The notes under the pieces were generated by a model. It did not search any database. It worked only from the letters and a program-made list of their open reading frames with translations, and was not told the DNA's origin. From positions 1 to 64,000 of the forward strand of contig JAVVFY010000003.1 in the NCBI GenBank assembly GCA_032249395.1: 64,000 bases of DNA. Direction: 5' to 3'. Source of the stretch: Candidatus Aenigmatarchaeota archaeon (lineage in GTDB: Archaea; Aenigmatarchaeota; Aenigmatarchaeia; CG10238-14; SpSt-28). Numbering within the stretch: position 1 is the first letter of the stretch; the number at the start of each line of letters is the position of its first letter. Made by a program: the position numbers and the translations under genes. Of the stretch, positions 1 to 64,000 are shown piece after piece.

Positions 1-709
1 ATATGTTTAGATTTGTTTTCTCTTCTATTGGACTCAAAAAATTCCCGTTTTCTTTCAATTTTAATATAGCACCAAGAGTTGAGTCTTCAAACAAATCGTT
101 GGATTTGCTAACTGAATCGATAATTGAAAGTGAAGCTTCTATATAACTAACATTCAGAGGCATTGAAGTTGAATCATTATTATCGCAAGTTATACTCAGA
201 GAATAATTGATACCACTAGCCAACAAATCTTTGTTTAAACTCGATACATCAAATGATAATTTGTTGTTAGTTATTCTGTTAGTTCCTATTATGTATTGTG
301 TTCCTTCTGAATCATATATGTAGGCATAAGTAATATTACAATTTGCTTCTACCACAATAGCAGCGGGATTGTATGAAATTGCACCATTTGAGTTAATAAT
401 CCAGATTTTGTTGGATGGTGTAAAGTTTACGCTTATGTCTGCAAGAGTTGGCATAGGCAAAAAGAATGGTATTAGAGCCAAAAAGAAAATCAACCAAAGT
501 CCTTTTTTAGCTTTTTCCTTAGCGACATAAACTTTAGCTTTTCCAACCTTGAAAACATCAACCTTACCCTGCTCTCTCAAAGCTTCTAAATAGCCAGCAA
601 GAATGTACCTTTTAACATTCAATCTCCTAGAAAGTTCAGAAATGGATAAAATCTCTTTGCTTAAAATTTCAAGAAGCTTATCTTCTATTTTTTGTTGAGA
701 TTCATCCAT
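1..709 (-). CDS. Partial (runs off left edge): N-terminal winged-helix domain fused to a TM/signal segment and an extracellular beta-rich domain
   Basis: Not in the ORF track. Manual translation from ATG at 709 is open to base 1: MDESQQKIEDKLLEILSKEILSISELSRRLNVKRYILAGYLEALREQGKVDVFKVGKAKVY (wHTH), then KKGLWLIFFLALIPFFLPMPTLA (hydrophobic), then DISVNFTPSNKIW... with NxS/T sequons. Confidence 0.8.
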   Translation of the reverse strand, partial: MDESQQKIEDKLLEILSKEILSISELSRRLNVKRYILAGYLEALREQGKVDVFKVGKAKVYVAKEKAKKGLWLIFFLALIPFFLPMPTLADISVNFTPSNKIWIINSNGAISYNPAAIVVEANCNITYAYIYDSEGTQYIIGTNRITNNKLSFDVSSLNKDLLASGINYSLSITCDNNDSTSMPLNVSYIEASLSIIDSVSKSNDLFEDSTLGAILKLKENGNFLSPIEEKTNLNI

Positions 710-739
710 TTTTTCATATTGTTTCCATAATTTAAAAAC

Positions 740-761
740 ATTTTTTCAATATTGAAAAAAT
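740..761. promoter_or_regulatory. Perfect 22-bp palindrome, putative operator upstream of the wHTH-TM gene
   Basis: ATTTTTTCAATATTGAAAAAAT, ~30 bp upstream of the ATG at 709 (minus strand). Confidence 0.5.
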
Positions 762-841
762 ATATTTTCGATATATAAACAAAATTGATACAATATGGGA
801 AAATTTGATTGTTGACACACGCTTTCTAGACAATTGCTCGC

Positions 842-1543
842 TTATTGTCGAGATAACCAAATTCTAAAAATATCCAAAATGTAGAAAAACCAATACTCTA
901 ACCCAACTTTCCTTTCAAGCTTTACATCATTCGTTGAAAAATACTTTCCATCTGTGCTAGCTACAGCAAAACTTATGTTTCTCTTGCTCGCTATCTCTCC
1001 TTCAAAGTTTATCTTGACAAAGTTTTTTCCAGTTTTTAATCTTCCAACATAGCTCTCAATAATCAAATTCTCCGGATATTGGAAAGGCATAATCGCAACT
1101 TCGTTAGAAACATTAGAAAGAACCCCCAAAACAATGAAATTAGAATAAACTCTTGCTTCGTTTATGAAAAACCACTTTTCTTCTTGAAATGCTTTTTCTT
1201 TTGCTTCTATTTCTCTCTCAAAAATCTTGTTGCAAAAATAAATTTTCATTTTTGTTTCATTAGAAGGCAGAAAGTACAAGCTAACTCTCTTCAAGTCTCC
1301 CGGAGCTTCAAAAATCTTTGAACTCCAAACTCTATTTTCTCCTTCTATCAAAACTCTAAATGTATAAGGAAGGCTGCCAGAATTGTAAATTTCAGCATCT
1401 ATTTTTGGCAAACCTTCTAAAGAAACATTAAAACTTTTTATCTCAATAGAACAAACGTCTCTTACATCAACATTAACCATCAAAGATTTTCCAACAGTGA
1501 AAACAAAAAGAATAACCAAAAAAACTAGCAAAAACTTCTTCAC
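842..1543 (-). CDS. Hypothetical exported/membrane-anchored protein, Ig/CARDB-like
   Basis: N-terminal signal peptide, IYNSGS motif typical of beta-sandwich domains, C-terminal aromatic/hydrophobic tail. Overlaps the upstream gene by 4 bp. Confidence 0.7.
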   Translation of the reverse strand: MKKFLLVFLVILFVFTVGKSLMVNVDVRDVCSIEIKSFNVSLEGLPKIDAEIYNSGSLPYTFRVLIEGENRVWSSKIFEAPGDLKRVSLYFLPSNETKMKIYFCNKIFEREIEAKEKAFQEEKWFFINEARVYSNFIVLGVLSNVSNEVAIMPFQYPENLIIESYVGRLKTGKNFVKINFEGEIASKRNISFAVASTDGKYFSTNDVKLERKVGLEYWFFYILDIFRIWLSRQ

Positions 1544-2088
1544 TTTAGATCACCAAAAATTCCATATAACGAATATATAAAGTCATACTTTGGTATTTTT
1601 ACTTCAACTCTAATCTCTCCTTCAAAGAAGCCAGAAATTGTTTCATTAGTAAAGAAGTAAACGTCTATTCTTTTCTTCTCATTTGGATTGAGCCAGAATG
1701 AATCTTCGCTAAACTTTACTTTCTTAGAAATGTTTCCGATTGAATACAACTCTACTCTTACTTTCTTGTCTCTCAAATTTTGCAAATCGATAAATCTTCT
1801 TGCATAACTTCCTCCTCCTGGAATTTCACCAAAATTCAAATTCCAAGGATCTGTAACAACTCCAAGAGTATAGTTTTCCCCAGGTTTTACCTCAATAACT
1901 TTAGCAGCAGAATAATATCGTGTAATCTCATAATCAAAAAAGATTCCACTTTTTTTCTCTATCGTATAATTTTTTACAAAAGCTTGCTTTTCCTCTTTTG
2001 GAAAGAAGATTATGAAAAACAAAAGTATAGCAAAGAGCGGTATAAATAACAAATTTATCAGCTTTTTATCTTTTCTAGCTCTTTTCAT
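1540..2088 (-). CDS. Hypothetical membrane-anchored Ig-like protein
   Basis: N-terminal TM; 'LNFGEIPGG...IDLQN...SFWLNPNEKKRIDV...GFFEGEIRV' Ig-like pattern. Confidence 0.7.
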   Translation of the reverse strand: MKRARKDKKLINLLFIPLFAILLFFIIFFPKEEKQAFVKNYTIEKKSGIFFDYEITRYYSAAKVIEVKPGENYTLGVVTDPWNLNFGEIPGGGSYARRFIDLQNLRDKKVRVELYSIGNISKKVKFSEDSFWLNPNEKKRIDVYFFTNETISGFFEGEIRVEVKIPKYDFIYSLYGIFGDLK

Positions 2089-2992
2089 AAATCCACCTTG
2101 CTACTAAAATTATTACTATTGCCAAGATGATATAAATTAAAAACGTTAAGTCAATTGGTTTTTGAACTTGAATTGGTTTTTTCACAAAATTTATAACCAT
2201 TTTTTTCTCAAGTTTATCGCTAGTATAATCAACAGTTATTTTTGAGTCAAGATTTCCCTCTAATGACTCACTTACAAAAGCAACAATTTCTTTTAGTTCA
2301 TTTGGTCTCACAGTTTCTCTAGCAGAAAAAAAAGAATAAGTTTTATTGTTGTAATAGATCTCTCCACTAGCAATAACTTTCATCGTTACAGTTCCTGTGT
2401 TTTTAAAGAAAATTCTAACTTTGTTTCCCTCTCCTAAAGCATCTATAATTTCTCCACTTCTTATCGCTTCTCCTGGAACTCTAAAGATAACGTTTACTTT
2501 TGTAACAGCAATTATCCCAACACCAACTTGACCACCAGCTTGACCAGTAAATTCTGGCTCTGGTTGAATGCCAAAAGAATGATATCCTGGTTCTGCATTA
2601 TTTGGAATGGAAAGAAGGAAACTTATTTCCCTCCAGTTAGTTATCTTGCCAATTGGGGTTTGTAATGGTTGGGTTTGTGGTTTTAGAGGAACTGGATTTG
2701 AAAAATACCTAATCCAACTTGAAACATCTTCTTCAGAATAATTAGCAATTGCTCCAGGATTATAAGCTCTTACAAAATCTAAGTTGTCTGGATATTGGAT
2801 AAGATGTACCAACATTTCTTCGTTTGAAGAAGAAACGATGTAAAATTTTACATTTCTTGTTTCACCTCTATTCACATCTCCTAAATCTATTATTGGCGGC
2901 AAAACACCAACTGTGTATTGTTGAGACAAGGAAATTTTAGAGAAGAACAAGATAGCGATAAAAACAAACAATATTAAAATTCCTTTCTTCAT
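2075..2992 (-). CDS. Two-Ig-domain exported protein with C-terminal TM (DUF916/DUF3324 WxL-interacting-like or PapD-like architecture)
   Basis: Signal peptide; 'VGVLPPIIDLGDVNRGE', 'IPNNAEPGYH', 'FKNTGTV' motifs; C-terminal TM with a short tail. Family assignment is by eye. Confidence 0.6.
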   Translation of the reverse strand: MKKGILILFVFIAILFFSKISLSQQYTVGVLPPIIDLGDVNRGETRNVKFYIVSSSNEEMLVHLIQYPDNLDFVRAYNPGAIANYSEEDVSSWIRYFSNPVPLKPQTQPLQTPIGKITNWREISFLLSIPNNAEPGYHSFGIQPEPEFTGQAGGQVGVGIIAVTKVNVIFRVPGEAIRSGEIIDALGEGNKVRIFFKNTGTVTMKVIASGEIYYNNKTYSFFSARETVRPNELKEIVAFVSESLEGNLDSKITVDYTSDKLEKKMVINFVKKPIQVQKPIDLTFLIYIILAIVIILVARWIYEKS

Positions 2993-3062
2993 AATATCTT
3001 TTCTGAGCGGATAATTAAAACGAATTGCTAAATTTAAAATAAAGTCAAATGAAACAAGGGTT

Positions 3063-3323
3063 CTAAGATTTTTTCTTCAGTTTCTCTACCAGTTCTTTCA
3101 TTTTTACCTCTTCAATTACTTTCTCTTTGGGGAAAATAATTCTATAGGCACCTATTTTTCTTTGGGTAATTTTTCCTTCACCAAGAAGTTCATGAATGTA
3201 AATGCTCGCTGTTATTCTGCTAACACCAGCTTTTTTCGCAACTTCCTGAATTGTTAATCCTTCTGGGTTTTCTTTGATTATCCTGTAAATTTTTTCTTTT
3301 GTTTCTTCAGAGCTTTTTGCCAT
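3063..3323 (-). CDS. Winged-helix transcriptional regulator
   Basis: 'IYRIIKENPEGLTIQEVAKKAGVSRITASIYIHELLGEGKITQRKIG'. The ATG at 3323 is a more likely start than the one at 3353. Confidence 0.85.
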   Translation of the reverse strand: MAKSSEETKEKIYRIIKENPEGLTIQEVAKKAGVSRITASIYIHELLGEGKITQRKIGAYRIIFPKEKVIEEVKMKELVEKLKKKS

Positions 3324-3345
3324 ATTTTTATTTGTTTCATGAGTA

Positions 3346-3413
3346 TTTAACATTAACGTTTAACATTAATTGTTAACTTCAAAATATATATTATAGTTAA
3401 ACATTAACGTTTA
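3346..3413. promoter_or_regulatory. Repeated operator-like motif in a divergent promoter region
   Basis: AACATTAACGTTTA at 3349-3362 and 3400-3413, plus near-palindrome TAACATTAATTGTTA at 3361-3375. Confidence 0.55.
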
Positions 3414-3438
3414 TAAATGCAGATAACCAATAATTTTT

Positions 3439-4332
3439 ATGAGAAACATGCCACTGAAAACACTTCTGCCAATAATCTTTGCTATAGTTTTTCTAGTAAT
3501 GCCCTTAGTTCCAGCAATAGCTGCTGAAACGTCAGCAAACATAACAGTTAATGTAACAGTAGCTGCAGTAGCTGAAATAACAGTAGTTCCGAATTATTTG
3601 AACTGGACCAACATATATCCAGGATCAGCTGGTGTTGTTCAATATGTTGATGTAAAAAACACCGGTTCATTAAACGTTTCTAACATTTACATCTATGCAA
3701 GTACTTTAACTGATGAAACGACAAGACCTTATGGAACTGCTGACCCAAGCAAATACAGTGCCGCTGGAGTTATTGTAGTAAAAGGAGATTCTGACAATGT
3801 TCCAAAGTTTGTAGGGAGAATAGAGTGGAACTGGACAGATGCTATTAGTGGGGCTGACTTTAGTGGTGTAACTAATGTAAAGGCTTGGGGTTTCTACAAA
3901 AACACAAGCTTTGAATATGTATGGGCTGCAGGTGCTGATACAACAACCAATAGATGTAATGATACAGGCGCAAGCTTTGCAATATCAGATATACCAGATG
4001 ATGGAAGTACATTAGCAAAAACACCAACAACAACTGGAATTTCTAGAAGTGGAGGAGATGCAAACTTCGGTTACTTTAGCGTTTCTGGAAGAGCAGCTTT
4101 TGGTAATGAACCAGTATGTGTAGCTGTGGCACAAGATTGTAGTAAAATTTATGTTTACAGATATGATAAGAGACCAGGTTTTGGAAGTTGCGGAAATTCA
4201 GCATATTTGACAACAAGAACATTAGTACCTGGAGATATCTATAGAATAACATACATAAGTGCATATGTTCCAAAAGGAATTCCAGCAGGCCAATTAAAGT
4301 TAGGAACGCTAACAGTCGTTGCTTCCTACTAA
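3439..4332 (+). CDS. Secreted protein, putative pilin/fimbrial-type or WxL-like structural subunit
   Basis: Signal peptide ending AIA/AAE. Mature N-terminal strand TSANITVNVTV; VKNTGS motif; C-terminal 'VPKGIPAG...GTLTVVASY'; no membrane anchor; 4 Cys. Confidence 0.55.
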   Translation: MRNMPLKTLLPIIFAIVFLVMPLVPAIAAETSANITVNVTVAAVAEITVVPNYLNWTNIYPGSAGVVQYVDVKNTGSLNVSNIYIYASTLTDETTRPYGTADPSKYSAAGVIVVKGDSDNVPKFVGRIEWNWTDAISGADFSGVTNVKAWGFYKNTSFEYVWAAGADTTTNRCNDTGASFAISDIPDDGSTLAKTPTTTGISRSGGDANFGYFSVSGRAAFGNEPVCVAVAQDCSKIYVYRYDKRPGFGSCGNSAYLTTRTLVPGDIYRITYISAYVPKGIPAGQLKLGTLTVVASY

Positions 4333-4351
4333 TTTCTTTTTTTATTTTTTT
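4333..4351 (+). terminator. Oligo-T archaeal terminator
   Basis: TTTCTTTTTTTATTTTTTT immediately after the stop codon of 3439..4332. Confidence 0.55.
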
Positions 4352-4382
4352 AGAAAACTCTATGCAACTATTCTGATAGTAC

Positions 4383-7300
4383 TTACAACTTCTTTTCTAT
4401 TTTTTCTAATTTTTCCTCCAAACTCTTCTTCATTGCTCTATAAGCGGCTTCTGATATTAGCCCTTCTTCTCTGCTTTTCTCCAAAGCTCTCAAAGCTCTC
4501 AAAACATTTTCTTTTTCTGCTAGTATTTCTTCCTTGCTTGGTTTCTTTCTAATTTGTTCTGCAAGCTTTACAGCTGGCAAGAATGTTGGTAATCTTATTT
4601 TTTCTCCCTCTTTCTTCTTCTTTTTCAAAATCAAAACTGTACTAGCTATTGCTAATATTGCTATTGCTATAGCAGCTATTAACCAAAATGGTATTACAAA
4701 AGCTCTAGCTTTTACTGTAAGCTTAGATAGCAAATCTCTTGCCCTCTCCAAAAGTACTTTAGCATTCTCAACATTTTTCATCGCACCTTCATAATTCTCT
4801 TTATTCAAATTGTCTCTAGCTTTCAGAATTTCATCTCTTATTGAGTTTATCATGTCTTTAACAACGCTAACATCCTTTCCTTCTTTCTCAGCAATTTTTG
4901 TATCAATAATTAGCTGAGCTAACTCGTCTTCTAACTTAGAAATCTCTTCTTCCAATAATTCTCTAAGGCTTCTATAGATTATTATGTTGATTTGTTTACT
5001 ATCAGAAATTAGATTAGAAGAGGCAACCAAAGTTGCTGTGTAATTACCAATGCTTACTTCTTTTGGAACGTTGAAAGTTATAGCAAAGACTGCAGTTGCG
5101 TTTGGAGCTAGAGAATAATAATTAGAAGGAGTTATGTTAAACCAATTTACTGGAAAGCCTACTAACATCAAACTAACATTTGACAAATCTAGAGAACCGG
5201 TGTTTCTAACAGTTACCAACTCTGTTTTTATTGAATTTCTTGCTAATGAAATATTAGGATTGAATTTCTCAATCAATATTGAAGCTGTCAAATTAGCTGT
5301 TGGTATTGGCAATGGGGTAGGAACTATAATTTGACCAGTTGGGATTGGAACTTGTTGTATTGGTCTTACAACTTGAGTAACATTTCTTGCAACAACTAAG
5401 AAAGTTGCATTAGCTAAAATTGGTGGCTGAACATAATCATAAGTCATTTTGACGTTTATGAAGTAAGTTCCCAATGGCTGATCACTAAATATGTAAGCCG
5501 TTCTCAAGAACGTTTTGTTAGTTAGAGATGGAGTATAAACTGCCTCAGAAGAATAGAAGTACTTTTTACCATCGACAGAAGAGACCCAATATTCAATGAA
5601 AACATCTTGTGAGACCTCTCCCATATTTATAACCAAAATGTTGAATGGTAATTCTTCCCCTTGAGCAACTTCATATTGCAATGGAATGACTTTAAGGTCG
5701 TATGGTCCTCCCATTGCCACTCTAAATGAAGCTAACTTCATTGTATTGAAGTCTCCTTTTGAAACGTTCAAAACTGCCAAATACATTCCACTTGGTGTAT
5801 TAACAGGCATTGCGTATCTGTAAGAATAAAACCCAATTGATTCTCTATTCATTTGTGCTAGACTAACTGAAAGATAAACATTCCCAGCTGGATCATAAAC
5901 TGTCAAATTCATGGAATCCGGATCTACTGGTCTTCCTTCTCCATTGTAAACCAAAATTCCGAATTTCATGATATTGTTTGGATACCAAACAACAGAAGTT
6001 GAAATATCAGCAAACAAACCAGTAACTGTTATGCTTCTCAACAAAACAGAAAAGTTATAACTAACATTCTTTGTTGTTATGACATTTCCTAGCTCTAAAA
6101 CTGCTTTAGCAATCAAAGTATAGTTGCCAACAATAGAATCTGATGGCAAGTAAAAGCTAGGAGGTGGTAATATTGTTCCATCATCGTTTGTAGTGTAATT
6201 TTGACTCTTAAAAATCAAAACTCCTTGAGGATTGTAAATTTCAAAAGAAACTTTAACATCTTTTATTGGATTTCCTTCAAAATCTCTTGCCAAAAAGTAA
6301 ATTGAACCTGTATCTCCTTGGTAATATTTATCAGAAAACGTTGAGACTATAGCAACAAAAGTTCTCCTTACTTTGAAGAAAGACGTGCTGTTTCCTATAT
6401 TACCTACATTGTCTTCAGCAGTAACAGTTACATTGTAAATTCCAACATCATATGTGCTTCCTCCACTAACAAATGGATAGTCTACATAGAAAATACTAAC
6501 ATTGCCGTCTGAAGTCAAAAATGCCATTTGAGAAGTATCTATACTTCCGTTTGGCTGTTGAACTGATGCATTAACTGATTTGATTCCAGTTCCACTTTTA
6601 TCAGTAACGTTAGCAAAAATCCTTACATTTCGAGTTTGTTCTATTTCATCTTTATCAAAATAAATTTGGATTTCTGGAGGAGAATAAGGCAAAAGAGTAA
6701 CATAGAATGTCTTATTTTTAGGATTAGCATCATCTTCTAAGGCTGAAATTGTAAACGTTGAATTGTAGATTCCTTCTGGAATACCAGTAACATTGTAAAG
6801 TATAGAAACTTTTTTGGTCTTATTTGCTTCAATTACAAAACTTGTTTCATTGACTTTAGTGTAATTGCCATATTCTGGATAAATTGAAAAAGTTATGTTT
6901 GCGTTACCCAAGTTATAAACGTTTAGTTCGCAGGCTATTCCATCAGTAGGAAATTCAGATTTTTTACACTCTATTGGATAAATATCCCAAGTTCTATTTT
7001 CGCTAACATTAATTATTACAAGCAAAGTATCGTAGTTTTTTGAATTGTCCGAAGTCACATTTATTAAACTCTGATAGCTTCCTGCTAGATAGTTGAATGG
7101 AATGCTAACGTTCAAAGCAACGCTATAATTTGTGCCCGCTTCTAAAGATGAAATTAAGCTTGGTGTGAAAATGAAATTAAAGTCGTCACATTTTCCTTCA
7201 ACACAAGAAAATCTTATGTTGTATAATCTATCGTTACCAATAGAAAGAACTGTAAAGTTTCCTATGTAAGAATTTTTACTTGGTTCAACTTTTTTGCTCA

Positions 7301-10235
7301 AATTTGTTTCAAGTACATCTAACAAAGGATTTGATAATACTGCTACTTGAATAGTTGTAGAATTAGAGGAAACGCTATTGTCCAAATTCTTCCAATATAC
7401 ATAAACAAAAACATTGTAAGTGCCAGTTGAGGTTCTCGCTGGTATGCTAACATTAAATGATTTAATGCACGTTTCTCCACTTCTCAAATCTCCACAGCTT
7501 TCTAAATAAGAGTTTGAAGACCAGCCTGATGGCAAACTCAAAGTTATGTTAACGTCTCTCGCGCTTGTATTAAGAATGTTTTTCACAGTCGAGCTAAAAA
7601 CAAATGAATCTCCGGAATATTGAGTAATTGTTGATGTTATAAAGCTATATTTGTCTAGATCGATTGAAACATTCGTTTTTGGGTCTAATACTACCGTTAA
7701 ATTGAATGTATCGTATGAGTAATTTGTAGAAGCATTTATCGTTAGCTTATATGATCCTGCCGGATAGCCTAATGGTATTTGAGATGTTATACTAACATTA
7801 ACCTTTTGTCCTTGTGGTAAACTTGAAATTGAAGAAGGGTTAAATGATATGTTGAAATCTTGACAAATGCTTTCAATGCATGAAATCTGAATATTTTCTA
7901 AAGGATAGTTTCCTTCTGATGAAATTGTGAAGTTTGTTAGAAATGTCAACAAACCATCTTTAGCTTTTGTTGTTATAGATTGTTCTAAGATGTTTAGTAT
8001 AGGATTTGACAAAATTGTTATATTGATTTGAGTTTTGTTTGTAGAAATTGTTCCATCCGGATTTCCCCATCTAATTGTTATATTAACACTAAAGTTTCCT
8101 ATTGTGTTTTGAGGAGCAGTTATAGTGAAATATTTATAGCAAAATTCTCCCAGACCAATATCGCCGCAAGAATTTGGTTCAGATGGATAACTCCATCCGC
8201 TAGGGACTTCAAAGCTTATGTTTGCTGAATATGCAATTCCATAACCAATGTTAGATGCATTTACATAAAACCCAAAAGTTTCACCATAATAATAGGAAAC
8301 GTTAGCTAAAACTACTGAAGATGGAATAGGTTCTATTTTAACTTGAGTTTTTGCAGCCTGAGAAAAGAAAGTATCTTGACCAATACCATAATTTCCGTCT
8401 TTACTTGCATTACAAACTAGGATATAGTTTCCATATGGAGGTGAGGTGAAATTAACCAAGTAAGTACCATTCCCATAATCTGTGAAATTAGTAGTATAAT
8501 AGCTACCATAAGAACAATTTATAAAAGCTCCTGAAATGAATGAATCGTTTCTGTAATTTTTAACATTCACAATAGCAAAATTAGTTAAACCTTCCATCAG
8601 TATTTTGTTTAAAACTGAAGCATTCACGTTAAAAATGTTTGTAACTTCAAAAGAATATTCATGCGAATCCAAGAAAACAAAATCTTTGTCATAAATTGAA
8701 ACATTTATTTTCCAAGTGCCCGTTTGAGCATTATTTGGAATTAAAAAGTAGTTTGTGTATATCTTATCATTTGCTTGCTTATCGCCATGTGTACCGTCAT
8801 CAAAAAGTTGTATTGTTAAATCGTCTGATTTATCCAAAGTTCCAAAGTCTATTGTTGCATTTAGATACTTTGCTAATTGATATGGATCGTTTGTTATATT
8901 TACTTCGAGCAAAACATATTCATTTCTGTTGTAAATTGTTGCATTTGTCTTTATGCTAACGTTAACAAAGATTTTTTCTGGTTTGCTTATACTTATAACT
9001 TCTGGATTTGAAGCCGCTCTTCTAACATTCTCAAAAATAGTTCCTGGCATGATATCTCCATATGCACCAAAGAAGAGTATAGAAGAAAAGTTTATGTACC
9101 CATTTGGTTGTATTTGAGTTTCTTCTAGATGCAAACCTACTCTTCCAAGAGTTTCAGTTTCATTTTTTGCATAGAATGAAGAATATGAATTTAAGTTAAT
9201 TAGACCTCCAGCCCAATTGTAAGAAGTTGTACCAGCTAAAACATATGAATATGGATTTTGTTGATTTCCAGTAACAAAATCCGGATCAATTAAAAAGCTT
9301 CTATTCAAATCTAAAGCAATAGCTCCAGCTGGTGTCGATGACCTATTTATTGATTGACTTTTTAAATTGTAAATTTTTCCCTCGACTTTTATGAAAGAGC
9401 TGTAAGTATCTCCAGCCTTGTTATAAAAGTAATATCTCTTCTCTAAGAAAGCTTCGTTTGTTGGAGAAAGCGAGTTCGAATCTATTTCATAACCTCTTTG
9501 AATCAATGTCACTCTAACTGGTCCTGGAATAATTAATACATTGTTTGAAGTATTTCTAAGATCAAAAGTTAAAGTATTTGTTCCATTGAAGAGTTCTGTG
9601 TATTCAATAGGTTTTTGAGTCTCATCAACATTTACTATGTTGATACCATCTAACTTTCTCACAACCTGATATATACCAGAATAGTTTTGTCTAAATGTGT
9701 CTATGTAAATAGAAAGTTCTGTAGTGTTAACATTTATCATCCTTCCTGAACTATCAACATAATAAGTCAGATTAGTTGCGTATGTCTTGCTTTCTTTTTG
9801 TCCATTTTCAATTGAATCATAGTAAAGATAGAATGTTCTGTTTTGACCTTGCAATATCGTGCCATTTAAAATGAAAACAATTGTACCTACTGCGTTATAA
9901 GATGCATTATAATTATCATCTTTATCAAATTGAACTGGAACTTCGTAAAGAAGTCTTCCATCTGAGCTATACTCAAAAAGTCTTAACGAATTTTCATCAA
10001 ACGTTCCGCTGGGTAACAAATCAGTAAAGTTTATTTTTATTTCCACTGGCCAATTCGTTCTATCTGTAGGAGAATAAATGTCTATTCTAATCCTGTAATG
10101 CCATGTAGTATTAAACCAAGTAGCATTTGTGGGTTCTCCAAAACCAATAAAAAGGCCTGTAATTTGTGGCTTAAAGAAGTATAAAAATGCTATTGCCAAT
10201 ACCAAAAAAATTATTGCCAGGTTAACCTTTTCCAT
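4383..10235 (-). CDS. Large (1,950 aa) membrane-anchored surface glycoprotein with multiple Ig-like domains
   Basis: N-terminal signal; DUF2341-like start (WFNTTWHYRIRIDI); 'LFDDGTHGDKQANDKIYT' Ca-binding-type loop; NEW3/CARDB/MG2-like domains; coiled coil; TM followed by KKKKK; SHOCT-like cytoplasmic tail; many NxS/T sequons. Confidence 0.9.
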   Translation of the reverse strand: MEKVNLAIIFLVLAIAFLYFFKPQITGLFIGFGEPTNATWFNTTWHYRIRIDIYSPTDRTNWPVEIKINFTDLLPSGTFDENSLRLFEYSSDGRLLYEVPVQFDKDDNYNASYNAVGTIVFILNGTILQGQNRTFYLYYDSIENGQKESKTYATNLTYYVDSSGRMINVNTTELSIYIDTFRQNYSGIYQVVRKLDGINIVNVDETQKPIEYTELFNGTNTLTFDLRNTSNNVLIIPGPVRVTLIQRGYEIDSNSLSPTNEAFLEKRYYFYNKAGDTYSSFIKVEGKIYNLKSQSINRSSTPAGAIALDLNRSFLIDPDFVTGNQQNPYSYVLAGTTSYNWAGGLINLNSYSSFYAKNETETLGRVGLHLEETQIQPNGYINFSSILFFGAYGDIMPGTIFENVRRAASNPEVISISKPEKIFVNVSIKTNATIYNRNEYVLLEVNITNDPYQLAKYLNATIDFGTLDKSDDLTIQLFDDGTHGDKQANDKIYTNYFLIPNNAQTGTWKINVSIYDKDFVFLDSHEYSFEVTNIFNVNASVLNKILMEGLTNFAIVNVKNYRNDSFISGAFINCSYGSYYTTNFTDYGNGTYLVNFTSPPYGNYILVCNASKDGNYGIGQDTFFSQAAKTQVKIEPIPSSVVLANVSYYYGETFGFYVNASNIGYGIAYSANISFEVPSGWSYPSEPNSCGDIGLGEFCYKYFTITAPQNTIGNFSVNITIRWGNPDGTISTNKTQINITILSNPILNILEQSITTKAKDGLLTFLTNFTISSEGNYPLENIQISCIESICQDFNISFNPSSISSLPQGQKVNVSITSQIPLGYPAGSYKLTINASTNYSYDTFNLTVVLDPKTNVSIDLDKYSFITSTITQYSGDSFVFSSTVKNILNTSARDVNITLSLPSGWSSNSYLESCGDLRSGETCIKSFNVSIPARTSTGTYNVFVYVYWKNLDNSVSSNSTTIQVAVLSNPLLDVLETNLSKKVEPSKNSYIGNFTVLSIGNDRLYNIRFSCVEGKCDDFNFIFTPSLISSLEAGTNYSVALNVSIPFNYLAGSYQSLINVTSDNSKNYDTLLVIINVSENRTWDIYPIECKKSEFPTDGIACELNVYNLGNANITFSIYPEYGNYTKVNETSFVIEANKTKKVSILYNVTGIPEGIYNSTFTISALEDDANPKNKTFYVTLLPYSPPEIQIYFDKDEIEQTRNVRIFANVTDKSGTGIKSVNASVQQPNGSIDTSQMAFLTSDGNVSIFYVDYPFVSGGSTYDVGIYNVTVTAEDNVGNIGNSTSFFKVRRTFVAIVSTFSDKYYQGDTGSIYFLARDFEGNPIKDVKVSFEIYNPQGVLIFKSQNYTTNDDGTILPPPSFYLPSDSIVGNYTLIAKAVLELGNVITTKNVSYNFSVLLRSITVTGLFADISTSVVWYPNNIMKFGILVYNGEGRPVDPDSMNLTVYDPAGNVYLSVSLAQMNRESIGFYSYRYAMPVNTPSGMYLAVLNVSKGDFNTMKLASFRVAMGGPYDLKVIPLQYEVAQGEELPFNILVINMGEVSQDVFIEYWVSSVDGKKYFYSSEAVYTPSLTNKTFLRTAYIFSDQPLGTYFINVKMTYDYVQPPILANATFLVVARNVTQVVRPIQQVPIPTGQIIVPTPLPIPTANLTASILIEKFNPNISLARNSIKTELVTVRNTGSLDLSNVSLMLVGFPVNWFNITPSNYYSLAPNATAVFAITFNVPKEVSIGNYTATLVASSNLISDSKQINIIIYRSLRELLEEEISKLEDELAQLIIDTKIAEKEGKDVSVVKDMINSIRDEILKARDNLNKENYEGAMKNVENAKVLLERARDLLSKLTVKARAFVIPFWLIAAIAIAILAIASTVLILKKKKKEGEKIRLPTFLPAVKLAEQIRKKPSKEEILAEKENVLRALRALEKSREEGLISEAAYRAMKKSLEEKLEKIEKKL

Positions 10236-10264
10236 GATTATTTATTCGAAATTCAATGTAAAAA

Positions 10265-10723
10265 ATGAAAAAAGCACAAGCAAAGCTTTTTAAGCTTTAC
10301 GCAAAGATATTCCTTTACTTTCTTTTGATAACCATCCTCTTTTCTTTTTCTACTATAGTTTTACACGAGCTTGGCCATTTTATTTTTGGATTGTATGCCG
10401 GTTGTAAACCAGTAAGAATCGTTTTGTTTGATACAAGCATTATGACAACTTATACTGAAATGGAATGTCCTCCAAACGTTAACATGTTCTTATTAGGAAT
10501 TTCTGGTTTTTTTGTTGTTTTACCACTTTCGCTTATTTACTTTTTCATTTCAAAAGGTGGAGAAAAATATCTTGCCTTGATAATGATTGGGTTTAATTTT
10601 GTTATTGCGGTTAATGATTTTGAGGTATATTTGAAGCTTCCATTTTCAGAGATTTTTGCAATATTTGGAAGTTTGCTCATAGTTGTTGGTGAAATCTTAT
10701 TAATCGAGAAAACAATATTCTAA
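10265..10723 (+). CDS. Small integral membrane zinc metallopeptidase, M50/site-2-protease-like
   Basis: HELGH (HExxH) at the end of TM1; about 4 hydrophobic segments; a downstream Asp (AVND) as possible third ligand. Confidence 0.6.
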   Translation: MKKAQAKLFKLYAKIFLYFLLITILFSFSTIVLHELGHFIFGLYAGCKPVRIVLFDTSIMTTYTEMECPPNVNMFLLGISGFFVVLPLSLIYFFISKGGEKYLALIMIGFNFVIAVNDFEVYLKLPFSEIFAIFGSLLIVVGEILLIEKTIF

Positions 10724-11167
10724 ATGATATTTTCGCAAACTTATCCAATAATCACTTATGCTTTAATGCTAACAATTTTAACGATAATCTCTTTTTTTGT
10801 GGTTTTAAGCAGGAAAAGAAAGGAAAAGAAAGTTCTTCTTATTCTACCAACATCTCTAGACCAAAAAATCCAACTTTCCATTACTGATGGCATTTCTCGC
10901 TCGGTAGAAATTTTTAGTAATTCTGAAAGAGTTCCTTTGAGAATGTACAAATCTTGTGTTTATGTTCTCGACCCAAAGGAAAGCTTAGATAAGCAATTAG
11001 ATAATTTTAAAAGGATAAGAGAACAAGCGGAAGATTCTATTGCTATTCTAATTTCTGAAAGTTTAGATGGAGTTTCTTCTTTAAAAGAAAGGCTTCCGGA
11101 GCTGGAGATGTTTAAACCTTCTGAAATTGAAAAAGTGAGAGAAATTATTCATTCCAAACTTCGATAA
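10724..11167 (+). CDS. Hypothetical protein, N-terminal TM with cytoplasmic alpha/beta domain
   Basis: ORF abuts the upstream stop (TAAATG); TM followed by RKRKEKK. Confidence 0.65.
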   Translation: MIFSQTYPIITYALMLTILTIISFFVVLSRKRKEKKVLLILPTSLDQKIQLSITDGISRSVEIFSNSERVPLRMYKSCVYVLDPKESLDKQLDNFKRIREQAEDSIAILISESLDGVSSLKERLPELEMFKPSEIEKVREIIHSKLR

Positions 11168-11169
11168 GC

Positions 11170-11211
11170 TGCATATATAATTTTATATACGTGCATATAT
11201 AATTTTATATA
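11170..11211. promoter_or_regulatory. Tandem 20-bp direct repeat, putative operator of the HEPN-MNT operon
   Basis: TGCATATATAATTTTATATA at 11170-11189 and 11192-11211 (22-bp period); each copy contains the near-palindrome TATATAA-TT-TTATATA. Confidence 0.6.
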
Positions 11212-11720
11212 TGGTTTTGGAAGAAATAGGTTCTAAGCTTCCAACAAGAGAAGACTCAATCAAAGCTTATTATGAAACTTGTGTTTCACGAAAAAAATTC
11301 ATAAATATCGATGCTTCAGAAGCTATTTTGCATTTAGAAAAAGCGAAGCACGATCTGAGTAGAGCTATAAAAGAGTTTGAAGATGACTGCTGGGATTGGA
11401 CTATAATTAAAGCTTACTATTCTATTCATCATGCCGCTAATGCTTTATTAATAAAGAAAGCCAAAATGTTCTCAAAAGACCATATTTGTCTTATAGTAGC
11501 GTTAAAACATTTAGGATTAATTCCAAATGAGTTTTATGAAGAGTTAAGAAAGCTTCACTCCAAATTTTCTGACTTTACTGCTTTTGAAATAGCATATTCT
11601 TTAAGGAAAGTAAGTCAGTATGACGTTGTTAAATGGAAAGAACTTTCCAAAGAAGATGCTGAACTTGTTCTTGAGTTTGCAAAGAAGTTTGTTAAATTTG
11701 TGGAGGAGTTGATAGCATGA
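11211..11720 (+). CDS. HEPN domain protein (toxin of a HEPN-MNT module)
   Basis: 'HLEKAKHDL..A', 'AYYSIHHAANALL', 'KDHICL', and an RxxxxY motif (RKVSQY). Confidence 0.85.
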   Translation: MVLEEIGSKLPTREDSIKAYYETCVSRKKFINIDASEAILHLEKAKHDLSRAIKEFEDDCWDWTIIKAYYSIHHAANALLIKKAKMFSKDHICLIVALKHLGLIPNEFYEELRKLHSKFSDFTAFEIAYSLRKVSQYDVVKWKELSKEDAELVLEFAKKFVKFVEELIA

Positions 11721-12319
11721 TTTTTCCTATAACAAAATCCAGATACAAAGTGTTGAGAAAAATCTACGAAAACCCAGGTATAAACATTTCCGAATTAGTA
11801 AAAGAAACACGTACTGCACCAAACATCATTTACAAACATATAAACGACCTTAAAAATTCTGAGGTAATAAAAGAAGTTGAGATTGGAAAAAATCGTATGA
11901 AAAAAATTTATCCGAACCTCAAAAGCGAAAATGGAAAGCTGGTTTTTTCTTTGATAGAAATGCAAAAGAAAGAGGAGTTTTTCGTTAAGTATAAAAGCTT
12001 AAAAGGCCCGTTCATTCAACTTTTGCAGAATTTACCAAACAATGTAGTTTGCATACTTGTTTTTGGAAGTTATGCTAGATTCTCTGCTGAAAAAGAAAGC
12101 GACTTAGACTTACTTTTTATAACCACGAATAATAAAACTGAAAAAATAGAAAGAATTCTTGAGGAATCTTTTGTTACTTTTGGTAAGGTTTCTGCTCGAT
12201 TGATAACGATTGATGAATTTACCAAAAGCAAAGATACAGATACTATGCTTAAGCAAATAATCAAAGAACATATTTGTGTTTTTAACGCATGTAAATTTGT
12301 TGAACTTATTTCAGAATAA
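11717..12319 (+). CDS. wHTH-fused minimal nucleotidyltransferase (MNT antitoxin)
   Basis: N-terminal wHTH (IYENPGINISELVKET); GS-x10-DxD motif 'FGSYARFSAEKESDLDLL'; ATGA overlap with the HEPN gene. Confidence 0.85.
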   Translation: MIFPITKSRYKVLRKIYENPGINISELVKETRTAPNIIYKHINDLKNSEVIKEVEIGKNRMKKIYPNLKSENGKLVFSLIEMQKKEEFFVKYKSLKGPFIQLLQNLPNNVVCILVFGSYARFSAEKESDLDLLFITTNNKTEKIERILEESFVTFGKVSARLITIDEFTKSKDTDTMLKQIIKEHICVFNACKFVELISE

Positions 12320-12324
12320 AAAAT

Positions 12325-12711
12325 TTACTCGATTTTTAGAAACGTAGAGAGCATGAATGGTAGAAAAGGAAGCAAGAATAGATAGCTGATTTTTCCGTAG
12401 AAGAAAAGCAGGATATCCGTAAAAAGAAAGAAAAATGAAAGTATCAGCATTAAAGAACTCATTCTTCTGTCTTCGAGTAAAAGAAATGTGATAGAAACGC
12501 TAAACATAGCAAGAAAAGAAAGAAATACCACAAAAAAGTATGAAAGTGGAGAGACACACATTAGCAAGGAATAAGTTTGAAGACTAGCATCTAGAATAAT
12601 GTTTTTGTTGTAAGAACAAGAAAAAATACTACTAGAAAATACCTTAACTGCTTCTTTAATTAATGGCAACGAAAATGATACAATTACCACTGCTAAGTTA
12701 TTAACTTTCAT
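12325..12711 (-). CDS. Hypothetical small membrane protein
   Basis: 128 aa, mostly hydrophobic segments. Confidence 0.5.
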   Translation of the reverse strand: MKVNNLAVVIVSFSLPLIKEAVKVFSSSIFSCSYNKNIILDASLQTYSLLMCVSPLSYFFVVFLSFLAMFSVSITFLLLEDRRMSSLMLILSFFFLFTDILLFFYGKISYLFLLPFLPFMLSTFLKIE

Positions 12712-12855
12712 GAGAAAATATGAATAGAAAAGAATTTATACTTTTACTTCTAGAAGAAAAGCCCATACTCAAAAATATTACACTTGCTATTTCAGTATAA
12801 ACCTAAGATACTAATACAATTCTTTATAAATAACTTGGACACTTAAATATACAAC

Positions 12856-13617
12856 TTACCATAAACGAAAGAGTTTTTTTATTTTATCCCAGATGCTTTC
12901 TTTTTCCACATAAAATTCTTCGCTAATTTCTGCTGCCAATTTTTTAAAAGACCTCGAAGCTTTTGTTCTTCCATCAAGCAAAACAACTGGAGTCATTTTA
13001 GAAATAGATTCAATGACTTTTTTGTCAAAAGGAATTTGTCCTATAATTCTTGCTTCAGTCAACTCTTCTATTTGTTCTAATTTCATCTCATGTTCTTTTC
13101 CTTCAACTTTATTCAAGACTAAACCTCTTAATGAAACGTTTAAAGCATGAACGATTTTCTTAGCTTTCAATCCAGAAATAATTGCTGCCATGTCAGGATT
13201 AGATACAAGAAGAATTTGATCACTCGCCTTTATGGTTGAAATTACCTCTCTTCCGATTCCAGCGGCTCCGTCAATTAACACAAAATCATAATTATCTTTA
13301 ACCTTGTCGATTTTTTCTTTAAGCTTAGAAGTATCCGGATGCTCCACCATTGCACTTAAGCTAGCTGGAATAATATGAACTCCACTTGGATGAATGTAAA
13401 TAGCTTGAGTTATATCAATCTTATCTTCTAGAACTTCAGTCAAAGTATTCTCTTGAGAAAGCATTCCAAAATGAATTCCCAAATTTGGTGTTGTTATATT
13501 ACCATCCACAGCCAAAACTCTTTTTCCAAAAAATTTTACTAGCGCTGAAGCCAAATTAGAAGTAACAGTAGTTTTTCCAACCCCTCCTTTTGCGCTTATT
13601 ATCCCAATAACTACCAT
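12856..13617 (-). CDS. minD: MinD/ParA-family ATPase
   Basis: Deviant Walker A 'SAKGGVGKTT'; 'DFVLIDGAAG'; 'LVLNK'; C-terminal amphipathic helix 'IWDKIKKLFRLW'. Confidence 0.9.
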   Translation of the reverse strand: MVVIGIISAKGGVGKTTVTSNLASALVKFFGKRVLAVDGNITTPNLGIHFGMLSQENTLTEVLEDKIDITQAIYIHPSGVHIIPASLSAMVEHPDTSKLKEKIDKVKDNYDFVLIDGAAGIGREVISTIKASDQILLVSNPDMAAIISGLKAKKIVHALNVSLRGLVLNKVEGKEHEMKLEQIEELTEARIIGQIPFDKKVIESISKMTPVVLLDGRTKASRSFKKLAAEISEEFYVEKESIWDKIKKLFRLW

Positions 13618-15228
13618 CTAAATTACCTCTTTCATTTTTTTCAAAACTTTCAAAACATCTTGTTTATCTTTAACTTTAATTGGTTCAACAAATTTTGGTT
13701 CGACAGATTCTTTTTTGACTTCTTTATTTTCAATTTCTTCATTTTGTATATCTTTACTATCTTTCAAATTTCCAGAGGCTTTAGAATCTTCAACTTTTGT
13801 TTCTTTTAGATTAATCGTCTCTTCTTTTGTTTCTATCTTCTCATTTTTCGAGTTATTATCCTGAGGTTTGAGTTTTTCAATAACTTCCTCCTTTTTTATA
13901 TCTTTTCCTCTTTTTTCTTCAGTTTTTGCTTCATCTCTATTCTTTTCATTTTCAACTTCCTCTTTTCTTTCAACAAGAGGAATAGCTTCTATTCCTCCGC
14001 TCTCTATAAACTTCTCTATTCTTTTCCACTCTTCTATTAACTGATCTTCAATTTTTCTAAGTTTTTCCAAAGCCTTAGATTTAGCCAAGTTATAATCTCC
14101 TAAGCTTATTTTTCCTAGTTGAAGTTCGGTTTCTAATGATTTTATTAACAACAAAACATCATCCCTCTCCTCTCTAAGTCTCTTTATAGTTTCTGGTATC
14201 TTCGCTTCAGTTATCGGCAGGACTTTATTAATTTCATCTATTTGAGATCTAATTGACATTATATCTGTTCTAAAAGACTCTATGTCTTTTAAAGTAGCAA
14301 CATTTTCTAACCTTGTGTTAATAGTTTCAACATTTCTGGAAAGTTCTCTTACGCTTTCTTCTAAAGAGTCCAACCTTGCTTTAAAAATTGGAAATTCTTC
14401 TAGATTTTTACTCATTTCAACAAATGCCTTCTCAACTTGTGTGGCCAATCGCTCAATATATCTCACAACTTCCTTAATTTCTTTAACCTTAGCTGATATG
14501 TCTTTGGAAATTTTTGTAAGATTTTCTAAACTTCCTGCACTCCTCAAAAATTCATTTATCTTAGACACTTTTTCTCCAACATCCTCAAGCTTTTTGTCAG
14601 TCTTTTCTTTAAATACCTCAAAACTCTCCAAATTTTTCTCAATATCTCTAATTCTCTTTTCAATTTTTTCAGGTCTCAATTCCTCTATATCGCTAGTCAA
14701 CTTTTCAACCTTCATTTCAAGTTCTTTTAGAGCTCCATCTGTCTGAAAAACCATAGAACGAACTTCTCCTAAAGCTTCCGCTAAACTTCTTATTTGCTCA
14801 TTCAAAGTCTTATCTGTATCTCTTAGAGACTCTATAAATGCTTTAATCTTTTCTAGCTCAACGCCAATCTTGCTTTCGGCAGCTTCTTCTTTTGTCTCCT
14901 CAACCTTAACCTCTTCAACTTCTTTAGGAGGATTCATAGGATCAATAAAAACTGGACCTTCTTCTGCAGAACCTTCCTGCTTATATGGATTCTCTTCAAC
15001 TTCTTTCTTTTTATCCTCTTTTTTCTTTTCCTCTTTTATCCCAAGTTTTTTGTTGATTTCTGCCAACTTTTTCTCGTACTTTTCTTTAGTTTCTTTGTAA
15101 ACAGCTTCTGTAATATTGGCTTTTTGAAATTCTTCTTCCAGTTGGGAAATTAATATAAGAATGTCTTCTCTTTCTTTTTCCAATTGTTTTCTCTCTTCTT
15201 CCTTCAACACTTTTTTAAATAAAGGCAC
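13618..15228 (-). CDS. Cytoplasmic long coiled-coil protein with two SHOCT-like motifs and a charged disordered tail
   Basis: Heptad-rich E/K/L sequence. GTG start shares a base with the stop of the giant gene; its stop abuts the minD ATG. Confidence 0.8.
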   Translation of the reverse strand: MPLFKKVLKEEERKQLEKEREDILILISQLEEEFQKANITEAVYKETKEKYEKKLAEINKKLGIKEEKKKEDKKKEVEENPYKQEGSAEEGPVFIDPMNPPKEVEEVKVEETKEEAAESKIGVELEKIKAFIESLRDTDKTLNEQIRSLAEALGEVRSMVFQTDGALKELEMKVEKLTSDIEELRPEKIEKRIRDIEKNLESFEVFKEKTDKKLEDVGEKVSKINEFLRSAGSLENLTKISKDISAKVKEIKEVVRYIERLATQVEKAFVEMSKNLEEFPIFKARLDSLEESVRELSRNVETINTRLENVATLKDIESFRTDIMSIRSQIDEINKVLPITEAKIPETIKRLREERDDVLLLIKSLETELQLGKISLGDYNLAKSKALEKLRKIEDQLIEEWKRIEKFIESGGIEAIPLVERKEEVENEKNRDEAKTEEKRGKDIKKEEVIEKLKPQDNNSKNEKIETKEETINLKETKVEDSKASGNLKDSKDIQNEEIENKEVKKESVEPKFVEPIKVKDKQDVLKVLKKMKEVI

Positions 15229-18200
15229 TATTTACCACCAAACTTGCTAAGTCTTTTTTCCAGAGATTCTAAGTATGTCTCTACCATCTTGAAAGCTCCT
15301 GTCTTTAGTTTGTCCTTAGCTATGTTTAGTTCTATCTCCATGTCGTATGTATCTACTCCTTTACTCTTCAATTCTGCTATCTTTGCTTCAAACTCTTCTA
15401 TTTTCTTATTTAGACTTACATATTGATTAATTTCTTCATCAGTAAGACCAAATGGTGAATGCAATATTGGTCTAAAGCTTATGAACCATGGCTTACCGTG
15501 GTTGTATTCTGGATTCTGGAACAAACCAGTACCTATTGTTAGTTTTGTAATCTTGCTCGCATATTCTTGACCATACTTAGACTTAACTCTATTTATGTCT
15601 CCTTCATACCTTGTTCTCAACTGGATTTCGTTAGCTATGTTAGCTCTAACTGCTCCCTTGAAATCTAGCAAAACTTGAGATACCATGAAAATACCAATTC
15701 CCCACTTTCTGAATTCTCTTACTCCTCTTTCTAGAGCAGTGTATCCACCTTTCCCACCGTACTTTGGTAATAATCTATGAACTTCATCGTAAACTAACAA
15801 TAATTTCATTTCTTTTGTTTCTGGCGGCCTCATATCGAATATTGCTTGAATGCTTCTTCTAACAAAGGCATCCAACTGCTCTGGCTTCAATCTGTTCATA
15901 ACAAATACAGTAATTTCTCCCGGAATCATGTATTTCTTTATGTTTATTTCCATGTTCGGATCTTCAACAACGACTATGTTTGTTCTAAAGCTTCTAGCAT
16001 CAGTTGGCTTCAATCCAAACTTTGGATACAAATCTAACATTTGTTTTAATCTGTTTGGTTTGATGAATCCTGTCCATTGACCAGTTGGATCGAAAACTAT
16101 AACTGGTATTTTCCTCTTTAACAATTCTTCAGCTACAACCATTGCTGATATTGTTTTACCAGAACCTGTACCACCGGCAGCAATTGTGTGCATTGTTAAC
16201 TGAGATAAGTCTAAGTATGCTTTAACATCAGTTTCTGCAATCTTACCAACTTCTATAGAGTTTGGTCCTGGTTGTGGCAATTCTTTGAAGTCGATTGGTG
16301 CAACATATCTTCTTTTAGCAAGCTTTGCCATTCTGTAAGCTGCATACCATCTCAGTGCAACATATCCAATTGGCAATGCAATCATTAGTATAAAGTAAGT
16401 TACCCAATTGCTGAAAACTGCTTTTAGCATTAAAACTGGAGCTGGCAATTCGCTGACTTCAAAGCTGTCAGCAGCCATTGCATATTTCTTTCCATACCAA
16501 TAGCTCGCATTAACAAATAGTATGTAAGAGTCTTGAGGTGTGTTTTCTGGGATTGTAATTTTTCTAACGTAAGTTAATGTATTAACAACAGCTAAAGTTT
16601 CTTGAGTTTGGGTAATTATTTTGTATGGCTCGTTTAATGTCCTAACGGTGTATGTAACAGTTATATCTTCAACACTTGGAGTCTGACCCATGTTTATCAA
16701 AGTTACCTCAAACATCAAATCTTTACCGGGAGCGACAGCTTTAGTCAAAACTTTTGTTTTAACGTCTAGCAATGGTTCAGCTATTGGATTTACTTTTATC
16801 GTTAAAGGAACTTTATGAGTTATGTTACCTGCTCTCAATGAAATTTCTCCTATGTAAATTCCAGGAGCTATTGACTTTGAAGCAAATACTCTAAATGTGG
16901 CAGTAGAAATTGATTGAGCGGGCACTCTAACTAATGGAGTTTGAACCGTTACTATTGATGATGCTGGTCCTTCAATTGTAATTGAAACATCAAAGTCTTG
17001 AGTTAAGTGATTCGTAACATCTATTGAGAAGAGTTTCTCTTCTTCTGGAGCAACAGTCAAATCAATAACTGTAGCTTTAAATTCTACTGGCGCTCTCGTG
17101 ACGTTAGGTAAAGTAATGTTTGGTACTGATATGTTTGGTAGAGAGATGTTTATAGGCAGACCAAATCCACCTATTCCACCTCCTACACCTGCGCCAGCTC
17201 CGGCACCACCTCCAAATCCTCCACCACCTGCTCCAGCTCCTGTTCCTACACCTCCTGCTCCACCAGCACCTGCTCCAGCTCCGGGTATTGATGGACAATC
17301 TAATGGACATATCGCACTATTCTCTCCATAAGTAGACTCACATTCGCCATTTCCACATATGAACTCAGCCAATATATAAACTCCTCTCAGATCTGAAACT
17401 TTTGCCCTAACAGTAAATGTTGTCAAATTGATAGAATTATCAGAATTATCATAGTTCAAATTGGTTATTCTCCTCCAATTTGAATTAATTGATGTGCTAA
17501 CGATTGGCGTCCAGTTTCCTTGATATTTGTAAATTCCTAAATTGCTTGCACTGTATATTGGTAATCCACAAGATTGACCAACACAGTCATCAAACCTAAA
17601 TTCAATAGTAGCATTTGTGTAATTCAAAATCGTATCAACATACAAAGTCTTTAATGCGCTTGTCGTTACTCTTTGTTTTGGTATATTTCCTACTATTATT
17701 GGGTTGAAGAGGCTTGTAGATATTGAGACATTTTCTAGATAGATTGATGGGTTAAAGCTACCATTTTCTAACCTCAACAACAAATTATAAGTTTTAACGT
17801 CTACAGTCTTGTTGTAATAGCCAGTTTCATTGTTTGTAAAGTTGAATCTTACACTTCCATCTAAATCGTACAAAATGAATCTTGCGCTAATTGGTTCTTT
17901 TGCTAATGACTCATAGTTCAGCATGTAACCAGCAAACCAGGCTGTTGGATAAACTACAAATGTCTTGTTCACAAAATTACAATTGTTGCTAATATCACAA
18001 GCCGAAATTGAAAGTATGAATGTTCCTGTTAGGTTCGTGCTTATGTAAGTTGTGTTGTATGAATAAACATCATAAATCCTTCCAACGAAAGTTAAATTCA
18101 GGATTTCAACGTATTGATCTGGTCTTATTATAGTAGCGTTAACACTCTTCAATCTTCCAGCTTCAGTTACATTTATCAAAATTGGTATTATCTCGTAAAT

Positions 18201-21200
18201 TGGAGTTCTAGATGGCATGGAAATGTTTATTATTGGAGCTATTGTATCGTTGTAAATTATTGAATCTTTCTCTTCATCATACTTAGTTATCGGAATGTCT
18301 TTGTTTGTGCTCACACTTATTCCAAGAGAGTATGCTCTACCTAAAGCTAAGTTTGGAGCGGAAATCCATATTGACCATATTCCGCTTGACGCATTGAATT
18401 GAGAGATAAAGCTTGGAGATATAACAAAAGTATCATTGAATAGTGTTACATTGAACGAAGCTGATGGCTCTGGCAATCCATTGTATTTAACATCAACTTT
18501 TGCCTCTATTAATGTAGCTGGGTTAACATTCAACATTGGATTTTCATATGTTGGATAAGTTATATTAACGTGGAATGAGTGAACAAATACTGAAATATTA
18601 GTTGATGTTTCTGTTATGGTTGAATTTCCTCTTAACCAATCAACAATTCTTGCTCTCAATACACCTTCATAATATCTGTTTGAAGGCAAGCTTGGAATGT
18701 TGTAAAATATTGTTAAGTTCTTGCTTCCAGCATATGGCACAACAATGAATGAATCGCTAACATTCAATATTTGAGTTATATTTCCTTCTAAACTTATGTT
18801 CAATGGAACCTCATAGTTTCCTTTGTTAACAAAATTGATTGTATCAAATGTTCCGTTTGTTTCATCAACCAAAATCTTAATTATTGATGTTGGTGATTGC
18901 TCCCAAGAGATGTTCATTGGCACCCAAACATTTATTGGCAATATTGAAGATTTGTTTGTACCCCAAGAAATTCTTATACTTCCGTTGTAGTTTCCCGTCA
19001 AATAGTTGTTTGGAACTCCCAATGAAATGTTTATGGTTCTTATTTCTCCTACACTCATACTATCAATTTGAGATGGAGCTAACGTTAGATTGAAGTCTGT
19101 GCATGGAATACCGGAATAGCATGTTATGTTTATGTTTGTTGCGTTAACATTTCCAATCGACCAAATATCAAAGCTTGAAGTGAAGGAATCTCCAGCAACT
19201 ATAGCATACTCTAATTTACTTATCCTTGGTACAACTAGTGGATTTGGAGTAACATTAACTTCAACTATTCTTGTCGAACTGTTTTTACTAGAATCTAGAT
19301 TTGTCCAATTTGCTAATAGAGCTATGTAATATGTTCCAGGTTGAGTGTATGGAGATATGGAAATGTTTGAAGTTGCAGAAATGTTAGAGCTTTTCAGCAA
19401 CAAACTAAAGAAGTAATTCTTTGGAGCTACTGTTACATTATCGCTTGAACTTGTATTAACGCTTATATTAAATGCTCTTGAACCTCCAACATTCTCTACA
19501 ATTAGTTTTGTTGATATTACTTGTGGGGAAACAATAGTAACGTTATCTGCAATTAGTGGCTCATTTTCAAATCTAACATTAAGTTGAGTAGTTGTTGATC
19601 CTATAACTTGATAGTAGTCAGTGCACCCAACCAATCCATACGGTCTGCTTGGCAATACAGTATCATTCGCACAAATTCTAACTTTATGAATTCCAGATTG
19701 CCTGCTAACTAATGTTGTGTAGTAATAGCTAGAGATGTTGCTCATTGTTTGATTAACTTTCGTTCCATTTGGAAACTCAACTTCTATCCATGCTTTATCA
19801 ACACCAACATTATCAGTTATGTTTGCTGAGATGCTAACATTTTCATATCCAACTTCGAAATTCATTGGAACAATTGAAACATTTTCTATTGTTGGAGGAA
19901 CATCAGTAATGTTGAATATTCCGTATATTAGTCTTTCTGATGGGTCTGCTGGGAAGCCAGAAGCATTCCTTAAGTAAATTCCATAATCGTAAATTCCTTC
20001 AAAAACATCGACAGGAATTGAATAATTAACAACTATAGTTCTAGTACTTCCTTTAGCTAATTCAAATGGCAAAGTAGCTAGAGGTTCGTTTAAATAAGCT
20101 TTGAAGAATGTGCTTGCGTTTCCTGAAGGTGAGAATGTTAGAACAAGTCTAACATTTCCTATGTTTGTTACGTTTATAAATGTTAAGTTTCCTTTGGTTC
20201 CTGGTGGCAATATTCTAGTTCCAAGTGATGTCGGTGAAACAATCCAAGTATAGTTAGCTGGCACTGTTATGTTTAATAATGCGTCTGAATATCCAGCGTT
20301 AGTTGAATTTGCTCTTAATGTTGCAAGGTATATTCCTGGATCTTGTCCCCTTGGAACTTGTATACTAACGCTTGCTGTTCTAACTTCACCAGCTTTCAAA
20401 AGACCGAATTCTGTTGGATATACTGTTAACCTACATTCTGGACATCTTGAATACAAGTAATCTGTCAAACTTATTATTTTTGCTTCATAAACATCATCGT
20501 TACCTTCAGAAACAACTTTAACATCTCCTATGTAAGTTGTAGCATCATGCGGAGCAGAAACTTCGATGTAGTTTGGTTCTATGGATATTACTGGGTTTGA
20601 GGTAACAGTTATAGTTATTCTTGCTGTTGTCGAGTTAATGCTTAAGTCTGGATTTCTCCAAGTTGCAATCAAGTTGTATGTATATATTCCTGGAGATGTT
20701 GCATTTGGAACTATTATGGTGTAGTTCCAATAGCATGTTTCACCTGGCTTCAAAGTGCCACATTGTTTAATACTTTCATTGTATTTCAAGCTGCCTATTG
20801 GAGATTCTGAATGGGTTAGATTAACGCTATAAGCTGTAGCCGGACCAAGATTTGTAAAGTTGGCTATAACTGTAAAGTTGAATCCTTTCTTTTGAGTAAT
20901 TCCAGTTGCCAATACATCGTTAATGTTTGTTTTCGCATCTCCATAAACTTTACCGAACACAACTATTTCTGCAGCTAGAGTGCTATTAACATTAGATTCG
21001 GGTGGCATGTCAATGGCATATATGTATAAGCTATGATTTCCGTCCATTCTTGGCAAGTATGTTGTTGAATAATTAACAAAAATGTAATCTCCAATTTTAA
21101 CCTTTGGTGAAACATTATACATTGGTACTATTTCAAAGCTTCCATTTGGTAAGCTGACATTTAACCAAACAGAGTTTACATCATAATTGTCTGAAATAGT

Positions 21201-24200
21201 AGCGAATACTTGTGTTGAATTTAAGTTAGCCTCTAATCCATAAACTGGAGTTACGTTTATGTTGAAAATTACTGGTGGATAAATATCCTTAACCCAGAAC
21301 ATTGCTCCGCTTGTTTTTCTGTAAGCTGAATAATACTTATCGTTATCATCTGTTATGTTGCACAAGAATGTGTAATTTCCTTTTTCATATGGCTTGAATT
21401 GATAGCTTGCATATCCGCTTGAATTAGTTTTTAGAGTATCTAAGTAGATGAAATCGACATTTGGTTCAATCTTGTAGTATAAGCTAACATTGTAATCGGC
21501 TATTCCTCCAGCGTAAGTATCTTTAACCATGCATGTCACGTTGAATTCTTCTGGATATGGCAAAACTGTATCGTTTAGAGGAGATATCCAAATGACGTCT
21601 GCAAGACTGTTTATGTATATTGTAACATTAGCTTTACCATCATCATAATAGCTCTTTTTAGCAACCGCCATTAGTGAATGTCTACCAGTAGATTGTTGTG
21701 CCACAAAGGACTGAGGTATAATTGTTGAGATTCCTTCTACCAATTTGCTTGTTTCATTCCACCATTCTACAGTTAAGCCAGTTTCATTTAGATAATCTAA
21801 TGTTTCTCCATTTTCGCTAATAACATTAACTTCGACAGGAATTGATTGAGCTTTAGAGAAGTATGAGTTGTTTCCTGGTAAAATGATTGTTGCATATAGA
21901 ATTCCTTTTACTTGTATGCTTGTATTTACAGTTTCAGATGGCTCGTTAACATCTCTCGTTGCGTTTATGTATATTGTTACCAAGCTTGGAGTAAAGTTAT
22001 CTGGGAAGTCGAGGTTAATTAAAGAACAATAACCAGTTGAATTCGTTAAGCAACTACCAATATAATTGTTAAACATGTAGAATGAAACGTTTGCTCCACT
22101 TGCGTCTCCGATTTGCGCATCTCTAACGTGAACTGTTATGTTAGCTTTGTTTGGAACGAACGAATCGTTTCTGTAAATGAATGGTGGTGCAATAATTTCA
22201 TCTATTATCAAAGGTCTTTTTAGAGTTATTATTATGCTTGATTGAGGGATAGCCGGAGTGTAAAAGAGTGTTGAATTTGTTTCTATTCTACAACTAACAT
22301 TATAGTTGCCTGCTGGCTCTCCAAATGTATTCCAACCTATTTGTGCATAGCCGTCTGAATCACTCAAGCTACTTCCAATCAAAACATCATTCTTGAAGAA
22401 CTTCACTGAATAGTTGGAGATTGGTTGAGAAGTGTTGAAATCTAAAACTCTACAAACTAGATTTATCAATGATCCTGACTCTACTGTAGTTCCGTTTGAT
22501 GGTGAGACAAAGTTTACTCTAGACCATCCGTAAATATATACTGGAGTTGAATTGAAGTTTGAGTCAAAGTTGGTTTCTGAAACATTAACATATATTCTTT
22601 CGAAACCTAACTTGTATGATGTTGGAGTTAACCATGTTGTATTTTGACCGCTAGCTAACAAACTCCAAGTTGAGTTGTACCATCTCGCTGTTGCATTTGG
22701 TCTTAAATTCAAGCACTCATCATAAACGCTAGCATTAAATACATTAACAACTCCTCTCTGCAATATTGAATTAGCAGCTGGATTTATTATAGATACATTT
22801 AATTGACCAATAACAGTTAGAGTTCTGTTAGTTGAGTTTACTTGTTTATAGCAAGCATCTCCACTTTGGGCGAACCAGTATTGAATTCCTTCTTTTGATG
22901 AACAATCTGGATTATAATAAACTGTACAATTTCCGTTCGATGAAGTGCAGTTAAGGAAGTAATCATAGTTTCTACCATCTCTTGTAATCCAAATTGTTAA
23001 GTTAGCATCACTTGGATATATTCCTCTATCAGAATCGTAAACGATTGCTCTCAAATATGCTAAGTTATCTCCAATTCTTCTTACTGTGGTTGAACTATCT
23101 GATGCTAAATTAATCGTTACATCATCTTTCTCAAAAGTTATATTCAAGCTGGCACTTGTATCATTAAATCCATTAACATCTACTGTAGTAACTTTAAAGA
23201 AGACTGTTGAATTTGTAAGATAATCGCTACAGTCAAATCTCTTTGAAAAGCTAACAGGATAATCGCTATAACTTGGAGTAACAACTTTAGAATCAACATA
23301 AATCCAAGTTACATTATCATAACTCTTCCATAGTGTCACATTGTTTGGACTTGAATCTGTATCTGTTATTCTAACGTTGAAATTGTACGATTCTCCCCAA
23401 CCACCATAGTAATGATCTATTGTAAATGAAGTTATTGTTGGCTTAGATGCTACGAAGAATGCGTTTGGTTTTGTTATTGTAGTGTATGACGGATATTCAG
23501 AGTAATAGATTTTTCTCGCCATCATCTTTATAGAATACCAACCAAATGGCTTTCCGCTTGTATCAAAAGTACAATTGTATGTTCCATTGCTCATATCGTA
23601 AACAGGAGTACAGCTGAATTGATTTGTACCCCAAACTCCGTACAATAGTACATCAGCTCCGTTTACATATTCGCATTCGTCATACACTGAAACGTAGAAT
23701 GGTGCTGTGGTTCCTCTTAAGAACGCGTCTCCATCCGGATAATCTACTCTCAAGTTAATTTGTGATTTTATCGTTATTGTAAAGTTGGAGGAAGATGCCG
23801 GCTTGTAATAATCATCACTAACAATAGCTGCTTTCCAATATTGAATTCCTGTTTTGTAGAGTGGATTGCAACCTGGATCAAATTCAAAAGTAGCATAACC
23901 TGTACCGTTTGAATATACAATAGTTCCTGAATCAAAGATGCTTCCATTCAAAGTTACGAAGAAGGTTACGTTAGCGTCGTTAGCTGGTTCTTCTCTATCT
24001 AAATCATAAACATAAACAACAAGCTTTGCTATATCAGTTCCGTTTCTCCAAACTGAAGTTCCATTACCAGCTACAAGAGAAATGTTTACGTCGTCTTTTT
24101 CAACGAAGAAGCTGTGTATGCTTGTGTTTCCAACATAATTTCTTATATCTTCGGCTTCAAAGTAATAGTACCATTCTCCTTGTTTTGTTTGAAGGACTGA

Positions 24201-27200
24201 TGGATTCTTGAATGTTAAAGTTATCGTTTTGTTTATTGCTCCATTTAAATCTGGATTGTCTATATAACTACTTGAATTTGCAAGTATCCAAGTTGATTCA
24301 GTAGCTCTCTTAATCCAGAGTTTTAGTGAAAGTGGGTCTAGATCTTCATCAGTAACGTTAACTTTAAACGTCCAAGTCTCACCCCATCCACCAGTATCTG
24401 TTCCGCTCTTTGACAAAACTTGCTCTCCAGTTAATATAGGCATTGTTTTGACGTATATTATGTTTTCTGTCAATAGGTAACCATTGTTGTAGAATTGTTT
24501 TTGGGCAGAAACACTTATGTTGTAATATCTAGCTCTAATTAGAGATGTGTTTATTGAACATAAGTACTCACCATTTCCAAGAGAAACTACTGGAGAACAA
24601 TTGAATATTGTTCCACTTTCATGAATTAGATTTATTGAAACGTTTGCATCACTAACGTCTAATCCAACATCATTAGTTACTTTAACTCTTATTGTTATGT
24701 TGTCGTATGGTTTTAGGTATTCTGTATATACTGAAGGATAGAGTAACTGAATGTTCAAATCTCCAAGAATTGTCAAATATTGTTCTGTCGAATTATTATC
24801 TTGATAGCAAGCATCGTCATAAATTCCTCCTTTCCATTTTTGAACTCCAACTGAGTAATCTGCAGATGGATTAAAGTAAACTAGCAAAAAGCCATTGTCA
24901 TCTGTTACATTTGATGTTCCATAATCGTAATTATTTCCGTCTAAAGTAACGAATATTCTTCCACTAAAGCCAGAAGATATGTATGAGTTTTTGATTGTAT
25001 CTTTTATTCTAACTCCCAATAAGGTTGTTTGATCGCCGCTTCTATTAACAAAAGAGTTGTTACCAATGTAATACTCGCTTATTGTTGGATCTTTAGTTAT
25101 AGTTGGTCCTATAGTTTCTGATGTATTGAAAACGTTTTCTCTAGTTCCATCATCAATTTCAAATTTGAAGTAAGTCGTGCTTGATATATCTGAGCATGTA
25201 AAATCAGTAACGTTAACCACGCATTTTCCTCTTCCACCTGTCAAATTATACGATCCTTTATAGACCCATCCACCAGTAGTTTTAACATAAAGTCTACAAG
25301 TAACATTGTCTTGCCGATGATCATAAACATCAACACTGTAACTGAAGATCGAACCCCAACCACCTATAGTTGGAGTGACGCTTAAGTTTTCAGCCTGTGG
25401 AGGCGTGTTGTTAAGATAAAACCAATTTGCAAATATTGTTGAGTTTGGATAGTAGTTAGGTTTGCTTGCATTTATTCTAAAGCTGTATAATCCTCCAATG
25501 TGGAAAGATGTATCCCAACTCGAATTATAATAACCATTTCCTAAATCGAAAACTGGTGTTATTGTTTCTGCCTTGTTATCTGGTGAAATAGCTTCATGTG
25601 TCACAATAGCTCCGGATATCAATCCTTCATCTGAACAATCAGAATAAACAAATGAAGTAACATTTGCTGCATCACCAACAATAATTTGAGAGCCTTGAGT
25701 TGGAGAAGCAATACCAACTTTTAGTTGACCTGTAACATTAACAGTAAAGCCATATTCTGGCACTGTATCTTTGTAACAGACATCATTCTCAATACCAGCT
25801 TTCCAGTTTTGCATTCCAACTCCAATGCTACAGTTCGGATCGAAGTAGAATGTTAAAATACTACTAGAATCTGTTTGATTGACATAATATCTTATGTAGC
25901 TAGAAGTGTCTCCACTTGAGCCTAAGCTTCTGGTAGTTACATACAAGCTACCATTTCTTCCTGCACCAACCAAAACATTTCTGTCTATATCTCTAACCAA
26001 AACTTTAATTGTAACAAAATTGCTACCTTCTCTTCTTACTTGCTCGCCAGCACCAGCTACATATTCTATGCTAACATCATCTTTCTTTATGTCTATTGTG
26101 CTGTTCTTTTGATCCGAATAGCCCCAAACATCAGTCGCAACAAACTTGTAGGCTCTAACTCCTATATCATCACAAGAGAAAGTATCATAAAATGTTACTA
26201 ATTGAGGAGTCTCTGCTTTTATTATAGTGGAATTCCTCAATACCCATCCGCTTGATAGATTTACATATAGAGAAACATTAACATCATCATTATCCTGATC
26301 ATATATCCAAGCTTCAAATTTCCAAATCTCTCCCCAAGAACCATCTCCACTTATTGAGTAGCCAGTAATTGATGGAAAGCCTTCTGGAGTAATTATTGGT
26401 TCTGTTGCTAGGTAAAATGCATTTTCTTGGAAGTCTGTACTTGAGTTATAATACATCTTTGAAACTTCTACACTAATGTTATGCCAGCCTGTTGTCCAAG
26501 TTGTTGTAACATATGCAGGAATTGTACATGAATAAGTACCATTTCCATAGTCCACAACATCGCTACAAATGTAGTTTCCGTAGTTTGGATCGTAAATGTA
26601 GAAAGTTAAAGCAGCCCCACTAACATAGCCACAATCGTCCTTAACCTCAGCATAAATCTTTATGTCATCTTTACCTCTCACTGGAGCATTCCAAGGATAG
26701 TTGTTGATTGGTGCTGTTATGTTTACTTTCAATGGTTCTGTAACTATATCAAATCTTACTACTGAAGAATTCTTTATTTCCCAAGCGTATTGTGTTGTTG
26801 TATTAAATGTTCCTGCAATCCAATATTGTGGTCCAACTGAATAACTACAATCTAAAGTAACGCTTCTTGAAACATAACCTCCGCTCGCTATGTATAATGT
26901 ACCAGAATCTATGAATGTTGAGCCGTCTTTAGTGAAGTATATCTTTGCTGTTCTTCCTCCTGGAAGAGGAGCACCTGTATCAGAATCTATCATTTGGGCT
27001 CTATACTCAATTGGAGAACCTTTCATCGCACTTCTGTTGATAACAACATCTACTGGATTTATAGGAATGATAGTAACATTGTCTGGATTTAAAGTCAAGT
27101 ATAGCCAGCCAGTATCATAAATATCTTCTGGTAGACCCGCGGGAGGATTATCTGTAACATTAAACTTGAATTTAACTGTTCTGTTTCTATTGAAATCATC

Positions 27201-30200
27201 TTCATTAAATATTCCACTCATGTTAAAGTAAACTTCTATATTTTCTCCACTAACAGTTTGATTTATAGCAACTTGTGATGGATCTGTAGTTCTTCCTCTA
27301 TCTACATATAGTCTTAACCAATTAGTGTCTAGATCTTCATCAGTGAAATTAACTTTGAATAACCATGTCTCTCCCCAACCTCCATCTCCAGATGGTATTG
27401 CAACAGGATTGGAAAGAATTGGACTTGTTTCAATCCAGAATGCTCTGTATTTTGTTGTTGAGTTGGCATTGTAAAATGTTTTATTAGCAAATGCTGTAAT
27501 GTTGTACCATCTAGCAGGCAGTATTATTGGTGAGGATGTGTTAAATGTACAACTGTAATAACCACTTCCTTCTTCAACAACATCATCACAAGTATAATTG
27601 TTCAATGTTTTTTCTGATCTCATCGTAAAGTTAACAGTTGCTCCCCTTAGAGCAACGTTACACTCATCAGTTAATAGAGTTCTAATTGTTATATTGCTTC
27701 CTCTCAAATACTCTTCTCCATTTGGCAATACTATCTTTGGCAAAATATCTCCGATTATATAAGTTGTAAAGTCTGTTGTGTTTATGTCAATATAGCAAGA
27801 ATCTGTTACCCCAGCTTTCCAGTATTGTAAGCCTGTTGAATAGTTACAGTCGGGATTGAAGTAATAAGAGGCATTTCCGTTAGCTTCTGTCTTGTTGCTT
27901 AAATCGAATTGATAATTGCTTCCATCTCTTGTGACCCAGAAGCTAACGTTAGCATTAGGAGCATAACTGGAATTTTCTAGGTCAAAGACATTTACTTCAA
28001 ATCTAACAATCTGATTAACTCCTGAGCTTCTGTTAACATAGCTACCATTTCCTGCAATCAATGAAATGCTAACAAAAGACTCTCTCAATTTTGGAGCATT
28101 TATTGGAGTTGTGTTATAGTAGTTAGATTGTTCCCCATCTCTTATCTCAAACTTGAACCAGTTATTGTTCCCAATATTACTACAATCAAATCCATGATAA
28201 ACGACGCTACAAGTTCCTTTAGTTGGAATGCCAGGAATTCCGTTTATTATGCTACTACCAACATAATTCCAAGTTATTCCATTGTCTTTGCTAATGAATA
28301 CTCTACATTCAACTGTATCACCTTCTTGATCGTAGATATCTGCTGTAAAGTTGAACTTATTAGACCAGCCAAAATAATCATCGAAACCAACTTTTTGCCA
28401 GGAATTTATAGAGTTGTTCCAAACATAGACGCTAAAGTTTTCTGCAGTAGCATTAACGTTCTCTAACCAGAATCTGTTTTGATATGTAGTTGAATTGAAG
28501 TTGTATAATGGCATTAAAGTAGAATTCAGTCTTATGCTCCAATAACCTTCTTTTTTACCAGTAGAATTCCAAGTACAGTTATACCAACCATTGTATTCGT
28601 TCATTATCGGATTGCAAGTTTCTGCCTCTCCATATGGAGAAATCAGTTCTATACTAACGCTTGCATTTGGTATTAAACCTTCAGACGAACAGTCGCTAGT
28701 AGTATTGAATCTAATTGTTATTGGTTGAGTTACGTTGAAAATACTTCCGTTAATTGGTAATTCTAAGTTGTTCTTTAATTGACCTGTAATGTTGAAAGTC
28801 GGTGGAGCAAAAGGACCACCTGCTCTTTGAGTATAGTTTTCAGCAATATAGCAGGAATCTATTATTCCTGCATCCCATTTTTGAATTCCCACTGAATAGC
28901 TACAATCTGGATCTAGAACATAGCTAATGTAGCCAGAGGAATTTGTCGTTACAGTAAATACAGTGTTAAATGTACTTCCATCTTTTGTAAAGTAGAATAC
29001 TGCCAACTTTCCTTCTGGTAAGTATTCATCTCTATCTAAATCTTTAATCCTCATCACAAAGGTTCCTTGAGTATTTCCTATTTCTCTATCAATTCTTGTT
29101 GGTGCAGATACGTAGTAAACCTCTACGCTATCTGGCCTTATTTCTATTGTATCAGAACTTTCGTTAGTATAGCCCCAATCGTCAGAAACGTTTATCTTAT
29201 AGTTCCTCACACCAATCTTTGAGCAATCAAATGTTTGTATAAATGAGAATAATTTTTCGCTAAAACATGTTGGTGCTTGACAAACAGTTGAGTTAACCAA
29301 TTCAAAGCCATTACCAAAATCAATCCACAGAGAGATGTTTAGTCTTTCATTAGAGTAAGCTCCTTGATCTACATCTCTAACTATTGCGGAGAAATTCCAA
29401 ATTTCACCCCAACCAAAGTTATTATCTGTAATTAAACAATCTCCAGATCTACATTTAGTTGTTGGTGGTAACAAAGTAACTTCTGGGTTTGTTACAATAG
29501 CGAAAGAATTAACTATTTTGCTTTCTGGGGAATCAACATAATTCTCTTTACTAGCGTACATGCTCAAATTATACCATTGCATGCTCCAATAGCTCGATGG
29601 ATATACTGTGCAAGAATAAGTACCATTTCCATAATCTACAACTTCATTTGGTGGACAATTTGATGATGGTGAGTTTTGAGATGGTTCTGCTATGAATGAA
29701 ACGCTTGCATTGCTAACATAGCCACAATCGTCTTTAACTATTCCTACGTATGTTATGCTATCTATTCCTCTTCTGAAAGTTTTTGATGTTGGTTGCAAGA
29801 GAGTAGCATTCAAAGGATAGCTAACTAAAGTTATGTAGAAGTCATCTCCATAAACATAAGTTGAGTTTATTGGCTTGTATGCTCTGTTAGCTGTTCCAAA
29901 TTCTACTCTCCATCTCAAAGTTCCTAAGTTATAAGTACATCTTGGTAATGATGGGAATGTGTGACTTGTATAACCGTATGCTCCTATTGTCAAGTAGCTT
30001 CCATCTACAACAAAACTATTTGGATCGTATGGATTTGTGGTTACATAAAATCTTATTGGGCCTGTAGTTCCTACTGGCAATAGAACATTTCTATCAGTGT
30101 CATACACTAAAATGCTAAATGTAATGTTATCTTCACTTGGAGCTAGACTTCTGTTTAGTATAGTATTGTTTCCAAACACAATAGTTATGTTAACATCATC

Positions 30201-33200
30201 TGGTTGAACAGTAAATGTAAATAAGCTTGTATTAGCTGAATTTATACCATCTGTTGTGTTGAAGAATGCTTCAAATGTTGTTCCTGCACACGCTGAACTA
30301 AAAGCGTTTGGAGATGGGAAGTCAAATATTATTAGACCTGGCTGAGTTAATCTGCTTGCTTTTAGATAATAGTTTGGCCATTTACTCGCTTCTGGACAAG
30401 CTGGATCAGCTATTGTTATATTTCTTATCCACAAACTAACATTGTTGAAATCTGAATCTTCGTCAGTCAAAGTTACTCTAAACTGCCAGCTTTCTCCCCA
30501 ACCTCCATCTTGAGAATAACTGTAAGCTGGACTACTTAAGCTTGGTTTTGTAACTATGTAGAAAGCGCAGCCGCTAGCTGCGCATAGATTTCCTATTGTT
30601 GTTGTGTTGGAATTATACCATGGAACATCTTTTGAAATCATCGTTAAAGTATAGCTTCTTGGAAGCTTGCTTGCATTATTAACAAATAGACAATTGTAGT
30701 AGCCATCACCTTCATTGTTAACAGAATTGTATGGTTCGTCACAATAGAATGTATTTCCAGTTACAGTATGAGTAGCATAAAAGCTAACATTAGCGCTTGA
30801 TAGCAAGCCTTCTTTAGCAGAACAATCTGTCGTTACATAACCTCTCCAAGTTATATTTTCTTCATCTCTAATGAACTTGTCTTTAGTAGTGTTTGGAGAT
30901 GTAATGAAATTCAATAATTGACCAACAATCCCAATTGTATAGTTTTCACTCGATGCAAAATGATAACATTCTCCACTAGGTATAATTGTTGATTTATAGA
31001 ATGCTTTCCAGTTTTGCAAACCAACGTTAAAGCTACAGTTTGGATCAAAATTAAACGTTACGTTTCCTGGTAAGCTTGAATAAGTTCTATTGCTTCCAAC
31101 AAACAAGAAATTGCTCCCATCAAAAGTTACATTGAAACCAATTTCAATTTGTGCTGTTCTATCGCTACCTACAGGTCTGCTTCTATTAAAATCAGTTACA
31201 TATACTCTTAATGGCAAATATCCAAAAGCTCTTGTTATGTTTGTGTTGTTTCCAGAAACTAAAGATATTGAAATGACATCTTTATCTATTATTGGTCCGT
31301 AATTTGTTGAAGTGTTCGTTTGACCTATAACGTCAGTCAAATTAAACCTAAACCAATTATCGCTACCAACATCATTGAAAGTATCGTTACAAGTGTATGG
31401 TTGTATGTTCTCAAATCTACATGTTCCACTTCCTCCACTTATAATTTGAGAACCAACATACCTCCAAACATTGCCATTGTCTGTTGAGACGAACAAACTA
31501 CAATTGACATCATCTCCATCTGTATCTAAAACATCTATGCTAAAGTTGTATTTGTCACCCCAACCTCCAGCAGATGGAGTAACTTGTGGATTTGAATATC
31601 TTGGTGGTAAGTTGACTATTTCAAACCAATTCGAATATGTTGTTTGATTTGAATAGAAGTAGTCTTTAGCTGACTGCAAAATTATGGAATATAATCCTGG
31701 CAATTTTCTTGTTGTGTTATACTCACAATAGTAAGTTCCGTTGTTGAAATCAGTTATTGGTTGACAAGCTTCTAGAGAATTGACAGGATTTTGTATCAAT
31801 ATTGGATTTGTTATGCCTTGAGTTGAATTTGGAACGCTTGGTGTTTCTTCACTTATATAACCAGAACAATCGCTTTTTACATCCATAACTATTGGAATCA
31901 TTACTCCAGTACCATTAACCCAGCCCTGTGGAGGATAGTTTAAGTTACTGTAAAGCTGACCATAAACATAAACGCTGGCGTTACTTGTTCTTGAGTATCT
32001 ATAGCAAGTATCATTTAACTCGATAAACCAAATTTGTCTTCCTGTTGTATAATTACAATCTGGGTCGAAATAGTAGGTGAATAGACCATCTGAACCTGTA
32101 TATATTTCTATAGGATCTCCAAAGTTATTTCTGTCTTTTGTAATGTAAAGATACCCTTTAATTCCAAGATCTGTGGCATAAGTTCCTCCCTTTGACCAAT
32201 CTAGTATGTAACCTTGCAATATTGCTGTTTCATATCCAGGTCTGTAAACACTAGAGCCATCTCCGCTTTGAATATAAACATCAGCCCATTCCTTATCTAC
32301 AGTAAATGTTTGTTTTGAAGACTCGCTCTTCAATCTATTATCATAAACAAAAAGATTATCAGTAGCGTTGAATTTGAATGTATGAGTTCCTATATCTGAG
32401 CAACTAAATGATGTAGTAAATACTAGCGCATCAGAGCCTTCACAGGGCGGAATACACGTCATTGACCCAATATATTCCCAATCACCTGTTCTATTAATCC
32501 AGAGGCTAACGTTAACCAAACTTCCTAATTCTCCTGTTCTGTCTTCATCTTCAACATCAACTTTAAACTGCCAGAGATCTCCCCATCCATTTGTAAAGTT
32601 TCCAGCAGTAACATAATAGCTATAAGTAGTCAATGTTGGCCTAGAAGCTAAATAAAATGCATTAGTTTGTTGAGTCGTTAAAGAGTCGTTGTAATATTGT
32701 TTACTAGCATTTACACTAACATTCCAATATCCATAAATTAACTCGTAGTTAGAGTTCAAAGTTGAGTTCGTTATATTACAAGCATATGTACCATTGTTAA
32801 AGTCTACTACACTACCAATAGACCTACATTCTCTGATGGTATCTCCTCTTTGTATGTAAAAGTTCGTTGTAGCACCTCTAACTCCACCACATTCGTCAGT
32901 AACATTCGCCACTAATATCAAATAGTCTGCTGGTGTTGGGGACTTTATGTAAATCTTACCATCTTTTGGAGAAATATAATTAACGTTTAATGTATCTGTT
33001 ACGATTGTTATAGTAAATTCTGAGCTGTTTGTTGGTTTGTAGAAGGGATTGCTATCTAATACTCCAGCTTTCCATTTTTGAGGTCCTATTGCAAAAGAAC
33101 AATCTGGATTAAATTGAGTTAGGGATGTGTTTATATATCCTCCTGGTGAAATTGATGATGTTCCACTAATAGTAATATAATTGTAGAAATCTGTCGTTAC

Positions 33201-36200
33201 AAAAATTGCTGCTCCGGGAGAACCAATAGCATATTCTCCTTTATCTACATCGTATACTCTGACAGTAAGAGTTTGTATATTGTTTCCTGGTCGATAAACT
33301 GATGTGCTGTTTCCGACAACATGCTCTATTATCACATCGTCTTTTTTGTAGATTAAGGTTCCATTGTTTGTCTGATATACATTTTGTGGAAAGTCTTTAG
33401 TTTGATTTCCAAAAATGTCTTGATATTCGCTAACGTTGAACATAAATGCGTGTGGACCTACAGCAGATGGAGATCCTAAGACAGTAGGAGATGGTAGTCT
33501 CAACATAAAAGTAATAGTTTTATTTATTCCCCTATCGTATGCAGTCATATTAGATGGAAGTTGATACCATTCTCCATTATCAGTTCTATTTATCCAAAGC
33601 TTTACTTCAAGCAAATCATCGTCTTCGTCAGTAATGTTGACTCTAAATACCCAAAGTTCACCCCAGCCTCCATCTCCCACTCTCCCAAGAGAGTCATAAG
33701 AAATTGTATAGAAGTCTGTTGTTAGAATTGGCTTTGTTTCTATCCAGAAACCTTTTTTCCAAATTTCAAAAATCTCTAAAGTAGAATTGCTATTGTAGTA
33801 ACTTTTGCTTGCGTTAAATGTAACATTCCAACCTTTAGCTCTAAAGCCAGAAGTGTTTAAAGAGCAGGTGTAGTAACCATTTCCTAAATATTCTACAGGA
33901 TTACAATAGTTAACTATAGAACCCTGAGAAACGGAGAAATTGGCATTTGCATAAATTCCACCTTCAATCTCACAATCTGAAGTTATTCTTGCTGTTAGAT
34001 TAACGTTTTGACCATCTGGATAATCTCCTCTCAAATACTTTTCTCCTTTAGGTGAAATCACATCTAAAACCAAATCTCCATAGACTTCTACTGTATAGTT
34101 TTGAGTTGGAGTTGTATTTGTATAAGTTTCAAAGTAGCAAGCATCATTCTCTACTTTAGCAAACCATGCTTGTTTTCCTGTTGAGAATTGACAATCTGGA
34201 TTGAAATCTAAACTTGCATATCCACTAGAATTTGTTTGAGTGTAGTAAGGTTTGAAATTGGTTTGATCATAAGTAACATAGAATGTTAAGTTTGTGTTTG
34301 CTAATGGCAATGAATTTCTTGTTAAATCTAAAGCTCTAATAACAAAACTGACAGTGTTTCCTATGTTGCTATCAGATCTATTAACTTTTGCTCCATCTCC
34401 ACTAACAAGAGTTAGAGAAATTGAATTCTTTGTTATAGCTGGGCCAATTGAAATTTCGCTATCTGATGTGTTAACTCTGTTGAAAGTATCGTTTACCACA
34501 AAGTAGAAGCTTGCTATTCCTTGGTCTTCACAGGTGAAATCGTTAACTTCAATATAACAAACTCCTGGAGTACTTATGGTTTTTGAACCCTTGTGAGCCC
34601 AATTGTCATTTGTTTTTACATACAAACTACAAGTTACAGTATCGTTTTCCGGATCTTCAACATAAGCTGAATAATTGAATAAACTTCCCCAACCTGCTGC
34701 ATTTGGTGTAACATTCAAATTGCTGACAATTGGAGGCCTATTCTCTAACCAGAACCAATTAGCAAATGTTGTTGTGTTAGTGCTATAATAAGTTTTTGAA
34801 GCTTGTATTGTTATGTTCCAATATCCTTCTGCTTTTGATGTCGAATCCCAAGTGCAATTGTAGTTTCCATTATCTTCGTTTATTGGAGAACAACTTGAGG
34901 AATAGCTTCCGCTACTCAATGTTAGCACGTTTGAAACTTCACTTATATTTCCTGAATCTCTAACGCTTGAATTCAAATAGCAATCAGAATAAACATTCCA
35001 ACTTATGTTTATCTTATCTCCAACATTGAACGTTGAACCGTAAGTTGGCAAATTCAAATTAATGTTCAATTGACCTTTTATTATAAAGCTTGAGTCGCTC
35101 GAATTTGCATCAAAATAACATTGATTACTCGCTATACCAACTTTCCAAGATTGATAACCAACATTGTAGGAGCAATCTGGATTGAAATCATATTCTAGAT
35201 AACCAGAAGCATTAGCATATACAAGATGGCCTTCATCATAAATTCCTGTATCTCTTGTGAACCAGAAGTATCCTTTAACATTTTCTTGACTCAAATCTAA
35301 CCAAGCATTCTTGTCAACATCATAAACTCTAACAACAAACTTTCCATAATTATTGCCATATCTCAAAACTTCTGATGGTACTGATATTGAATAGAATGAA
35401 ACTGTATCTTTTGTTAGCGTAACTGTTATCGGAGATGTCTCATTTCTCAAGCCATATGAGTCGCTAACATTTAGCTTTAGCAAAATTGTTGAGTTTATCA
35501 AATATTCGCTACAATTGAATGAAGGATTAAACTCAAAGTAGCATGTTCCCGTACAATCGCTTGAACTCTTTGAATCAACATAAACCCAATTTACTCCATC
35601 GTATGATTTCCACAAGCTTATGTTTACTGGGTCGCTTGGGTCTGCATCTAAAACTAAAGCACTAACCAAAAAGTAACTTCCCCAACCACCAGAGTCTCTG
35701 TTTATTGAATATGAAGTTATAGCTGGCTTTCTTCTAACTTGGAAAGCATTTGATTTGTATGAATAAGTATCGTTGTAATACTGTTTGCTAACGTTCATGC
35801 TTATATCATACCAACCTATTAGACCAGAACTTGGGAATGAACAAGAATAAGTACCATTACCATAATCATTTACTGGAGAACAAGTTGAATGAATTGGTTC
35901 TATTGTAAATATTGTTGATGTTCCACTTACTCCAGAACTACAATCATCAGAAACATTCCCAACAATCAATATTGGATCTCCTTCTGCAATAACATTTCCA
36001 TTCGGTTGTAATATAGATGAAGTTAAGCTTCCGTAGATTACAACAGTGTAGTTTTGCGAGGCATTGCCAAAGTAATAGCTATCTCCATCAAAAGCTGCTC
36101 TCCAATTCTTTACTCCAACGGAATATCTACAGTCTGGGTCGAAGTTTAATGTAGCAAAGCCTGAAGATGTTGTTGTTCCGTATCTTATCCAACCTGAGTC

Positions 36201-39200
36201 TGAGCTAACGTTTATGTATGTTGTGTCAGAACCTTTATCTAATGGTAAATTCGTGAAAGCATCATACAATCTTGCTTCCAATATTGTTGTGTTTGTTCCA
36301 ACTCTACTAACCCAAGAATTGTTTCCTTGTGAATATACCCAATAAGTTCTTCTCTTCGTTACATTAAATGTTTGAATACTTGTTTGAGCTACTCCACCAT
36401 AATTATCGCTAGCGTTTATGAACCATTCATAACTTCCAATATCACTTCCTGAAGTGTAAGATTTTTGTAGAGTTACCGTTACATTTGTACAATTGTTACA
36501 AATTGTAGAAGCTGCTAAACTAAATGCTCCATCTGGCAACTTTCTTATCCATAAGCTAACGTTAACAATATCGTCTTCATCAGTAACATTAACTTTGAAT
36601 GTAAATGTTGAACCCCAAGGAGCCTCTGTTGGAGTTACTGATGGTGCTACTAAAACTGGTGGAACTTCATGGAAGAAAGCGTTTTGTTTAACTTTTGAAG
36701 CATTGTTGTACAAATCTCTAGAAGAATACATGAAAACTGAATACCAACCAGGAGGATTGTTTGAAATATTCCAAGTGCAAGTGTAATATCCGCTAACATA
36801 AGATGCAAAACAGTAATCTTCAAATGCTCCATGCTTTACTTTGTAGAAAACATTAGCATCATTTATTGGATTATTGCATTCATCATTAACTAATCCGCTT
36901 ATCGTCACGTTTTGATTTGATAAGTAAGCTTCTCCATTTGGCTGAGAAATCGTGTTGTTTAGCCATCCTTTAATGTTTACAGTTAATGTTAAAGTTGAGT
37001 TTGCATTTTTGTAACAAGCATCGTTTACTATTCCTGCTTTCCAATATTGTGTTCCAACGTTATAAGAACAATCAGGAGTAAAGACAGCCGAAAGATAGCC
37101 ATTATCTCCTGAAGCTTCCCATGCACTTCCATAATTTACTCCATCATAAGTAACCCATATCTTACCGCTAACATATCTATCTACAAATTGTTTATTGTCT
37201 CTATCGTAAACCTTTATTTTCAGAGTTACACCCTCGCTTCTATTAACCCAAGAGTTATTTCCTAAAGAGTTTGAATCGTAAACGAAATCAACATCGTCTT
37301 TATCTAAGTTAAAGCTTATTGGTGCCATATCAGTCGTGTTTCTTGGATCTGTTGCGTTGAACTTAAAGTAATATGTTCCTATATCGCTACAAGTAAAACC
37401 AGAATAATAAAATGTTAACTCTCTTTTGCTTCCACAATTGTAGCACATTTGAGATGAAATGTAATTCCAATTTACCCCATCTTTAGATAGCCATAAACTA
37501 ACGTTAACATCATCAGCATTGGCATCGCTTACATTGACTTTGAAAGTGTAGTTTTCTCCCCAACCCCAATCGTCCTCTGGAAAAACTGTTGCATCTTCTA
37601 AAACTGGAGGTTGCCAAACGTGAATTATTCTAAATACAGAAACATTTGTGAAGCTTGCGTCGTTATAATAAATAACATTAGAAGCGTTTACTCTAACATT
37701 ATACCATCCTTCTTTTGCTTCAGTAGCGTTGAAAGTACATGAATAAGTTCCATTGCCATAGTCTTGAACGTTATCACAATTATAAACATCACCAAAACCA
37801 ACGCTTATTGGTTCTATTGTTACTGTTGCTCCACTTATGTTTCTCAACTTACATTCATCTTGAACAAAGACGCTTATGTTTATGTAGAGTTGATTTTCTC
37901 TGTAGTAAGTAATTCCATTAGGATAAACAACAAATGGAACCAAATCTCCTATAATCGTTACATTGTATGCTTCGCTGGAAGCATCTTTGTAGCAAGCGTC
38001 AGCTTGAACATAAGCTACCCAATTTTGCCTTCCTGCATCATATCTGCAATCTGGGTTGAAATTGTATTCTACATATCCACTTGAATTTGTAGAGTTGCTT
38101 CCATCTGTTATAAATGCTGTTCCATTGAAAATGTTAAACCAAACTCTCGGATAGTATTGAACTCCTATTTGAGAGAATGCTGGAGAATTCTTATCTCTAT
38201 CTAAAACATAAATCATGAACTTTGTCGAATTATTTCCGTTTCTGTTAACATAACTTTCGTTTCCTAAAACATAGATTAGAGAAATGTCATCCTTTCTCAA
38301 AGTATGAGAAATGGCGCTTGTGTTTGAATATGTCTGTGGAATATCTGGCTCACTCGCATTAAACATGAAATATCTAATAGCTGCTTGCTGATAATCTGAA
38401 CAAGTGTAATCTCTAGTAAAGTTAACCAAAGTGTAACTTGGATTTTCTATAAATCTACAATCTGTTACTGACCATGGTCCATCTGAAGATGTAGACTCTA
38501 ATAAGCAAACGTTTACGCTAGCATAATGATTAACTATAACGCTGAAATTGTGAATTTCGCCCCAAGAACCATCGTTTGGATACTCAACTTTTGGATTGAT
38601 TAACTCTACTGGTTTTATAAGGAAGAAAGCGTTTTGTTTAAATGATGAAGCATTCAAATAGTATTGTTTTGAAGATTCCATTGATACATTGTACCAACCA
38701 CCAGATTTTCCTGTAGTATCAAACTCACAAACGTAAGTATTTGAAGTGTTTGTTATATAGCCTGAAGATGGACAATAATATTCGTTTGAACCAGAAGTTA
38801 GTTTGAATCTAATGCTTGCATCGCTTATTGGATTCCCACAATCATCATAAACTTCTCCAATCAAATAGATTTTTTCTCCAGCAGTATAGTTTCTATCTCC
38901 AGTTGGAGAGATTATACTGTTTGCTAAACTTCCAACTATTATAACATAGAATTCTTGTGAACTATTGCTCTCATAACAAGCACTACTAACATTAACCTTC
39001 CATTTTCTTAATCCAACTGAATAAGAGCAGCTAGGATTAAAGTTTATGAAGTAATGAGTTTCGTTTGAATAAACAATTTCTTGCTCCCAATTAACATCAT
39101 CTTTAGTTACGTAACCATAAACTTCGTCAGTTGAAATTTCAGTTGTGTAGTTTCCAAAGACTAAATTCTTTATTCTAACCGTCAAATTAACAGTATTTCC

Positions 39201-42200
39201 TATCACGCTATCGCTTCTGTTAACAACACTATTATTGCCAGAAGAATAATCTATGGAAATTGGAGTTTTTGTTATGTTGAAAGCTATTACCTGAGTTTCG
39301 TTTTTGAAGGTTGTTGGAGAAGTTGCATTGAATTTGGCATACCAGCTTCCTATATCGCTACAATAAAAGCTTTTCTGAGTAAAGAATTGATAGTTGTTAC
39401 AATTTACGCAAACGCTTGAATTTTCTAATTGCCAATTAGAATTTTCTCTTTTTAGCCATAAGTAAGTGTAAACAGGTTCTCCATCTTCACTTGTAACATA
39501 AACACTAAAGTTGAATGGATTTATTTGCCAGCTTCCTTTTGGATATGGAGAAACTTGAGGATTATCCAGCTTTATGTTTGACGCAACGAAAAATGCATTT
39601 TCTTTAAAGTAAGTTCCATTCCAGTATTTACCAGCTTCGCTTCCTTCAGCAAAAGCTATCATCGTAACGTTATACCAACCAAGAGGAGCATCTTGTGGAA
39701 TTGTCCATGTTGTATAAGTTAGTGGAGCAACTATAGTATAAACTGTGGAGCCGTGAGAAATTATATATTCTACTCCAAAAGATGCACTATCTGTTTTAAC
39801 TAAGCCACAATCATCTTTTATAATGCCATCAAACTCAACAACTTGTCCTCTAGTATAGTTTCTAGAGCCATTTGGATAAAGCATGTAAGAATTGCTTAAG
39901 TCTCCTATCAACCAAAATGGTATTATTGGTGTCACATTATCTTTGTAAGTTGAAGCTCCAAAAACTCCTCCTTTCCAATAGTTTTGCCCCAAGTAATAAT
40001 CTGAAACTTTACACCAACTATCAGAAGTATTTTGCATTGTTCTAACTACATAACCTGTTGAGTTTGCTGAGAGAGATGGAGAAATATCAAAAGTTTCGTT
40101 GCTTCCGTATTTTGATATAAATATTCTTGCTTTTCCTTCATCTACTTGACCGAGCTGCAAATAGTAAGGATAGGTTTGATTGTCGATATCAAAAACAAAC
40201 ATAGTGAATTCAAAAGGCATGCTTCTGTTAACAGTTGCATTTAATATTGGCTGTATTCCAAAAACGCTTATATCGTCCTTTTCAATCGTATAAGCATATC
40301 CTAAAATTTCTGATGAACCATCTGCATTAGTTGCATTGAATTTGAAACTCCAAGCTCCAATAGCGCTTCCATCATATTTGAATGAAAAGTTTAGTTGAGT
40401 CCATTGCAGACAATTGTAACAAACTTGAGAACCAATCAACGAATATTCACTTGCTCCCATTCTATGCCAAGCATAAACAATAACATCTCTTCCAAATCTA
40501 TCTCTCACATAAACTCCAAACTTATAATTCTCTCCCCAACCTCCAACATTTCTAACTTGATCGTCTATGTAGAGAGTAGCATTGGTTAATAGTGGCGAGT
40601 ATTTATAGATTTTTGATTTAACGAACAAGTTTTGAGTTTCATTGAAGAGTTTTCCAGTAGACCAAACATAAGCAATTTTCTCTATGCTAACATTTGAGTA
40701 AGGATTGGTGCTTGAATCTGCATAAGTATCTATGAAAATATTTCTCAAAGAATTAACAAAGTTTGTTGAATCGTTGCTGTCAATTGAATAATTGCTCCAA
40801 ACTTTTGATAAAGCTAATGAATGAGAATAATTTTGCCAGAATATTCTTTTGTTCAATAAATCATCTGCAATTGAAACCTTTGCCTCAGCGATTGTTAGAT
40901 TTTCATCTCCAAAACTATAGTTGATTAAAAATGCAATTTCTTTCATTTTTTCATATCTTGCGTTAATTGGTTTTGTAAACACGAATGGATAAGTTAAGCT
41001 ACAAGAGTTTCCATAACAAGAAATTGAAGTATCGTTAACAAAATAGCTTTCGCTTCTCGTATCCAAAATTCCTTCAGCAACCAAAACTTTCTTTCCTTCT
41101 AATGAACAATTCAAAGTGAAGTTTAAGTAAGAAGAAGAATATACACTCAAAGATGGTAAGCTCCAAGATATCTTTCTTGTTGATGGATTGAAAGTTCCGC
41201 CATTATAAACATTTAAAACGTCGCACTCTTCTGGAATGCTTAAATAAACGCTCCATCCAGAAGCTGTTGTATCGCCAATATTAGTTACTTTAAGGCTGTA
41301 ATTGTAAGCTCTGTTTAGTTGAGAAGATCTTACTTCTGGCCATGGATATTCATCTTGCTGTATTGCCTCTATATCGAATGATAGATGAGACTCTTGATTG
41401 TAAGAAGCTGTTGAAACTGTAAATGGATTTTCTTCTTCAAAGCTTTTTCCATCCCAACTAACATTAAACTTGAAGCTTCCAGTTTTCGAATAAATATTTG
41501 GTGCTTTTACTTGATAAGTTAGAACTGCATACTCATTTACATCAATGTCTCCAAGATTCCAAATTACCAAATTGTTTATCAAATCTACTGAAGAAGAAAG
41601 CAACTGAACGCTGCTCCCATAAACGTTTGTTTTAATGCTTGGATTTGCTGGAGTCCAACCACTTTCCAAAGTCTCAATTATTGTTGCACCAGAAGCTTTA
41701 GCACATCCTTTGTTGTGAACTACTAATCTACTTTCGAAAACTTTATCTGGTGAAACAAATGGAGGAGTTTCTCTTATGACTTCAAGAATTGCTATTGAAT
41801 TGCTTTCTTGAATTTGGAAAGTTGCTGTTTTTGTTTTTTGAGTTATGTGATTGTAATTAACAATTGCTTGAATGTTTGCCAACTCGCTTGTTGAATTGCT
41901 CGAAGTTAAAGTGAACTGAGCATAATACTTTCCGGGAGTTATTGCTTTAACAAGTTGATAAGATGGGGTGAATGTCCAGCCAGTTGGAACAGAAAGAGTT
42001 ACATTGTAATCTATTTCTTCGTTGAATGGATGATATATTTCTACAATGAATGGTTCGCTAGTGGAATTGCACATCCAATTGCTTCCTTTAGCATTAACAG
42101 TAACGTCTTTAATGGTTAATAATTCAACTCTAGTAGAAACGTTTGAATTGTAAACAAATGTTGCAATTATATTGTAATTTCCTTCACTCCAAGCTTGAGT

Positions 42201-45200
42201 ATCAATGTTTGAGAAGTTTGCTATGTAACTAGATTTTTGATTCAAAAGTAAAGGTGAGCTAGATGAATAAACAACATTACCATAAGCATCTGTTATGTTT
42301 AAGTAAAGCGTTCCAGAAATTTGTTGGTTGAATGAGTTTGAAAGAATTACAGAAATGTTCAAGTATCTATCTGTTTTTTCCAATCCTTTTACAGAAATGC
42401 CATTAACGTTTGTATCTACATCTTGAATCAAAACAGTTTCATTGTAGTAAGCAGAAAGCTTTAGGCCAGAAATGTTTACAGGATTGTCACCAATGTTTGT
42501 AATTCTTATTTTGCAATAGCCAGTTTCACTTGGCTGAATTTGTTTTTCTAATATTGGAATGAAGAGAGAAGATGGAGAAGTGAAGTAGAGAGAATGAGAA
42601 ACATCTAACCAATAAGTTCCGTTGTAAACCTCTATTCTAATTTTTCCATCTTGCAAGCTTGAGGAATAAGTGGAAATTGAAAGATTAGCTATTCTGTAAC
42701 TTCCAGCTTCACAAACAAAATTGAACTCTTTAGCTTCATTTGAATTGAGCAAATATGGCAATTCTTCTTGAGAAAAAGTTTCACTCATGAACTTATAAGT
42801 AAAAACATTTATCGTTAAGCTATCGTTTTCGGCGTTGCTTGAATTAACAAATATTATTATTTGGTTTGACGAATAGGTTGTTGGGTAAATGTTGAACCAA
42901 ATTGTTTTTAATTCTCCAACGCTAACATTTCCAACATATTTTGTTGTTGAATCTGCTTGCCACCCAGTTGGCAAAGTCAAATTAACATAAACATCATTCG
43001 CTACAGTACCGCTTGGTCCCAAAGTTCCAACTGTAACTCCAAGAGTGAAGTTTTTGTATTGGAAGGCTTCTTTTGGTTGTTTGATTTCTCCTATTTTTAT
43101 TTGAGGTTTACAACCAGAAGTATCTATTGAAATGTTGAAGTAGCTTGTTGTGTATGGCTTGTAATATGGCTCATCTGAAGCTATTTCAGCATACCAATAT
43201 TGATCTCCGCTAGAAAAGCTACAATCTGGAGTAAAGTAGAATTCTGCGTATCCAGAAGAGTTTGTTATGTTTGATCCTATAATTTTATCGTAAAGGCCAT
43301 TATACTTTATTCTAAATGTAACAGTTGCTGCCGGATTCAAATTGTAGGTTTGTGCATCTAAATCGTAAACTCTAACAACAAACTTAGCTGATTGAGCAGG
43401 AGAATATTTAGCAAAGCTATTGTTACCTTCTACATAGCTTATATTAACATCATCTTTTTCTACAGTTACATACAAAACTTGAGTAGTTTCTGCCCCATCC
43501 ATCTTAAACTGATAATACCAATTTCCTATGTCGTTTGCAGTAAAGTTTCTATACCAATACTTTGTTGAATTTATGCAATTGGAGCATTCATTCGGAGTTT
43601 GATTTATGCAAGTTGGGGCTTCACATTTGAATATTGGCGGCCATGTTTTTCCCATATACAAGCTAACGTTTAGAACGTTTTCTGAATCACCTGAAGAAGC
43701 TTTTACCGAAAAGTTCCAATTTGGATAACCCCAACCTTCAGATAGTGGATAAGCTTGTGGATTTTCCAATTTTTTGATTGGCAACAAGTAGAACAAGCCA
43801 GGATATAAAGCATTAACTGTTGAGTTGGGATAATGATAATCTTTACTTGCATACATTGTTGTGTTGTACCAGCCCATTGGAGTTAAAATATCAGTTTGCC
43901 AATCGCAAGTGTAAGCGTTAGCACCTACTTGATATACTGGCAAACATTCAAAGCTTTGAGTTGATTTATTAGCAAAGAATCTCACGTTTGTTGTTAATGC
44001 ATCTCCACAATCATCAGTAGTTGCTCCTAAAAAGCTTACTTTTTGTTCTTGTGTGAAGTTTGTCGTACCATCTGGCTTTTGGAAGTTTAAGATTATATCT
44101 CCTGTAACCAAGACTGAAAGATTGACAAAATTTTCTGTTGAATTATCAAAGTAACAAGCATGACCACTAACAACTGCCTTCCATTTCTGATATCCAACTT
44201 GATATTTTGGCGAGCATTTTGCTTGGAAGTAGTAATTAGCATAAGCTGATTCGTTTGTTGAATTAGTTGTTCCAGAATCGTAAATGTTTCCATCTAATGT
44301 TACGTAAAATGTTACTGGCAAGTTTGTTATTAGAGTGTTATTCTTATCTCTAACCCTCAAAGCAAGCAAAGTTGTTGTTTTTCCTCTTCTCGTTTCTGTA
44401 CCATTGCCAATAATATCTTCAAAGAATATTGTGTCTTTTGTTATTGTGAATGTTGTTGAAGTTGAGTTTGTTGTTCCTGCATTGTTTGTAGCGTTAAACT
44501 TAACGAAAACTGGAGAACCTATATCGCTACAATCGGCGTCAAACTCAAAAGTAAAGTTTATCCAATCTCCAGTATTTCCAGCACCTGGAGCAGGATAAAC
44601 ATCACAACCTACTAACCTCCAAGGCTCTGAACCAGTTTTGCTAAAGTATGAGCAAACTTGAACATCGTTTTCTGAATTTGTAACTCTAACGCTTACATTA
44701 AAAGTAAAGTTGAATCCCCAGCTTCCAGTGGAAGTTCCTGTTTCTTTTGAAATTACCAGTGGATTTTCCATTTCAATGGTTGCTGGTGGTAAGCCAACTA
44801 AAACATCATTGCAAGACATTACTTCAGTTGAATTTTCAGTTGAATTTGCTCTTATGCAAATTGTGTAAGTTCCTGCAGTATTTGCTGTAATGTTCCATTT
44901 TGCTTCTCTAATTCCGTTCAATTCTATAGTTCCAAGGTAATTGACGTCACTTAAATCACCAGTAGCATTTCTAATTTCTAAAACTCCTGGGCCAGTGTAA
45001 TTTATTACAGCAATAACATTGCTTGCGTTTCCTGGGCCAAAGTTTGTTATTGTTGAGCTTGCATTGAAAGGCTGATTTAAAAATGGATTGTTAGGAGAGA
45101 AGCTTGGTTGACTAACTGTTAAACTTGCTCCACATGCAATGAAAATATCATATGGTTCGTCTAAGAATGTGAATGTTCCGTTTGTTGGAATTGCTTGAAA

Positions 45201-48200
45201 TCTGAAAGTACCATTGGTCTGGAAAGTTACATTAATTGTGTAATTGTAAATTTTAGTTCCGTCAAGTCTTCCGAAGGGTGAACCAAAATTTATTCCTCCG
45301 TCCCAATTGATTTTTCTTGCATCATCTATTGTTGCTGTTGTTGGGAGGGATGACCAAGGATATTGAAATATTAAATCTTGCGGGTGCGTTACTGTAATGT
45401 TATATTTATTTTCTGTAATATTTGCATTTATCAATGGTAAGTTGCCTTTATTCCATGTTTGTAAAGATACATTGAAAATACCGCAACCTACAGTTGATGG
45501 AAAACCTGTTTTATAGCTTGTTGAAGTATCATTGTAAAGTCTTTGTGTTTTGATCCATGGACCTTCTACAACTAAAGGTATAACATCATCAGTAAACAAC
45601 CACATTGTTGGAGATTGAGCAGTGTAAGATCTTCCTATAGTTCTAATAAATATATGTTTTCCTCCTGGAGTAATATGAGGTATATTGCTAACATCTAAAT
45701 TGAAAGTAAGAGATACAAAACCATTATTTGATGGAACTGAAAACAATAAACCTCCTTTAAACCAAACGGTCCATCTTACAACCCATCCTTCATCGGGAGA
45801 ACCATATGGATAGCCTGGTGCTGGTGGGACACCAAGATCAGCTCCTGCTGAGCTTCTCCAAACAAAATTTTTCGGAGTTAAACCCGGTGGGAAATGTATT
45901 TCAACATCGTAGATATCGCTAAAAGTACCAGCTCCACCCCCACTTCCAAAAAGTCTAATTTCTACGCCAACATTTGTAGAATTTGCAGGAATTTTAGTGA
46001 TGTTTATTCCATATACAGTAGAACCTCCGGCTCTACCACTTCTTGCAGGGAAGAAAGCTAATTCCGGATCTGTTGTTATAGAGAAAGTTTGCCCAGTTAC
46101 AGGATCATTCCATACAACTTGAGCTATAAATTCCTCTGGAAATGTATCTCCACTACCAGGATATCTAACTAAAAACCATTGGCATTGTGAAGTTGAAATA
46201 TTGTAATTTAGCCATTTGACTTCTCCTTTTACAGGAGTTACGCTAGCTGCTGGTACTTGAAAATCTGATGCTGATAAAGTACGAGTAAAATCTGTTAGGT
46301 TATAAGTTATATTGTAGTCACCATAGTTACATACCGTAATATTGCGCCAAACCGTACCGCTACCAGCTGATTGAGTTACTGCAGTTGCATAAGAAGGTGT
46401 TACTGTTGTTAAAGTTAGTGGAGAGGGTTTAATTCCTAAAGACTCTACTTGGAATATTTTATCATGAACGATTTCTGGTTTGTTTGGAGATTTTATTCTA
46501 ATTCTTGCTATGTATTTTTTTGAAGCATCCACATCATCAGGAATTTTTACATGCCAAACAGTATCATTAAACGACCAATTACCAATTTGTGATGGTGGCG
46601 TACTCTTTACAAATACGCTTCTGTCAGCACCTTCAAGAATAAACCAATTCTGTTTATTTCCTTGTTCATCTAAAATTTCTAAAGATACATTGGCAATTAA
46701 GTCGTTTGTAGTGTTGTAATTTCCTATAGGCGCTACTACTAGCGCCCAATAACCACCAATAACTTTATCTTTTGCGTGGGTAGATACAACTATATCTCTT
46801 GCAAGATTGATATCATTACAATCTATAACTCTAATGTTCTGCTTATCTGTATCTTTTTGTGGTGCTGTTGGATGTAGAGGATGGAATATACGAAGCGTAT
46901 ATTCGCCGAGCTCTACATCATTAGTTATGTTTAAGAAATATGTTCCCCAAAAACATTTATCATTTACTCCTCCTCCTAATTGACAACCATCAGCATTTCC
47001 TAATTCAGTTCCTGAAATTGGAACATCATTAGCTATAAATCCGAGAGAAGGCATATCAGAGAATACTACATCATTTTTTCTTTTAACTTGTAACTTAAGA
47101 TTGCCTGCTGATGTTGGATCATCATCTGCATTATCAATTAGAGTAAAGTTTATTGTATAATTGTACCCTCTGCATAACGTTAAAGGATCGGCACGAAAAC
47201 TAGTTTGATTAAAGTAAAAATCCCAACCAAATAAGTAAAATCTTAAATCTTCTGCAAGTATAGTCCAGCTTCTGCTTTCCTTAAATGTTTCTCCATTGTT
47301 GTAATGCATTTCTACTGGACCAAGAAGGTAAATTCTTGGAAATAGTGGGGGTAAGTCAAAGGAGTAATTCAACAAAATTCTTTCTCCCTTTCTAATATTC
47401 GGTAAATTCCAAACTATTAAAATCTCTTCTGGATTCTTGATTATCACCCCATCACTTTTAATATTCAAAAATTCAGTAGGAACGCGCTCAATTACAGTTA
47501 AGTTGTAGGCATCTATCTTTGCTATTATATTCAAAGAAACAGTAGTTCTTGCTTCAACCCTTATTTTCGTAGGAAATTCATCTAAAAATGGCTCTTGCCT
47601 CAATATATCAAAGGGATAAAATTCTTTAACTTCGAAGTTTGTGGAGTATTCATTGCTTACGTTCAAACCTTCTTCAACACGTACATATACAGAGTAATTG
47701 CCTACTTCACTTACAGTATAATTAGCTACATAAGTCCCGTCAAATCTATTTAAAATTTCTGTAGGATTTATTATCGTTTTTTTACCAGAAGGATTAGTTA
47801 CTTCTATAAAAACTATAGCATTTGTAACAGCCTTACCTTCGGCATTTAAAGCGCCAACAACTATTCTAACAGTTTCCCCAGGAGAGAAAGTCCCTGCACC
47901 AACATATACAGTTCTTTTAAAGCCATTATTAGAAATTTCCAGTGCCTTTAAAGTATTTACATTTACTAAACCGACAGCAAAGCTAATTTCTTCTTCAACC
48001 ACTTCCTCTCCAGGATTCGGACTTACATAACTCAATTTAACTTTAAGCTTGTACAAACCTGGCCTAAATTCTCTTTCTGCATCTAACTCAACAACAAACT
48101 TTCCAGGACCAACTTGAGTATAATTAACTTCAGTTATATTTCCATCTGGATCTACAACAAAAGCTTGCAAAGTAGCATTTGGAAATATTTCGCCAGTATC

Positions 48201-49532
48201 TTCATAAATAGCTGAAATCTCAAACCTTATTTTTTCTCCAAGCTCATAATTGAACTTCTCTTGCTTAACTTTTGGTTTTACTTTTATGTGCTTCAAAACA
48301 TTGAAATCAAGAGTTTTGCTTGCATTTCCAAATTCACTTTCAGCAAAAATTTCTGCTGAATATTTACCATAAGCTTTTGGCAAAATTTCAAAAGTGAAAT
48401 TAAAGCTACCATTAACAAATTGCTCATCCTCAAAAACGACTTTACCTTTAACATCTTTAACTATAAGCTTAACTCTAGAATTAACCAAATTTCCATTGTA
48501 GTTAACATTTCCGTAAATTGAAACGACTTTCCAATCGCCTTTTCCTTTTGTGATATTTTTAACTGAATAAAATGCTTCGACTGATGGAACAAAACTTATT
48601 TTAGGTTGCGAATAGTTAGATACAACAAAATAAAAGCTTGTTTCATTTTTCAAGCCTAATGCTTCTATTATCAAATAATAAATTCCATCTTCGCTAAAGT
48701 TAGCAATTAGAGAAGAATTAAAGCTACCGTTAACAATTTCTATTTCTTTTGAAAGCAAGAGAGAAGAATTAAATTGCAAGCTTAAGTTTGCGGTAGCATT
48801 AACTTTTTCTCCATCAACAACAAGTTCTCCAAAAATGTTAATTGTTTCGTTTGAAGTGTAATTTGATTTATCAGTTAAAATTGTCAAGTATGTCTGATTA
48901 GTTTGAGTAATATTTTCACTTACGTTTTCAGAAGGAATTGTAGTTGTTGTTACAGAAGTTGTAGTAGTTATCTCTTCTTTTCTCTCAATTGTTATTTCAG
49001 CTTCACTTGGATTCAAATAATCTTTTTCACTTCCTTTGAAAACTGCTTTTACTTTTGATGCATTGATAAGATTAAAAGAAAATGTTGAAATTCCAGAATC
49101 ATCTGTAAAATTGCTACCGACAAAATTCCCATCAACATAAAATTCTATTTCTTTATTTGGAACAAAAGAACCATTATCGAGCAAAAGCTTAGCAGCTATT
49201 AAACCATTCTCAACTTTCAAATCTATTGAAGTGTTTGCAAAAACTTCAACTTTAATGCTTTCTTCAACAACATTAGAAACTCCAATAAATCTTCCCGTAA
49301 TATTACTCCAGTTTGTTGCTAAAAGAATTGCAGAAGCTAGAGCAATGAAAAGTAAAGAAGTAATTATTTGGGTTTGTCCCTTCAAACTTTTTTTCGATTT
49401 TAAATTTAGTAATGCAAAAAAGAAAAGAATTGCAAAAGAAATTGCAAATGGTAAGAAAATTAAGAAAGGTAAAGTTAAGTATGGCAAAAATTCTTCAATA
49501 AGACTTTGACTTTTTAGTTTAAACTTACTCAT
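15228..49532 (-). CDS. Giant (11,434 aa) surface glycoprotein: Ig-like repeat stalk, single TM, C-terminal HerA/FtsK-superfamily (DUF87-like) ATPase
   Basis: Uninterrupted 34.3-kb ORF. N-terminal hydrophobic segments; ~20 GGWG repeat units; TM 'WVTYFILMIALPIGYVAL'; Walker A AGGTGSGKT; 'VFDPTG'; Walker B LLLVYDEVH; arginine-finger region REFRKWG; sensor VSQ. Confidence 0.93.
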   Translation of the reverse strand: MSKFKLKSQSLIEEFLPYLTLPFLIFLPFAISFAILFFFALLNLKSKKSLKGQTQIITSLLFIALASAILLATNWSNITGRFIGVSNVVEESIKVEVFANTSIDLKVENGLIAAKLLLDNGSFVPNKEIEFYVDGNFVGSNFTDDSGISTFSFNLINASKVKAVFKGSEKDYLNPSEAEITIERKEEITTTTSVTTTTIPSENVSENITQTNQTYLTILTDKSNYTSNETINIFGELVVDGEKVNATANLSLQFNSSLLLSKEIEIVNGSFNSSLIANFSEDGIYYLIIEALGLKNETSFYFVVSNYSQPKISFVPSVEAFYSVKNITKGKGDWKVVSIYGNVNYNGNLVNSRVKLIVKDVKGKVVFEDEQFVNGSFNFTFEILPKAYGKYSAEIFAESEFGNASKTLDFNVLKHIKVKPKVKQEKFNYELGEKIRFEISAIYEDTGEIFPNATLQAFVVDPDGNITEVNYTQVGPGKFVVELDAEREFRPGLYKLKVKLSYVSPNPGEEVVEEEISFAVGLVNVNTLKALEISNNGFKRTVYVGAGTFSPGETVRIVVGALNAEGKAVTNAIVFIEVTNPSGKKTIINPTEILNRFDGTYVANYTVSEVGNYSVYVRVEEGLNVSNEYSTNFEVKEFYPFDILRQEPFLDEFPTKIRVEARTTVSLNIIAKIDAYNLTVIERVPTEFLNIKSDGVIIKNPEEILIVWNLPNIRKGERILLNYSFDLPPLFPRIYLLGPVEMHYNNGETFKESRSWTILAEDLRFYLFGWDFYFNQTSFRADPLTLCRGYNYTINFTLIDNADDDPTSAGNLKLQVKRKNDVVFSDMPSLGFIANDVPISGTELGNADGCQLGGGVNDKCFWGTYFLNITNDVELGEYTLRIFHPLHPTAPQKDTDKQNIRVIDCNDINLARDIVVSTHAKDKVIGGYWALVVAPIGNYNTTNDLIANVSLEILDEQGNKQNWFILEGADRSVFVKSTPPSQIGNWSFNDTVWHVKIPDDVDASKKYIARIRIKSPNKPEIVHDKIFQVESLGIKPSPLTLTTVTPSYATAVTQSAGSGTVWRNITVCNYGDYNITYNLTDFTRTLSASDFQVPAASVTPVKGEVKWLNYNISTSQCQWFLVRYPGSGDTFPEEFIAQVVWNDPVTGQTFSITTDPELAFFPARSGRAGGSTVYGINITKIPANSTNVGVEIRLFGSGGGAGTFSDIYDVEIHFPPGLTPKNFVWRSSAGADLGVPPAPGYPYGSPDEGWVVRWTVWFKGGLLFSVPSNNGFVSLTFNLDVSNIPHITPGGKHIFIRTIGRSYTAQSPTMWLFTDDVIPLVVEGPWIKTQRLYNDTSTSYKTGFPSTVGCGIFNVSLQTWNKGNLPLINANITENKYNITVTHPQDLIFQYPWSSLPTTATIDDARKINWDGGINFGSPFGRLDGTKIYNYTINVTFQTNGTFRFQAIPTNGTFTFLDEPYDIFIACGASLTVSQPSFSPNNPFLNQPFNASSTITNFGPGNASNVIAVINYTGPGVLEIRNATGDLSDVNYLGTIELNGIREAKWNITANTAGTYTICIRANSTENSTEVMSCNDVLVGLPPATIEMENPLVISKETGTSTGSWGFNFTFNVSVRVTNSENDVQVCSYFSKTGSEPWRLVGCDVYPAPGAGNTGDWINFTFEFDADCSDIGSPVFVKFNATNNAGTTNSTSTTFTITKDTIFFEDIIGNGTETRRGKTTTLLALRVRDKNNTLITNLPVTFYVTLDGNIYDSGTTNSTNESAYANYYFQAKCSPKYQVGYQKWKAVVSGHACYFDNSTENFVNLSVLVTGDIILNFQKPDGTTNFTQEQKVSFLGATTDDCGDALTTNVRFFANKSTQSFECLPVYQVGANAYTCDWQTDILTPMGWYNTTMYASKDYHYPNSTVNALYPGLFYLLPIKKLENPQAYPLSEGWGYPNWNFSVKASSGDSENVLNVSLYMGKTWPPIFKCEAPTCINQTPNECSNCINSTKYWYRNFTANDIGNWYYQFKMDGAETTQVLYVTVEKDDVNISYVEGNNSFAKYSPAQSAKFVVRVYDLDAQTYNLNPAATVTFRIKYNGLYDKIIGSNITNSSGYAEFYFTPDCSFSSGDQYWYAEIASDEPYYKPYTTSYFNISIDTSGCKPQIKIGEIKQPKEAFQYKNFTLGVTVGTLGPSGTVANDVYVNLTLPTGWQADSTTKYVGNVSVGELKTIWFNIYPTTYSSNQIIIFVNSSNAENDSLTINVFTYKFMSETFSQEELPYLLNSNEAKEFNFVCEAGSYRIANLSISTYSSSLQDGKIRIEVYNGTYWLDVSHSLYFTSPSSLFIPILEKQIQPSETGYCKIRITNIGDNPVNISGLKLSAYYNETVLIQDVDTNVNGISVKGLEKTDRYLNISVILSNSFNQQISGTLYLNITDAYGNVVYSSSSPLLLNQKSSYIANFSNIDTQAWSEGNYNIIATFVYNSNVSTRVELLTIKDVTVNAKGSNWMCNSTSEPFIVEIYHPFNEEIDYNVTLSVPTGWTFTPSYQLVKAITPGKYYAQFTLTSSNSTSELANIQAIVNYNHITQKTKTATFQIQESNSIAILEVIRETPPFVSPDKVFESRLVVHNKGCAKASGATIIETLESGWTPANPSIKTNVYGSSVQLLSSSVDLINNLVIWNLGDIDVNEYAVLTYQVKAPNIYSKTGSFKFNVSWDGKSFEEENPFTVSTASYNQESHLSFDIEAIQQDEYPWPEVRSSQLNRAYNYSLKVTNIGDTTASGWSVYLSIPEECDVLNVYNGGTFNPSTRKISWSLPSLSVYSSSYLNFTLNCSLEGKKVLVAEGILDTRSESYFVNDTSISCYGNSCSLTYPFVFTKPINARYEKMKEIAFLINYSFGDENLTIAEAKVSIADDLLNKRIFWQNYSHSLALSKVWSNYSIDSNDSTNFVNSLRNIFIDTYADSSTNPYSNVSIEKIAYVWSTGKLFNETQNLFVKSKIYKYSPLLTNATLYIDDQVRNVGGWGENYKFGVYVRDRFGRDVIVYAWHRMGASEYSLIGSQVCYNCLQWTQLNFSFKYDGSAIGAWSFKFNATNADGSSEILGYAYTIEKDDISVFGIQPILNATVNRSMPFEFTMFVFDIDNQTYPYYLQLGQVDEGKARIFISKYGSNETFDISPSLSANSTGYVVRTMQNTSDSWCKVSDYYLGQNYWKGGVFGASTYKDNVTPIIPFWLIGDLSNSYMLYPNGSRNYTRGQVVEFDGIIKDDCGLVKTDSASFGVEYIISHGSTVYTIVAPLTYTTWTIPQDAPLGWYNVTMIAFAEGSEAGKYWNGTYFKENAFFVASNIKLDNPQVSPYPKGSWQINPFNFSVYVTSEDGEPVYTYLWLKRENSNWQLENSSVCVNCNNYQFFTQKSFYCSDIGSWYAKFNATSPTTFKNETQVIAFNITKTPISIDYSSGNNSVVNRSDSVIGNTVNLTVRIKNLVFGNYTTEISTDEVYGYVTKDDVNWEQEIVYSNETHYFINFNPSCSYSVGLRKWKVNVSSACYESNSSQEFYVIIVGSLANSIISPTGDRNYTAGEKIYLIGEVYDDCGNPISDASIRFKLTSGSNEYYCPSSGYITNTSNTYVCEFDTTGKSGGWYNVSMESSKQYYLNASSFKQNAFFLIKPVELINPKVEYPNDGSWGEIHNFSVIVNHYASVNVCLLESTSSDGPWSVTDCRFIENPSYTLVNFTRDYTCSDYQQAAIRYFMFNASEPDIPQTYSNTSAISHTLRKDDISLIYVLGNESYVNRNGNNSTKFMIYVLDRDKNSPAFSQIGVQYYPRVWFNIFNGTAFITDGSNSTNSSGYVEYNFNPDCRYDAGRQNWVAYVQADACYKDASSEAYNVTIIGDLVPFVVYPNGITYYRENQLYINISVFVQDECKLRNISGATVTIEPISVGFGDVYNCDNVQDYGNGTYSCTFNATEAKEGWYNVRVNASNVIYYNDASFTNVSVFRIIHVWQPPVLEDATVFPEDDWGWGENYTFKVNVSDANADDVNVSLWLSKDGVNWNYISSQMCYNCGSKRELTFYYSGFTCSDIGTYYFKFNATDPRNTTDMAPISFNLDKDDVDFVYDSNSLGNNSWVNRSEGVTLKIKVYDRDNKQFVDRYVSGKIWVTYDGVNYGSAWEASGDNGYLSAVFTPDCSYNVGTQYWKAGIVNDACYKNANSTLTLTVNIKGWLNNTISQPNGEAYLSNQNVTISGLVNDECNNPINDANVFYKVKHGAFEDYCFASYVSGYYTCTWNISNNPPGWYSVFMYSSRDLYNNASKVKQNAFFHEVPPVLVAPSVTPTEAPWGSTFTFKVNVTDEDDIVNVSLWIRKLPDGAFSLAASTICNNCTNVTVTLQKSYTSGSDIGSYEWFINASDNYGGVAQTSIQTFNVTKRRTYWVYSQGNNSWVSRVGTNTTILEARLYDAFTNLPLDKGSDTTYINVSSDSGWIRYGTTTSSGFATLNFDPDCRYSVGVKNWRAAFDGDSYYFGNASQNYTVVIYGSLTSSILQPNGNVIAEGDPILIVGNVSDDCSSGVSGTSTIFTIEPIHSTCSPVNDYGNGTYSCSFPSSGLIGWYDISMNVSKQYYNDTYSYKSNAFQVRRKPAITSYSINRDSGGWGSYFLVSALVLDADPSDPVNISLWKSYDGVNWVYVDSKSSSDCTGTCYFEFNPSFNCSEYLINSTILLKLNVSDSYGLRNETSPITVTLTKDTVSFYSISVPSEVLRYGNNYGKFVVRVYDVDKNAWLDLSQENVKGYFWFTRDTGIYDEGHLVYANASGYLEYDFNPDCSYNVGYQSWKVGIASNQCYFDANSSDSSFIIKGQLNINLNLPTYGSTFNVGDKINISWNVYSDCYLNSSVRDSGNISEVSNVLTLSSGSYSSSCSPINEDNGNYNCTWDSTSKAEGYWNITIQASKTYYSTNTTTFANWFWLENRPPIVSNLNVTPNAAGWGSLFNYSAYVEDPENDTVTCSLYVKTNDNWAHKGSKTISTPGVCYIEVNDFTCEDQGIASFYFVVNDTFNRVNTSDSEISIGPAITKNSISLTLVSGDGAKVNRSDSNIGNTVSFVIRALDLTRNSLPLANTNLTFYVTYDQTNFKPYYTQTNSSGYASLDFNPDCQFSTGKQAWFAKVENDACYFETYTNTTPTQNYTVEVYGDLVLDVISPKGEKYLRGDYPDGQNVNLTARITSDCEIEGGIYANANFSVSQGSIVNYCNPVEYLGNGYYTCSLNTSGFRAKGWNVTFNASKSYYNSNSTLEIFEIWKKGFWIETKPILTTDFYTISYDSLGRVGDGGWGELWVFRVNITDEDDDLLEVKLWINRTDNGEWYQLPSNMTAYDRGINKTITFMLRLPSPTVLGSPSAVGPHAFMFNVSEYQDIFGNQTKDFPQNVYQTNNGTLIYKKDDVIIEHVVGNSTSVYRPGNNIQTLTVRVYDVDKGEYAIGSPGAAIFVTTDFYNYITISGTSSISPGGYINTSLTQFNPDCSFAIGPQKWKAGVLDSNPFYKPTNSSEFTITIVTDTLNVNYISPKDGKIYIKSPTPADYLILVANVTDECGGVRGATTNFYIQRGDTIRECRSIGSVVDFNNGTYACNITNSTLNSNYELIYGYWNVSVNASKQYYNDSLTTQQTNAFYLASRPTLTTYSYYVTAGNFTNGWGDLWQFKVDVEDEDRTGELGSLVNVSLWINRTGDWEYIGSMTCIPPCEGSDALVFTTSFSCSDIGTHTFKFNATDNLFVYDNRLKSESSKQTFTVDKEWADVYIQSGDGSSVYRPGYETAILQGYILDWSKGGTYATDLGIKGYLYITKDRNNFGDPIEIYTGSDGLFTYYFDPDCNYTTGRQIWFIELNDTCYRYSRTSNASVYVYGQLYSNLNYPPQGWVNGTGVMIPIVMDVKSDCSGYISEETPSVPNSTQGITNPILIQNPVNSLEACQPITDFNNGTYYCEYNTTRKLPGLYSIILQSAKDYFYSNQTTYSNWFEIVNLPPRYSNPQVTPSAGGWGDKYNFSIDVLDTDGDDVNCSLFVSTDNGNVWRYVGSQIISGGSGTCRFENIQPYTCNDTFNDVGSDNWFRFNLTDVIGQTNTSTNYGPIIDKDVISISLVSGNNTNITRAFGYLPLRVYVTDFNRSRPVGSDRTAQIEIGFNVTFDGSNFLFVGSNRTYSSLPGNVTFNFDPNCSFNVGLQNWKAFYKSTIIPSGECYHFASSENYTIGIVGQLLNFITSPNTTKDKFIRDEENITWRGYVTTDCSAKEGLLSSANVSFYATHTVTGNTFYCDEPYNSVNNEGDGYYNCLFVNNASKLPRSYTLTMISKDVPWYNSNTTTIGNLCAASGCAFYIVTKPSLSSPAYSYSQDGGWGESWQFRVTLTDEDSDFNNVSLWIRNITIADPACPEASKWPNYYLKASRLTQPGLIIFDFPSPNAFSSACAGTTFEAFFNTTDGINSANTSLFTFTVQPDDVNITIVFGNNTILNRSLAPSEDNITFSILVYDTDRNVLLPVGTTGPIRFYVTTNPYDPNSFVVDGSYLTIGAYGYTSHTFPSLPRCTYNLGTLRWRVEFGTANRAYKPINSTYVYGDDFYITLVSYPLNATLLQPTSKTFRRGIDSITYVGIVKDDCGYVSNASVSFIAEPSQNSPSSNCPPNEVVDYGNGTYSCTVYPSSYWSMQWYNLSMYASKENYVDSPESKIVNSFAIVTNPEVTLLPPTTKCRSGDCLITDNNFGWGEIWNFSAIVRDVDQGAYSNERLNISLWIDFGNGFELVNSTVCQAPTCFSEKLFSFIQTFDCSKIGVRNYKINVSDDWGYTNESSDTIEIRPDSVEVYYVSAPTRIDREIGNTQGTFVMRIKDLDRDEYLPEGKLAVFYFTKDGSTFNTVFTVTTNSSGYISYVLDPDCSYSVGIQKWDAGIIDSCYIAENYTQRAGGPFAPPTFNITGQLKNNLELPINGSIFNVTQPITIRFNTTSDCSSEGLIPNASVSIELISPYGEAETCNPIMNEYNGWYNCTWNSTGKKEGYWSIRLNSTLMPLYNFNSTTYQNRFWLENVNATAENFSVYVWNNSINSWQKVGFDDYFGWSNKFNFTADIYDQEGDTVECRVFISKDNGITWNYVGSSIINGIPGIPTKGTCSVVYHGFDCSNIGNNNWFKFEIRDGEQSNYYNTTPINAPKLRESFVSISLIAGNGSYVNRSSGVNQIVRFEVNVFDLENSSYAPNANVSFWVTRDGSNYQFDLSNKTEANGNASYYFNPDCNYSTGLQYWKAGVTDSCYIDINTTDFTTYIIGDILPKIVLPNGEEYLRGSNITIRTLLTDECNVALRGATVNFTMRSEKTLNNYTCDDVVEEGSGYYSCTFNTSSPIILPARWYNITAFANKTFYNANSTTKYRAFWIETSPILSNPVAIPSGDGGWGETWLFKVNFTDEDLDTNWLRLYVDRGRTTDPSQVAINQTVSGENIEVYFNMSGIFNEDDFNRNRTVKFKFNVTDNPPAGLPEDIYDTGWLYLTLNPDNVTIIPINPVDVVINRSAMKGSPIEYRAQMIDSDTGAPLPGGRTAKIYFTKDGSTFIDSGTLYIASGGYVSRSVTLDCSYSVGPQYWIAGTFNTTTQYAWEIKNSSVVRFDIVTEPLKVNITAPINNYPWNAPVRGKDDIKIYAEVKDDCGYVSGAALTFYIYDPNYGNYICSDVVDYGNGTYSCTIPAYVTTTWTTGWHNISVEVSKMYYNSSTDFQENAFYLATEPIITPEGFPSITGYSISGDGSWGEIWKFEAWIYDQDNDDVNVSLYVNLSSGWVLRNSTIIKAETPQLVTFYDTFSCDDIGVRAYKFVATDVWGYSDQKNSTIDIKKDDVSIEYVAGAGEQVRREGSNFVTIKVLVRDIDRNVLVGAGRNGSLYVTTRSLGSSGDTSSYIRYYVNQTDSSSILTFYFDPNCSIGVGMQNWKAGIENDVCYKDTVPEYGFTVNVTGQLKVGIASPTQGSQIIVGDAANVTSFVYSDCSDEGLISGAIVTHEAISPDNKAETITPVFDLGNGYYNSSWDTSFHIGGLYSFRINASKPNYYPNSTIFANWFYLNNTPPQAENLSVTPTIGGWGSIFSYSVDVYDHRQDNVTCRLYVKTTGGWVYKGSYNLTGGRGKCVVNVTDFTCSDISSTTYFKFEIDDGTRENVFNTSETIGPTITKDPTISEYYIGNNSFVNRSGDQTTLLGVRIKDTIKNSYISSGFSGRIFVTLDGNNYDYGTSNVTDDNGFLLVYFNPSADYSVGVQKWKGGIYDDACYQDNNSTEQYLTILGDLNIQLLYPSVYTEYLKPYDNITIRVKVTNDVGLDVSDANVSINLIHESGTIFNCSPVVSLGNGEYLCSINTSLIRARYYNISVSAQKQFYNNGYLLTENIIYVKTMPILTGEQVLSKSGTDTGGWGETWTFKVNVTDEDLDPLSLKLWIKRATESTWILANSSSYIDNPDLNGAINKTITLTFKNPSVLQTKQGEWYYYFEAEDIRNYVGNTSIHSFFVEKDDVNISLVAGNGTSVWRNGTDIAKLVVYVYDLDREEPANDANVTFFVTLNGSIFDSGTIVYSNGTGYATFEFDPGCNPLYKTGIQYWKAAIVSDDYYKPASSSNFTITIKSQINLRVDYPDGDAFLRGTTAPFYVSVYDECEYVNGADVLLYGVWGTNQFSCTPVYDMSNGTYNCTFDTSGKPFGWYSIKMMARKIYYSEYPSYTTITKPNAFFVASKPTITSFTIDHYYGGWGESYNFNVRITDTDSSPNNVTLWKSYDNVTWIYVDSKVVTPSYSDYPVSFSKRFDCSDYLTNSTVFFKVTTVDVNGFNDTSASLNITFEKDDVTINLASDSSTTVRRIGDNLAYLRAIVYDSDRGIYPSDANLTIWITRDGRNYDYFLNCTSSNGNCTVYYNPDCSSKEGIQYWFAQSGDACYKQVNSTNRTLTVIGQLNVSIINPAANSILQRGVVNVFNASVYDECLNLRPNATARWYNSTWSLLASGQNTTWLTPTSYKLGFERIYVNVSETNFDSNFNSTPVYIYGWSRVNFVSPSNGTTVESGSLINLVCRVLDFNTSQPISNYSVKFFKNDVLIGSSLSDSDGYAQIGWNTFGEPAGNYNVSCRIETNSTLFYTPAIPQSSIIITLKRPLIIDEIIAPPFIYRNDSFVPNKANITVHVRDAQIGDASGANVSFYMFNNYIGSCLTNSTGYCSLINLDFPDNFTPSLVTIYINATRDVNEPSETVNTSIQVKGILYATIILPGNNSYFSKAQSIPVEVNVISENGETLDYLNETGLTVEWWNETSKLVEGISTIIPQSFVAQQSTGRHSLMAVAKKSYYDDGKANVTIYINSLADVIWISPLNDTVLPYPEEFNVTCMVKDTYAGGIADYNVSLYYKIEPNVDFIYLDTLKTNSSGYASYQFKPYEKGNYTFLCNITDDNDKYYSAYRKTSGAMFWVKDIYPPVIFNINVTPVYGLEANLNSTQVFATISDNYDVNSVWLNVSLPNGSFEIVPMYNVSPKVKIGDYIFVNYSTTYLPRMDGNHSLYIYAIDMPPESNVNSTLAAEIVVFGKVYGDAKTNINDVLATGITQKKGFNFTVIANFTNLGPATAYSVNLTHSESPIGSLKYNESIKQCGTLKPGETCYWNYTIIVPNATSPGIYTYNLIATWRNPDLSINSTTARITITVTSNPVISIEPNYIEVSAPHDATTYIGDVKVVSEGNDDVYEAKIISLTDYLYSRCPECRLTVYPTEFGLLKAGEVRTASVSIQVPRGQDPGIYLATLRANSTNAGYSDALLNITVPANYTWIVSPTSLGTRILPPGTKGNLTFINVTNIGNVRLVLTFSPSGNASTFFKAYLNEPLATLPFELAKGSTRTIVVNYSIPVDVFEGIYDYGIYLRNASGFPADPSERLIYGIFNITDVPPTIENVSIVPMNFEVGYENVSISANITDNVGVDKAWIEVEFPNGTKVNQTMSNISSYYYTTLVSRQSGIHKVRICANDTVLPSRPYGLVGCTDYYQVIGSTTTQLNVRFENEPLIADNVTIVSPQVISTKLIVENVGGSRAFNISVNTSSSDNVTVAPKNYFFSLLLKSSNISATSNISISPYTQPGTYYIALLANWTNLDSSKNSSTRIVEVNVTPNPLVVPRISKLEYAIVAGDSFTSSFDIWSIGNVNATNINITCYSGIPCTDFNLTLAPSQIDSMSVGEIRTINISLGVPNNYLTGNYNGSIRISWGTNKSSILPINVWVPMNISWEQSPTSIIKILVDETNGTFDTINFVNKGNYEVPLNISLEGNITQILNVSDSFIVVPYAGSKNLTIFYNIPSLPSNRYYEGVLRARIVDWLRGNSTITETSTNISVFVHSFHVNITYPTYENPMLNVNPATLIEAKVDVKYNGLPEPSASFNVTLFNDTFVISPSFISQFNASSGIWSIWISAPNLALGRAYSLGISVSTNKDIPITKYDEEKDSIIYNDTIAPIINISMPSRTPIYEIIPILINVTEAGRLKSVNATIIRPDQYVEILNLTFVGRIYDVYSYNTTYISTNLTGTFILSISACDISNNCNFVNKTFVVYPTAWFAGYMLNYESLAKEPISARFILYDLDGSVRFNFTNNETGYYNKTVDVKTYNLLLRLENGSFNPSIYLENVSISTSLFNPIIVGNIPKQRVTTSALKTLYVDTILNYTNATIEFRFDDCVGQSCGLPIYSASNLGIYKYQGNWTPIVSTSINSNWRRITNLNYDNSDNSINLTTFTVRAKVSDLRGVYILAEFICGNGECESTYGENSAICPLDCPSIPGAGAGAGGAGGVGTGAGAGGGGFGGGAGAGAGVGGGIGGFGLPINISLPNISVPNITLPNVTRAPVEFKATVIDLTVAPEEEKLFSIDVTNHLTQDFDVSITIEGPASSIVTVQTPLVRVPAQSISTATFRVFASKSIAPGIYIGEISLRAGNITHKVPLTIKVNPIAEPLLDVKTKVLTKAVAPGKDLMFEVTLINMGQTPSVEDITVTYTVRTLNEPYKIITQTQETLAVVNTLTYVRKITIPENTPQDSYILFVNASYWYGKKYAMAADSFEVSELPAPVLMLKAVFSNWVTYFILMIALPIGYVALRWYAAYRMAKLAKRRYVAPIDFKELPQPGPNSIEVGKIAETDVKAYLDLSQLTMHTIAAGGTGSGKTISAMVVAEELLKRKIPVIVFDPTGQWTGFIKPNRLKQMLDLYPKFGLKPTDARSFRTNIVVVEDPNMEINIKKYMIPGEITVFVMNRLKPEQLDAFVRRSIQAIFDMRPPETKEMKLLLVYDEVHRLLPKYGGKGGYTALERGVREFRKWGIGIFMVSQVLLDFKGAVRANIANEIQLRTRYEGDINRVKSKYGQEYASKITKLTIGTGLFQNPEYNHGKPWFISFRPILHSPFGLTDEEINQYVSLNKKIEEFEAKIAELKSKGVDTYDMEIELNIAKDKLKTGAFKMVETYLESLEKRLSKFGGK
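22530..40590 (-). repeat. 18 tandem diverged coding repeats of ~1.0 kb (~335 aa); two further units at ~43200-44780
   Basis: G[GS]WG-type anchors near 40535, 39530, 38560, 37560, 36615, 35680, 34690, 33662, 32582, 31560, 30497, 29408, 28366, 27375, 26333, 25355, 24385 and 23397. Most are followed by the motifs F.PDC.Y.VG.Q.W and D.GNG.Y.C. Confidence 0.88.
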
Positions 49533-50118
49533 AAGCTACTCTCACCTTTATCTCACTTTCTCCAAGTTTCGTTGATAAATCGCTTTTAACAGAAAACTCT
49601 AACTCGCAATAAGAGTTTACTTCGATTACATTGCAAACTTTTTCTAAGGCGTCTGTCGAAAATCCTTTCGGCAAATCGACAGATACTCGAACGTTTGTGG
49701 CATTAGCACTTCCTTCATTGCTAACAACAACTCTTAACAAGAAACTCTCTCCTCTTGTTATTCTGCTTTTATCGGTGCTTAATCTCAAAGAGATTTTTGG
49801 TTTTGCGATAATTTCTGTTGTTTGAGAAATTTGCGTAGCAGATGTCGAAACGTTTTCACTTGCTCCATTTTCTTCTGTGCTATTAGATTCATTCATTTGA
49901 GTAAGTTCAGAAGAAGTTGTATTCGACGAGTCGACAGATTGTTGTGAAGTTGAGTTTTCAGAAACCAAATTTGTCGAAGCTGACTGTTCACTCGAATTTT
50001 CATTTGTTGTCAAATTTAGTGAGCTGTTCATAGCTTCTTGAGCAATCGACAAGTAGAAAAAGAAAGAAAAGGCTAAGAAAATTGCCAATAAAGCTAGAAA
50101 TTGGGCTTTTCCCTTCAT
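49525..50118 (-). CDS. Exported protein: signal, S/T/N/Q-rich linker, single DUF11/CARDB-like Ig domain
   Basis: MKGKAQ followed by a hydrophobic stretch; low-complexity linker; 'VVVSNEGSANATNVRVSVDLPKG'; 8-bp overlap with the start of the giant gene. Confidence 0.8.
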   Translation of the reverse strand: MKGKAQFLALLAIFLAFSFFFYLSIAQEAMNSSLNLTTNENSSEQSASTNLVSENSTSQQSVDSSNTTSSELTQMNESNSTEENGASENVSTSATQISQTTEIIAKPKISLRLSTDKSRITRGESFLLRVVVSNEGSANATNVRVSVDLPKGFSTDALEKVCNVIEVNSYCELEFSVKSDLSTKLGESEIKVRVAYE

Positions 50119-51090
50119 TTTTAACTCCTATTGCTTAACACTAATGATAAGCAGAGTTGTTTGTCGACCCATATATAATTTTTTTAACAACCTGTCGAGA
50201 GTGAAAATCGACAGTTCGACACCTCGACAAAAAAGAAGAATAGCTTTTATTTTTAGAATAAAAGAAAGAATATATGCTTAAAGAGATTTTTGGTTTGAAA
50301 AAAGAAAACAAAGATGAAAAAATTGATGAGATGATTAAGTTAATTGATTCTCAGCTCTCTATGATTTCTATGGAAATTGAGAAGTTGAAGAATTTGGGTT
50401 CTAAAATTGAGAATATTGAGAAAAAAATAGCAATTTTAGAAGAGCTTATTAAAGAACAAGGAGTCGAAATAAAGCCAAAACCGGTTAGTGAGAAAACAAA
50501 AGAAGCAATAAAGACTTTGTTGAAGAGATATGGAAGCTTAAATGCCTGGCAGGTTGCCAAATTATTAAACATGTCTAGAACAAGATGCGCAGAATATCTT
50601 AAGCAAATGGAAGAAGAGGGGATTTTAGTCTCTCAATGGAAGAGTCGAAAAAAGTACTATTCGATTCGACAGTAAAATTTTTCGATGAAGTTTTTATTCG
50701 ACAGATCGACTTTATCCTCTCTATAGATTGTTCCCCTATGAAGTTTGTTTATTTTCAAGAATTTCGACAGTTTAACAAGCTTTATTTTTTGAGTAGTCTG
50801 AAGAAAGTAAGAGGAATTCTGAGTTGTCGAAAATCCGACAGTTATAATAGCTAGTTAGTTTTATTATTTTTTCTGTCGAAGTAGTTGTCGAGATGCTGTT
50901 GGGAGAGAATTGAACAAAAAATGCATTATTGAAGGTGCATTCATCTCAATCTGTCGACAAAAATCGACTGTTTTTCTGAAATTCTCTACTTACTAGAGAT
51001 AAAAATCTGAAGAGAGAAAAAATTTTGAGAGTTGAAGTATTTATCTTTAGCATTTTTAATTTTATTTCTAACTATCTAATCAACTCGACA
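49654..51090. repeat. Dispersed cluster of TGTCGA/TCGACA motifs
   Basis: About 19 exact hexamers plus about 5 GTCGA/TCGAC variants, counted by eye. Includes an 8-bp-period triplet at 50208-50229 and palindrome TGTCGACA at 50952. Confidence 0.85.
50274..50675 (+). CDS. Coiled-coil + C-terminal winged-helix DNA-binding protein, divergent from the giant-gene operon
   Basis: N-terminal heptads; 'LLKRYGSLNAWQVAKLLNMSRTRCAEYLKQMEEEGIL...RKKYY'. Confidence 0.85.
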   Translation: MLKEIFGLKKENKDEKIDEMIKLIDSQLSMISMEIEKLKNLGSKIENIEKKIAILEELIKEQGVEIKPKPVSEKTKEAIKTLLKRYGSLNAWQVAKLLNMSRTRCAEYLKQMEEEGILVSQWKSRKKYYSIRQ

Positions 51091-51787
51091 CTTATTTAGA
51101 AATTTTGGGCTTTAGCCTAAGTAAGCCTAAAATGCCAAGAAAAACCTCAAGATCATAATTTTTGGCCCCTGAGGACAAAAATCATCACAGACCTTTTTAT
51201 CCTCTTAGCATAAGATTTCAAATTTTTAAGTATCTCTAGTTCAAAATGCTCCACTTGGATCACTTCATACTTCTTAAATTTTAAAAATCAACGCAGATAA
51301 ATTGTCTAAGTGGAACATTTCAAGACTCTTCTAGCTCCAATAATGTTAAAGACAAAATCTTTTTATCTATCAACAACTCCTAATTTTTTATGTTCTCTTT
51401 CTTGTCAATCAAGCACTTTCTCGTATGCTACATAGGGAAAAAACTTTATATATGAATCTTTATCCATGATTGCGAAACTCCTTATTTGAAGATATTTTTT
51501 TGCAGAGATTGCTTTAAATAATTATCAATAGTTCTAATAAAAGAGATAAATTTAGCACAGTATCCTGTGTACCAGAAAAATTTTACATATACCCTTTTAC
51601 AATGCTGAGGGATTTTTAATTCCTCCAACTTCATTCTAATTATAAGTTAGAGATATAAATGCTCGTTTGAATATACTAAATTGTGGAAACTGCTCCCCCA
51701 GAAAGCCCACTATGTCAATGTTGCTATATCCTCACTAAAAAAGATGAGGAAAAGGTAGAGAATTTAAGTAGAAGTGGAATCAGGAGT

Positions 51788-51860
51788 GGGCGGGTAGCTT
51801 AGTGGCTGGAGCGCTCGGCTGATAACCGAGAGGTCGTGGGTTCGAATCCCACCCCGCCCA
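51788..51860 (+). tRNA. tRNA-Ile(GAT), no intron, CCA not encoded
   Basis: Acceptor GGGCGGG/CCCGCCC; anticodon arm CTCGG-CTGATAA-CCGAG; T-loop TTCGAAT. Confidence 0.95.
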
Positions 51861-52030
51861 TCTTTACTATTTTTGACTCAGAACCGTACTTAATATTATT
51901 ATTAATTAATCGCAAATGAGGGAAAAATTAACTATCTTTATTATTTGTTTACATTCTATTCTTATTTTTACCCTTTCCACTCTTTAAAAAATTAAAGAAG
52001 AAGTTTTTAATTAAAACGAGAATAATTTAG

Positions 52031-52627
52031 ATGAAAGGCAAGTTTATAGTTTTTGAAGGTATTGACGGCGCCGGCCTAACAACACAAGCAGAGTTGTTGG
52101 AAAAATATCTAAAAGAAAAAAAATATGAAGTTGTTCTAACAAAAGAACCAACAAACAGCTTAATTGGAGGTATAATAAGAGCTGCTTTGAAAAAAGAATG
52201 GTTAACATCAAACAGAACATTGCAACTATTATTCTCTGCTGATAGATCCCATCATATTGAAAAAGAAATAATTCCAGCTTTAGAAAGCGGAAAAATAGTT
52301 ATTTGTGATAGGTATTTCATTTCAACAATTGCTTATGGAATGATAGAGGTAGAAAAAGATTGGTTAAAATCTCTTAACTCAAAGTTTTTGTTGCCAGATA
52401 TTATTTTCATAATCGACGTTCCAGTAGAAGTTTCAATAGAAAGGATAAAAGCGAGCAGATTTGGATTCGAGCTTTTTGAAGAAAAGAAAAAACTTGAAAA
52501 GATAAGAAACAATTTTCTTGAGCTTTCAAAAGAATACAAAAATTGCTTTGTGATTAATGGAAACAGAAGTATAGAGGATGTTCATAAGGAAATTGTTAAA
52601 ATTGTAGAAGAAAAACTAAAGCTCTAA
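52031..52627 (+). CDS. tmk: Thymidylate (dTMP) kinase
   Basis: 'FIVFEGIDGAGLTTQ', 'TKEP', 'LFSADR', 'VICDRY'. Confidence 0.92.
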   Translation: MKGKFIVFEGIDGAGLTTQAELLEKYLKEKKYEVVLTKEPTNSLIGGIIRAALKKEWLTSNRTLQLLFSADRSHHIEKEIIPALESGKIVICDRYFISTIAYGMIEVEKDWLKSLNSKFLLPDIIFIIDVPVEVSIERIKASRFGFELFEEKKKLEKIRNNFLELSKEYKNCFVINGNRSIEDVHKEIVKIVEEKLKL

Positions 52628-53683
52628 TTCGGCCAATCTTTTCAAAGCCTCTACTTTTTCTTTTCTTTCAATTTCTGCTTTCTCTAAAATTTCTTTTAAT
52701 GTTCTTATGCTTTCATCATAAGTCTTTCTATCAACAGGGTAAGGTATTCTGTCTTTCCCACCGTGTGCAAATGTGTATTTAACTGGATCTATCCAGCTTG
52801 CCTCCTTTCCATAAACTAGCTTTGCTATTAAAGCTAGGGCTCTAACAGTTTTTGGACCAACTCCTTCAAAGGCGACAAGTTCTTCATAATTTTTTGGATC
52901 AAATTCATGCAAATCCAAAAGTTTCTGATAAACCTTTATATCGAAAGTGTGTTCTACCGGCATTTTGAGAAACTTATATAGGCTATGAGGAGAAGAAAAA
53001 TATTTCTTGAATTTTCTAACATCCTCTTTAACAATATCAACGCTCGCTTTTCTCGCTTCTTCGCTTTCTTTAGCAACCATATTTAAAACTTTCTCTTCCT
53101 TAAAGCCAACTATTGCTGAATGAGGTTCCACAACAAAAGAATTTAATGAGAAAGAAAGCCAATGATATCTTCTTGCCAATTTATTTTCAACATTCATTCC
53201 TTGTTGAACTACTGCCCATTTCCCATCTTCTGTTACAAAAAATGAATGATGATAAATTTGATAACCAGCCTGAATTAAGGAATTATCAACCTTTGCTACC
53301 ATTCTGCTTGCATACTTTAATTCTTCAATTTTTCTCGTAGATAGTCTAAATTCCTCCCCAATTTTTTCTATTTCCTCTGGAGTCTTTTTAGAGGATGAAC
53401 CCTTACCTCCTAAAACTTTAACACCAACATTTTCTTTGTTTAATCCTTCTTTTAGTGCACCAGTCAGAGTTGTTGTTGTTCCTGAGCTATGAAAATCCAT
53501 ACCTACACAACAAGACAATGCCTGAAACCAAAAAGGATTAGATATTCTTTTTAAAAATTCATCAACGCCGTATTCTTCAATTATTATTTTAACTATCGAT
53601 GTCGAAAGCTTAGTCATTCTTTTGAACAACCAAGCTGGTACACTTCCATAGTGTAATGGTAGTTCGGCAATTCCCACTCTCAT
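52616..53683 (-). CDS. DUF763 family protein
   Basis: 'LPLHYGSVPAWLF', 'GMDFHSSGTTT', 'AKVDN', 'WAVVQQGMN', 'ARRYHW', 'FAHGGKD..PYPVD'. Confidence 0.9.
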   Translation of the reverse strand: MRVGIAELPLHYGSVPAWLFKRMTKLSTSIVKIIIEEYGVDEFLKRISNPFWFQALSCCVGMDFHSSGTTTTLTGALKEGLNKENVGVKVLGGKGSSSKKTPEEIEKIGEEFRLSTRKIEELKYASRMVAKVDNSLIQAGYQIYHHSFFVTEDGKWAVVQQGMNVENKLARRYHWLSFSLNSFVVEPHSAIVGFKEEKVLNMVAKESEEARKASVDIVKEDVRKFKKYFSSPHSLYKFLKMPVEHTFDIKVYQKLLDLHEFDPKNYEELVAFEGVGPKTVRALALIAKLVYGKEASWIDPVKYTFAHGGKDRIPYPVDRKTYDESIRTLKEILEKAEIERKEKVEALKRLAELEL

Positions 53684-53688
53684 AGGAA

Positions 53689-54576
53689 TTACTTTGTAAG
53701 ACGTTTTTTAAACTCTCTTTCAGCCTCTTTTATACATTTTATTACTTCTTTTTTAATTTCCTTCCTTAATTTTTCTTTCAACTTAACAATCCTTGACAAA
53801 TTTTTTCTTTTCTGGACTTTCAATATTAACTTAATCATCTTAATTTTCTCTTCATGTTTCGTGTATTTAAGCAACTTTCTGGCAATAGAAATCACTTCAT
53901 CTTGTCTCTCTAAATATACGATCCAGCGCTTGCATGGTTCCTTATGAAGTCTAAAAATTGGATGATATCCATCTTTTTTAAGTCTCTCGTATATGCCTCT
54001 TAATATGTGCCTGTCCTTTGTGATTATAGAGAGTCTTATATTGATACTATTCTCGCCTCTTTTCCTTATAAACCAACAGCCATCAGCATCTATATATCCA
54101 GCAAGGAATGCATAAAAAAATTCGCCTTGTGGAAGTTTTACTGGTTTTTCTAATATAAATTCAAACGAAGAATCTAAGTAAGCTTTAAGGTTCCAATCAA
54201 ACTTTGGAGTAATCTTTCTTTTTCTGGGTGTCTTACTGCAGTGACCATACTTACTGAAGAGTTTACAAAAAAGATGAACCATAGAAGGATGAGTAGTTGA
54301 CAAAGAACATATTATCTTATTGTGCGACTTCACTACATAAAGGTCCCCCGAGCGAAAACCGATTAAGTAATATTTCTCTATTTCATTTCCTGAGAAAGGA
54401 GATGTTGGATATTCACTATTTGCTTCTGACAAAGTTCTACGAGAGAGGCTGTATTCAATCATTCTCCGTCTTATAGTTTCTTTACCAACTCCAATTATTT
54501 TAGCTATTTGAGATAAACTTAGCTTTTCTTTATAATACATTCTCTTTATTTCTTTTATAGGAAATTCTTTTTCCAT
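53689..54576 (-). CDS. Free-standing LAGLIDADG homing-endonuclease-like protein with N-terminal HTH
   Basis: Motifs 'YYLIGFRSGD' and 'FLAGYIDADG'; N-terminal 'MYYKEKLSLSQIAKIIGVGKETIRRRM'. Confidence 0.8.
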   Translation of the reverse strand: MEKEFPIKEIKRMYYKEKLSLSQIAKIIGVGKETIRRRMIEYSLSRRTLSEANSEYPTSPFSGNEIEKYYLIGFRSGDLYVVKSHNKIICSLSTTHPSMVHLFCKLFSKYGHCSKTPRKRKITPKFDWNLKAYLDSSFEFILEKPVKLPQGEFFYAFLAGYIDADGCWFIRKRGENSINIRLSIITKDRHILRGIYERLKKDGYHPIFRLHKEPCKRWIVYLERQDEVISIARKLLKYTKHEEKIKMIKLILKVQKRKNLSRIVKLKEKLRKEIKKEVIKCIKEAEREFKKRLTK

Positions 54577-54779
54577 TTTATTCTAGCTATTAATGCGGCT
54601 TCTTTTAAGTTTCTTCTTTTTATACCAAACTTTTTTAAATAATATCTCACTCCAGCAGGAGACATTCCTACTAATTTAGCAATCTCGGTAGTGCTTTTCT
54701 TTTTTCTCCAATAAAGGTTATATAGCTTTGCTTTTTCCAAGACTTTTTTGTTTCTACTATTTATTTTTTTATCACTCAT
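54555..54779 (-). CDS. Small HTH protein, paralogous to the N-terminus of the adjacent LAGLIDADG protein
   Basis: 'LYWRKKKSTTEIAKLVGMSPAGVRYYLKKFGIKRRNLKEA'. Confidence 0.7.
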   Translation of the reverse strand: MSDKKINSRNKKVLEKAKLYNLYWRKKKSTTEIAKLVGMSPAGVRYYLKKFGIKRRNLKEAALIARIKWKKNFL

Positions 54780-54994
54780 ATAGTGTATTATATTATGTAT
54801 ATAAATATTTTTCTTTTTATAAATATATAAATTTAAATATATAAATTATTATTGCAAATTTTAGAGGAATAGCAAAAATTTGCCTTTTAATAAACCTCTT
54901 CCAAAAACCACACTATTGTTATGTAAATATCCAGTAACGTCCTCATTTTTTACTGCAGCTTTCCATAAAAATCTTTAGGAAAATAATTAGATAT

Positions 54995-55067
54995 GCGCCA
55001 GTCGTCTAGCCTGGTAGGACACGAGCTTCCCAAGCTCGGAGCCCGGGTTCAAATCCCGGCTGGCGCA
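54995..55067 (+). tRNA. tRNA-Gly(CCC), no intron
   Basis: Acceptor GCGCCAG/CTGGCGC; anticodon arm CGAGC-TTCCCAA-GCTCG; T-loop TTCAAAT. Confidence 0.95.
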
Positions 55068-55161
55068 AGGATTTTAAAATGTAACTTAATTTTTAAAATT
55101 TAATGTCTTAGAATTTTGGTTGTATTTAATAAAAACATTAAAAACATCACTATTTAATTAA

Positions 55162-55446
55162 TTATAATTCTCTGTGTTTTTTTCTAACGCTTTTCCCTGG
55201 CTGAGCTATTCCCCTGAATCTAGCGCAGCTTGGGCAAACATAATATTTTCTTTTAAATGTATGCAAGTATCTCGGATCAATTTGTTTCCTCAAAGTTGGG
55301 TCGTTTATGAAAAAACCTTTAGTAACTATAAAAGCTTTGTATCTAGGCAATCTTCTTCCACAAAAAGAGCATTCAACTACAGTTTCGCTTCCTCTCGCAT
55401 GTGTATGTTCATATTTTCTCTTGTAAGGTGCTTCACTTATTGGCAT
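55162..55446 (-). CDS. rps26e: 30S ribosomal protein S26e (eS26)
   Basis: 'RG....V.CSFCGRRLPRYKA' and 'YYVCPSCARFRGI' zinc-binding pattern. Confidence 0.85.
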   Translation of the reverse strand: MPISEAPYKRKYEHTHARGSETVVECSFCGRRLPRYKAFIVTKGFFINDPTLRKQIDPRYLHTFKRKYYVCPSCARFRGIAQPGKSVRKKHREL

Positions 55447-55579
55447 AATTCTTAATGATTTTAATGTTTAAATCTTTGAAGTAGATAGCCTCTTTAAACT
55501 TTAAGTGATAGAACGTGATGTTAACTTCTACAAAACAACTTGTAGTAAGCAATTTTTAATTAATTTTTGAAGTGAAAAT

Positions 55580-56605
55580 ATGGGGGTTCAGATTGGAACG
55601 ATAATTCCTAGAAGAGAAATAGAATTAGAAAGCCTAGCTGGTAAAAAAATCGCTATTGATGCCTACAATGCTCTATTTCAATTTTTAAGTATAATAAGAG
55701 ATAAGATGACTGGAGAACCTTTGAAAGACAGCAAAGGTAGAATAACATCTCATTTATCAGGTCTGTTCTACCGAACTATAAATTTAATAGAAGCTGGAAT
55801 TAAGCCAATTTATGTTTTTGATGGAAAACCGCCTGAATTCAAAAAAGCCACTCTCGAGAAAAGAGAGGAAATGAAAAAAGAAGCTGAAGAAAAGATGAAA
55901 GAAGCTTTGGAAAAAGGAGAAGAGGCAATAAAATATGCCCAAGCAACAGCAAGAGTTACGGAGGAAATAGTTAACGATGCAAAAAAGCTTTTACAACTAA
56001 TGGGAGTTCCAATAGTTCAGGCTCCAAGTGAAGGCGAAATGCAAGCCGCATACATTGCAAAAAAAGGAGACGCTTATGCTTCTGCTTCTCAAGATTATGA
56101 TTCTTTGCTTGTTGGTTCCCCAAGATTAATAAGAAATCTGAACATTACTGGTAAAAGAAAATTGCCAAATAAAGAAGTTTATGTTGATATAAAGCCTGAG
56201 CTAATAGAATTAGAAGAGGTTTTGAAGACTTTAGAAATAAATAGGGAGCAACTAATAATAATAGGTATTTTGGTTGGGACTGACTATAATCCGGAAGGAA
56301 TAGAGGGTATTGGACCAAAAAAAGCTTTAAAGCTCGTTAAAGAAAAAAAGACTTTGGAAAATGTTTTGAAAGAAGTTGAGTGGAAGTTTGACGTCAAAGC
56401 AGAAGATATCTACAACTTTTTCCTGAATCCTCCCGTTACCGATAGTTATAAGCTTGAGTGGAAAACGCCAGACGAAGATGGAATAATAAAATTCATGGTC
56501 GAAGAACACGATTTTTCTGAGGAAAGGATAAGAAATGGAATAGAAAAGTTAAAGCAAGCATTTTCTAAATCTCAACAAAAAAGCTTGGGAAACTGGCTTA
56601 GATAA
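55580..56605 (+). CDS. fen: Flap endonuclease 1
   Basis: 'MGVQIG', '[12 protein letters not shown]', 'YVFDGKPP', 'APSEGE', 'SQDYD', '[16 protein letters not shown]'; C-terminal PIP box QKSLGNW. Confidence 0.97.
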
Positions 56606-56718
56606 TCTTAGATAATCAAATTTTGTAGGAAATTTCCTTTAGTTTTTTAACTATTTTATGAGTCTGAGTGAAACTCTAGTAAATATTAGTGTTATTAAAC
56701 CTGTTGTCATTTTGTACA

Positions 56719-57702
56719 TCAAGATTTTATCCTTTCAACTACTTTATAATTTCCGTTTTCAAGCTTATAATGAAGTATATAATCATTAGAAATCTTCCCA
56801 AATAAAGGAGTGTAAATCCACTTTTTAATATTTCTTAAAGTTGGATTTTTTAAATAATACTCGATTGCTCTTGTATGTTGAGCACCGTAAATAACTAATA
56901 AGTAGTTTTTAGACTTTTGTAGCTCGGATAATCTTTCTAACCTTTCAGAAGCTATCACATTTCTATAATCAAACACCCCATAGCCAACAATATCCTCTAT
57001 TCCATAATTAAAAAGTGATTTGCTATCGATCAAATTAGCAGAATATCTACCATTATAGCTACCAAAAAATAAAGGAAAGAAAAGTTGCGAAAGGAGAAAA
57101 ACGATAAACCTTCTTCTTTTCAACTTTTTTCTAAAAAAGTAAAAATAAAGTGCTAGCGAAACAGGATAAGATAAATACATAAAACTGTCTACAGCAAAAA
57201 ATACATCATCGTTATCAAATGTATTAGGATCGACAACATATATTTCTTTGCTTAGCTCTGCGCATAATTTTACTACATTGCTATAAAAATATGAAGATTG
57301 ATAGTAAATGTCACTCTCTAACACTTTATCTATATAATATTCTAAAACGACAGCATCCGCTTCTTTTATTACTTTATAAAGAAACTCTTTATAGTATCTA
57401 AAATATTTTTCATTATGAGCAACACCAACAATTTTATATTTTACTCCATTTACTTCCAAGTCTAAAATTTCAAAAAGAGATGGCAAATCTGACCAATCTC
57501 CCCTTCTTTCAACCCACTTCTCAAACTCTCTTTCGAATCTTTCCCTATTAGGATTTTCTGTAAGCTCTTTTCCAACTTCTGAAGCTAAAATTGGAACAAA
57601 GGGAATGGACAAAGAGATTAATTCGAAAGCAGATTTCGAATTCTCGCTGATAAATTTAATAAATTCTTTTATAAACAGTCTTCCACTTAACTTTTCACGC
57701 AT
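56719..57702 (-). CDS. TraB/GumN (TIKI-like) family protein with an internal hydrophobic hairpin
   Basis: 'IVGVAH', 'DAVVLE', 'RN.I...L', 'LVIYGAQH' match the TraB-family pattern. Confidence 0.55.
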   Translation of the reverse strand: MREKLSGRLFIKEFIKFISENSKSAFELISLSIPFVPILASEVGKELTENPNRERFEREFEKWVERRGDWSDLPSLFEILDLEVNGVKYKIVGVAHNEKYFRYYKEFLYKVIKEADAVVLEYYIDKVLESDIYYQSSYFYSNVVKLCAELSKEIYVVDPNTFDNDDVFFAVDSFMYLSYPVSLALYFYFFRKKLKRRRFIVFLLSQLFFPLFFGSYNGRYSANLIDSKSLFNYGIEDIVGYGVFDYRNVIASERLERLSELQKSKNYLLVIYGAQHTRAIEYYLKNPTLRNIKKWIYTPLFGKISNDYILHYKLENGNYKVVERIKS

Positions 57703-57876
57703 TATAATTTAGATTAAAAACAAAAATAAAAAAATTAATACCCTTAAGCTCTTTTTCTTGACAGTATTTGTAAATTAGTACATAAACGTATCATTCATGA
57801 CGTTACCATATTGTTTACAGAATCGAACAGTTTTCATAAATCCTACTTTGATTTATAACTAAATCAAGTTGAATTT

Positions 57877-57950
57877 TGGGCCTGGCGGGATTCGAACCCG
57901 CGACCAACCGGTTAAGAGCCGGCTGCTCTACCTGGCTGAGCTACAGGCCC
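57877..57950 (-). tRNA. tRNA-Lys(CTT), no intron
   Basis: Reverse complement reads GGGCCTGTAGCTCAGCCAGGTAGAGCAGCCGGCTCTTAACCGGTTGGTCGCGGGTTCGAATCCCGCCAGGCCCA. Confidence 0.95.
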
Positions 57951-57986
57951 GAGATAATTTTTTTCTACTAAACATTAAAATTTTAT

Positions 57987-58355
57987 ATGAAAAAAGAAAT
58001 AGAAGCTTTTTTAGAATTAAAAAATTTGGTAGAAAAAATGAATTCTGAAATTTCTTGCGTTATTGTTGAAGGTAGAAAAGATAAAGAAGCTTTAGAGAGA
58101 ATTGGTTATAAAGGTAGGATAATATATGCTAATAAATTCGAGATGGCTAATGGAATGGTTGTTATATTGACTGATTTCGACAAAGAGGGAAAAGAAATAG
58201 CAAAAAGAATAACAATAAGTATTGGAGAAAAGAATATTGATAAGTTTTTCAGAAATGAATTCAAAAAAATTTTGAAATCTATTGGCAGAGACGATATTCA
58301 ATCGATAATCAATCTTTGCAAAAAGTATGAAAAAATGTCCGATCAAAACTTATAA
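57987..58355 (+). CDS. Small Toprim-domain protein (RNase M5-like)
   Basis: 'VIVEGRKD..AL', 'ILTDFDKEG'. Confidence 0.85.
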   Translation: MKKEIEAFLELKNLVEKMNSEISCVIVEGRKDKEALERIGYKGRIIYANKFEMANGMVVILTDFDKEGKEIAKRITISIGEKNIDKFFRNEFKKILKSIGRDDIQSIINLCKKYEKMSDQNL

Positions 58356-58969
58356 GCAACTAAACCTTTTGTCTCTTCAACTTTTACAATTTTACTAAAA
58401 CCAGCTAATAAAAGCCTTCTTGCTATTCCCTTAATAAAATTCTTACCAGAAAGTTTCCCTGGTTCCCCAGTATAATGGAATATCTTTCCACCTTTCTTCA
58501 AAACTCTGAAAAGTTGATTGTAAAACTCTTGAGAATAAAGTTCCGGTGCTAAGGAAAATCTCGGAGGATCATGAATTATAAAATTAAAACTTTCACTCTC
58601 AAAGCTTCTAACAACTTCAAATGCATCACCAATTATCAATTCTATTTTTGGATTTTCAAAAAGCTCTCTAGAAAATTCATTTTGCTTAGCAATTTTTATC
58701 ACATTCTCATCTTTTTCAATAGTCACAACTTTCTCGACGCTTTTCTTCCTAGCCGCTAAAATTGCTGTATAACCTAAACCAGTGCAAATATCTAAAATCT
58801 TGCCATAAATTTTACCTAAAGATTTTATTTTTAGTTCAGTATCGGTTTTTGGATCCACATCTTTAATTCTATGCATGTGAATTCCAGAAATTTCTAATGT
58901 TGGCCAAGTTGACGTTGGGATTAGTTTGTAAAATTTATTCGTTTTCTTATCAAAGAGCTTAACTCCCAT
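58343..58969 (-). CDS. Predicted archaeal SAM-dependent methyltransferase
   Basis: 'PTLEISGIHMH', 'LDICTGLGYTA', 'IIHDPPRF', 'FHYTGEP'. Confidence 0.85.
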   Translation of the reverse strand: MGVKLFDKKTNKFYKLIPTSTWPTLEISGIHMHRIKDVDPKTDTELKIKSLGKIYGKILDICTGLGYTAILAARKKSVEKVVTIEKDENVIKIAKQNEFSRELFENPKIELIIGDAFEVVRSFESESFNFIIHDPPRFSLAPELYSQEFYNQLFRVLKKGGKIFHYTGEPGKLSGKNFIKGIARRLLLAGFSKIVKVEETKGLVAYKF

Positions 58970-59099
58970 AAAAAACTTTGTTAAAAGAAAAAATAAGAAA
59001 AGTGAAATTATTGAATGGAACTATATTTTCTAAAAGCACGTAAAAATAAAAATATTTATAAAAATGGTTAAAATCAACCATAAAATGGAGGAAAAAGAC

Positions 59100-59237
59100 A
59101 GCACGCGAAGAGGGTTGATTTTGATTTTTGTGTTATAGTAAAAGAGAGGAATTAGGAGAAAGAATTTTGAAGAATTGAAAAAGAAAAAAGATAAACTTGT
59201 TAAAGATATTCTGATAGATGGAATAGAAATAATTTAA
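59100..59237 (+). pseudogene. Possible degraded nucleotidyltransferase (MNT) remnant
   Basis: Fragments 'DFDFCVIVKE' (DxD-like) and, in another frame, 'FEELKKKKDKLVKDILIDGIEII*' resemble the core and C-terminus of MNT antitoxins. Confidence 0.3.
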
Positions 59238-59239
59238 GT

Positions 59240-59881
59240 TCAAAACTTCTCTTCTTCAATTTTTCTAAAGCTATACTTATATGCCAAAAAGAAAACCATT
59301 ATCATAGCAACTAATACCAAACCAAACTTAACATCTATTGGGCTAACTGTTGTTGTTATGGGTAATGGCACAATTTTAGAACTACCAACATTAAGGACTG
59401 ATGGTGCATAAAAGTTTATAACTCCACTACCAACTAAAGTAAAGGGATACACTCCACTTGTCACATTACAAGGAATTGAGGCAACTATTGCTATTGTTTT
59501 TGTTTCGTTAACATCTATGCTTATTTTTTCTGGATATCTTATCCATTTTGCTGCTTCTCCTATGACGCTCAAGCTAATATCTCCTTTTGTCCCTCCTATG
59601 TTACTTACAGAAGCAAATATAATATTGTCATTGCATGCTTTAACATCATAAATTTCTTTAATGTTAATAACTGGTACTTCTTTTTTAGTCAAACAAACTC
59701 CATACTTGCAACCATAAGGACAATAATCTAAAATTCTATAACCAACGCTTCCGTCTGATTCTCTCACTTTTACAATCACATAATTTCCTTCGCAAGTTTT
59801 TTCGATAATTTGAAAGCTATTCGCTAAAGCTACTTCAAACATTAGCAACGCTATCGCAATTAACAAAATTTTTTTGTTCAT
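59240..59881 (-). CDS. Hypothetical exported protein: Cys-rich motif, Ig-like domain and C-terminal TM
   Basis: Signal peptide; 'CPYGCKYGVC'; 'VSNIGG...IPCNVTSGVYPFTL'; TM followed by a basic tail. Confidence 0.7.
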   Translation of the reverse strand: MNKKILLIAIALLMFEVALANSFQIIEKTCEGNYVIVKVRESDGSVGYRILDYCPYGCKYGVCLTKKEVPVINIKEIYDVKACNDNIIFASVSNIGGTKGDISLSVIGEAAKWIRYPEKISIDVNETKTIAIVASIPCNVTSGVYPFTLVGSGVINFYAPSVLNVGSSKIVPLPITTTVSPIDVKFGLVLVAMIMVFFLAYKYSFRKIEEEKF

Positions 59882-59928
59882 GATTAATTATTGAAGCGAA
59901 AAGCTTAAATATCTTTACTAACTAGTGA

Positions 59929-61131
59929 CTAAGGAGTAAACCATTCTATTTCATAATATTTGTGTTCTGAACCAGGCAATTCTATTCTATTAGCCAAATA
60001 ATATGTTACGCTTGTTTCCCTATCGTTTATAGCAATTAGCAATCTTAGTCCAAGCTCGTCAGCTCTATCCAAAGCGCTAGCAAGCATCTTCCCGCTTAAA
60101 CTTTCATCTTCATTAAGAGAAATTATTAGAAAAGAAGGATCGTCTTTTTTTGGTTTCTCAACTTGATTCCCAGCTTTTCTGTGCCACGCAACAAAATCTA
60201 TCGGAGTTCTCTCTTTTAAATAGTCTTCCTTCTTCATTCCTGGAATTGCCATTATAAAAGTTTTTCTCACGCTATGAGCTACTCTAATTGCTCTTGACCA
60301 TTCGCTCATTGGCATGCTAATTTCTTTTGGAAACACGTGAATGACATGCTTAGAATGTTGCCATTCTTTTTTTGTTCCAACCGGCTTTGCTCCGGGAAAA
60401 TAAATTCTAAAATGAGTTCCAAATTTAAAACCAGTTTTCAAAATAAAACCTTTATCTCTCCAATCCTCGTAAACTTCTAGCATTCTAGATGCAAAAGGTA
60501 TCCTTTGTTCAACTTCTTTTAGTACCTCTTCGAAGCTCATTTTTTTGTTAGAAGATACATCTATCACTTCTACTCCCTTTTTTGAAAGATATAAAGTTTC
60601 AATAGCATCCAAAGTTAAACAATTCCCTCTTTCAATATTCTTATAAACACCCCATTGACCAAACCAGTAATCCTCAAAAAATTTTCTTGCTTCTCTTCCA
60701 AAAGCTAAAGAATAACATTCTTCTCTCATGAAAAATATCTGAAAATTTATTTGAAGGGAAATTTTATTTGAAGGATATTTTTTGATTGGACTCTTCCCAA
60801 AGTTTTTCATTGTAATCCTTTCAGGAAATGTTATAAAAAGTCCTCTATCTTTCCAATCTCTAAACACATTATACCTAACAAAGAAATGGTTAGAATAAAA
60901 TCTTTGAAAAATAGTTGAAAGAGAAACTTCCTTATTACCTTCAAAAACGCTAGCCTTTCTTATGTTAGCAAGGTAAAAAACTTCTATGGGATGTAAGTAG
61001 ATTTTATTTCCTTTCACCTCTCCAATAAAACTTTCCTCTAGTTCTTTGTTTTGAGAAAATGCTTTACCATCTTCAAAATAAATCCTTATCTCCTCTCTCT
61101 CAAACTTCATTTTATATCCCTTAATACGCAA
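59929..61131 (-). CDS. endA: tRNA-intron endonuclease, three-unit (epsilon2-like) architecture
   Basis: 400 aa. Two 'E..YL ... V(F/Y).DW.D(R/K)G' units; catalytic 'GFKFGTHFRIY...H...RVAHSVRK'; C-terminal beta unit 'LLIAINDRETSVTYY'. Confidence 0.9.
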   Translation of the reverse strand: MRIKGYKMKFEREEIRIYFEDGKAFSQNKELEESFIGEVKGNKIYLHPIEVFYLANIRKASVFEGNKEVSLSTIFQRFYSNHFFVRYNVFRDWKDRGLFITFPERITMKNFGKSPIKKYPSNKISLQINFQIFFMREECYSLAFGREARKFFEDYWFGQWGVYKNIERGNCLTLDAIETLYLSKKGVEVIDVSSNKKMSFEEVLKEVEQRIPFASRMLEVYEDWRDKGFILKTGFKFGTHFRIYFPGAKPVGTKKEWQHSKHVIHVFPKEISMPMSEWSRAIRVAHSVRKTFIMAIPGMKKEDYLKERTPIDFVAWHRKAGNQVEKPKKDDPSFLIISLNEDESLSGKMLASALDRADELGLRLLIAINDRETSVTYYLANRIELPGSEHKYYEIEWFTP

Positions 61132-61529
61132 TCTATTGGCATATCTATCATAATTTTACACAAAAGATCTATTGTTTGATTTAAAGTGGGGTTTTTTATT
61201 TCTCTAGAACCTTTTAAGCTCTCTATTTTTAAATAGTCTTCATTAGATTGATTTTCTACTAGATATACTTTATAGTTTATTGTTAAGTTATCTAGATAAG
61301 ACCTTATTTCACTATTTGGAGAAGTGTAGTTTAAATAAATTATAGTATAGCCTTGAGATATTGCCAAAATTCTTTGGTTTTCACTGAGAAAAGAAATTTT
61401 CCTTTCCTTAGGTAGTTCTTGATCTTTATTAGTTGGGGTATAATATCCTTGTATAAATGCATATGCAAAGCTAGATAGAACCATCACAAATATAAGTAAA
61501 TATCCTATTGTTTTCTTATCAACTTTCAT
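61107..61529 (-). CDS. Hypothetical membrane-anchored protein
   Basis: N-terminal TM; C-terminal Cys pair; overlaps the endA start. Confidence 0.65.
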   Translation of the reverse strand: MKVDKKTIGYLLIFVMVLSSFAYAFIQGYYTPTNKDQELPKERKISFLSENQRILAISQGYTIIYLNYTSPNSEIRSYLDNLTINYKVYLVENQSNEDYLKIESLKGSREIKNPTLNQTIDLLCKIMIDMPIDCVLRDIK

Positions 61530-61578
61530 AAAAGACTCTTTTTCAACAAAATTAAAAATTATAACTTCATCAATTTAT

Positions 61579-62520
61579 ATGGTATTAGAAAGTTTAGTTT
61601 CTATAAAAGAAGGAATAAGAAATCCTTGGAAAGTCTTCTACCTTTCTTCAGTAGTTTCTTTAGTTTCTTTTGTAATTTCTTTCATCATATTCAAGCAAGA
61701 TGTTGGGTTATATGCAGTAATACTAACTACATTGGGATTAACTCCATTCATGACAAAGCTAAATATTTATGAAGCAAAGAAAAGTGAAGTCAAAAGAAGT
61801 ATGGACATTGAAAATATGCTGTTTTACTACGCAAAAGATAAGGGTTCTATATTAAAATTAGCTATAATATCATTCTTACCATTTTTAATAGCAGCCTTTA
61901 TTCTAAATAATCTACAAAGCTTAATAATTTTGATATCTCTATACATTGGAATTTTCTTAATTTTTTCTCTAATTTTCTTCTCAATTTACAAAGAGATTAT
62001 AATTTCTTTTGTTGCAATTTTTGCTGGAATGGTTTTGACTTTTTCAATTCTTTACTTGCTATTGCCAGCGGAAATTGCAGAAAAAACTTTTAAAACACAA
62101 ATAGAAGAAATAAAGGCAATAAGAGGTTATTTTTCGTTTGGAGGAACCTTTCAGACAATATTCATTAACAACGTGGGTGTTTTATTTTTATCTTTTGTTT
62201 TTTCTTTCGTTTATGGATCTGGTGCAATACTAATACTTGCTTGGAATGCATCCATACTTGCGACAGCAGCAAGTATGATGACTAAAAGCTTAGGAGGAAG
62301 TTACACGCTCCCTATAGCTTTAGCATCATATTTACCGCATGGCAGTCTAGAAATTGTTGCCTATTTTCTTGCTGCTATGGCTGGAGGAATTATTTCTTAT
62401 CACTTAATGAAAGAGAAGGGAATAAAAACAGTTTTAGAAGATTGTTTATTCTTGCTTTCTCTTGGAGTTTTGTTCGTATTGTTAGGAGCTATAGTAGAAA
62501 CGGCTGCAATTTTAGGTTAG
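61579..62520 (+). CDS. SpoIIM-family (DUF95) membrane protein
   Basis: 'IFINNVGV', 'LAWNAS', 'LPHGSLEIVAY'; multiple TMs. Confidence 0.8.
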   Translation: MVLESLVSIKEGIRNPWKVFYLSSVVSLVSFVISFIIFKQDVGLYAVILTTLGLTPFMTKLNIYEAKKSEVKRSMDIENMLFYYAKDKGSILKLAIISFLPFLIAAFILNNLQSLIILISLYIGIFLIFSLIFFSIYKEIIISFVAIFAGMVLTFSILYLLLPAEIAEKTFKTQIEEIKAIRGYFSFGGTFQTIFINNVGVLFLSFVFSFVYGSGAILILAWNASILATAASMMTKSLGGSYTLPIALASYLPHGSLEIVAYFLAAMAGGIISYHLMKEKGIKTVLEDCLFLLSLGVLFVLLGAIVETAAILG

Positions 62521-64000
62521 ATTGAAAAATAAATAGCCGGCTTGAAAGGTTCTGCTTTTTTTGCTTTTTCTAATCCACTCCTTTCTTCAAAAGTAATTAT
62601 TATCTTTGCTCCAGCCTCTTTCTCCAAAATTTCCCTTGCCTCTTCTAAAAGCTTAACTTCTTCTTTCCTTGATAGAATTTTTAATGATTCCCTTTCTCTT
62701 TCAATCTTCTTATAGAACTTCGCAACCATTTCTTTTTCTTCTGGCCCAAAATTTTCTAGTAAGCTCTTTAATTCAACCTTTTCTCCTCTCACGATTTTTC
62801 TAACCAAATCAAATTTCCATTTGGCAGCAATTATTATATCTACTTCTTTTGGAGCTCCTCCAGCCAATTTCTTTACTTGCTTTATGTCTTCTATTAAAGA
62901 TTTTATGTATTCTTCACCTAAAATTGCTTTCTCATCAACTCTTTTAAACCTTGGTAAACCTTCTTGAAATACAAACTTCTTTCCACCGAGCATTCTCCAA
63001 AACTCCTCAGACAAATGTGGAATTAGAGGAGAAACCAATATTACAAATTTCTTTAAAACATCTTTCATTATCTTTCCGTTACCGTTTTTAATATCCCCTA
63101 CCCTTTTAAAATACCACTCTAAATCGTTTAAAAATTCGAAAAATAAAAGTTGAGTAGACGTTCTAAACTTAAGATTTTCGTAGGCGTTTATAACGTCTTT
63201 ACCTATTTTATTTATTTTGGCCAACAAAAATCTATCAACATTTCTATTTTTCTTAGATTTCATTCTTTTCAACGACTTAATGAGAGAAAATAAAAAATTC
63301 AGCCTCTCTAAAAATACCTTAACATTTTCTCCTCTCCAATCAGCGTCGCTTAATCCTTCAGCTGAAGAGATTATATTTATTCTTGTTAAATCGCTCCCGA
63401 ATTCCTCTAACAAACGAAATAGAGGAATTATGTTTCCTTTGCTTTTGCTCATTTTTTCTCCCGCAATATTAACAAAACCATTTACAGCTATTGCTTTAGG
63501 CCAATATTTTTTATTCCAAATTGCAGTATGATGAAAAAGATAAAATGTTAAATGATTCTGAACTAAATCTTTTGCGGATGACCTTAAATCTACAGGATAA
63601 AAGTATTCAAACTCTTCCCTCATCTTTTTCAAAAGACTTTCTTTAATTCCATATCTCTTAGCTATTTTATTACAATTACCTTTTCCTAAGAATATGAAAT
63701 CGAAGACTTCGTCACTCAATTTATCTGCTGGTATATTTTTCAAATGATGGAAAATTGTATAGAAAGCCATGTATATGGTTGAATCGCTTAAAGTTTCAAT
63801 AATCCATTCTTTATCCCATGGTAACTTTGTTCCTAATCCTGTTTTTCGGGCGCAAGCTTTGTTTTCTAACCAATCAACAGTATTTATAAATTGTTGTCTT
63901 ATTTCTTCTGGATAAAACTTCATCATATTTATGCATTCTTTAACTTTTTTCTTCCATTCCTCATCAGAAAATTTTAAGAACCATTGATTCTCTAGTATCT
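62517..64000 (-). CDS. leuS: Leucyl-tRNA synthetase, C-terminal part (continues off the right edge)
   Basis: The frame is open beyond 63926 (ILENQWFLKFSDEEWKK). Motifs 'GLGTKLPWD..WIIETLSDSTIYM', 'KDLVQNHL', KMSKS and C-terminal 'PFKPAIY'. Confidence 0.95.
   Translation of the reverse strand, partial: ILENQWFLKFSDEEWKKKVKECINMMKFYPEEIRQQFINTVDWLENKACARKTGLGTKLPWDKEWIIETLSDSTIYMAFYTIFHHLKNIPADKLSDEVFDFIFLGKGNCNKIAKRYGIKESLLKKMREEFEYFYPVDLRSSAKDLVQNHLTFYLFHHTAIWNKKYWPKAIAVNGFVNIAGEKMSKSKGNIIPLFRLLEEFGSDLTRINIISSAEGLSDADWRGENVKVFLERLNFLFSLIKSLKRMKSKKNRNVDRFLLAKINKIGKDVINAYENLKFRTSTQLLFFEFLNDLEWYFKRVGDIKNGNGKIMKDVLKKFVILVSPLIPHLSEEFWRMLGGKKFVFQEGLPRFKRVDEKAILGEEYIKSLIEDIKQVKKLAGGAPKEVDIIIAAKWKFDLVRKIVRGEKVELKSLLENFGPEEKEMVAKFYKKIERERESLKILSRKEEVKLLEEAREILEKEAGAKIIITFEERSGLEKAKKAEPFKPAIYFSI

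Follow-up and report, generated by a model that had tools for sequence, protein, structure and literature searches.

The minus-strand locus at 12856-50118 of the window, as we call the whole 64,000-nucleotide stretch analysed (contig JAVVFY010000003.1 of a Candidatus Aenigmatarchaeota archaeon), is probably, though by no means assuredly, a SPEARE-type system centred on one giant surface protein, in which fibres bundled by an ATPase ring and linked by a coiled-coil protein would mediate host contact and polymer translocation, with MinD proteins as accessories. The giant itself, compared by description with the published examples from Ca. Nanohaloarchaeum antarcticus and Ca. Nanopetramus SG9 and with SVXNc_0300, reads as an Aenigmatarchaeota SPEARE-type protein, and the coiled-coil gene beside it is its strict partner. 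From the sequence we infer cell contact and polymer translocation as the function of the locus, and positioning, attachment and uptake are roles that it may likewise serve. The features on which this reading draws are the following, in coordinates of the window.

2-709, minus strand: first 236 aa of a wHTH/TM/Ig protein of ~790 aa, cut by the contig start
842-1543, minus strand: anchored beta-rich protein, 233 aa
1540-2088, minus strand: anchored beta-rich protein, 182 aa
2075-2992, minus strand: anchored beta-rich protein, 305 aa
3063-3353, minus strand: HTH-like protein, 96 aa
3439-4332, plus strand: secreted protein, 297 aa
4383-10235, minus strand: second surface protein, 1,950 aa, with three NEW3, two MG2 and a Big_3_3 domain (Pfam) and a C-terminal TM helix
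4386-4520, minus strand: motif-bearing last 45 cytoplasmic residues of the 1,950-aa protein
10265-10723, plus strand: multi-pass membrane protein, 152 aa, with weak DUF3267 likeness (23.1 bits in Pfam, where the cut-off is 27.1)
12856-13617, minus strand: MinD gene, 253 aa
13618-15228, minus strand: coiled-coil protein gene, 536 aa, GTG start, carrying a 45-aa motif twice (residues 18-63 and 353-398; profile cross-matches)
15228-49532, minus strand: giant surface protein gene, 11,434 aa, a single open frame
15231-15440, minus strand: tail of three helices that ends the giant (residues 11365-11434; model helices 346-371, 377-391 and 395-413)
15435-16313, minus strand: HerA/VirB4-clade P-loop ATPase domain of the giant (residues ~11074-11366; Pfam DUF87 and model)
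16335-16442, minus strand: single C-terminal TM segment of the giant (residues 11031-11066; hydropathy)
17160-17309, minus strand: linker rich in glycine, 26 of its 50 residues (10742-10791) being Gly
22614-40595, minus strand: 18 contiguous 326-aa modules (residues 2980-8973; iterated profile self-search)
42792-44762, minus strand: two 326-aa three-domain modules (residues 1591-2247; iterated profile self-search)
49296-49502, minus strand: hydrophobic segments at the N-end of the giant, residues 11-47 and 52-79, flanking a KGQTQ motif (hydropathy)
49525-50118, minus strand: 197-aa NEW3/Ig protein gene (open-frame listing)
50119-50273: divergent intergenic region, 155 bp, with TGTCGA/TCGACA inverted repeats, a candidate promoter/operator by sequence
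50274-50675, plus strand: winged-helix gene, 133 aa, HTH_24/TrmB-like (Pfam HTH_24, 26.7 bits, cut-off 21.9)

Four of these genes, from the 197-aa gene to MinD, form a translationally coupled set on the minus strand. The 197-aa gene overlaps the giant gene by 8 bp (ATGAGTAA), the giant's stop shares 1 bp with the GTG start of the coiled-coil gene (TAGTG), the TAG of the latter is followed at a 0-bp gap by the ATG of MinD, and a GGTG/GAGGT-like (SD-like) stretch lies 7-11 nt 5' of each start. The junction letters agree with the spacing given in the initial annotation, as does the wHTH gene that diverges from the set. In 12 of the 14 relatives for which the 5' end was fetched, a wHTH homolog likewise diverges from the giant, and the inverted repeats I1 and I3 were found in the intergenic region between the two. 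Co-expression, which was to be looked for in metatranscriptomes, is suggested at two junctions: in RNA-library contigs from one hot-spring run, 13049-13754 bridges MinD and the coiled-coil gene and 14904-15582 bridges the coiled-coil and giant genes, a weak support, the matches being contigs only and 90-99% alike. The 197-aa protein matches Pfam NPCBM_assoc (NEW3) at 32.7 bits (cut-off 24.4), begins with a hydrophobic segment and is thus predicted to be membrane-anchored or secreted with one NEW3/DUF11-type beta-sandwich domain; its homolog lies immediately upstream of the giant in 7/14 relatives and is fused to an N-terminal wHTH in one of them.

The giant gene, at 34,305 bp, takes up 4.6% of the 752,806-bp assembly, and an open frame of 34.3 kb in DNA of 31-37% G+C is far beyond chance; the corresponding frames of relatives run from 9,015 to 14,526 aa and end with the same ATPase. 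Its product (1.27 MDa, pI 4.8, 486 N-glycosylation sequons) comprises ~100 beta-sandwich domains, including the 20 copies of the 326-aa module, whose per-copy E values range from 1e-64 to 5e-111 at 27-36% identity to the reference copy. The AlphaFold2 model of this module (pLDDT 94.3) is all-beta with three beta-sandwich domains, for which Foldseek returned the macroglobulin-domain arrays of complement C5/A2M and the extender regions of adhesins. Pfam families recognised in the ectodomain were MG2, Filamin, Big_7 and NEW3; laminin-G was not among the matches at E <= 0.01 when the entire giant was searched as three pieces, nor did Pfam find laminin-G, WD40 or a protease-like region in it. Only three hydrophobic segments occur in the whole chain (residues 11-47, 52-79 and 11031-11066), and a single helix close to the C-terminus is predicted to anchor the protein, leaving ~11,000 residues of heavily N-glycosylatable beta-sandwich domains outside the cell. 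The N-end being hydrophobic as well, both ends may lie in the membrane, and the protein would therefore fit poorly to a simple outward-reaching fibre. At the N-ends of relatives the pattern [KR]..GQ[AST][QE] followed by hydrophobic residues recurs, and it may be comparable with archaeal class III (prepilin-like) cleavage sites; nine N-ends gave no Pfam match to a signal-peptide model at E <= 10, and a Peptidase_A24 (prepilin peptidase) gene is present in the genome (G000:C1:17580-17924).

The C-terminal TM segment, which the ATPase model shows as a long helix (model residues 12-54), is followed by KLAKRRY and then by the P-loop domain, a side that we place in the cytoplasm because an ATPase needs ATP. 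The domain behind this sole C-terminal hydrophobic segment matches DUF87/HerA at 47.5 bits (cut-off 23.2); its Walker A lies at residue 11120 and its Walker B at 11245. In 35 sequences of the class its mean column identity is 72%, Walker A, Walker B and several arginines are invariant (G101, G104, G106, K107, D230, E231, R250, R253, R256 and others, in model numbering), and the three-helix tail is kept in relatives; the ATPase is intact and very strongly conserved. The AlphaFold2 model (415 residues, pLDDT 89.4) resembles HerA (4d2i, Z 25.3, rmsd 3.3 over 259 residues) and VirB4 (4ag6, Z 23.2), followed by TrwB (Z 19.3) and FtsK (Z 17.6), all of them ring translocases. At the level of the modelled fold, the domain belongs to the HerA/VirB4 clade of the FtsK-HerA superfamily, and by analogy with these solved relatives it probably forms a ring, perhaps a hexameric one.

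The partner gene lies directly 3' of the ATPase in 40/40 relatives and in 6/6 loci of a second phylum, and among 301 genomes ATPase and coiled-coil gene co-occur in 117, with the ATPase alone in 8, the coiled-coil gene alone in 7 and neither in 169, which bears out the expectation that this gene would be conserved beside ATPase-fused giants. Shorter fusion paralogs of ~2,200-3,000 aa likewise adjoin a coiled-coil match (e.g., G158:C1 20968-22107 with 22157-22993). The cytoplasmic 536-aa protein lacks hydrophobic segments (top 19-residue Kyte-Doolittle mean 0.99), and its matches to coiled-coil-type domains are sub-threshold only. Its 45-aa motif recurs in the last 45 residues of the 1,950-aa protein, where the match reached an i-E of 2.6e-5 in a search of 149 frames of the window; a homolog of this surface protein follows the coiled-coil gene within 6 kb in 34/40 relatives and within 20 kb in 10/12. 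A likeness of the motif to SHOCT (PF09851), noted by eye, was rejected, since the whole protein gave no such Pfam match and the motif stretches gave none at E <= 10; the sole Pfam match for the motif stretches was GvpG to the tail of the 1,950-aa protein, at 26-27 bits and below the cut-off of 30.6.

Beyond this second fibre, the 152-aa protein recurs beside it, with a homolog within 6 kb downstream in 10/40 relatives, and the remainder of the ~790-aa protein is found on contig C17 of the same assembly, together with a further MinD and proteins of 976 and 194 aa. Pfam and further domain searches yielded no family names for the left-edge genes; their order is kept in relatives, in line with the suggestion that accessory genes reach the left edge. 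The system is present in 130/301 sampled genomes of the class and in 49/95 high-quality ones; it is absent from 4/6 sampled genomes of the same genus and is therefore dispensable or often unassembled. In the second phylum, sampled by 42 species representatives (one 'Candidatus Nanohaloarchaea'), 27/42 match the cytoplasmic part at E <= 1e-90 and 44-61% identity. Compared with the same-genus genome G182, identity falls from 86% in the ATPase to 60% in the second fibre, 57% in the coiled-coil protein and 35.6-45.3% in the ectodomain.

In the SPEARE-type reading, several fibres would be gathered by the ATPase ring at a single place in the membrane, and the coiled-coil protein, by way of the common 45-residue motif, would connect the ring with the second fibre. 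The fast-evolving fibres would touch another cell, the host, and the ring might translocate a polymer across the membrane of the symbiont or drive the fibres mechanically; the nearest solved relatives of the ATPase act on DNA. Membrane-binding MinD paralogs and further long coiled-coil proteins around this core may place or space the assembly. Against this reading count the patchy occurrence of the system, the hydrophobic N-end of the giant, the lack of a PF03135 match in the giant and in its genome, and a locus in which no gene for a channel, a nuclease, a relaxase or any other DNA-handling function was recognised.

How central MinD is to the system separates this reading from that of the initial annotation, according to which the four coupled genes are one machine whose core MinD positions the adhesin-motor through a coiled-coil adaptor. 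The 253-aa protein exceeds the archaeal MinD model TIGR01969 (211.4 bits, cut-off 201.75) and has the deviant Walker A (SAKGGVGKTT, with the KGGVGKT P-loop) and an amphipathic C-tail, as do 20/20 MinD paralogs examined; such a tail is characteristic of membrane-binding MinDs. MinD4 of Haloferax volcanii places archaella and chemosensory arrays, a precedent in favour of a core role, and the 0-bp coupling in the window, the 4-bp overlap in G077 and G198 and the long coiled-coil proteins that adjoin locus-linked MinD paralogs point the same way. The three coiled-coil-adjacent MinDs form one supported clade (99/100), and 10/12 relatives have MinD paralogs in the extended locus, at up to 20 kb, as 5/14 have within 4 kb upstream, against a chance expectation of ~0.1-0.2 per 20 kb, calculated from 4-8 paralogs per 0.6-1.0 Mb. 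Against a core role, an ortholog directly follows the coiled-coil gene in only 2/40 relatives, and G182 has the giant, the coiled-coil gene and the second fibre without an ortholog of this MinD (best 40% identity). The commoner locus-linked MinDs, moreover, occupy other positions and fall in other clades, in a tree that was confined to locus-linked paralogs and does not prove the linkage of a clade. The claim that MinD is conserved next to the fusion thus fails for the position directly after the coiled-coil gene and holds for paralogs in the extended locus: with 2/40 adjacent, yet 10/12 within 20 kb, MinD is a recurrent, movable accessory rather than a core component. The copy at 12856-13617, one of five paralogs in the genome, would be an accessory, lineage-specific extra. 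It resembles the archaeal MinD positioning ATPases (TIGR01969) in model score and C-tail and differs from them in having no known cargo and no conserved place in the locus, and we regard the core reading as unlikely.

The giant and the 1,950-aa protein could also form a structural coat or sheath, as parts of the envelope or matrix of the small cell; the ATPase would then act solely in the export, insertion, tensioning or turnover of these proteins, and the coiled-coil protein would be an internal anchor. Archaeal S-layer-type proteins often have NEW3/CARDB-like domains, and the very high N-glycosylation potential (486 sequons), the possible anchoring at both ends and the many more anchored beta-rich proteins of the locus would suit a coat. 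Absence from about half of the sampled genomes (46/95 high-quality ones) would be odd for an essential coat, however, the ectodomain diverges far faster than its neighbours, as expected of a part that meets another organism, and no HerA-type motor on a known coat protein was found in the literature searched, all of which makes this reading improbable. Very improbable, in our judgement, is a type IV secretion-like 'straw', in which the Ig chain binds the host and a VirB4-like ATPase injects effectors. Strings of beta-sandwich domains are not known as conduits. The Thermoanaerobacter VirB4 scores within ~2 Z units of HerA, and weak TrwB/T4SS-DNA_transf matches occur in the giant. The straw argument, which PMC10266531 makes for the nanohaloarchaeal giants, draws on another VirB4-type ATPase, one with PF03135, whose gene lies immediately 3' in two cultured nanohaloarchaea; here the coiled-coil gene occupies that position in all 40 relatives, PF03135, the VirB4 N-terminal domain, is absent from the Pfam matches of the giant and from its own genome (0 matches, 89.5% complete), and searches of the window recognised no family of the VirB6, VirB8 or pilin type. 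A defence or sensing device, in which a HerA-type effector ATPase (as in Sir2-HerA and DUF4297-HerA) is joined to a huge extracellular decoy or sensor, is scarcely credible: PADLOC HerA PDLC04105 (48.8 bits) and the fold match 8xaw (Z 24.1) speak for it, but anti-phage HerA matches are no better than those of repair HerA, the locus has no Sir2, DUF4297 or nuclease partner, and known anti-phage HerA systems are soluble.

Among known systems, the giant repeat adhesins of bacteria, whose extender regions (e.g., Marinomonas ice-binding adhesin, PDB 4p99 and 5irb; large adhesion protein, 6xi3) turned up in the fold search with the module, are alike in projecting a tip far from the cell on long tandem beta-sandwich strings. 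These adhesins leave the cell by type I secretion and stay attached to the outer membrane, and none is known to have a cytoplasmic motor in the same chain. The ATPase finds its best fold match in HerA of HerA-NurA (PDB 4d2i and 9x1m, Z 25.3 and 24.4 over ~260 residues), likewise a DUF87 ring translocase; HerA differs in being soluble and in having the NurA nuclease as partner. Identity with repair HerA was rejected (NF040937 39.1 bits, cut-off 800; NF040819 27.4, cut-off 970; no NurA in the window). CedB and CedD of the crenarchaeal Ced system, which carry their own TM helix and are reported to be needed for the import of DNA from a contacted cell (PMC11868833), are likewise membrane-tethered archaeal ATPases of the HerA/VirB4 clade, and CedD is the best NCBIfam match to the cytoplasmic part. 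In CedB and CedD, however, the TM helix precedes a VirB4-like N-domain, and a giant ectodomain is lacking. Ced membership was also rejected (CedD 43.3 bits, cut-off 600, P-loop region only; CedB 19.4, cut-off 700), and Pfam recognised no CedA-type channel protein in the window.

The closest likeness is to SPEARE, so that the initial annotation's statement that no system of this composition had been described does not stand for the giant. SPEARE, the name given to 'giant membrane-anchored extracellular proteins' of Nanohaloarchaeota, was described as a long ectodomain, a C-terminal TM and a conserved cytoplasmic part, was detected by proteomics in Ca. Nanohaloarchaeum antarcticus, and similar cytoplasmic sequences were noted in Aenigmarchaeota (PMC6642349, 2019); a re-description gives a signal peptide, ~75 Ig-like domains, a TM, a VirB4/TraG-like ATPase and a coiled-coil tip (PMC10266531, 2023). 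The giant described here is alike in its thousands of extracytoplasmic residues with adhesion-type (Ig-like) domains, in a single TM helix close to the C-end, beyond which the chain is predicted to be cytoplasmic, in a cytoplasmic part that is the most conserved and consists of a VirB4/TraG/HerA-like ATPase followed by a coiled-coil or helical tip, and in a gene that makes up several per cent of a genome of roughly 1 Mb. It is larger, at 11,434 aa (relatives up to 14,526 aa), than the 5,998-9,409 aa given in the published descriptions, and its bulk consists of the 20 modules; laminin-G, WD40 and protease-like regions were not found in it by Pfam. Every example in PMC6642349 is reported to have one or more laminin-G domains; the re-description in PMC10266531 leaves this out, and we therefore treat laminin-G as descriptive rather than defining. 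In the genomes analysed here the next gene encodes a coiled-coil protein instead of a VirB4-type ATPase, and the 1,950-aa second fibre, the divergent wHTH gene and MinD paralogs accompany the giant, a partner set for which no paper was found in the portions of the literature searched. The SPEARE design has thus already been published, and the conserved partner genes are what this locus adds.

The 11,434-aa surface protein of this locus (hereafter the giant) is not encoded on its own: across a class and in a second phylum it always has a cytoplasmic coiled-coil partner, usually a second fibre whose tail carries a motif of that partner, and often MinD-type ATPases as well. The chain architecture, the ATPase (both intact and conserved), the coiled-coil protein as strict partner, the motif it has in common with the second fibre and the MinD module that recurs nearby delimit a system of four to five proteins and one short motif. 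The genes on either side of the divergent intergenic region were listed as follows.

Genes of the four-gene set and its divergent neighbour (gene listing)
49525-50118, minus strand: small NEW3 protein, 197 aa
15228-49532, minus strand: giant, 11,434 aa
13618-15228, minus strand: coiled-coil protein, 536 aa, GTG start
12856-13617, minus strand: MinD, 253 aa
50274-50675, plus strand: wHTH gene, 133 aa, divergent from the four-gene set

The listing and the junction sequences agree with the initial annotation, in which four minus-strand genes overlap or abut and diverge from the wHTH gene. The junction of the small NEW3 gene with the giant reads ATGAGTAA (8-bp overlap), that of the giant with the coiled-coil gene TAGTG (1-bp overlap) and that of the coiled-coil gene with MinD TAG followed by ATG (gap 0), with a GGTG/GAGGT-like stretch upstream of each start. 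Parts of the window are contained in three hot-spring metatranscriptome runs (assembled contigs only, 90-99% likeness), and in run X1 one RNA contig bridges MinD and the coiled-coil gene (13049-13754) and another the coiled-coil gene and the giant (14904-15582); these are compatible with co-transcription but do not show it, because the contigs carry neither strand nor ends and RNA libraries can hold DNA. In the divergent intergenic region, several TGTCGA/TCGACA half-sites occur as inverted repeats (50157-50234) and are candidate binding sites of the neighbouring wHTH protein. The assembly (752,806 bp, 25 contigs, 89.5% complete), of which the window is C3:1-64000, also places archaeal housekeeping genes in the window, namely a tRNA-intron endonuclease, a FEN1-type XPG nuclease and a thymidylate kinase. 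Unrelated to the giant locus is a gene at 53689-54576 (minus strand), beside a DUF763 gene, for a free-standing endonuclease of LAGLIDADG type that has a sigma-70 region-4-like HTH.

The giant itself has a mass of 1.27 MDa and a pI of 4.8, carries 486 N-x-S/T sequons and 174 cysteines, and its gene takes up 4.6% of the assembly. Hydropathy marks three hydrophobic stretches only (residues 11-47, 52-79 and 11031-11066), a glycine-rich linker (residues 10742-10791) and NEW3 domains lie upstream of the membrane helix, and the Pfam matches above cut-off over the whole chain are MG2, Filamin, YtkA, Big_7 and NEW3, with no enzymatic domain outside the C-end. Compared with itself by iterated profiles, the chain shows a 326-residue module in 20 full copies, two at residues 1591-2247 and 18 contiguous at 2980-8973, followed by partial copies up to residue 9327. 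The copies are only 27-36% identical to the reference copy, and the frames of relatives are similar in length, so an assembly artefact was rejected as the source of the giant. The AlphaFold2 model of the module, built from 20 aligned copies, is all-beta (pLDDT 94.3) and resembles strings of macroglobulin/Ig-type domains as in complement C5, alpha-2-macroglobulins, titin and the extender regions of giant bacterial adhesins. At the N-end, nine giant-type and four small-protein sequences of relatives carry [KR]..GQ[AST][QE] followed by about 20 hydrophobic residues, a pattern that we take to resemble archaeal prepilin-type signals; no signal-peptide model matched these N-ends, and the genome encodes one Peptidase_A24 gene and four T2SSE-type ATPases. 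In the giant, the 1,950-aa second fibre and several relatives, I-T-G-x-F-[IV]-G stands a few residues past the N-terminal hydrophobic segment and could be a shared processing or sorting site. In several relatives, a wHTH precedes the membrane segment at the N-start of the giant or of the small NEW3 protein.

The last 415 residues of the giant (P0006) consist of a TM helix and a DUF87/HerA domain (47.5 bits, cut-off 23.2) with Walker A GGTGSGKT and Walker B LLLVYDE. In an alignment of P0006 with 34 of 40 fetched relatives (six near-duplicates were removed by eye), mean column identity is 72%, and the P-loop, the DE pair and several arginines are invariant. In its AlphaFold2 model (pLDDT 89.4), a RecA-like core follows one long helix at the N-end and precedes three helices at the C-end (346-413). 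The top Foldseek match is Sulfolobus HerA (4d2i, E 3.5e-13), and VIA-align gives Z scores of 25.3 and 24.4 for HerA, 23.2 for VirB4 of Thermoanaerobacter, 19.3 for TrwB, 17.6 for FtsK and about 16.8 for EssC/EccC. Since HerA and VirB4 score highest, the predicted fold assigns the ATPase to the HerA/VirB4 clade of the FtsK-HerA ring translocases. The HerA and VirB4 scores differ by no more than about 2 Z, so that both names given in the literature are compatible. Among curated equivalogs none passed (CedD 43.3 bits, cut-off 600; HerA 39.1, cut-off 800), PADLOC returned generic HerA-type matches only, and a search of the genome for a second copy gave nothing beyond a weak HerA-like match on contig C7.

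P0006 matches 130 of the 301 sampled genomes of the class (E <= 1e-10), five of them weakly (about 1e-11 to 1e-13), which leaves 125 strong ones, and 49 of its 95 high-quality genomes; the match closes open frames that reach 14,526 aa, most frames being cut by contig ends. Among 1.84 billion representative proteins there are 372 matches at E <= 1e-30, and most of the 150 listed are C-terminal or nearly so, in proteins of 356-7,665 aa. A relative is also encoded in 466 of 490 candidate stretches from species-representative genomes. In a second phylum, P0006 matches 39 of the 42 representatives at 1e-5 and 27 of the 42 at <= 1e-90, with no open frame there equal in length to the published SPEARE proteins.

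The closest companion of the ATPase is the coiled-coil protein. The 6 kb downstream of the ATPase were examined in 40 of the best 66 relatives, picked for contig room with their content unseen, and the coiled-coil gene lies directly 3' of the ATPase in all 40 (phmmer E 1e-27 to 1e-129), as it does downstream in 6/6 best loci of the second phylum; a coiled-coil match also adjoins shorter paralogs of the fusion. A profile built from 34 sequences (33 of the 40 relatives and the window's own) matches 124/301 genomes of the class, and when set against the 125 strong ATPase genomes, both families occur in 117 genomes, the ATPase only in 8, the coiled-coil protein only in 7 and neither in 169 (n=301), counts in which relatives are not independent and a contig end accounts for one or more of the discordant cases (G170). 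The conservation of this gene beside the ATPase-fused giant, anticipated by the initial annotation, is thus well supported, and the coiled-coil protein is a strict partner of the giant's ATPase. The family is conserved at residues ~15-400 with a variable charged tail; ESM Atlas places the protein in unnamed Aenigmatarchaeota clusters only. A profile made from residues 17-62 of the coiled-coil protein and run against the window's 149 frames of 60 aa or more matches a second copy in the same protein (354-397, i-E 1.9e-5) and the 45 residues that end the 1,950-aa protein after its TM helix (i-E 2.6e-5), and the reverse motif profile returns the same two matches. A Pfam search to E <= 10 gave nothing above cut-off for this 45-aa motif, which is, on the predicted topology, the one sequence feature that connects the giant and the second fibre on their cytoplasmic sides and may mediate binding between them. 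Complex prediction with the ATPase (residues 55-415 of the last 415) and coiled-coil residues 1-400, both entered as alignments, scored 0.00 and gave no verdict.

MinD differs: its conservation next to the fusion, on which the initial annotation made its reading depend, is not borne out for the place directly behind the coiled-coil gene. MinD follows that gene in 2/40 relatives (G077, G198), and G182, of the same genus, encodes all three of the other proteins (giant, coiled-coil protein, second fibre) without an ortholog of the window's MinD, the best match there being 40% identical. MinD paralogs nevertheless recur near the locus: one adjoins the upstream wHTH gene in 5/14 relatives, and one lies within 20 kb downstream in 10/12, the exceptions being G088, which has one upstream, and G040, against about 0.1-0.2 per 20 kb expected by chance (arithmetic from 4-8 paralogs per genome; five in the window's genome, 4 to 8 in relatives). 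In a tree of 20 locus-linked MinDs, descriptive only because unlinked paralogs were left out, the three that follow a coiled-coil gene form one clade (99/100) and 11 others another (95/91). All 20 have a basic-hydrophobic C-terminal stretch; such stretches bind MinD to membranes. We read the giant, the coiled-coil protein and the second fibre as the core, MinD with coiled-coil proteins as a neighbouring recurrent module, and the MinD at 12856-13617 as a lineage-specific extra copy. The locus-linked MinDs of two relatives (loci L167 and L169 of G245 and G158) are 315-319 aa long because of additional N-terminal residues that resemble a winged-helix domain. Directly behind the coiled-coil-adjacent MinD of G077 lies a gene for a small GTPase-like protein of 220 aa (NOG1, MMR_HSR1, Arf and Ras matches; L168:2227-2889, minus strand), of which the window holds no counterpart.

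A homolog of the second fibre (4383-10235, minus strand) is found within 6 kb downstream in 34/40 relatives; of the six misses, two have a homolog farther off, and genomes of family f2 have none within 20 kb. The 152-aa membrane protein (10265-10723) has a homolog within 6 kb downstream in 10/40. Upstream, in the 14 relatives with a placeable frame start (that of G070 was misplaced and is uninformative), the divergent wHTH gene is found in 12 and the small NEW3 protein in seven, one of them with a fused N-terminal wHTH. An extended survey covered 20 kb downstream in 12 relatives on long contigs from seven families, where homologs of the window's left-edge genes lie behind the second fibre in the same order or as an inverted block.

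Genes of the extended locus (12-relative survey)
3439-4332, plus strand: 297-aa secreted protein; homologs sometimes doubled
96-aa protein and 305-, 182- and 233-aa proteins; homologs
~790-aa protein with wHTH, TM and CarboxypepD_reg/Ig parts; homologs
MinD paralog
Long coiled-coil proteins, 640-1,122 aa

The gene at 2-709, first in the window, encodes the N-terminal part of the ~790-aa protein, whose C-terminal 419 residues stand at the end of the 6.8-kb contig C17 of the same assembly together with a 264-aa MinD and 976-aa and 194-aa proteins; the locus therefore extends past the window. Pfam and NCBIfam gave no family names for the accessory proteins. The 297-aa protein is the best conserved of them, is doubled in two relatives and falls in an unnamed 539-member, mostly Aenigmatarchaeota cluster (ESM Atlas). 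Between the coiled-coil gene and the second fibre stand MinD, two small membrane-protein genes and a HEPN gene (11211-11720, plus strand) with a nucleotidyltransferase-with-wHTH gene (11717-12319, plus strand; 4-bp overlap), none of which is there in G182; the HEPN/nucleotidyltransferase pair looks like an inserted toxin-antitoxin-type pair.

Divergence from G182 is very uneven along the locus, identity being 86% for the ATPase part, 69% for the 297-aa protein, 60% for the second fibre, 57% for the coiled-coil protein, and 35.6% over 8,135 columns or 45.3% over 7,659 columns for the giant's ectodomain. Against G158, of the same order and with a giant of 11,428 aa, only the last 620 residues align (E <= 1e-10). 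An exterior that changes this fast above a nearly constant cytoplasmic part fits a protein that meets the surface of another organism. With about 100 domains of about 4 nm each, the fibre would be some hundred nanometres long. The ATPase domains of several giants may form a ring that bundles their fibres, with the coiled-coil protein bridging the ring and the second fibre; the fibres would contact a host, and the ring could move a polymer or do mechanical work. A far more specific picture, which we hold to be improbable, is that Aenigmatarchaeota and related DPANN phyla possess a polar 'contact organelle', in which six 1.27-MDa fibres would be bundled at the base by a ring of their own HerA-type ATPase domains, the shared 45-residue motif on the coiled-coil protein would clamp the ring to a second, shorter fibre, membrane-binding MinD paralogs and long coiled-coil proteins would place the assembly, and a symbiont unable to make its own building blocks would draw in host DNA or some other polymer by means of the ring. 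If true, it would be a one-chain adhesin-plus-import motor without a bacterial counterpart; a cytoplasmic ring that turned out to transport DNA or protein would be a new coupling of adhesion to transport within one polypeptide.

SPEARE-type giants are the main candidates for the grip of DPANN archaea on their hosts and for material uptake. The initial annotation knew of no described system of this composition, a view that has to be given up for the giant, whose architecture matches the published descriptions. According to PMC6642349, SPEARE proteins of Nanohaloarchaeota reach 8,553 aa, are mostly extracytoplasmic with one TM helix towards the C-end, are most conserved in their intracellular part and were detected by proteomics, with 'similar sequences' in Woesearchaeota, Aenigmarchaeota, Micrarchaeota and Altiarchaeales. 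In PMC10266531 they are re-described: a signal peptide is followed by ~75 Ig-like domains and a TM helix, then by a VirB4/TraG-like ATPase with a coiled-coil tip. Compared by these published descriptions, the giant has every architectural feature, although no laminin-G domain was found by Pfam over its whole chain, and it is by architecture a new, very large member of the SPEARE kind; archaeal proteins over 10,000 aa have been noted earlier (bioRxiv 10.1101/2023.11.21.568195). A type IV secretion-like 'straw' was proposed in PMC10266531, partly from a PF03135 VirB4-type ATPase directly downstream in two cultured species; this reading loses its main local support here, because a PF03135 ATPase was not found in the genome (89.5% complete). 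As partners of the giant, neither the coiled-coil protein and its motif nor the second fibre, the wHTH gene or the MinD/coiled-coil module turned up in the literature searched, a body that does not include the supplements of PMC6642349. The DPANN coiled-coil loci described in PMC11291902 belong with type IV pilus genes and represent a different locus. The giant's ATPase falls outside the CedB/CedD families, and yet these TM-tethered HerA/VirB4-clade ATPases, needed for DNA import in Sulfolobales according to PMC11868833, provide its nearest functional analogy.

Follow-up and report, generated by a model that had tools for sequence, protein, structure and literature searches.

DPANN archaea rely on direct contact with a host cell. 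In the locus described here, from an Aenigmatarchaeota genome of 0.75 Mb, a single gene takes up 4.6% of the genome and encodes a surface protein ending in a cytoplasmic ATPase. The giant open reading frame lies on the minus strand at 15228..49532 of the window (the whole stretch of 64,000 nucleotides analysed) and encodes 11,434 amino acids from an ATG start. Its translation has a single terminal stop and the window contains no N, in agreement with the claim of an earlier note that the frame runs uninterrupted into the ATPase. The peptides quoted there (IEVGKIAETDVKAYLDL, TIAAGGTGSGKT, IVFDPTG, LLLVYDEVHRL and REFRKWGIGIFMVSQ) are all present in the translation.

The locus could be dismissed as an artefact, the ATPase having been joined to a surface protein by misassembly or by chance read-through of two genes, and the genome is indeed a metagenome-type assembly in 25 contigs. 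Against this, no stop interrupts 34.3 kb, and genes collinear from ectodomain to tail recur in separately sampled genomes belonging to different genera and families, with products of 10,147, 11,607 and 11,262 aa and frames of up to 14,526 aa. Moreover, this tail forms the C-terminus of 113 proteins from databases, 3,300-10,500 aa in length. The probability of an artefact is therefore negligible, and we take it as practically certain that the fusion of surface protein and ATPase is real and conserved; the earlier note had allowed for its absence from all homologues, and it is found in them. Many Aenigmatarchaeota have collinear orthologues, which measure 9,000-14,500 aa, and the tail is their best-conserved part (87, 80 and 67% identity, versus mostly 29-66% elsewhere). 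Related sequences form 372 representative clusters at E<=1e-30, with hundreds of relatives elsewhere among DPANN and in some archaea beyond them. The tail was found in 61 of 121 sampled Aenigmatarchaeota genomes and, since it is absent from the other 60, it is not essential across the phylum.

The protein is laid out as N-terminal hydrophobic segments, an ectodomain, one transmembrane (TM) helix and a cytoplasmic tail of 368 aa. Hydropathy reveals only three hydrophobic stretches in its whole length, at aa 11-47, 52-79 and 11031-11066. The first two (49296..49502, minus strand), which amount to one or two segments, may represent a cleaved signal peptide or a second membrane anchor, and orthologues keep the second stretch together with the N-I-T-G-R-F that follows it. 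The third contains the TM helix (aa 11040-11066; 16335..16415, minus strand), which is directly followed by RMAKLAKRR, as expected from the positive-inside rule, and falls within one continuous helix formed by residues 2-39 of an AlphaFold2 (AF2) model of the tail. The earlier note had counted one TM segment, which is correct for the helix ahead of the tail and leaves out the N-terminal ones. Of the 224 family members that were testable, 218 have a hydrophobic segment ahead of Walker A, at a distance of 25-120 aa.

The ectodomain comprises about 10,950 aa (16416..49295, minus strand). It is S/N/T-rich and glycosylation-rich, with 486 N-x-S/T sequons and 174 cysteines, and its family matches are exclusively beta-sandwiches of MG2/Filamin/Big/NEW3 type. 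At E<=0.5, no laminin-G domain was detected in three chunks spanning the ectodomain, nor any serine protease or peptidase family within it. Many other family members bear PF13385 or PF02210, unlike the protein described here. A Gly/Ala-rich low-complexity linker (aa 10751-10795; 17148..17282, minus strand) is found about 245 aa ahead of the TM helix.

The identity of the tail is indicated by several lines of evidence. A RecA-like core of the HerA clade (aa 11092-11364; 15441..16259, minus strand) is recognized by Pfam, motifs, model and fold, with scores above cut-off for the DUF87/HerA central domain (PF01935; 51.3 bits, cut-off 23.2) and for HerA_C (39.9 bits, cut-off 22). Motif mapping places Walker A, GGTGSGKT, at aa 11120-11127 (16152-16175), Walker B, LLLVYDEVH, at aa 11244-11252 (15777-15803) and the sequence REFRKWG at aa 11272-11278 (15699-15719), all on the minus strand. 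Walker A G..GxGK, the DE of Walker B and R-E-F-R-K-W-G...S-Q are invariant in all 42 aligned relatives, which span 43-85% identity, and the REFRKWG block aligns with REGRKFGVG..VSQ of solved HerA structures (4d2i and 9x1l). Plain sequence matches of the tail in the PDB are of HerA type, and a profile search of the PDB returned eight matches, again all of HerA type. The AF2 model, built from the 42 sequences (pLDDT 92.5, pTM 0.87), retrieved HerA for all its top Foldseek matches, the best being 4d2i (2.7e-14). When compared using VIA-align, it superposed on Sulfolobus HerA 4d2i_B with a Z of 25.8 over 257 aa (rmsd 3.0), ahead of DndH-C (24.1), VirB4 (23.3), TrwB (18.4) and FtsK (17.2). The core is followed by a C-terminal bundle (aa 11365-11432; 15237..15440, minus strand) of three helices at residues 331-356, 362-376 and 380-398 of the model (residues 331-398 overall, pLDDT ~95). 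The earlier note's description of an intact HerA/FtsK-superfamily ATPase with complete catalytic motifs and a terminal helical bundle thus agrees with profiles, alignment and model alike. Pfam also gives a weak ResIII match in the tail, and its FtsK_SpoIIIE family stays below cut-off (18.8 bits versus 24). By sequence profile and by predicted fold, the tail is of the HerA clade and closest to HerA itself rather than to VirB4/TraG proteins proper. We consider it probably an active ATPase.

The earlier note proposed a single-gene device, and on this point it does not hold: genes for a conserved coiled-coil partner, a MinD, a small secreted protein and a second large surface protein stand alongside. 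The small secreted protein (49525..50118, minus strand; Pfam NPCBM_assoc, 8.4e-08) is encoded upstream, its stop overlapping the ATG of the giant gene by 8 nt (junction tATGAGTAAg), and genomes G006 and G022 have a homologue upstream of the giant gene with an identical 8-nt overlap. Downstream, the coiled-coil partner (13618..15228, minus strand), a soluble protein of 536 aa in which no hydrophobic segment was detected, begins with a GTG and overlaps the TAG of the giant gene by 1 nt (TAGTG). It is followed by an archaeal MinD-type ATPase of 253 aa (12856..13617, minus strand; TIGR01969 minD_arch, 211.4 bits, cut-off 201.75), whose ATG abuts the partner's TAG (TAGATG), giving junction spacings of -8, -1 and 0 nt in the operon. 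The partner has a conserved core motif, SE.IGE.R ... V.PE, and homologues of it occur downstream of the giant gene at all eight orthologous loci, near three of four paralogous loci and after the ATPase gene at 10 of 13 testable loci from other phyla. MinD follows the partner at two of the eight orthologous loci. The second surface protein (1,950 aa; 4383..10235, minus strand), about 2.6 kb beyond MinD, has a signal, an ectodomain of NEW3, MG2 and Ig domains assigned by Pfam, a TM segment near aa 1853-1873 and a cytoplasmic tail of some 80 aa; a homologue adjoins the giant gene at seven of the eight orthologous loci. This tail ends in a helical motif that is also present in the coiled-coil partner, and over its last 50 aa it shares 38-47% identity with the N-terminal part of the partner proteins of loci L017 and L018.

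These neighbours bear on the proposal that the locus encodes export resembling type IV secretion (T4SS), in which the Ig-like ectodomain would attach to the host, into which a VirB4/TraG-like ATPase would then secrete effectors. Such a function has been put forward for giant proteins of nanohaloarchaea (PMC10266531). The fold of the tail does resemble VirB4 and, with Z of 16-18, the coupling proteins of TrwB, TcpA and DotL type, and Pfam reports marginal matches to T4SS-DNA_transf (21.0 bits, cut-off 20.1) and TrwB_AAD_bind (21.0 bits, cut-off 20.5). However, these cover only residues 148-214 and 168-210, respectively, of a 490-aa query, that is, about 40-65 residues around the P-loop, and the PDB profile search yields HerA-type chains only. 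The VirB4 N-domain (PF03135) was detected neither in the tail, nor in the window, nor in the whole genome (89.5% complete), and no other T4SS family was found among the window ORFs. Downstream of the giant gene lie the coiled-coil protein and then MinD, instead of a second VirB4/TraG ATPase. We regard export of this kind as improbable.

The explanation we prefer starts from a ring. By analogy with the solved relatives HerA, VirB4, TrwB and FtsK, the tail is likely to form one, probably a hexamer. In the HerA ring, a HAS barrel occupies the N-terminal face, which in the giant protein would be fixed against the membrane, since a mere 20 residues or so separate it from the TM helices. A single motor base at the site of host contact would then bear several of the giant ectodomains, and ATP hydrolysis would be required for the function of the protein. 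The coiled-coil partner would serve the ring as a scaffold, stator or adaptor, and MinD would position the assembly in the lineage studied here. By the same analogy, the likeliest task of the ring would be to move a polymer, either host DNA or unfolded protein, through its pore at the symbiont membrane. The earlier note had suggested about six giant stalks above a pump, acting as a conduit or in mechanotransduction. That a polymer is translocated, as opposed to pure scaffolding or regulation, falls in our estimate slightly short of an even chance. With one TM helix per subunit, the membrane part would be a six-helix bundle at most, with no obvious channel for DNA or protein, which counts against translocation; twelve or more membrane helices would be available only if the N-terminal segments of the giant protein stay in the membrane. 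A further observation counting against a pump is that HerA-type rings of defence systems act, according to the titles of structure entries, as scaffolds or regulators.

The same features may be read as those of a scaffold or switch. The HerA-type ring would then cluster and anchor the giant fibres with nothing threading through it, ATP binding and hydrolysis would do no more than control how fibres assemble, come apart or adhere (inside-out signalling), the coiled-coil protein would be a cytoplasmic base plate and MinD a positioning factor. The single TM helix per subunit is compatible with this arrangement, as is the fact that no polytopic, channel-forming protein was found among the window ORFs. 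The conserved soluble partner with its adjacent MinD, and the helical motif common to that partner and the second surface protein, also fit, and in the Sir2-HerA and DUF4297-HerA complexes the HerA ring serves its partner proteins as a platform, as judged from structure entries. Nevertheless, the full catalytic set, including the R-x-x-R-K block, is invariant, which suits a motor as well as a switch, and the closest folds all belong to translocases or secretion ATPases. We consider this arrangement, base plate and positioning factor included, rather unlikely.

Alternatively, the ATPase could be a biogenesis motor that acts on the giant protein or its neighbours, by extracting or inserting TM or signal-anchor helices or by driving fibre assembly. 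VirB4 dislocates pilin from the membrane, and the fold of the tail is near that of VirB4. In addition, the N-terminal hydrophobic helix is conserved and preceded by K-G-Q or G-Q, and the operon includes a small secreted protein, with the second surface protein nearby, NEW3 domains being common to them. Yet the ATPase is translated last and therefore comes too late to power, in cis, export of the ectodomain to which it is fused, and no class III signal family was found by Pfam at the N-terminus. Such a role appears very improbable.

Returning to the motor ring, we give an even chance to the whole statement that this is a SPEARE-type protein with a HerA-clade motor tail, a ring, a partner, MinD and polymer movement. 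A broader proposal would regard an ectodomain of any size, TM helix and HerA-clade ATPase, combined with a coiled-coil protein bearing the SE.IGE.R...V.PE core, as an ancient machine of the archaeal envelope that is complete in itself, stands apart from T4SS, Ced and T7SS and has been retained in lineages ranging from Aenigmatarchaeota to Woese-, Micr- and Altiarchaeota. In such a machine, a coupling-protein-like ring, its extracellular loop grown to at least 10,000 residues, would hold several giant fibres together and power the exchange of DNA or protein by the DPANN cell with its host, with MinD placing it at the contact site. This remains speculative and, in our view, clearly unlikely in its entirety. 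Because the gene occupies so large a share of the genome and is collinear across families, a surface fibre covalently tied to a predicted cytoplasmic ring ATPase is nonetheless a prime candidate for the interface of material exchange between DPANN archaea and their hosts.

Among known systems, Sulfolobus HerA (4d2i) is the best match in both sequence and fold, with Walker A, Walker B and REGRKFG..VSQ in common. Canonical HerA has a HAS barrel, whereas by Pfam the tail has none and carries a TM helix and a linker of about 20 residues instead. NurA is encoded next to canonical HerA, whereas the immediate neighbours here are the coiled-coil protein and MinD, and no NurA family member was detected among the 24 window ORFs (E<=1e-5). 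The NCBIfam equivalogs of canonical HerA were rejected (NF040937, 38.5 bits, cut-off 800; NF040819, 26.6 bits, cut-off 970), and a separate canonical HerA of 491 aa is encoded elsewhere in the genome. TrwB/VirD4 and VirB4 belong to this superfamily too; they are ring ATPases tethered to the membrane and have a comparable topology, in which an N-terminal hydrophobic segment, an outside loop and a TM segment precede the ATPase. In the giant protein, however, the outside 'loop' amounts to about 10,950 aa, PF03135 is lacking, the window holds no T4SS genes and the PDB profile search finds no T4SS ATPase. CedB is a membrane-anchored HerA/VirB4-like ATPase of the crenarchaeal Ced system for DNA import, which is used at cell-cell contacts, and the protein resembles it as an archaeal HerA-like ATPase anchored in the membrane. 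Orthology to CedB was rejected (NF041017, 18.7 bits versus a cut-off of 700) and CedD likewise scored far below cut-off (NF053655, 42.6 bits versus 600), both matches being confined to the P-loop region, and, in contrast to Ced, the window contains no CedA-like polytopic protein.

The closest comparison is with the giant surface proteins published as SPEARE or 'giant membrane-anchored extracellular proteins' for Nanohaloarchaeota (Hamm et al. 2019, PMC6642349; Reva et al. 2023, PMC10266531), of which the present protein is a very large Aenigmatarchaeota (DPANN) representative. SPEARE ectodomains are characterized by one or more laminin-G domains, and a serine protease domain is described (Hamm et al. 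2019, PMC6642349), although Reva et al. (PMC10266531), who reread the tail as an ATPase, contest it. The weak ResIII match of the present tail, like that of the 2019 annotation, accounts for an original 'restriction enzyme' label. Hamm et al. (PMC6642349) also mention similar cytoplasmic sequences in Aenigmarchaeota, Woesearchaeota, Micrarchaeota and Altiarchaeales, the four lineages which, with others, supply the tail matches of our analysis. They further report that peptides of the nanohaloarchaeal ectodomain and those of the TM/cytoplasmic part were recovered from separate size fractions, so that the two parts may separate after translation (PMC6642349), a point against the explanation preferred here. 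For nanohaloarchaeal tails, the comparison covered a protein of 7,378 aa that bears the label 'Nanohaloarchaea archaeon' and has a tail 60% identical to ours (E 4.6e-154), as distinct from the named proteins NAR1_1133 and SVXNc_0300. The mostly extracytoplasmic giant, the TM segment near the C-terminus and the cytoplasmic C-terminal region are common to both designs, as is a P-loop domain that is the most conserved part and precedes a terminal helical or coiled-coil piece. The differences concern length (11,434 aa versus 5,998-9,409 aa in PMC6642349 and PMC10266531), the ectodomain free of laminin-G and serine-protease families at E<=0.5, the coiled coil encoded by a separate downstream gene, and the MinD that follows it, where nanohaloarchaea have a second VirB4/TraG-type ATPase immediately downstream (PMC10266531). 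The giant protein leaves the state of knowledge on function unchanged. To the published nanohaloarchaeal examples it adds a larger member from another phylum, an ATPase of the HerA clade rather than VirB4/TraG proper, a giant without the domains that gave SPEARE their name and, in the coiled-coil partner conserved across phyla, a second handle for experimenters.

The giant gene is a single uninterrupted open reading frame (15228-49532, minus strand) of 11,434 aa, which starts with ATG and has its sole stop at the end, in a window that contains no N. All peptides quoted in the earlier note are present in its translation, and the observation that a giant surface protein ends in an intact ATPase was correct. 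A 19-residue hydropathy scan returned only three hydrophobic stretches, at aa 11-47, 52-79 and 11031-11066, the last of which includes a transmembrane (TM) helix (aa 11040-11066, nt 16335-16415, minus strand) followed by RMAKLAKRR. About 10,950 residues are therefore assigned to the extracellular side and the last 368 to the cytoplasm. Serine, asparagine and threonine make up 27% of the protein, which carries 486 N-x-S/T sequons and 174 cysteines. The Pfam matches of the ectodomain are confined to beta-sandwich families (MG2, Filamin, Big_7 and NPCBM_assoc/NEW3), and neither laminin-G nor protease families were matched there even at E<=0.5. Two NEW3-like domains lie closest to the membrane, after a Gly/Ala-rich linker (aa 10751-10795). 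At the other end, the N-terminal hydrophobic helix has similar flanks in the giant protein and in its orthologues (window 49296-49400; in loci of other genomes, L048:10383-10562, L050:14771-14950 and L051:817-1086), with K-G-Q, I-G-Q, T-S-Q or T-G-Q before it and N-I-T-G-R-F after it. This arrangement is reminiscent of class III (pilin-type) signal peptides in archaea, a candidate that was set aside as Pfam gave it no support.

The cytoplasmic tail is a HerA-clade ATPase without HAS barrel, and the position of that barrel is taken in the giant protein by the TM helix. In Pfam, it scores 51.3 bits against the DUF87/HerA central domain and 39.9 bits against HerA_C, where the cut-offs are 23.2 and 22; T4SS-DNA_transf and TrwB_AAD_bind score just above their cut-offs and cover the P-loop region alone, and FtsK_SpoIIIE, ResIII and DEAD remain under theirs. 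Against the NCBIfam equivalogs for HerA, CedB, CedD and TraD the tail reaches 17-43 bits, where cut-offs are 366-970, and it is an orthologue of no named enzyme. Across 42 aligned tails with 43-85% identity, Walker A (G..GxGK; aa 11120-11127), Walker B (DE, then H-R; aa 11244-11252) and the block R-E-F-R-K-W-G-x-G...S-Q (aa 11272-11286), all encoded on the minus strand, are invariant. The last of these aligns with REGRKFGVG..VSQ of solved HerA, where this block carries the arginine that acts in trans within the hexamer.

Structural comparison gave the same placement. An AlphaFold2 model from the single sequence was unusable (pLDDT 47) and was replaced by one built on the 42-sequence alignment (pLDDT 92.5, pTM 0.87), in which the TM helix together with its extension forms one long helix (residues 2-39) that is joined by a linker of about 20 residues to a RecA-like core (residues 58-330) and a three-helix bundle (residues 331-398). 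Among the Foldseek matches listed, all those through rank 35 are HerA or HerA complexes (4d2i, 2.7e-14), with TcpA and FtsK ranked lower. A VIA-align search against 48,161 chains gave Z scores of 25.8 for HerA (4d2i), 24.1 for DndH-C, 23.3 for VirB4 and 22.2 for Deinococcus HerA, followed by TrwB (18.4), FtsK (17.2) and EccC (16.9), and all eight PDB sequences matched by the tail-alignment profile at E<=1e-3 are HerA-type. The HerA/FtsK assignment first made for this domain was right at the superfamily level, and Pfam, PDB profile and fold narrow it to the HerA clade.

The tail is present once in the window's genome (752,806 bp, 25 contigs, 89.5% complete), which also encodes a canonical HerA of 491 aa apart from the giant gene. 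Another DUF87 ATPase of this genome is interrupted by an intein that contains a LAGLIDADG endonuclease (G000:C2, in the window's own genome; locus L055:1033-3564 and L055:2-997, minus strand), and the AAA/RuvB-like gene beside it holds an intein fragment too. Named database matches to the tail at 78-99% identity belong to 'Candidatus Aenigmatarchaeota', a DPANN phylum. In 40 relatives the tail (64-99% identity) ends open frames of 10,147, 13,242, 11,607, 9,015, 8,909, 9,184 and 11,262 aa, and a paralogue of about 50% identity ends frames of 2,200-3,300 aa. Three whole orthologues, from the same genus, the same family and another family of the order, are collinear with the giant protein over its full length. 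Identity to them per 400-aa segment is mostly 29-66% and peaks in the tail (87/80/67%) and at aa 1601-2000 (63/82/66%; window 43533-44732, minus strand), a region conserved as well as the ATPase, with weak Ig-like Pfam matches only and no PDB sequence match, which may be a functional, perhaps binding, head of the fibre.

Of the 121 genomes sampled in the phylum, 61 carry a tail at E<=1e-40, in frames of up to 14,526 aa; the number is 40 for the 85 high-quality genomes and 37 for the 80 genera. A search of 1.84 billion representative proteins yielded 1,401 matches at E<=1e-3, of which 372 reach E<=1e-30. Matches number 625 among proteins of 684-2,000 aa and 113 among those of 3,300-10,500 aa. 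Taxon labels include Aenigm-, Woese-, Pace-, Micr-, Parv-, Nano-, Alti- and Nanohaloarchaea, with some Heimdall-, Thor- and Hadarchaeales. Among 250 stored family proteins, 225 show the Walker A pattern, 224 of them with enough upstream sequence, and a hydrophobic segment lies 25-120 aa ahead of Walker A in 218 of these 224. Many Woesearchaeota-type relatives of about 1,300 aa (stored proteins P0234, P0211, P0236 and P0067) continue for 250-330 residues beyond the ATPase. The motif ...DEL+..h..MDD.TF..HVG.DYN.FA.WI+....ELAEKI occurs twice in this continuation, which has no relation to the Aenigmatarchaeota partner described below; other family members are extended at the C-terminus by a long coiled coil rich in E/K (e.g. 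P0111, 429 aa). Collinear orthologues and tail-ended frames in other assembled genomes exclude, for practical purposes, misassembly as the source of the fusion. Its occurrence in homologues, on which the earlier note had staked its proposal, is seen in orthologues, phylum sample and database relatives alike.

Four minus-strand genes stand head to tail at this locus. A secreted NEW3-domain protein of 197 aa (49525..50118) has a stop that overlaps the ATG of the giant gene by 8 nt; the TAG of the giant gene overlaps by 1 nt the GTG start of a soluble coiled-coil partner of 536 aa (13618..15228); and the ATG of an archaeal MinD (12856..13617; TIGR01969, 211.4 bits, cut-off 201.75) lies directly 3' of the partner's TAG. 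Two of three orthologues examined have the small upstream gene too, again overlapping by 8 nt. A coiled-coil gene follows the ATPase gene in all eight orthologous loci (26-57% identity), with MinD after it in two of the eight, and weaker relatives adjoin three of four paralogue loci. A profile built from 23 partner sequences matched a same-strand downstream ORF in 10 of 17 named loci from other phyla; downstream DNA is missing at three of the 17 and amounts to about 250 nt at a fourth, which makes it 10 of 13 testable loci. These conserved neighbours contradict the 'single-gene' element of the hexameric conduit hypothesised in the earlier note. The partner alignment has a common core, E..hKA.hE......NE+h..hSE.IGEhR...V.PE, which goes beyond coiled-coil composition. 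A complex prediction for tail residues 40-400 with partner residues 1-430 scored 0.00, a value that counts neither for nor against binding. Partner proteins contain no hydrophobic segment and have no informative Pfam or PDB relative, the profile retrieving only generic or designed coiled coils from PDB; no fused ATPase-partner form was seen, as the partner HMM matched none of the 250 stored ATPase-family proteins. Coiled-coil proteins of another study lie in type IV pilus loci (PMC11291902), a comparison that does not establish kinship with the partner. At one uncultured-archaeon locus (L036:1-6786), two tandem ATPase-tail genes (ends 3789 and 5445) precede a single partner gene (5522-6786).

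A homologue of the second surface protein (1,950 aa; 4383-10235, minus strand) lies nearby in seven of the eight orthologous loci. Beyond its own TM helix, the 1,950-aa protein has a cytoplasmic tail whose end is a helical motif about 45 residues long, L..LE..Y.+G.IS...Y+..K.+...KL..I..KL, which also forms the N-terminus of the partner and returns at its aa ~355-400 (window 4386-4580, 15049-15228 and 14014-14175, all minus strand); this may be a common docking element. SHOCT, a candidate considered for the motif, was rejected after no SHOCT match appeared in Pfam, where the C-terminus of the 1,950-aa protein matched only GvpG, at 30.1 bits and under the cut-off of 30.6. Between the MinD and second surface protein genes lie genes for a HEPN protein and a minimal nucleotidyltransferase, with a 4-nt overlap (11211-12319, plus strand); one study notes that in DPANN the conservation of MNT-HEPN modules in a housekeeping context is unusual (PMC6393860). 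The remaining genes of the window are housekeeping (tRNA endonuclease, FEN1, thymidylate kinase, a tRNA synthetase), and Rfam found three tRNAs only. The stretch of about 1.1 kb on the upstream side of tRNA-Ile (50676-51786) lacks any ORF of at least 80 aa, and Rfam matched nothing in it at gathering score. A scan for bacterial-type promoters and terminators fell below shuffle expectation, the bacterial consensus being uninformative for an archaeon.

The mechanism we propose draws on the topology, the intact and conserved HerA-clade catalytic set, the packing of the operon and the retention of the partner gene across phyla. By analogy with its solved relatives, the tail would form a ring; given the short tether of about 20 residues between TM helix and core, the face corresponding to the HAS-barrel side of HerA would be pressed to the membrane, and several ectodomains would rise from one motor. 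If each beta-sandwich of about 100 residues spans about 4 nm, the ectodomain could extend some hundreds of nm, about the size of the cell itself. From the strict conservation of the ATPase we infer that hydrolysis matters. We tentatively favour translocation of a polymer, host DNA or unfolded protein, at a contact site. Against such a pump speak the one TM helix per subunit, the absence from the window of a channel protein, nuclease or T4SS component, the absence of a VirB4 N-domain from the genome (89.5% complete) and the presence of the tail in just half of the phylum's sampled genomes. Ranked next, and rather doubtful, is a scaffold or switch, in which the coiled-coil partner would serve as base plate and MinD would position the assembly. 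Type IV-like effector export by the ATPase is unlikely, and a role in fibre biogenesis more improbable still.

The design itself is already published, and it is the partner gene that offers a new experimental handle. According to the available text of Hamm et al. (2019; PMC6642349), 'SPEARE' proteins were defined in Nanohaloarchaeota, reach 8,553 aa and are chiefly extracytoplasmic, with a TM helix toward the C-terminus and a cytoplasmic part that is their best-conserved portion and was taken for a type III restriction enzyme. The paper also lists Woese-, Aenigm- and Micrarchaeota and Altiarchaeales as lineages with similar sequences; a SPEARE protein was expressed, with ectodomain and TM/cytoplasmic peptides in separate size fractions. 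In the portion available of Reva et al. (2023; PMC10266531), the cytoplasmic part is reinterpreted as an ATPase of VirB4/TraG-like type with a coiled coil after it; the authors reject both protease and nuclease domains and propose a type IV-like secretion role. Literature searches found no description of the ATPase-tail family beyond these two papers; the available parts of PMC6393860, PMC5898192 and PMC4158269 do not mention it, and keywords found no trace in PMC8407114 (Aenigmarchaeota). Compared with the type proteins by description, the giant protein is a very large Aenigmatarchaeota case of the SPEARE design. It has the same architecture and a weak ResIII match in its tail, which shares 60% identity with the tail of a protein of 7,378 aa under the label 'Nanohaloarchaea archaeon', and tail matches come from the lineages named in the available text of Hamm et al. 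(PMC6642349) and from others. It differs in being devoid of laminin-G and protease domains, and its coiled coil is encoded by a separate gene, with MinD next.

Follow-up and report, generated by a model that had tools for sequence, protein, structure and literature searches.

A conserved hierarchy of Ig-like repeats in a giant surface protein of Aenigmatarchaeota

DPANN archaea have giant surface proteins that take up several percent of their tiny genomes and are believed to act in host-cell contact. The long middles of these proteins are usually dismissed as 'many Ig-like domains'. For the Nanohaloarchaeota, the relevant sections of PMC10266531 describe, citing Hamm et al. 2019, the giant extracellular proteins called 'SPEARE', which are anchored in the membrane and have ~9,000 amino acids or more. 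In these proteins an N-terminal signal precedes the tandem Ig-like domains that form most of the chain, and a single membrane span then leads to a P-loop ATPase of the VirB4/TraG/HerA kind in the cytoplasm. Going by this description, the protein studied here has in common with SPEARE, which also belongs to a DPANN symbiont, the overall layout and the C-terminal ATPase; it is longer (11,434 amino acids) and comes from another phylum. The same description, on which our comparison is based, gives ~75 Ig-like domains and mentions in those sections neither a hierarchy of units and super-repeats nor cysteine staples. Hence, for nanohaloarchaea the general layout of giant proteins of this kind is already in the literature, and it is the hierarchy set out below that we did not find described. 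A literature search with limited coverage of subscription journals returned nothing on the Aenigmatarchaeota family or on super-repeats in archaeal surface proteins.

Two other groups of proteins invite comparison. The first is the bacterial Ig-like fibrillar adhesins (invasin, FdeC, MpIBP, and SiiE), which include the best structural matches to a whole repeat unit of the archaeal protein, and by analogy its role may likewise be that of a rod that gives reach. MpIBP and SiiE have near-identical repeats stiffened by calcium, whereas the units described here are 20-39% identical and carry covarying cysteine pairs across domain borders. The second group is titin. Its A-band super-repeats also have three nested repeat levels; they are made of 7 or 11 Ig/FnIII domains, and their period matches the thick filament. 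The parts of PMC10665226 that deal with these repeats report that a titin domain has its closest counterpart one full super-repeat away, and that conservation is position specific across super-repeats and orthologues; both features are also seen here. In contrast, titin is intracellular and eukaryotic, and the archaeal protein is extracellular, unrelated in sequence, and has no known periodic partner. Its repeating element is itself a three-domain unit, and its copy number varies between close relatives. The likeness to titin is one of architectural kind, not of homologous family.

The giant gene and its extracellular signature

The window, i.e., the whole stretch of 64,000 nucleotides that was analysed, contains one open frame of 11,434 codons at 15228-49532 on the minus strand, where all features given below also lie. 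Open-frame analysis and an assembly search delimit this gene, which has its only stop at its end and makes up 4.6% of the 752,806-base assembly. The 34-kb stop-free frame lies in a genome with ~33% G+C and is kept in many genera. The host is a tiny symbiotic archaeon of the Aenigmatarchaeota (DPANN), with a genome of ~0.75 Mb that is 89.5% complete.

A Kyte-Doolittle scan revealed two hydrophobic segments at the N-terminus (amino acids 15-45 and 53-75; 49308-49490), which may be a signal or an anchor. Near the other end, a putative membrane-spanning segment (about amino acids 11033-11070; 16323-16436) has a moderate score of 1.74 in its best 19-residue window. It is followed by a cytoplasmic P-loop ATPase (amino acids 11093-11228; 15849-16256) that matches the Pfam DUF87/HerA central domain at 46.6 bits (cut-off 23.2) and HerA_C at 33.1 bits (cut-off 22). 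The giant Ig-like ectodomain thus lies between an N-terminal signal or anchor and a C-terminal span, as in the SPEARE layout. It contains 484 N-X-S/T sequons, i.e., 4.42 per 100 amino acids against the 1.61 expected from composition, and the 360-residue cytoplasmic tail contains none.

The gene directly downstream encodes a coiled-coil protein of 536 amino acids (13618-15228), in a position that is conserved in all five other loci; a surface protein of 1,950 amino acids is, like it, a conserved neighbour (5/5 loci). On the other side lies the gene of a sequon-rich protein of 197 amino acids with an NPCBM_assoc/DUF11 domain (49525-50118), whose end overlaps the start of the giant gene by 8 bases.

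A repeat hierarchy of three levels

We delimited the units using the tryptophan of the (G)GWG motif as an anchor. Eighteen consecutive units, U01 to U18, start at amino acid 2987 (nucleotide 40574) and end near amino acid 9025 (nucleotide 22458). This array of 54 Ig-like domains (22458-40574) was identified by motif anchoring, alignment, profile, and fold, and its units are spaced by 311-364 amino acids (mean 336). Anchoring and profile also place two earlier units, E01 and E02, at amino acids 1593-2247 (42792-44756). This reproduces the count of 18 consecutive units and 20 in total given in an earlier note on this DNA, and a unit-profile search of the whole 752,806-base assembly returned exactly these 20. 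The signatures proposed in that note for the domains A, B, and C all align across the units, with (near-)invariant positions at W13, G14, R120, D132, C177, G182, W186, Y196, P220, C241, Y272, and F308. Tandem Repeats Finder, whose longest period of 500 bases makes it blind to periods of 1 kb and 3 kb, reported only short low-copy repeats in the gene and was replaced by a codon-level comparison of units. Nucleotide identity between unit copies averages 44.6%, and third codon positions are 38.0% identical, against 31.8% expected from composition. The copies are as highly diverged as had been claimed, and this near saturation implies that the duplications in the window are old.

AlphaFold models a single unit (U04) as three Ig-like beta-sandwiches (pLDDT 94.4, pTM 0.79). 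Taken singly, its domains match folds of the Ig, FN3, and PKD types (Z 9-11), and the whole unit superposes on extended three-Ig rods, namely FdeC (4e9l, Z 11.2), invasin (1cwv, Z 11.1, with an rmsd of 6.5 Å over 272 residues), and titin I67-I69 (Z 9.6). Another match, at Z 10.6, is 6xi3, in which a repeat of a large adhesion protein occurs as a tetra-tandem. The proposal that the array is a rod gains support from these superpositions of the predicted structure. The super-repeat U13-U14-U15 (a-b-c in the classes defined below; 1,003 amino acids; 25395-28403) was modelled whole, from a shallow alignment of 25 rows, with a pLDDT of 87.0. Its pTM of 0.36, against 0.79 for the single unit, means that a confident inter-unit geometry, helical or rigid, was not obtained. 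For so long a chain and so shallow an alignment, a low pTM would be expected in any case. Rigidity beyond one unit is not supported by the three-unit model.

The suggestion that the GGWG unit lacks a named family agrees with our searches: NCBIfam matches nothing in the array, and no Pfam model reaches its cut-off there, the only one to appear being Big_1, whose 16.8-18.4 bits fall short of the required 34.9. When the 20 units were scanned singly against Pfam, the best E-value of any family was 0.001, and weak sub-threshold matches to Big_7 (PF17957), Big_1 (PF02369), and Invasin_D3 (PF09134) appeared in 5, 4, and 3 units, respectively, in domains B and C. In a profile search, the sequences of the PDB yielded a single weak match, to FdeC (E = 0.077). 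Foldseek searches of the PDB with the whole unit returned generic Ig/MG strings (complement C5, IgLON, titin) at TM 0.2-0.4, with MpIBP (4p99) among the matches, and identified no family. ESM Atlas matches to domain A (DUF4625 and Big_7 clusters, scores up to 0.89) are leads only. On the calcium stiffening inferred in the earlier note, the conserved D24, D131, and the aspartate before C240 each lie in the turn that follows strand two of their domain, and these D.D turns match the V.V.D..G.P hairpin that is usual in bacterial Ig-like domains.

The similarity between units has a clear period. Mean identity is 27.8%, 28.2%, and 31.7% at lags 1, 2, and 3, then 27.5%, 27.7%, and 30.9% at lags 4, 5, and 6, and 29.5% at lag 9. 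Permuting the order of units gives z = 5.6 (p = 5e-5) for period 3 across all 18 units and z = 6.1 across units 6-17; the same permutations detect no signal at periods 2, 4, and 5, and none at period 3 in units 1-6 taken alone. The IQ-TREE phylogeny of the 20 units separates class a (U07, U10, U13, and U16; support 97/96), class c (U06, U09, U12, and U15; 94/97), and class b (U08, U11, U14, and U17) together with U05 (80/87). The earlier note had made its claim that every third unit is more alike depend on a period-3 signal in the pairwise identities. That signal is present, and the claim is borne out by the peaks at lags 3, 6, and 9, by the permutations, and by the trees. The three sets of similar units listed in the note are exactly the classes a, b, and c. 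Its marker motifs recur among the class-specific conserved columns, of which there are seven in a, three in c, and one in b; the markers are C32/C59 for a, the consensus GGWGE...TDED.D for b, and GQLK/SDC and WF.L.N for c.

Permutation and trees define a periodic run of 13 units, U05-U17 (23436-36653), that reads b c a b c a b c a b c a b. It is preceded by U04 (36654-37598), an a-like unit that is sister to class a (support 85), and by U01-U03 (37599-40574), which neither IQ-TREE nor FastTree places in a class and which each have their own positional orthologue in relatives. The conserved final unit U18 (22458-23435) forms its own clade (100), sister to class c (86). Hence, the titin-like hierarchy, from domain to three-domain unit to three-unit super-repeat, is real by identities, permutation, and trees alike.

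Conserved order, three-unit steps, and coupled cysteines

We compared 11 orthologues from other Aenigmatarchaeota (DPANN) genomes, which makes 12 proteins with that of the window. The classes follow each other in strict cyclic order in all 11, seven of which had their classes called by best BLAST hit to tree-labelled units and not by tree. With classes and order thus conserved, the hierarchy is stronger than the earlier note could see. A FastTree phylogeny of the 139 units of six complete proteins recovers the clades a (99), b (92), and c (97), each with units of all six proteins. The order b-c-a is obeyed by all 73 adjacent labelled pairs in the five other complete proteins, and one unit of the orthologue G061 falls outside its expected class.

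The run from the first to the last b unit counts 7, 10, 13, 16, or 19 units, always 3n+1 (12/12 proteins), and differs even within the genus of the window (13 versus 10). Relatives have 2 to 6 super-repeats per protein, and this number varies within genera too. On the sequences compared, array length varies between relatives only by whole groups of three units. In the 139-unit tree, the super-repeats at the two ends of the array correspond by position as orthologues across all six proteins, and in G140 and G061 the inner ones group by lineage. Identity between positional orthologues is 35-82%; between units of the same protein it is 20-39%. In our reading, the array had already been assembled in an ancestor shared by several families, its units have retained their identities ever since, and shifts in length are gains or losses of whole super-repeats mid-array. 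We infer that out-of-register recombination between units of the same class is the likely source of these steps, because only such units are similar enough to recombine in this way.

The sections of PMC1553488 (Bjorklund, Ekman and Elofsson 2006) on the growth of domain repeats generally describe the duplication of several domains at once, mostly mid-array. This description matches what is seen here, with end units that are conserved and inner super-repeats that are specific to a lineage. The same survey, in those sections, finds such repeats mainly in eukaryotes, whereas this one is archaeal, is encoded in a genome of ~0.75 Mb, and has a duplicated block of nine domains (three units). It provides a clear prokaryotic case of mid-array expansion by multi-domain blocks, a pattern described mainly for eukaryotic proteins.

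Two pairs of cysteine columns cross the domain borders of the unit. Of 553 units, 335 have cysteine both in column 69 of domain A and in column 195 of domain B, 214 have it in neither, and 4 in one alone; each column changes at least 13 times on the 139-unit tree, with no discordant unit. For column 177 of domain B and column 240 of domain C, the counts over the 553 units are 502 with both cysteines, 27 with one alone, and 24 with neither. This second pair changes rarely on the 139-unit tree (1 and 4 changes, with 6 of 139 units discordant), and the case for its coupling is weaker than for the A/B pair. The idea of disulfides gains support from columns that are gained and lost together: the pairs are probably disulfide bonds, and could instead be metal sites. 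Searches for VKOR (PF07884) and DsbA-like (PF13462) proteins had no match in the 89.5%-complete genome of the host. Because the coupled columns span the A/B and B/C borders, the unit is probably a stapled segment of a rod. In the window protein, the A/B pair is absent from all five class-b units and present in all units of classes a and c; 9 of 34 class-b units keep it, and G061 has a different pattern.

Possible roles of the array

We read the array as the central shaft, or stalk, of a giant membrane-anchored, heavily N-glycosylated surface protein with an a-b-c hierarchy and a length tuned by super-repeats, a reading to which we give a probability of roughly 70%. The shaft is built from Ig-like beta-sandwich domains of ~100 amino acids, then from A-B-C units of three different domains (~336 amino acids), each probably one rigid segment with cysteine pairs bridging its A/B and B/C borders, and then from super-repeats of three diverged unit classes in the fixed order a-b-c (~1,000 amino acids). 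It would serve as a long stalk or spacer that holds the N-terminal parts, which are more conserved, at a distance from the cell, with its reach tuned by steps of ~1,000 amino acids. A tentative and still doubtful extension is that the stiff stapled units form a segmented rod, variable in length by fixed steps alone, in which class b is a soft joint every ~1,000 amino acids, and that the order a-b-c is kept by selection and not just by the mechanics of recombination. In the lineage of the window, such a joint would follow from the missing A/B staple. If so, the classes would differ in a mechanical or binding role in reaching and holding the host cell, and the array would be an independent prokaryotic, extracellular counterpart of the super-repeat logic of titin.

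The hydrophobic segments at both ends leave room for another arrangement. The two N-terminal segments might both hold the N-terminus in the membrane, resulting in a loop and not in a free stalk. The array could then be part of the envelope, lying on or round the cell between its membrane-held ends, or several copies could form a channel ('straw') for the HerA/DUF87 ATPase that follows the C-terminal membrane segment. The coiled-coil and 1,950-residue surface proteins adjoining in 5/5 loci would suit such a role, and secretion is proposed for giant proteins of the same layout in the sections of PMC10266531 cited above. However, no result of our analysis indicates self-association, the unit is structurally most like adhesin rods made of a single chain, and length steps of ~1,000 amino acids are easier to accommodate in a stalk than in a closed lattice. 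We regard this arrangement as unlikely.

The molecular ruler of the earlier note, in the strict titin-like sense, also seems unlikely to us. The three-unit period would match a periodic partner or a helical self-assembly and set a defined distance or size, with the units of each class at an equivalent site every ~1,000 amino acids. The retention of class identity and order over deep divergence speaks for it, as do the class-specific conserved columns (seven, three, and one in a, c, and b) and, in the window, the structural difference made by an A/B cysteine pair with period 3. In titin, conserved positions within super-repeats are interpreted as binding sites in the corresponding parts of PMC10665226. 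Yet relatives differ in the number of super-repeats, from 2 to 6 and even inside genera, which agrees no less well with a stalk of adjustable length than with a fixed ruler. There is no known candidate for a periodic partner, the cysteine pattern does not hold for every class-b unit (nor in G061), and the three-unit model lacks a confident inter-unit geometry (pTM 0.36). Shared descent with in-register recombination would account for the conserved order without any partner.

That the period is a meaningless fossil of one ancient triplication-type expansion, in a neutral spacer whose details escape selection, seems very improbable: block duplication is the usual way in which domain repeats grow, according to the sections of PMC1553488 cited above, and third codon positions near saturation agree with old duplications, but a stop-free 34-kb frame worth 4.6% of the assembly and kept across many genera, units 35-82% identical to their positional orthologues, and cysteine pairs gained and lost only together point to purifying selection on unit structure.

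The stalk reading and its rivals concern an array with an exact conserved grammar, i.e., three domains per unit, three units per super-repeat, and a copy number that moves by super-repeat. Its defined, foldable unit of ~315-360 amino acids suits structural and single-molecule work, and the natural series of 2 to 6 super-repeats lends itself to asking if stalk length matters in symbiosis. Where Pfam and NCBIfam name nothing, the unit profile detects the family in 124 of the 301 genomes sampled from the phylum, and the search with this profile gathered 1,057 protein clusters.

The repeat unit of the giant protein

The giant gene (15228-49532, minus strand) is one open frame of 11,434 aa with zero internal stops, in DNA of ~31-37% G+C, and occupies 4.6% of an assembly of 752,806 bases (25 contigs, 89.5% complete). 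It lies among archaeal housekeeping genes (FEN1/XPG, tRNA-intron endonuclease, DUF763, thymidylate kinase), and its nearest named relatives, from Candidatus Aenigmatarchaeota, are annotated as "hypothetical" or "DUF87 domain-containing" (56-66% identical over a 1,003-aa query). When the tryptophan in each (G)GWG motif served as anchor, we obtained 18 consecutive units (U01-U18), from aa 2987 to ~9025 (nt 40574-22458), at a spacing of 311-364 aa (mean 336), and two further units (E01 and E02) earlier in the protein (aa 1593-2247). The units align over their full length, with W13, G14, R120, D132, C177, G182, W186, Y196, P220, C241, Y272, and F308 invariant or nearly so. The profile built from them recovers exactly the same 20 units in the protein, which is a circular check, and exactly the same 20 in the whole assembly, in agreement with the earlier note, which had counted 20 units, 18 of them consecutive, from the sequence alone. 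Downstream of U18 the profile has a handful of incomplete matches, restricted to domains B and C. The 18 units are 20-39% identical to one another. Their DNA is 44.6% identical, and third codon positions reach 38.0% against the 31.8% expected by composition; this low identity, with third positions near the compositional expectation, indicates that the copies are old, as had been suggested.

We modelled U04 (315 aa) with AlphaFold2, using the 20 units as the only alignment. The model consists of three beta-sandwiches (mean pLDDT 94.4, pTM 0.79), whose limits, taken from single-domain structural matches, are 1-100 (A), 101-210 (B), and 209-315 (C). Each is a generic Ig/FN3/PKD-like sandwich (Z 9-11, 85-102 residues aligned, 2.1-3.0 Å); the conserved D.D turns look like the ordinary hairpin that bacterial Ig-like domains have. 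The best superpositions of the whole unit are with elongated adhesin rods of three domains; they include FdeC (4e9l; Z 11.2, rmsd 10.0 Å over 268 residues), Invasin (1cwv; Z 11.1, 6.5 Å over 272), a tetra-tandem repeat from the extending region of a large adhesion protein (6xi3; Z 10.6, 7.0 Å over 278), and titin I67-I69 (2rjm; Z 9.6, 7.5 Å over 259). Foldseek returned generic matches only and was discarded for identifying the family. In the array, the Pfam scan found no family at its cut-off and the NCBIfam scan no match; the 20 units scanned singly gave a best E of 0.001, a PDB sequence search with the unit a single weak match (E = 0.077), and the Atlas look-up leads only, for domain A only. 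Judged by sequence, the unit belongs to no named family, as the earlier note had surmised for the GGWG unit.

Three unit classes in a fixed order

Mean identity between units of the array is 31.7%, 30.9%, and 29.5% for lags 3, 6, and 9, against 27.8%, 28.2%, 27.5%, and 27.7% for lags 1, 2, 4, and 5. Shuffling the unit order gave z = 5.6 for period 3 (p = 5e-5) and no signal for periods 2, 4, and 5. Units 6-17 carry this signal (z = 6.1), and it is absent when units 1-6 are taken by themselves. The IQ-TREE phylogeny of the 20 units contains three classes: a (U07, U10, U13, and U16; support 97/96), b (U08, U11, U14, and U17, plus U05; 80/87), and c (U06, U09, U12, and U15; 94/97). These clades are exactly the three sets of alike units that had been recognised by their motifs, and the period of three claimed with them is present in the pairwise identities.

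The unit profile matches 1,057 clusters among 1.84 billion representative proteins at E <= 0.001 (many of them contig fragments) and 352 at E <= 1e-30. In a sample of 301 genomes from the phylum, 124 have a match (E <= 1e-10), as do 50 of the 98 of good quality; the longest open frame among matched genomes encodes 14,236 aa. We fetched five complete orthologues (genomes G081, G024, G150, G140, and G061) of 11,428-14,236 aa, with 20-26 full units. In a FastTree phylogeny of all 139 units of the six proteins, each class is a clade containing all six (support 99 for a, 92 for b, 97 for c). Along every protein the labels repeat the cycle b c a, with all 73 adjacent labelled pairs of the five other proteins in order, so that the titin-like hierarchy first proposed from one sequence (three-domain units in three-unit super-repeats) is conserved in class and order; fragments from the protein library have the same unit order. 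The last unit (U18-like) falls in a separate clade (support 100) that is sister to c (86), and the U04-like clade is sister to a (85). In a-b-c register, the window's array therefore comprises five super-repeats, U04-U18.

Units of seven more orthologues were classified by their best BLAST hit to tree-labelled units. The strictly periodic stretch from the first to the last class-b unit spans 7 units in G209 and G063, 10 in G091 (of the window's genus) and G288, 13 in the window, G081, G220, G006, G078, and G150, 16 in G024, and 19 in G140 and G061. The length of this stretch, a version of the repeat counts in homologues proposed earlier as a check, thus always takes the form 3n+1 (12/12 proteins); one G061 unit falls outside clade b.

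At the first and at the last super-repeat, all six proteins in the tree carry positional orthologues. The inner super-repeats of G140 and G061 form lineage clusters in all three classes, at matching positions, which indicates that three-unit blocks were duplicated in the array's middle. In one study, domain repeats are reported as growing mostly by several domains at once, in the middle (PMC1553488). Units of the window and G081 pair one-to-one (support 97-100), and identity between positional orthologues in four 20-unit relatives ranges over 35-82%, while units within one protein share 20-39%; there is thus no homogenisation, and each unit has kept its identity. Conservation is higher in E01 (74%) and U01 (65%) than in the periodic core (43-61%). 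The strict period would be explained most simply if only units of the same class were similar enough for out-of-register recombination. The orthologues with a second copy of a larger N-terminal block include those of G024 (L004-L006) and G150 (L007-L010), and P0009. This block comprises E01-E02-like units, a spacer of ~740-1,070 aa, and U01-U02-like units; its copy is a still larger duplication, at a level above the super-repeat.

Cysteine pairs across domain borders

When 553 units, taken from every fetched protein, were aligned to the unit profile, the cysteine columns grouped as five pairs. Columns 69 (domain A) and 195 (domain B) are both occupied in 335 units, singly in 4, and empty in 214; for 177 (B) and 240 (C), the counts are 502, 27, and 24. 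The others are 263/276 in domain C (410, 10, and 133), 32/59 in domain A of class a only (90, 15, and 448), and 51/55, a CxxC loop of domain A (173, 60, and 320). Columns 69 and 195 underwent at least 13 changes each on the tree of 139 units, where zero units carry one without the other; such repeated joint change is hard to explain unless both residues act together. The B/C pair is less well supported because its changes are few (1 and 4), with six discordant units. All five class-b units of the window lack the A/B pair, which every a and c unit there has; over the six proteins this pair occurs in 9 of 34 b, 23 of 29 a, and 29 of 29 c units.

In the U04 model, column 69 precedes the second-last strand of A and column 195 follows that of B, while column 177 precedes the second-last strand of B and column 240 immediately follows the second strand of C. 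In the standard Ig topology, the loops bearing these columns would face the neighbouring domain. No conserved cysteine pair joins domain C to the next unit's domain A in the 553-unit alignment, which fits the drop in pTM from 0.79 for one unit to 0.36 for three (pLDDT 87.0). The disulfide-stiffened rod of the earlier note thus gains coupled pairs across the A/B and B/C borders, but no VKOR or DsbA-like gene was found in the window's genome (89.5% complete), which counts against real disulfides.

Surface layout, reading of the array, and gene neighbourhood

The protein has N-terminal hydrophobic segments (aa 15-45 and 53-75) and a moderate one near aa 11033-11070, followed by a DUF87/HerA-type ATPase. 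Its ectodomain (aa 81-11040) holds 484 N-X-S/T sequons, a density of 4.42 per 100 aa where composition predicts 1.61, and nine unit positions carry one in at least 40% of the 553 units. The 360-aa C-terminal tail has zero, and the density is 0-1.0 per 100 aa in seven of the window's proteins of housekeeping or cytoplasmic type. Outside the units, some 5,000 aa of ectodomain (aa 1-1592, 2248-2986, and 9026-11032) are also all-beta by composition and sequon-rich, with scattered Pfam matches (MG2/Filamin at aa 545-635, Big_7 near 9006-9079, NPCBM_assoc near 9550-9625); the host-binding parts likely lie there.

An Ig-like domain is ~4 nm long, so the 54-domain array would measure ~200 nm if extended, and one super-repeat ~36 nm. 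In our reading, the array forms the stalk of a protein that contacts hosts; this stalk would be built of stiff three-domain segments and tuned in length by whole super-repeats. The array may instead set a defined length, as the molecular ruler of the earlier note would; it may also form part of an envelope structure or channel, or be purely neutral. The layout of the protein has a published parallel in nanohaloarchaeal giant proteins, proposed to bind hosts and perhaps to secrete effectors: a signal, ~75 Ig-like domains, a membrane span, and a VirB4/TraG-like ATPase (PMC10266531). Neither a unit nor a super-repeat is described in the passages on their architecture. A search of mainly open-access literature gave no description of a super-repeat in an archaeal surface protein, or of this family. 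Giant DPANN surface proteins and block-duplicated Ig arrays are already known kinds; the three-level grammar, the 3n+1 copy numbers, and the coupled cysteines across domain borders appear to be new.

A coiled-coil ORF (13618-15228, minus strand; 536 aa) lies directly downstream of the giant gene, as it does in all five other genomes. The sequon-rich surface protein of 1,950 aa with NPCBM_assoc and MG2 domains (4383-10235, minus strand) also has a relative further downstream in all five. The arrangement looks like a conserved gene cluster. On the other side, an NPCBM_assoc/DUF11 ORF (49525-50118, minus strand; 197 aa, 4.6 sequons per 100 aa) overlaps the start codon region of the giant gene by 8 bases at its 3' end, so the two are probably co-translated or co-transcribed; G081 and G140 have weak relatives of this ORF upstream of their giant genes. 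A ParA/MinD-type ATPase gene (12856-13617, minus strand) just downstream of the coiled-coil gene has this adjacency only in G024 (59% identity); its matches in the remaining four loci lie elsewhere. HEPN-domain and nucleotidyltransferase ORFs (11211-12319, plus strand) that sit side by side and overlap by 4 bases are arranged as is usual for HEPN/MNT toxin-antitoxin pairs. Beside a DUF763 gene and a tRNA-Gly gene lies a free-standing LAGLIDADG endonuclease-like ORF (53689-54576, minus strand; 295 aa) with an N-terminal helix-turn-helix.
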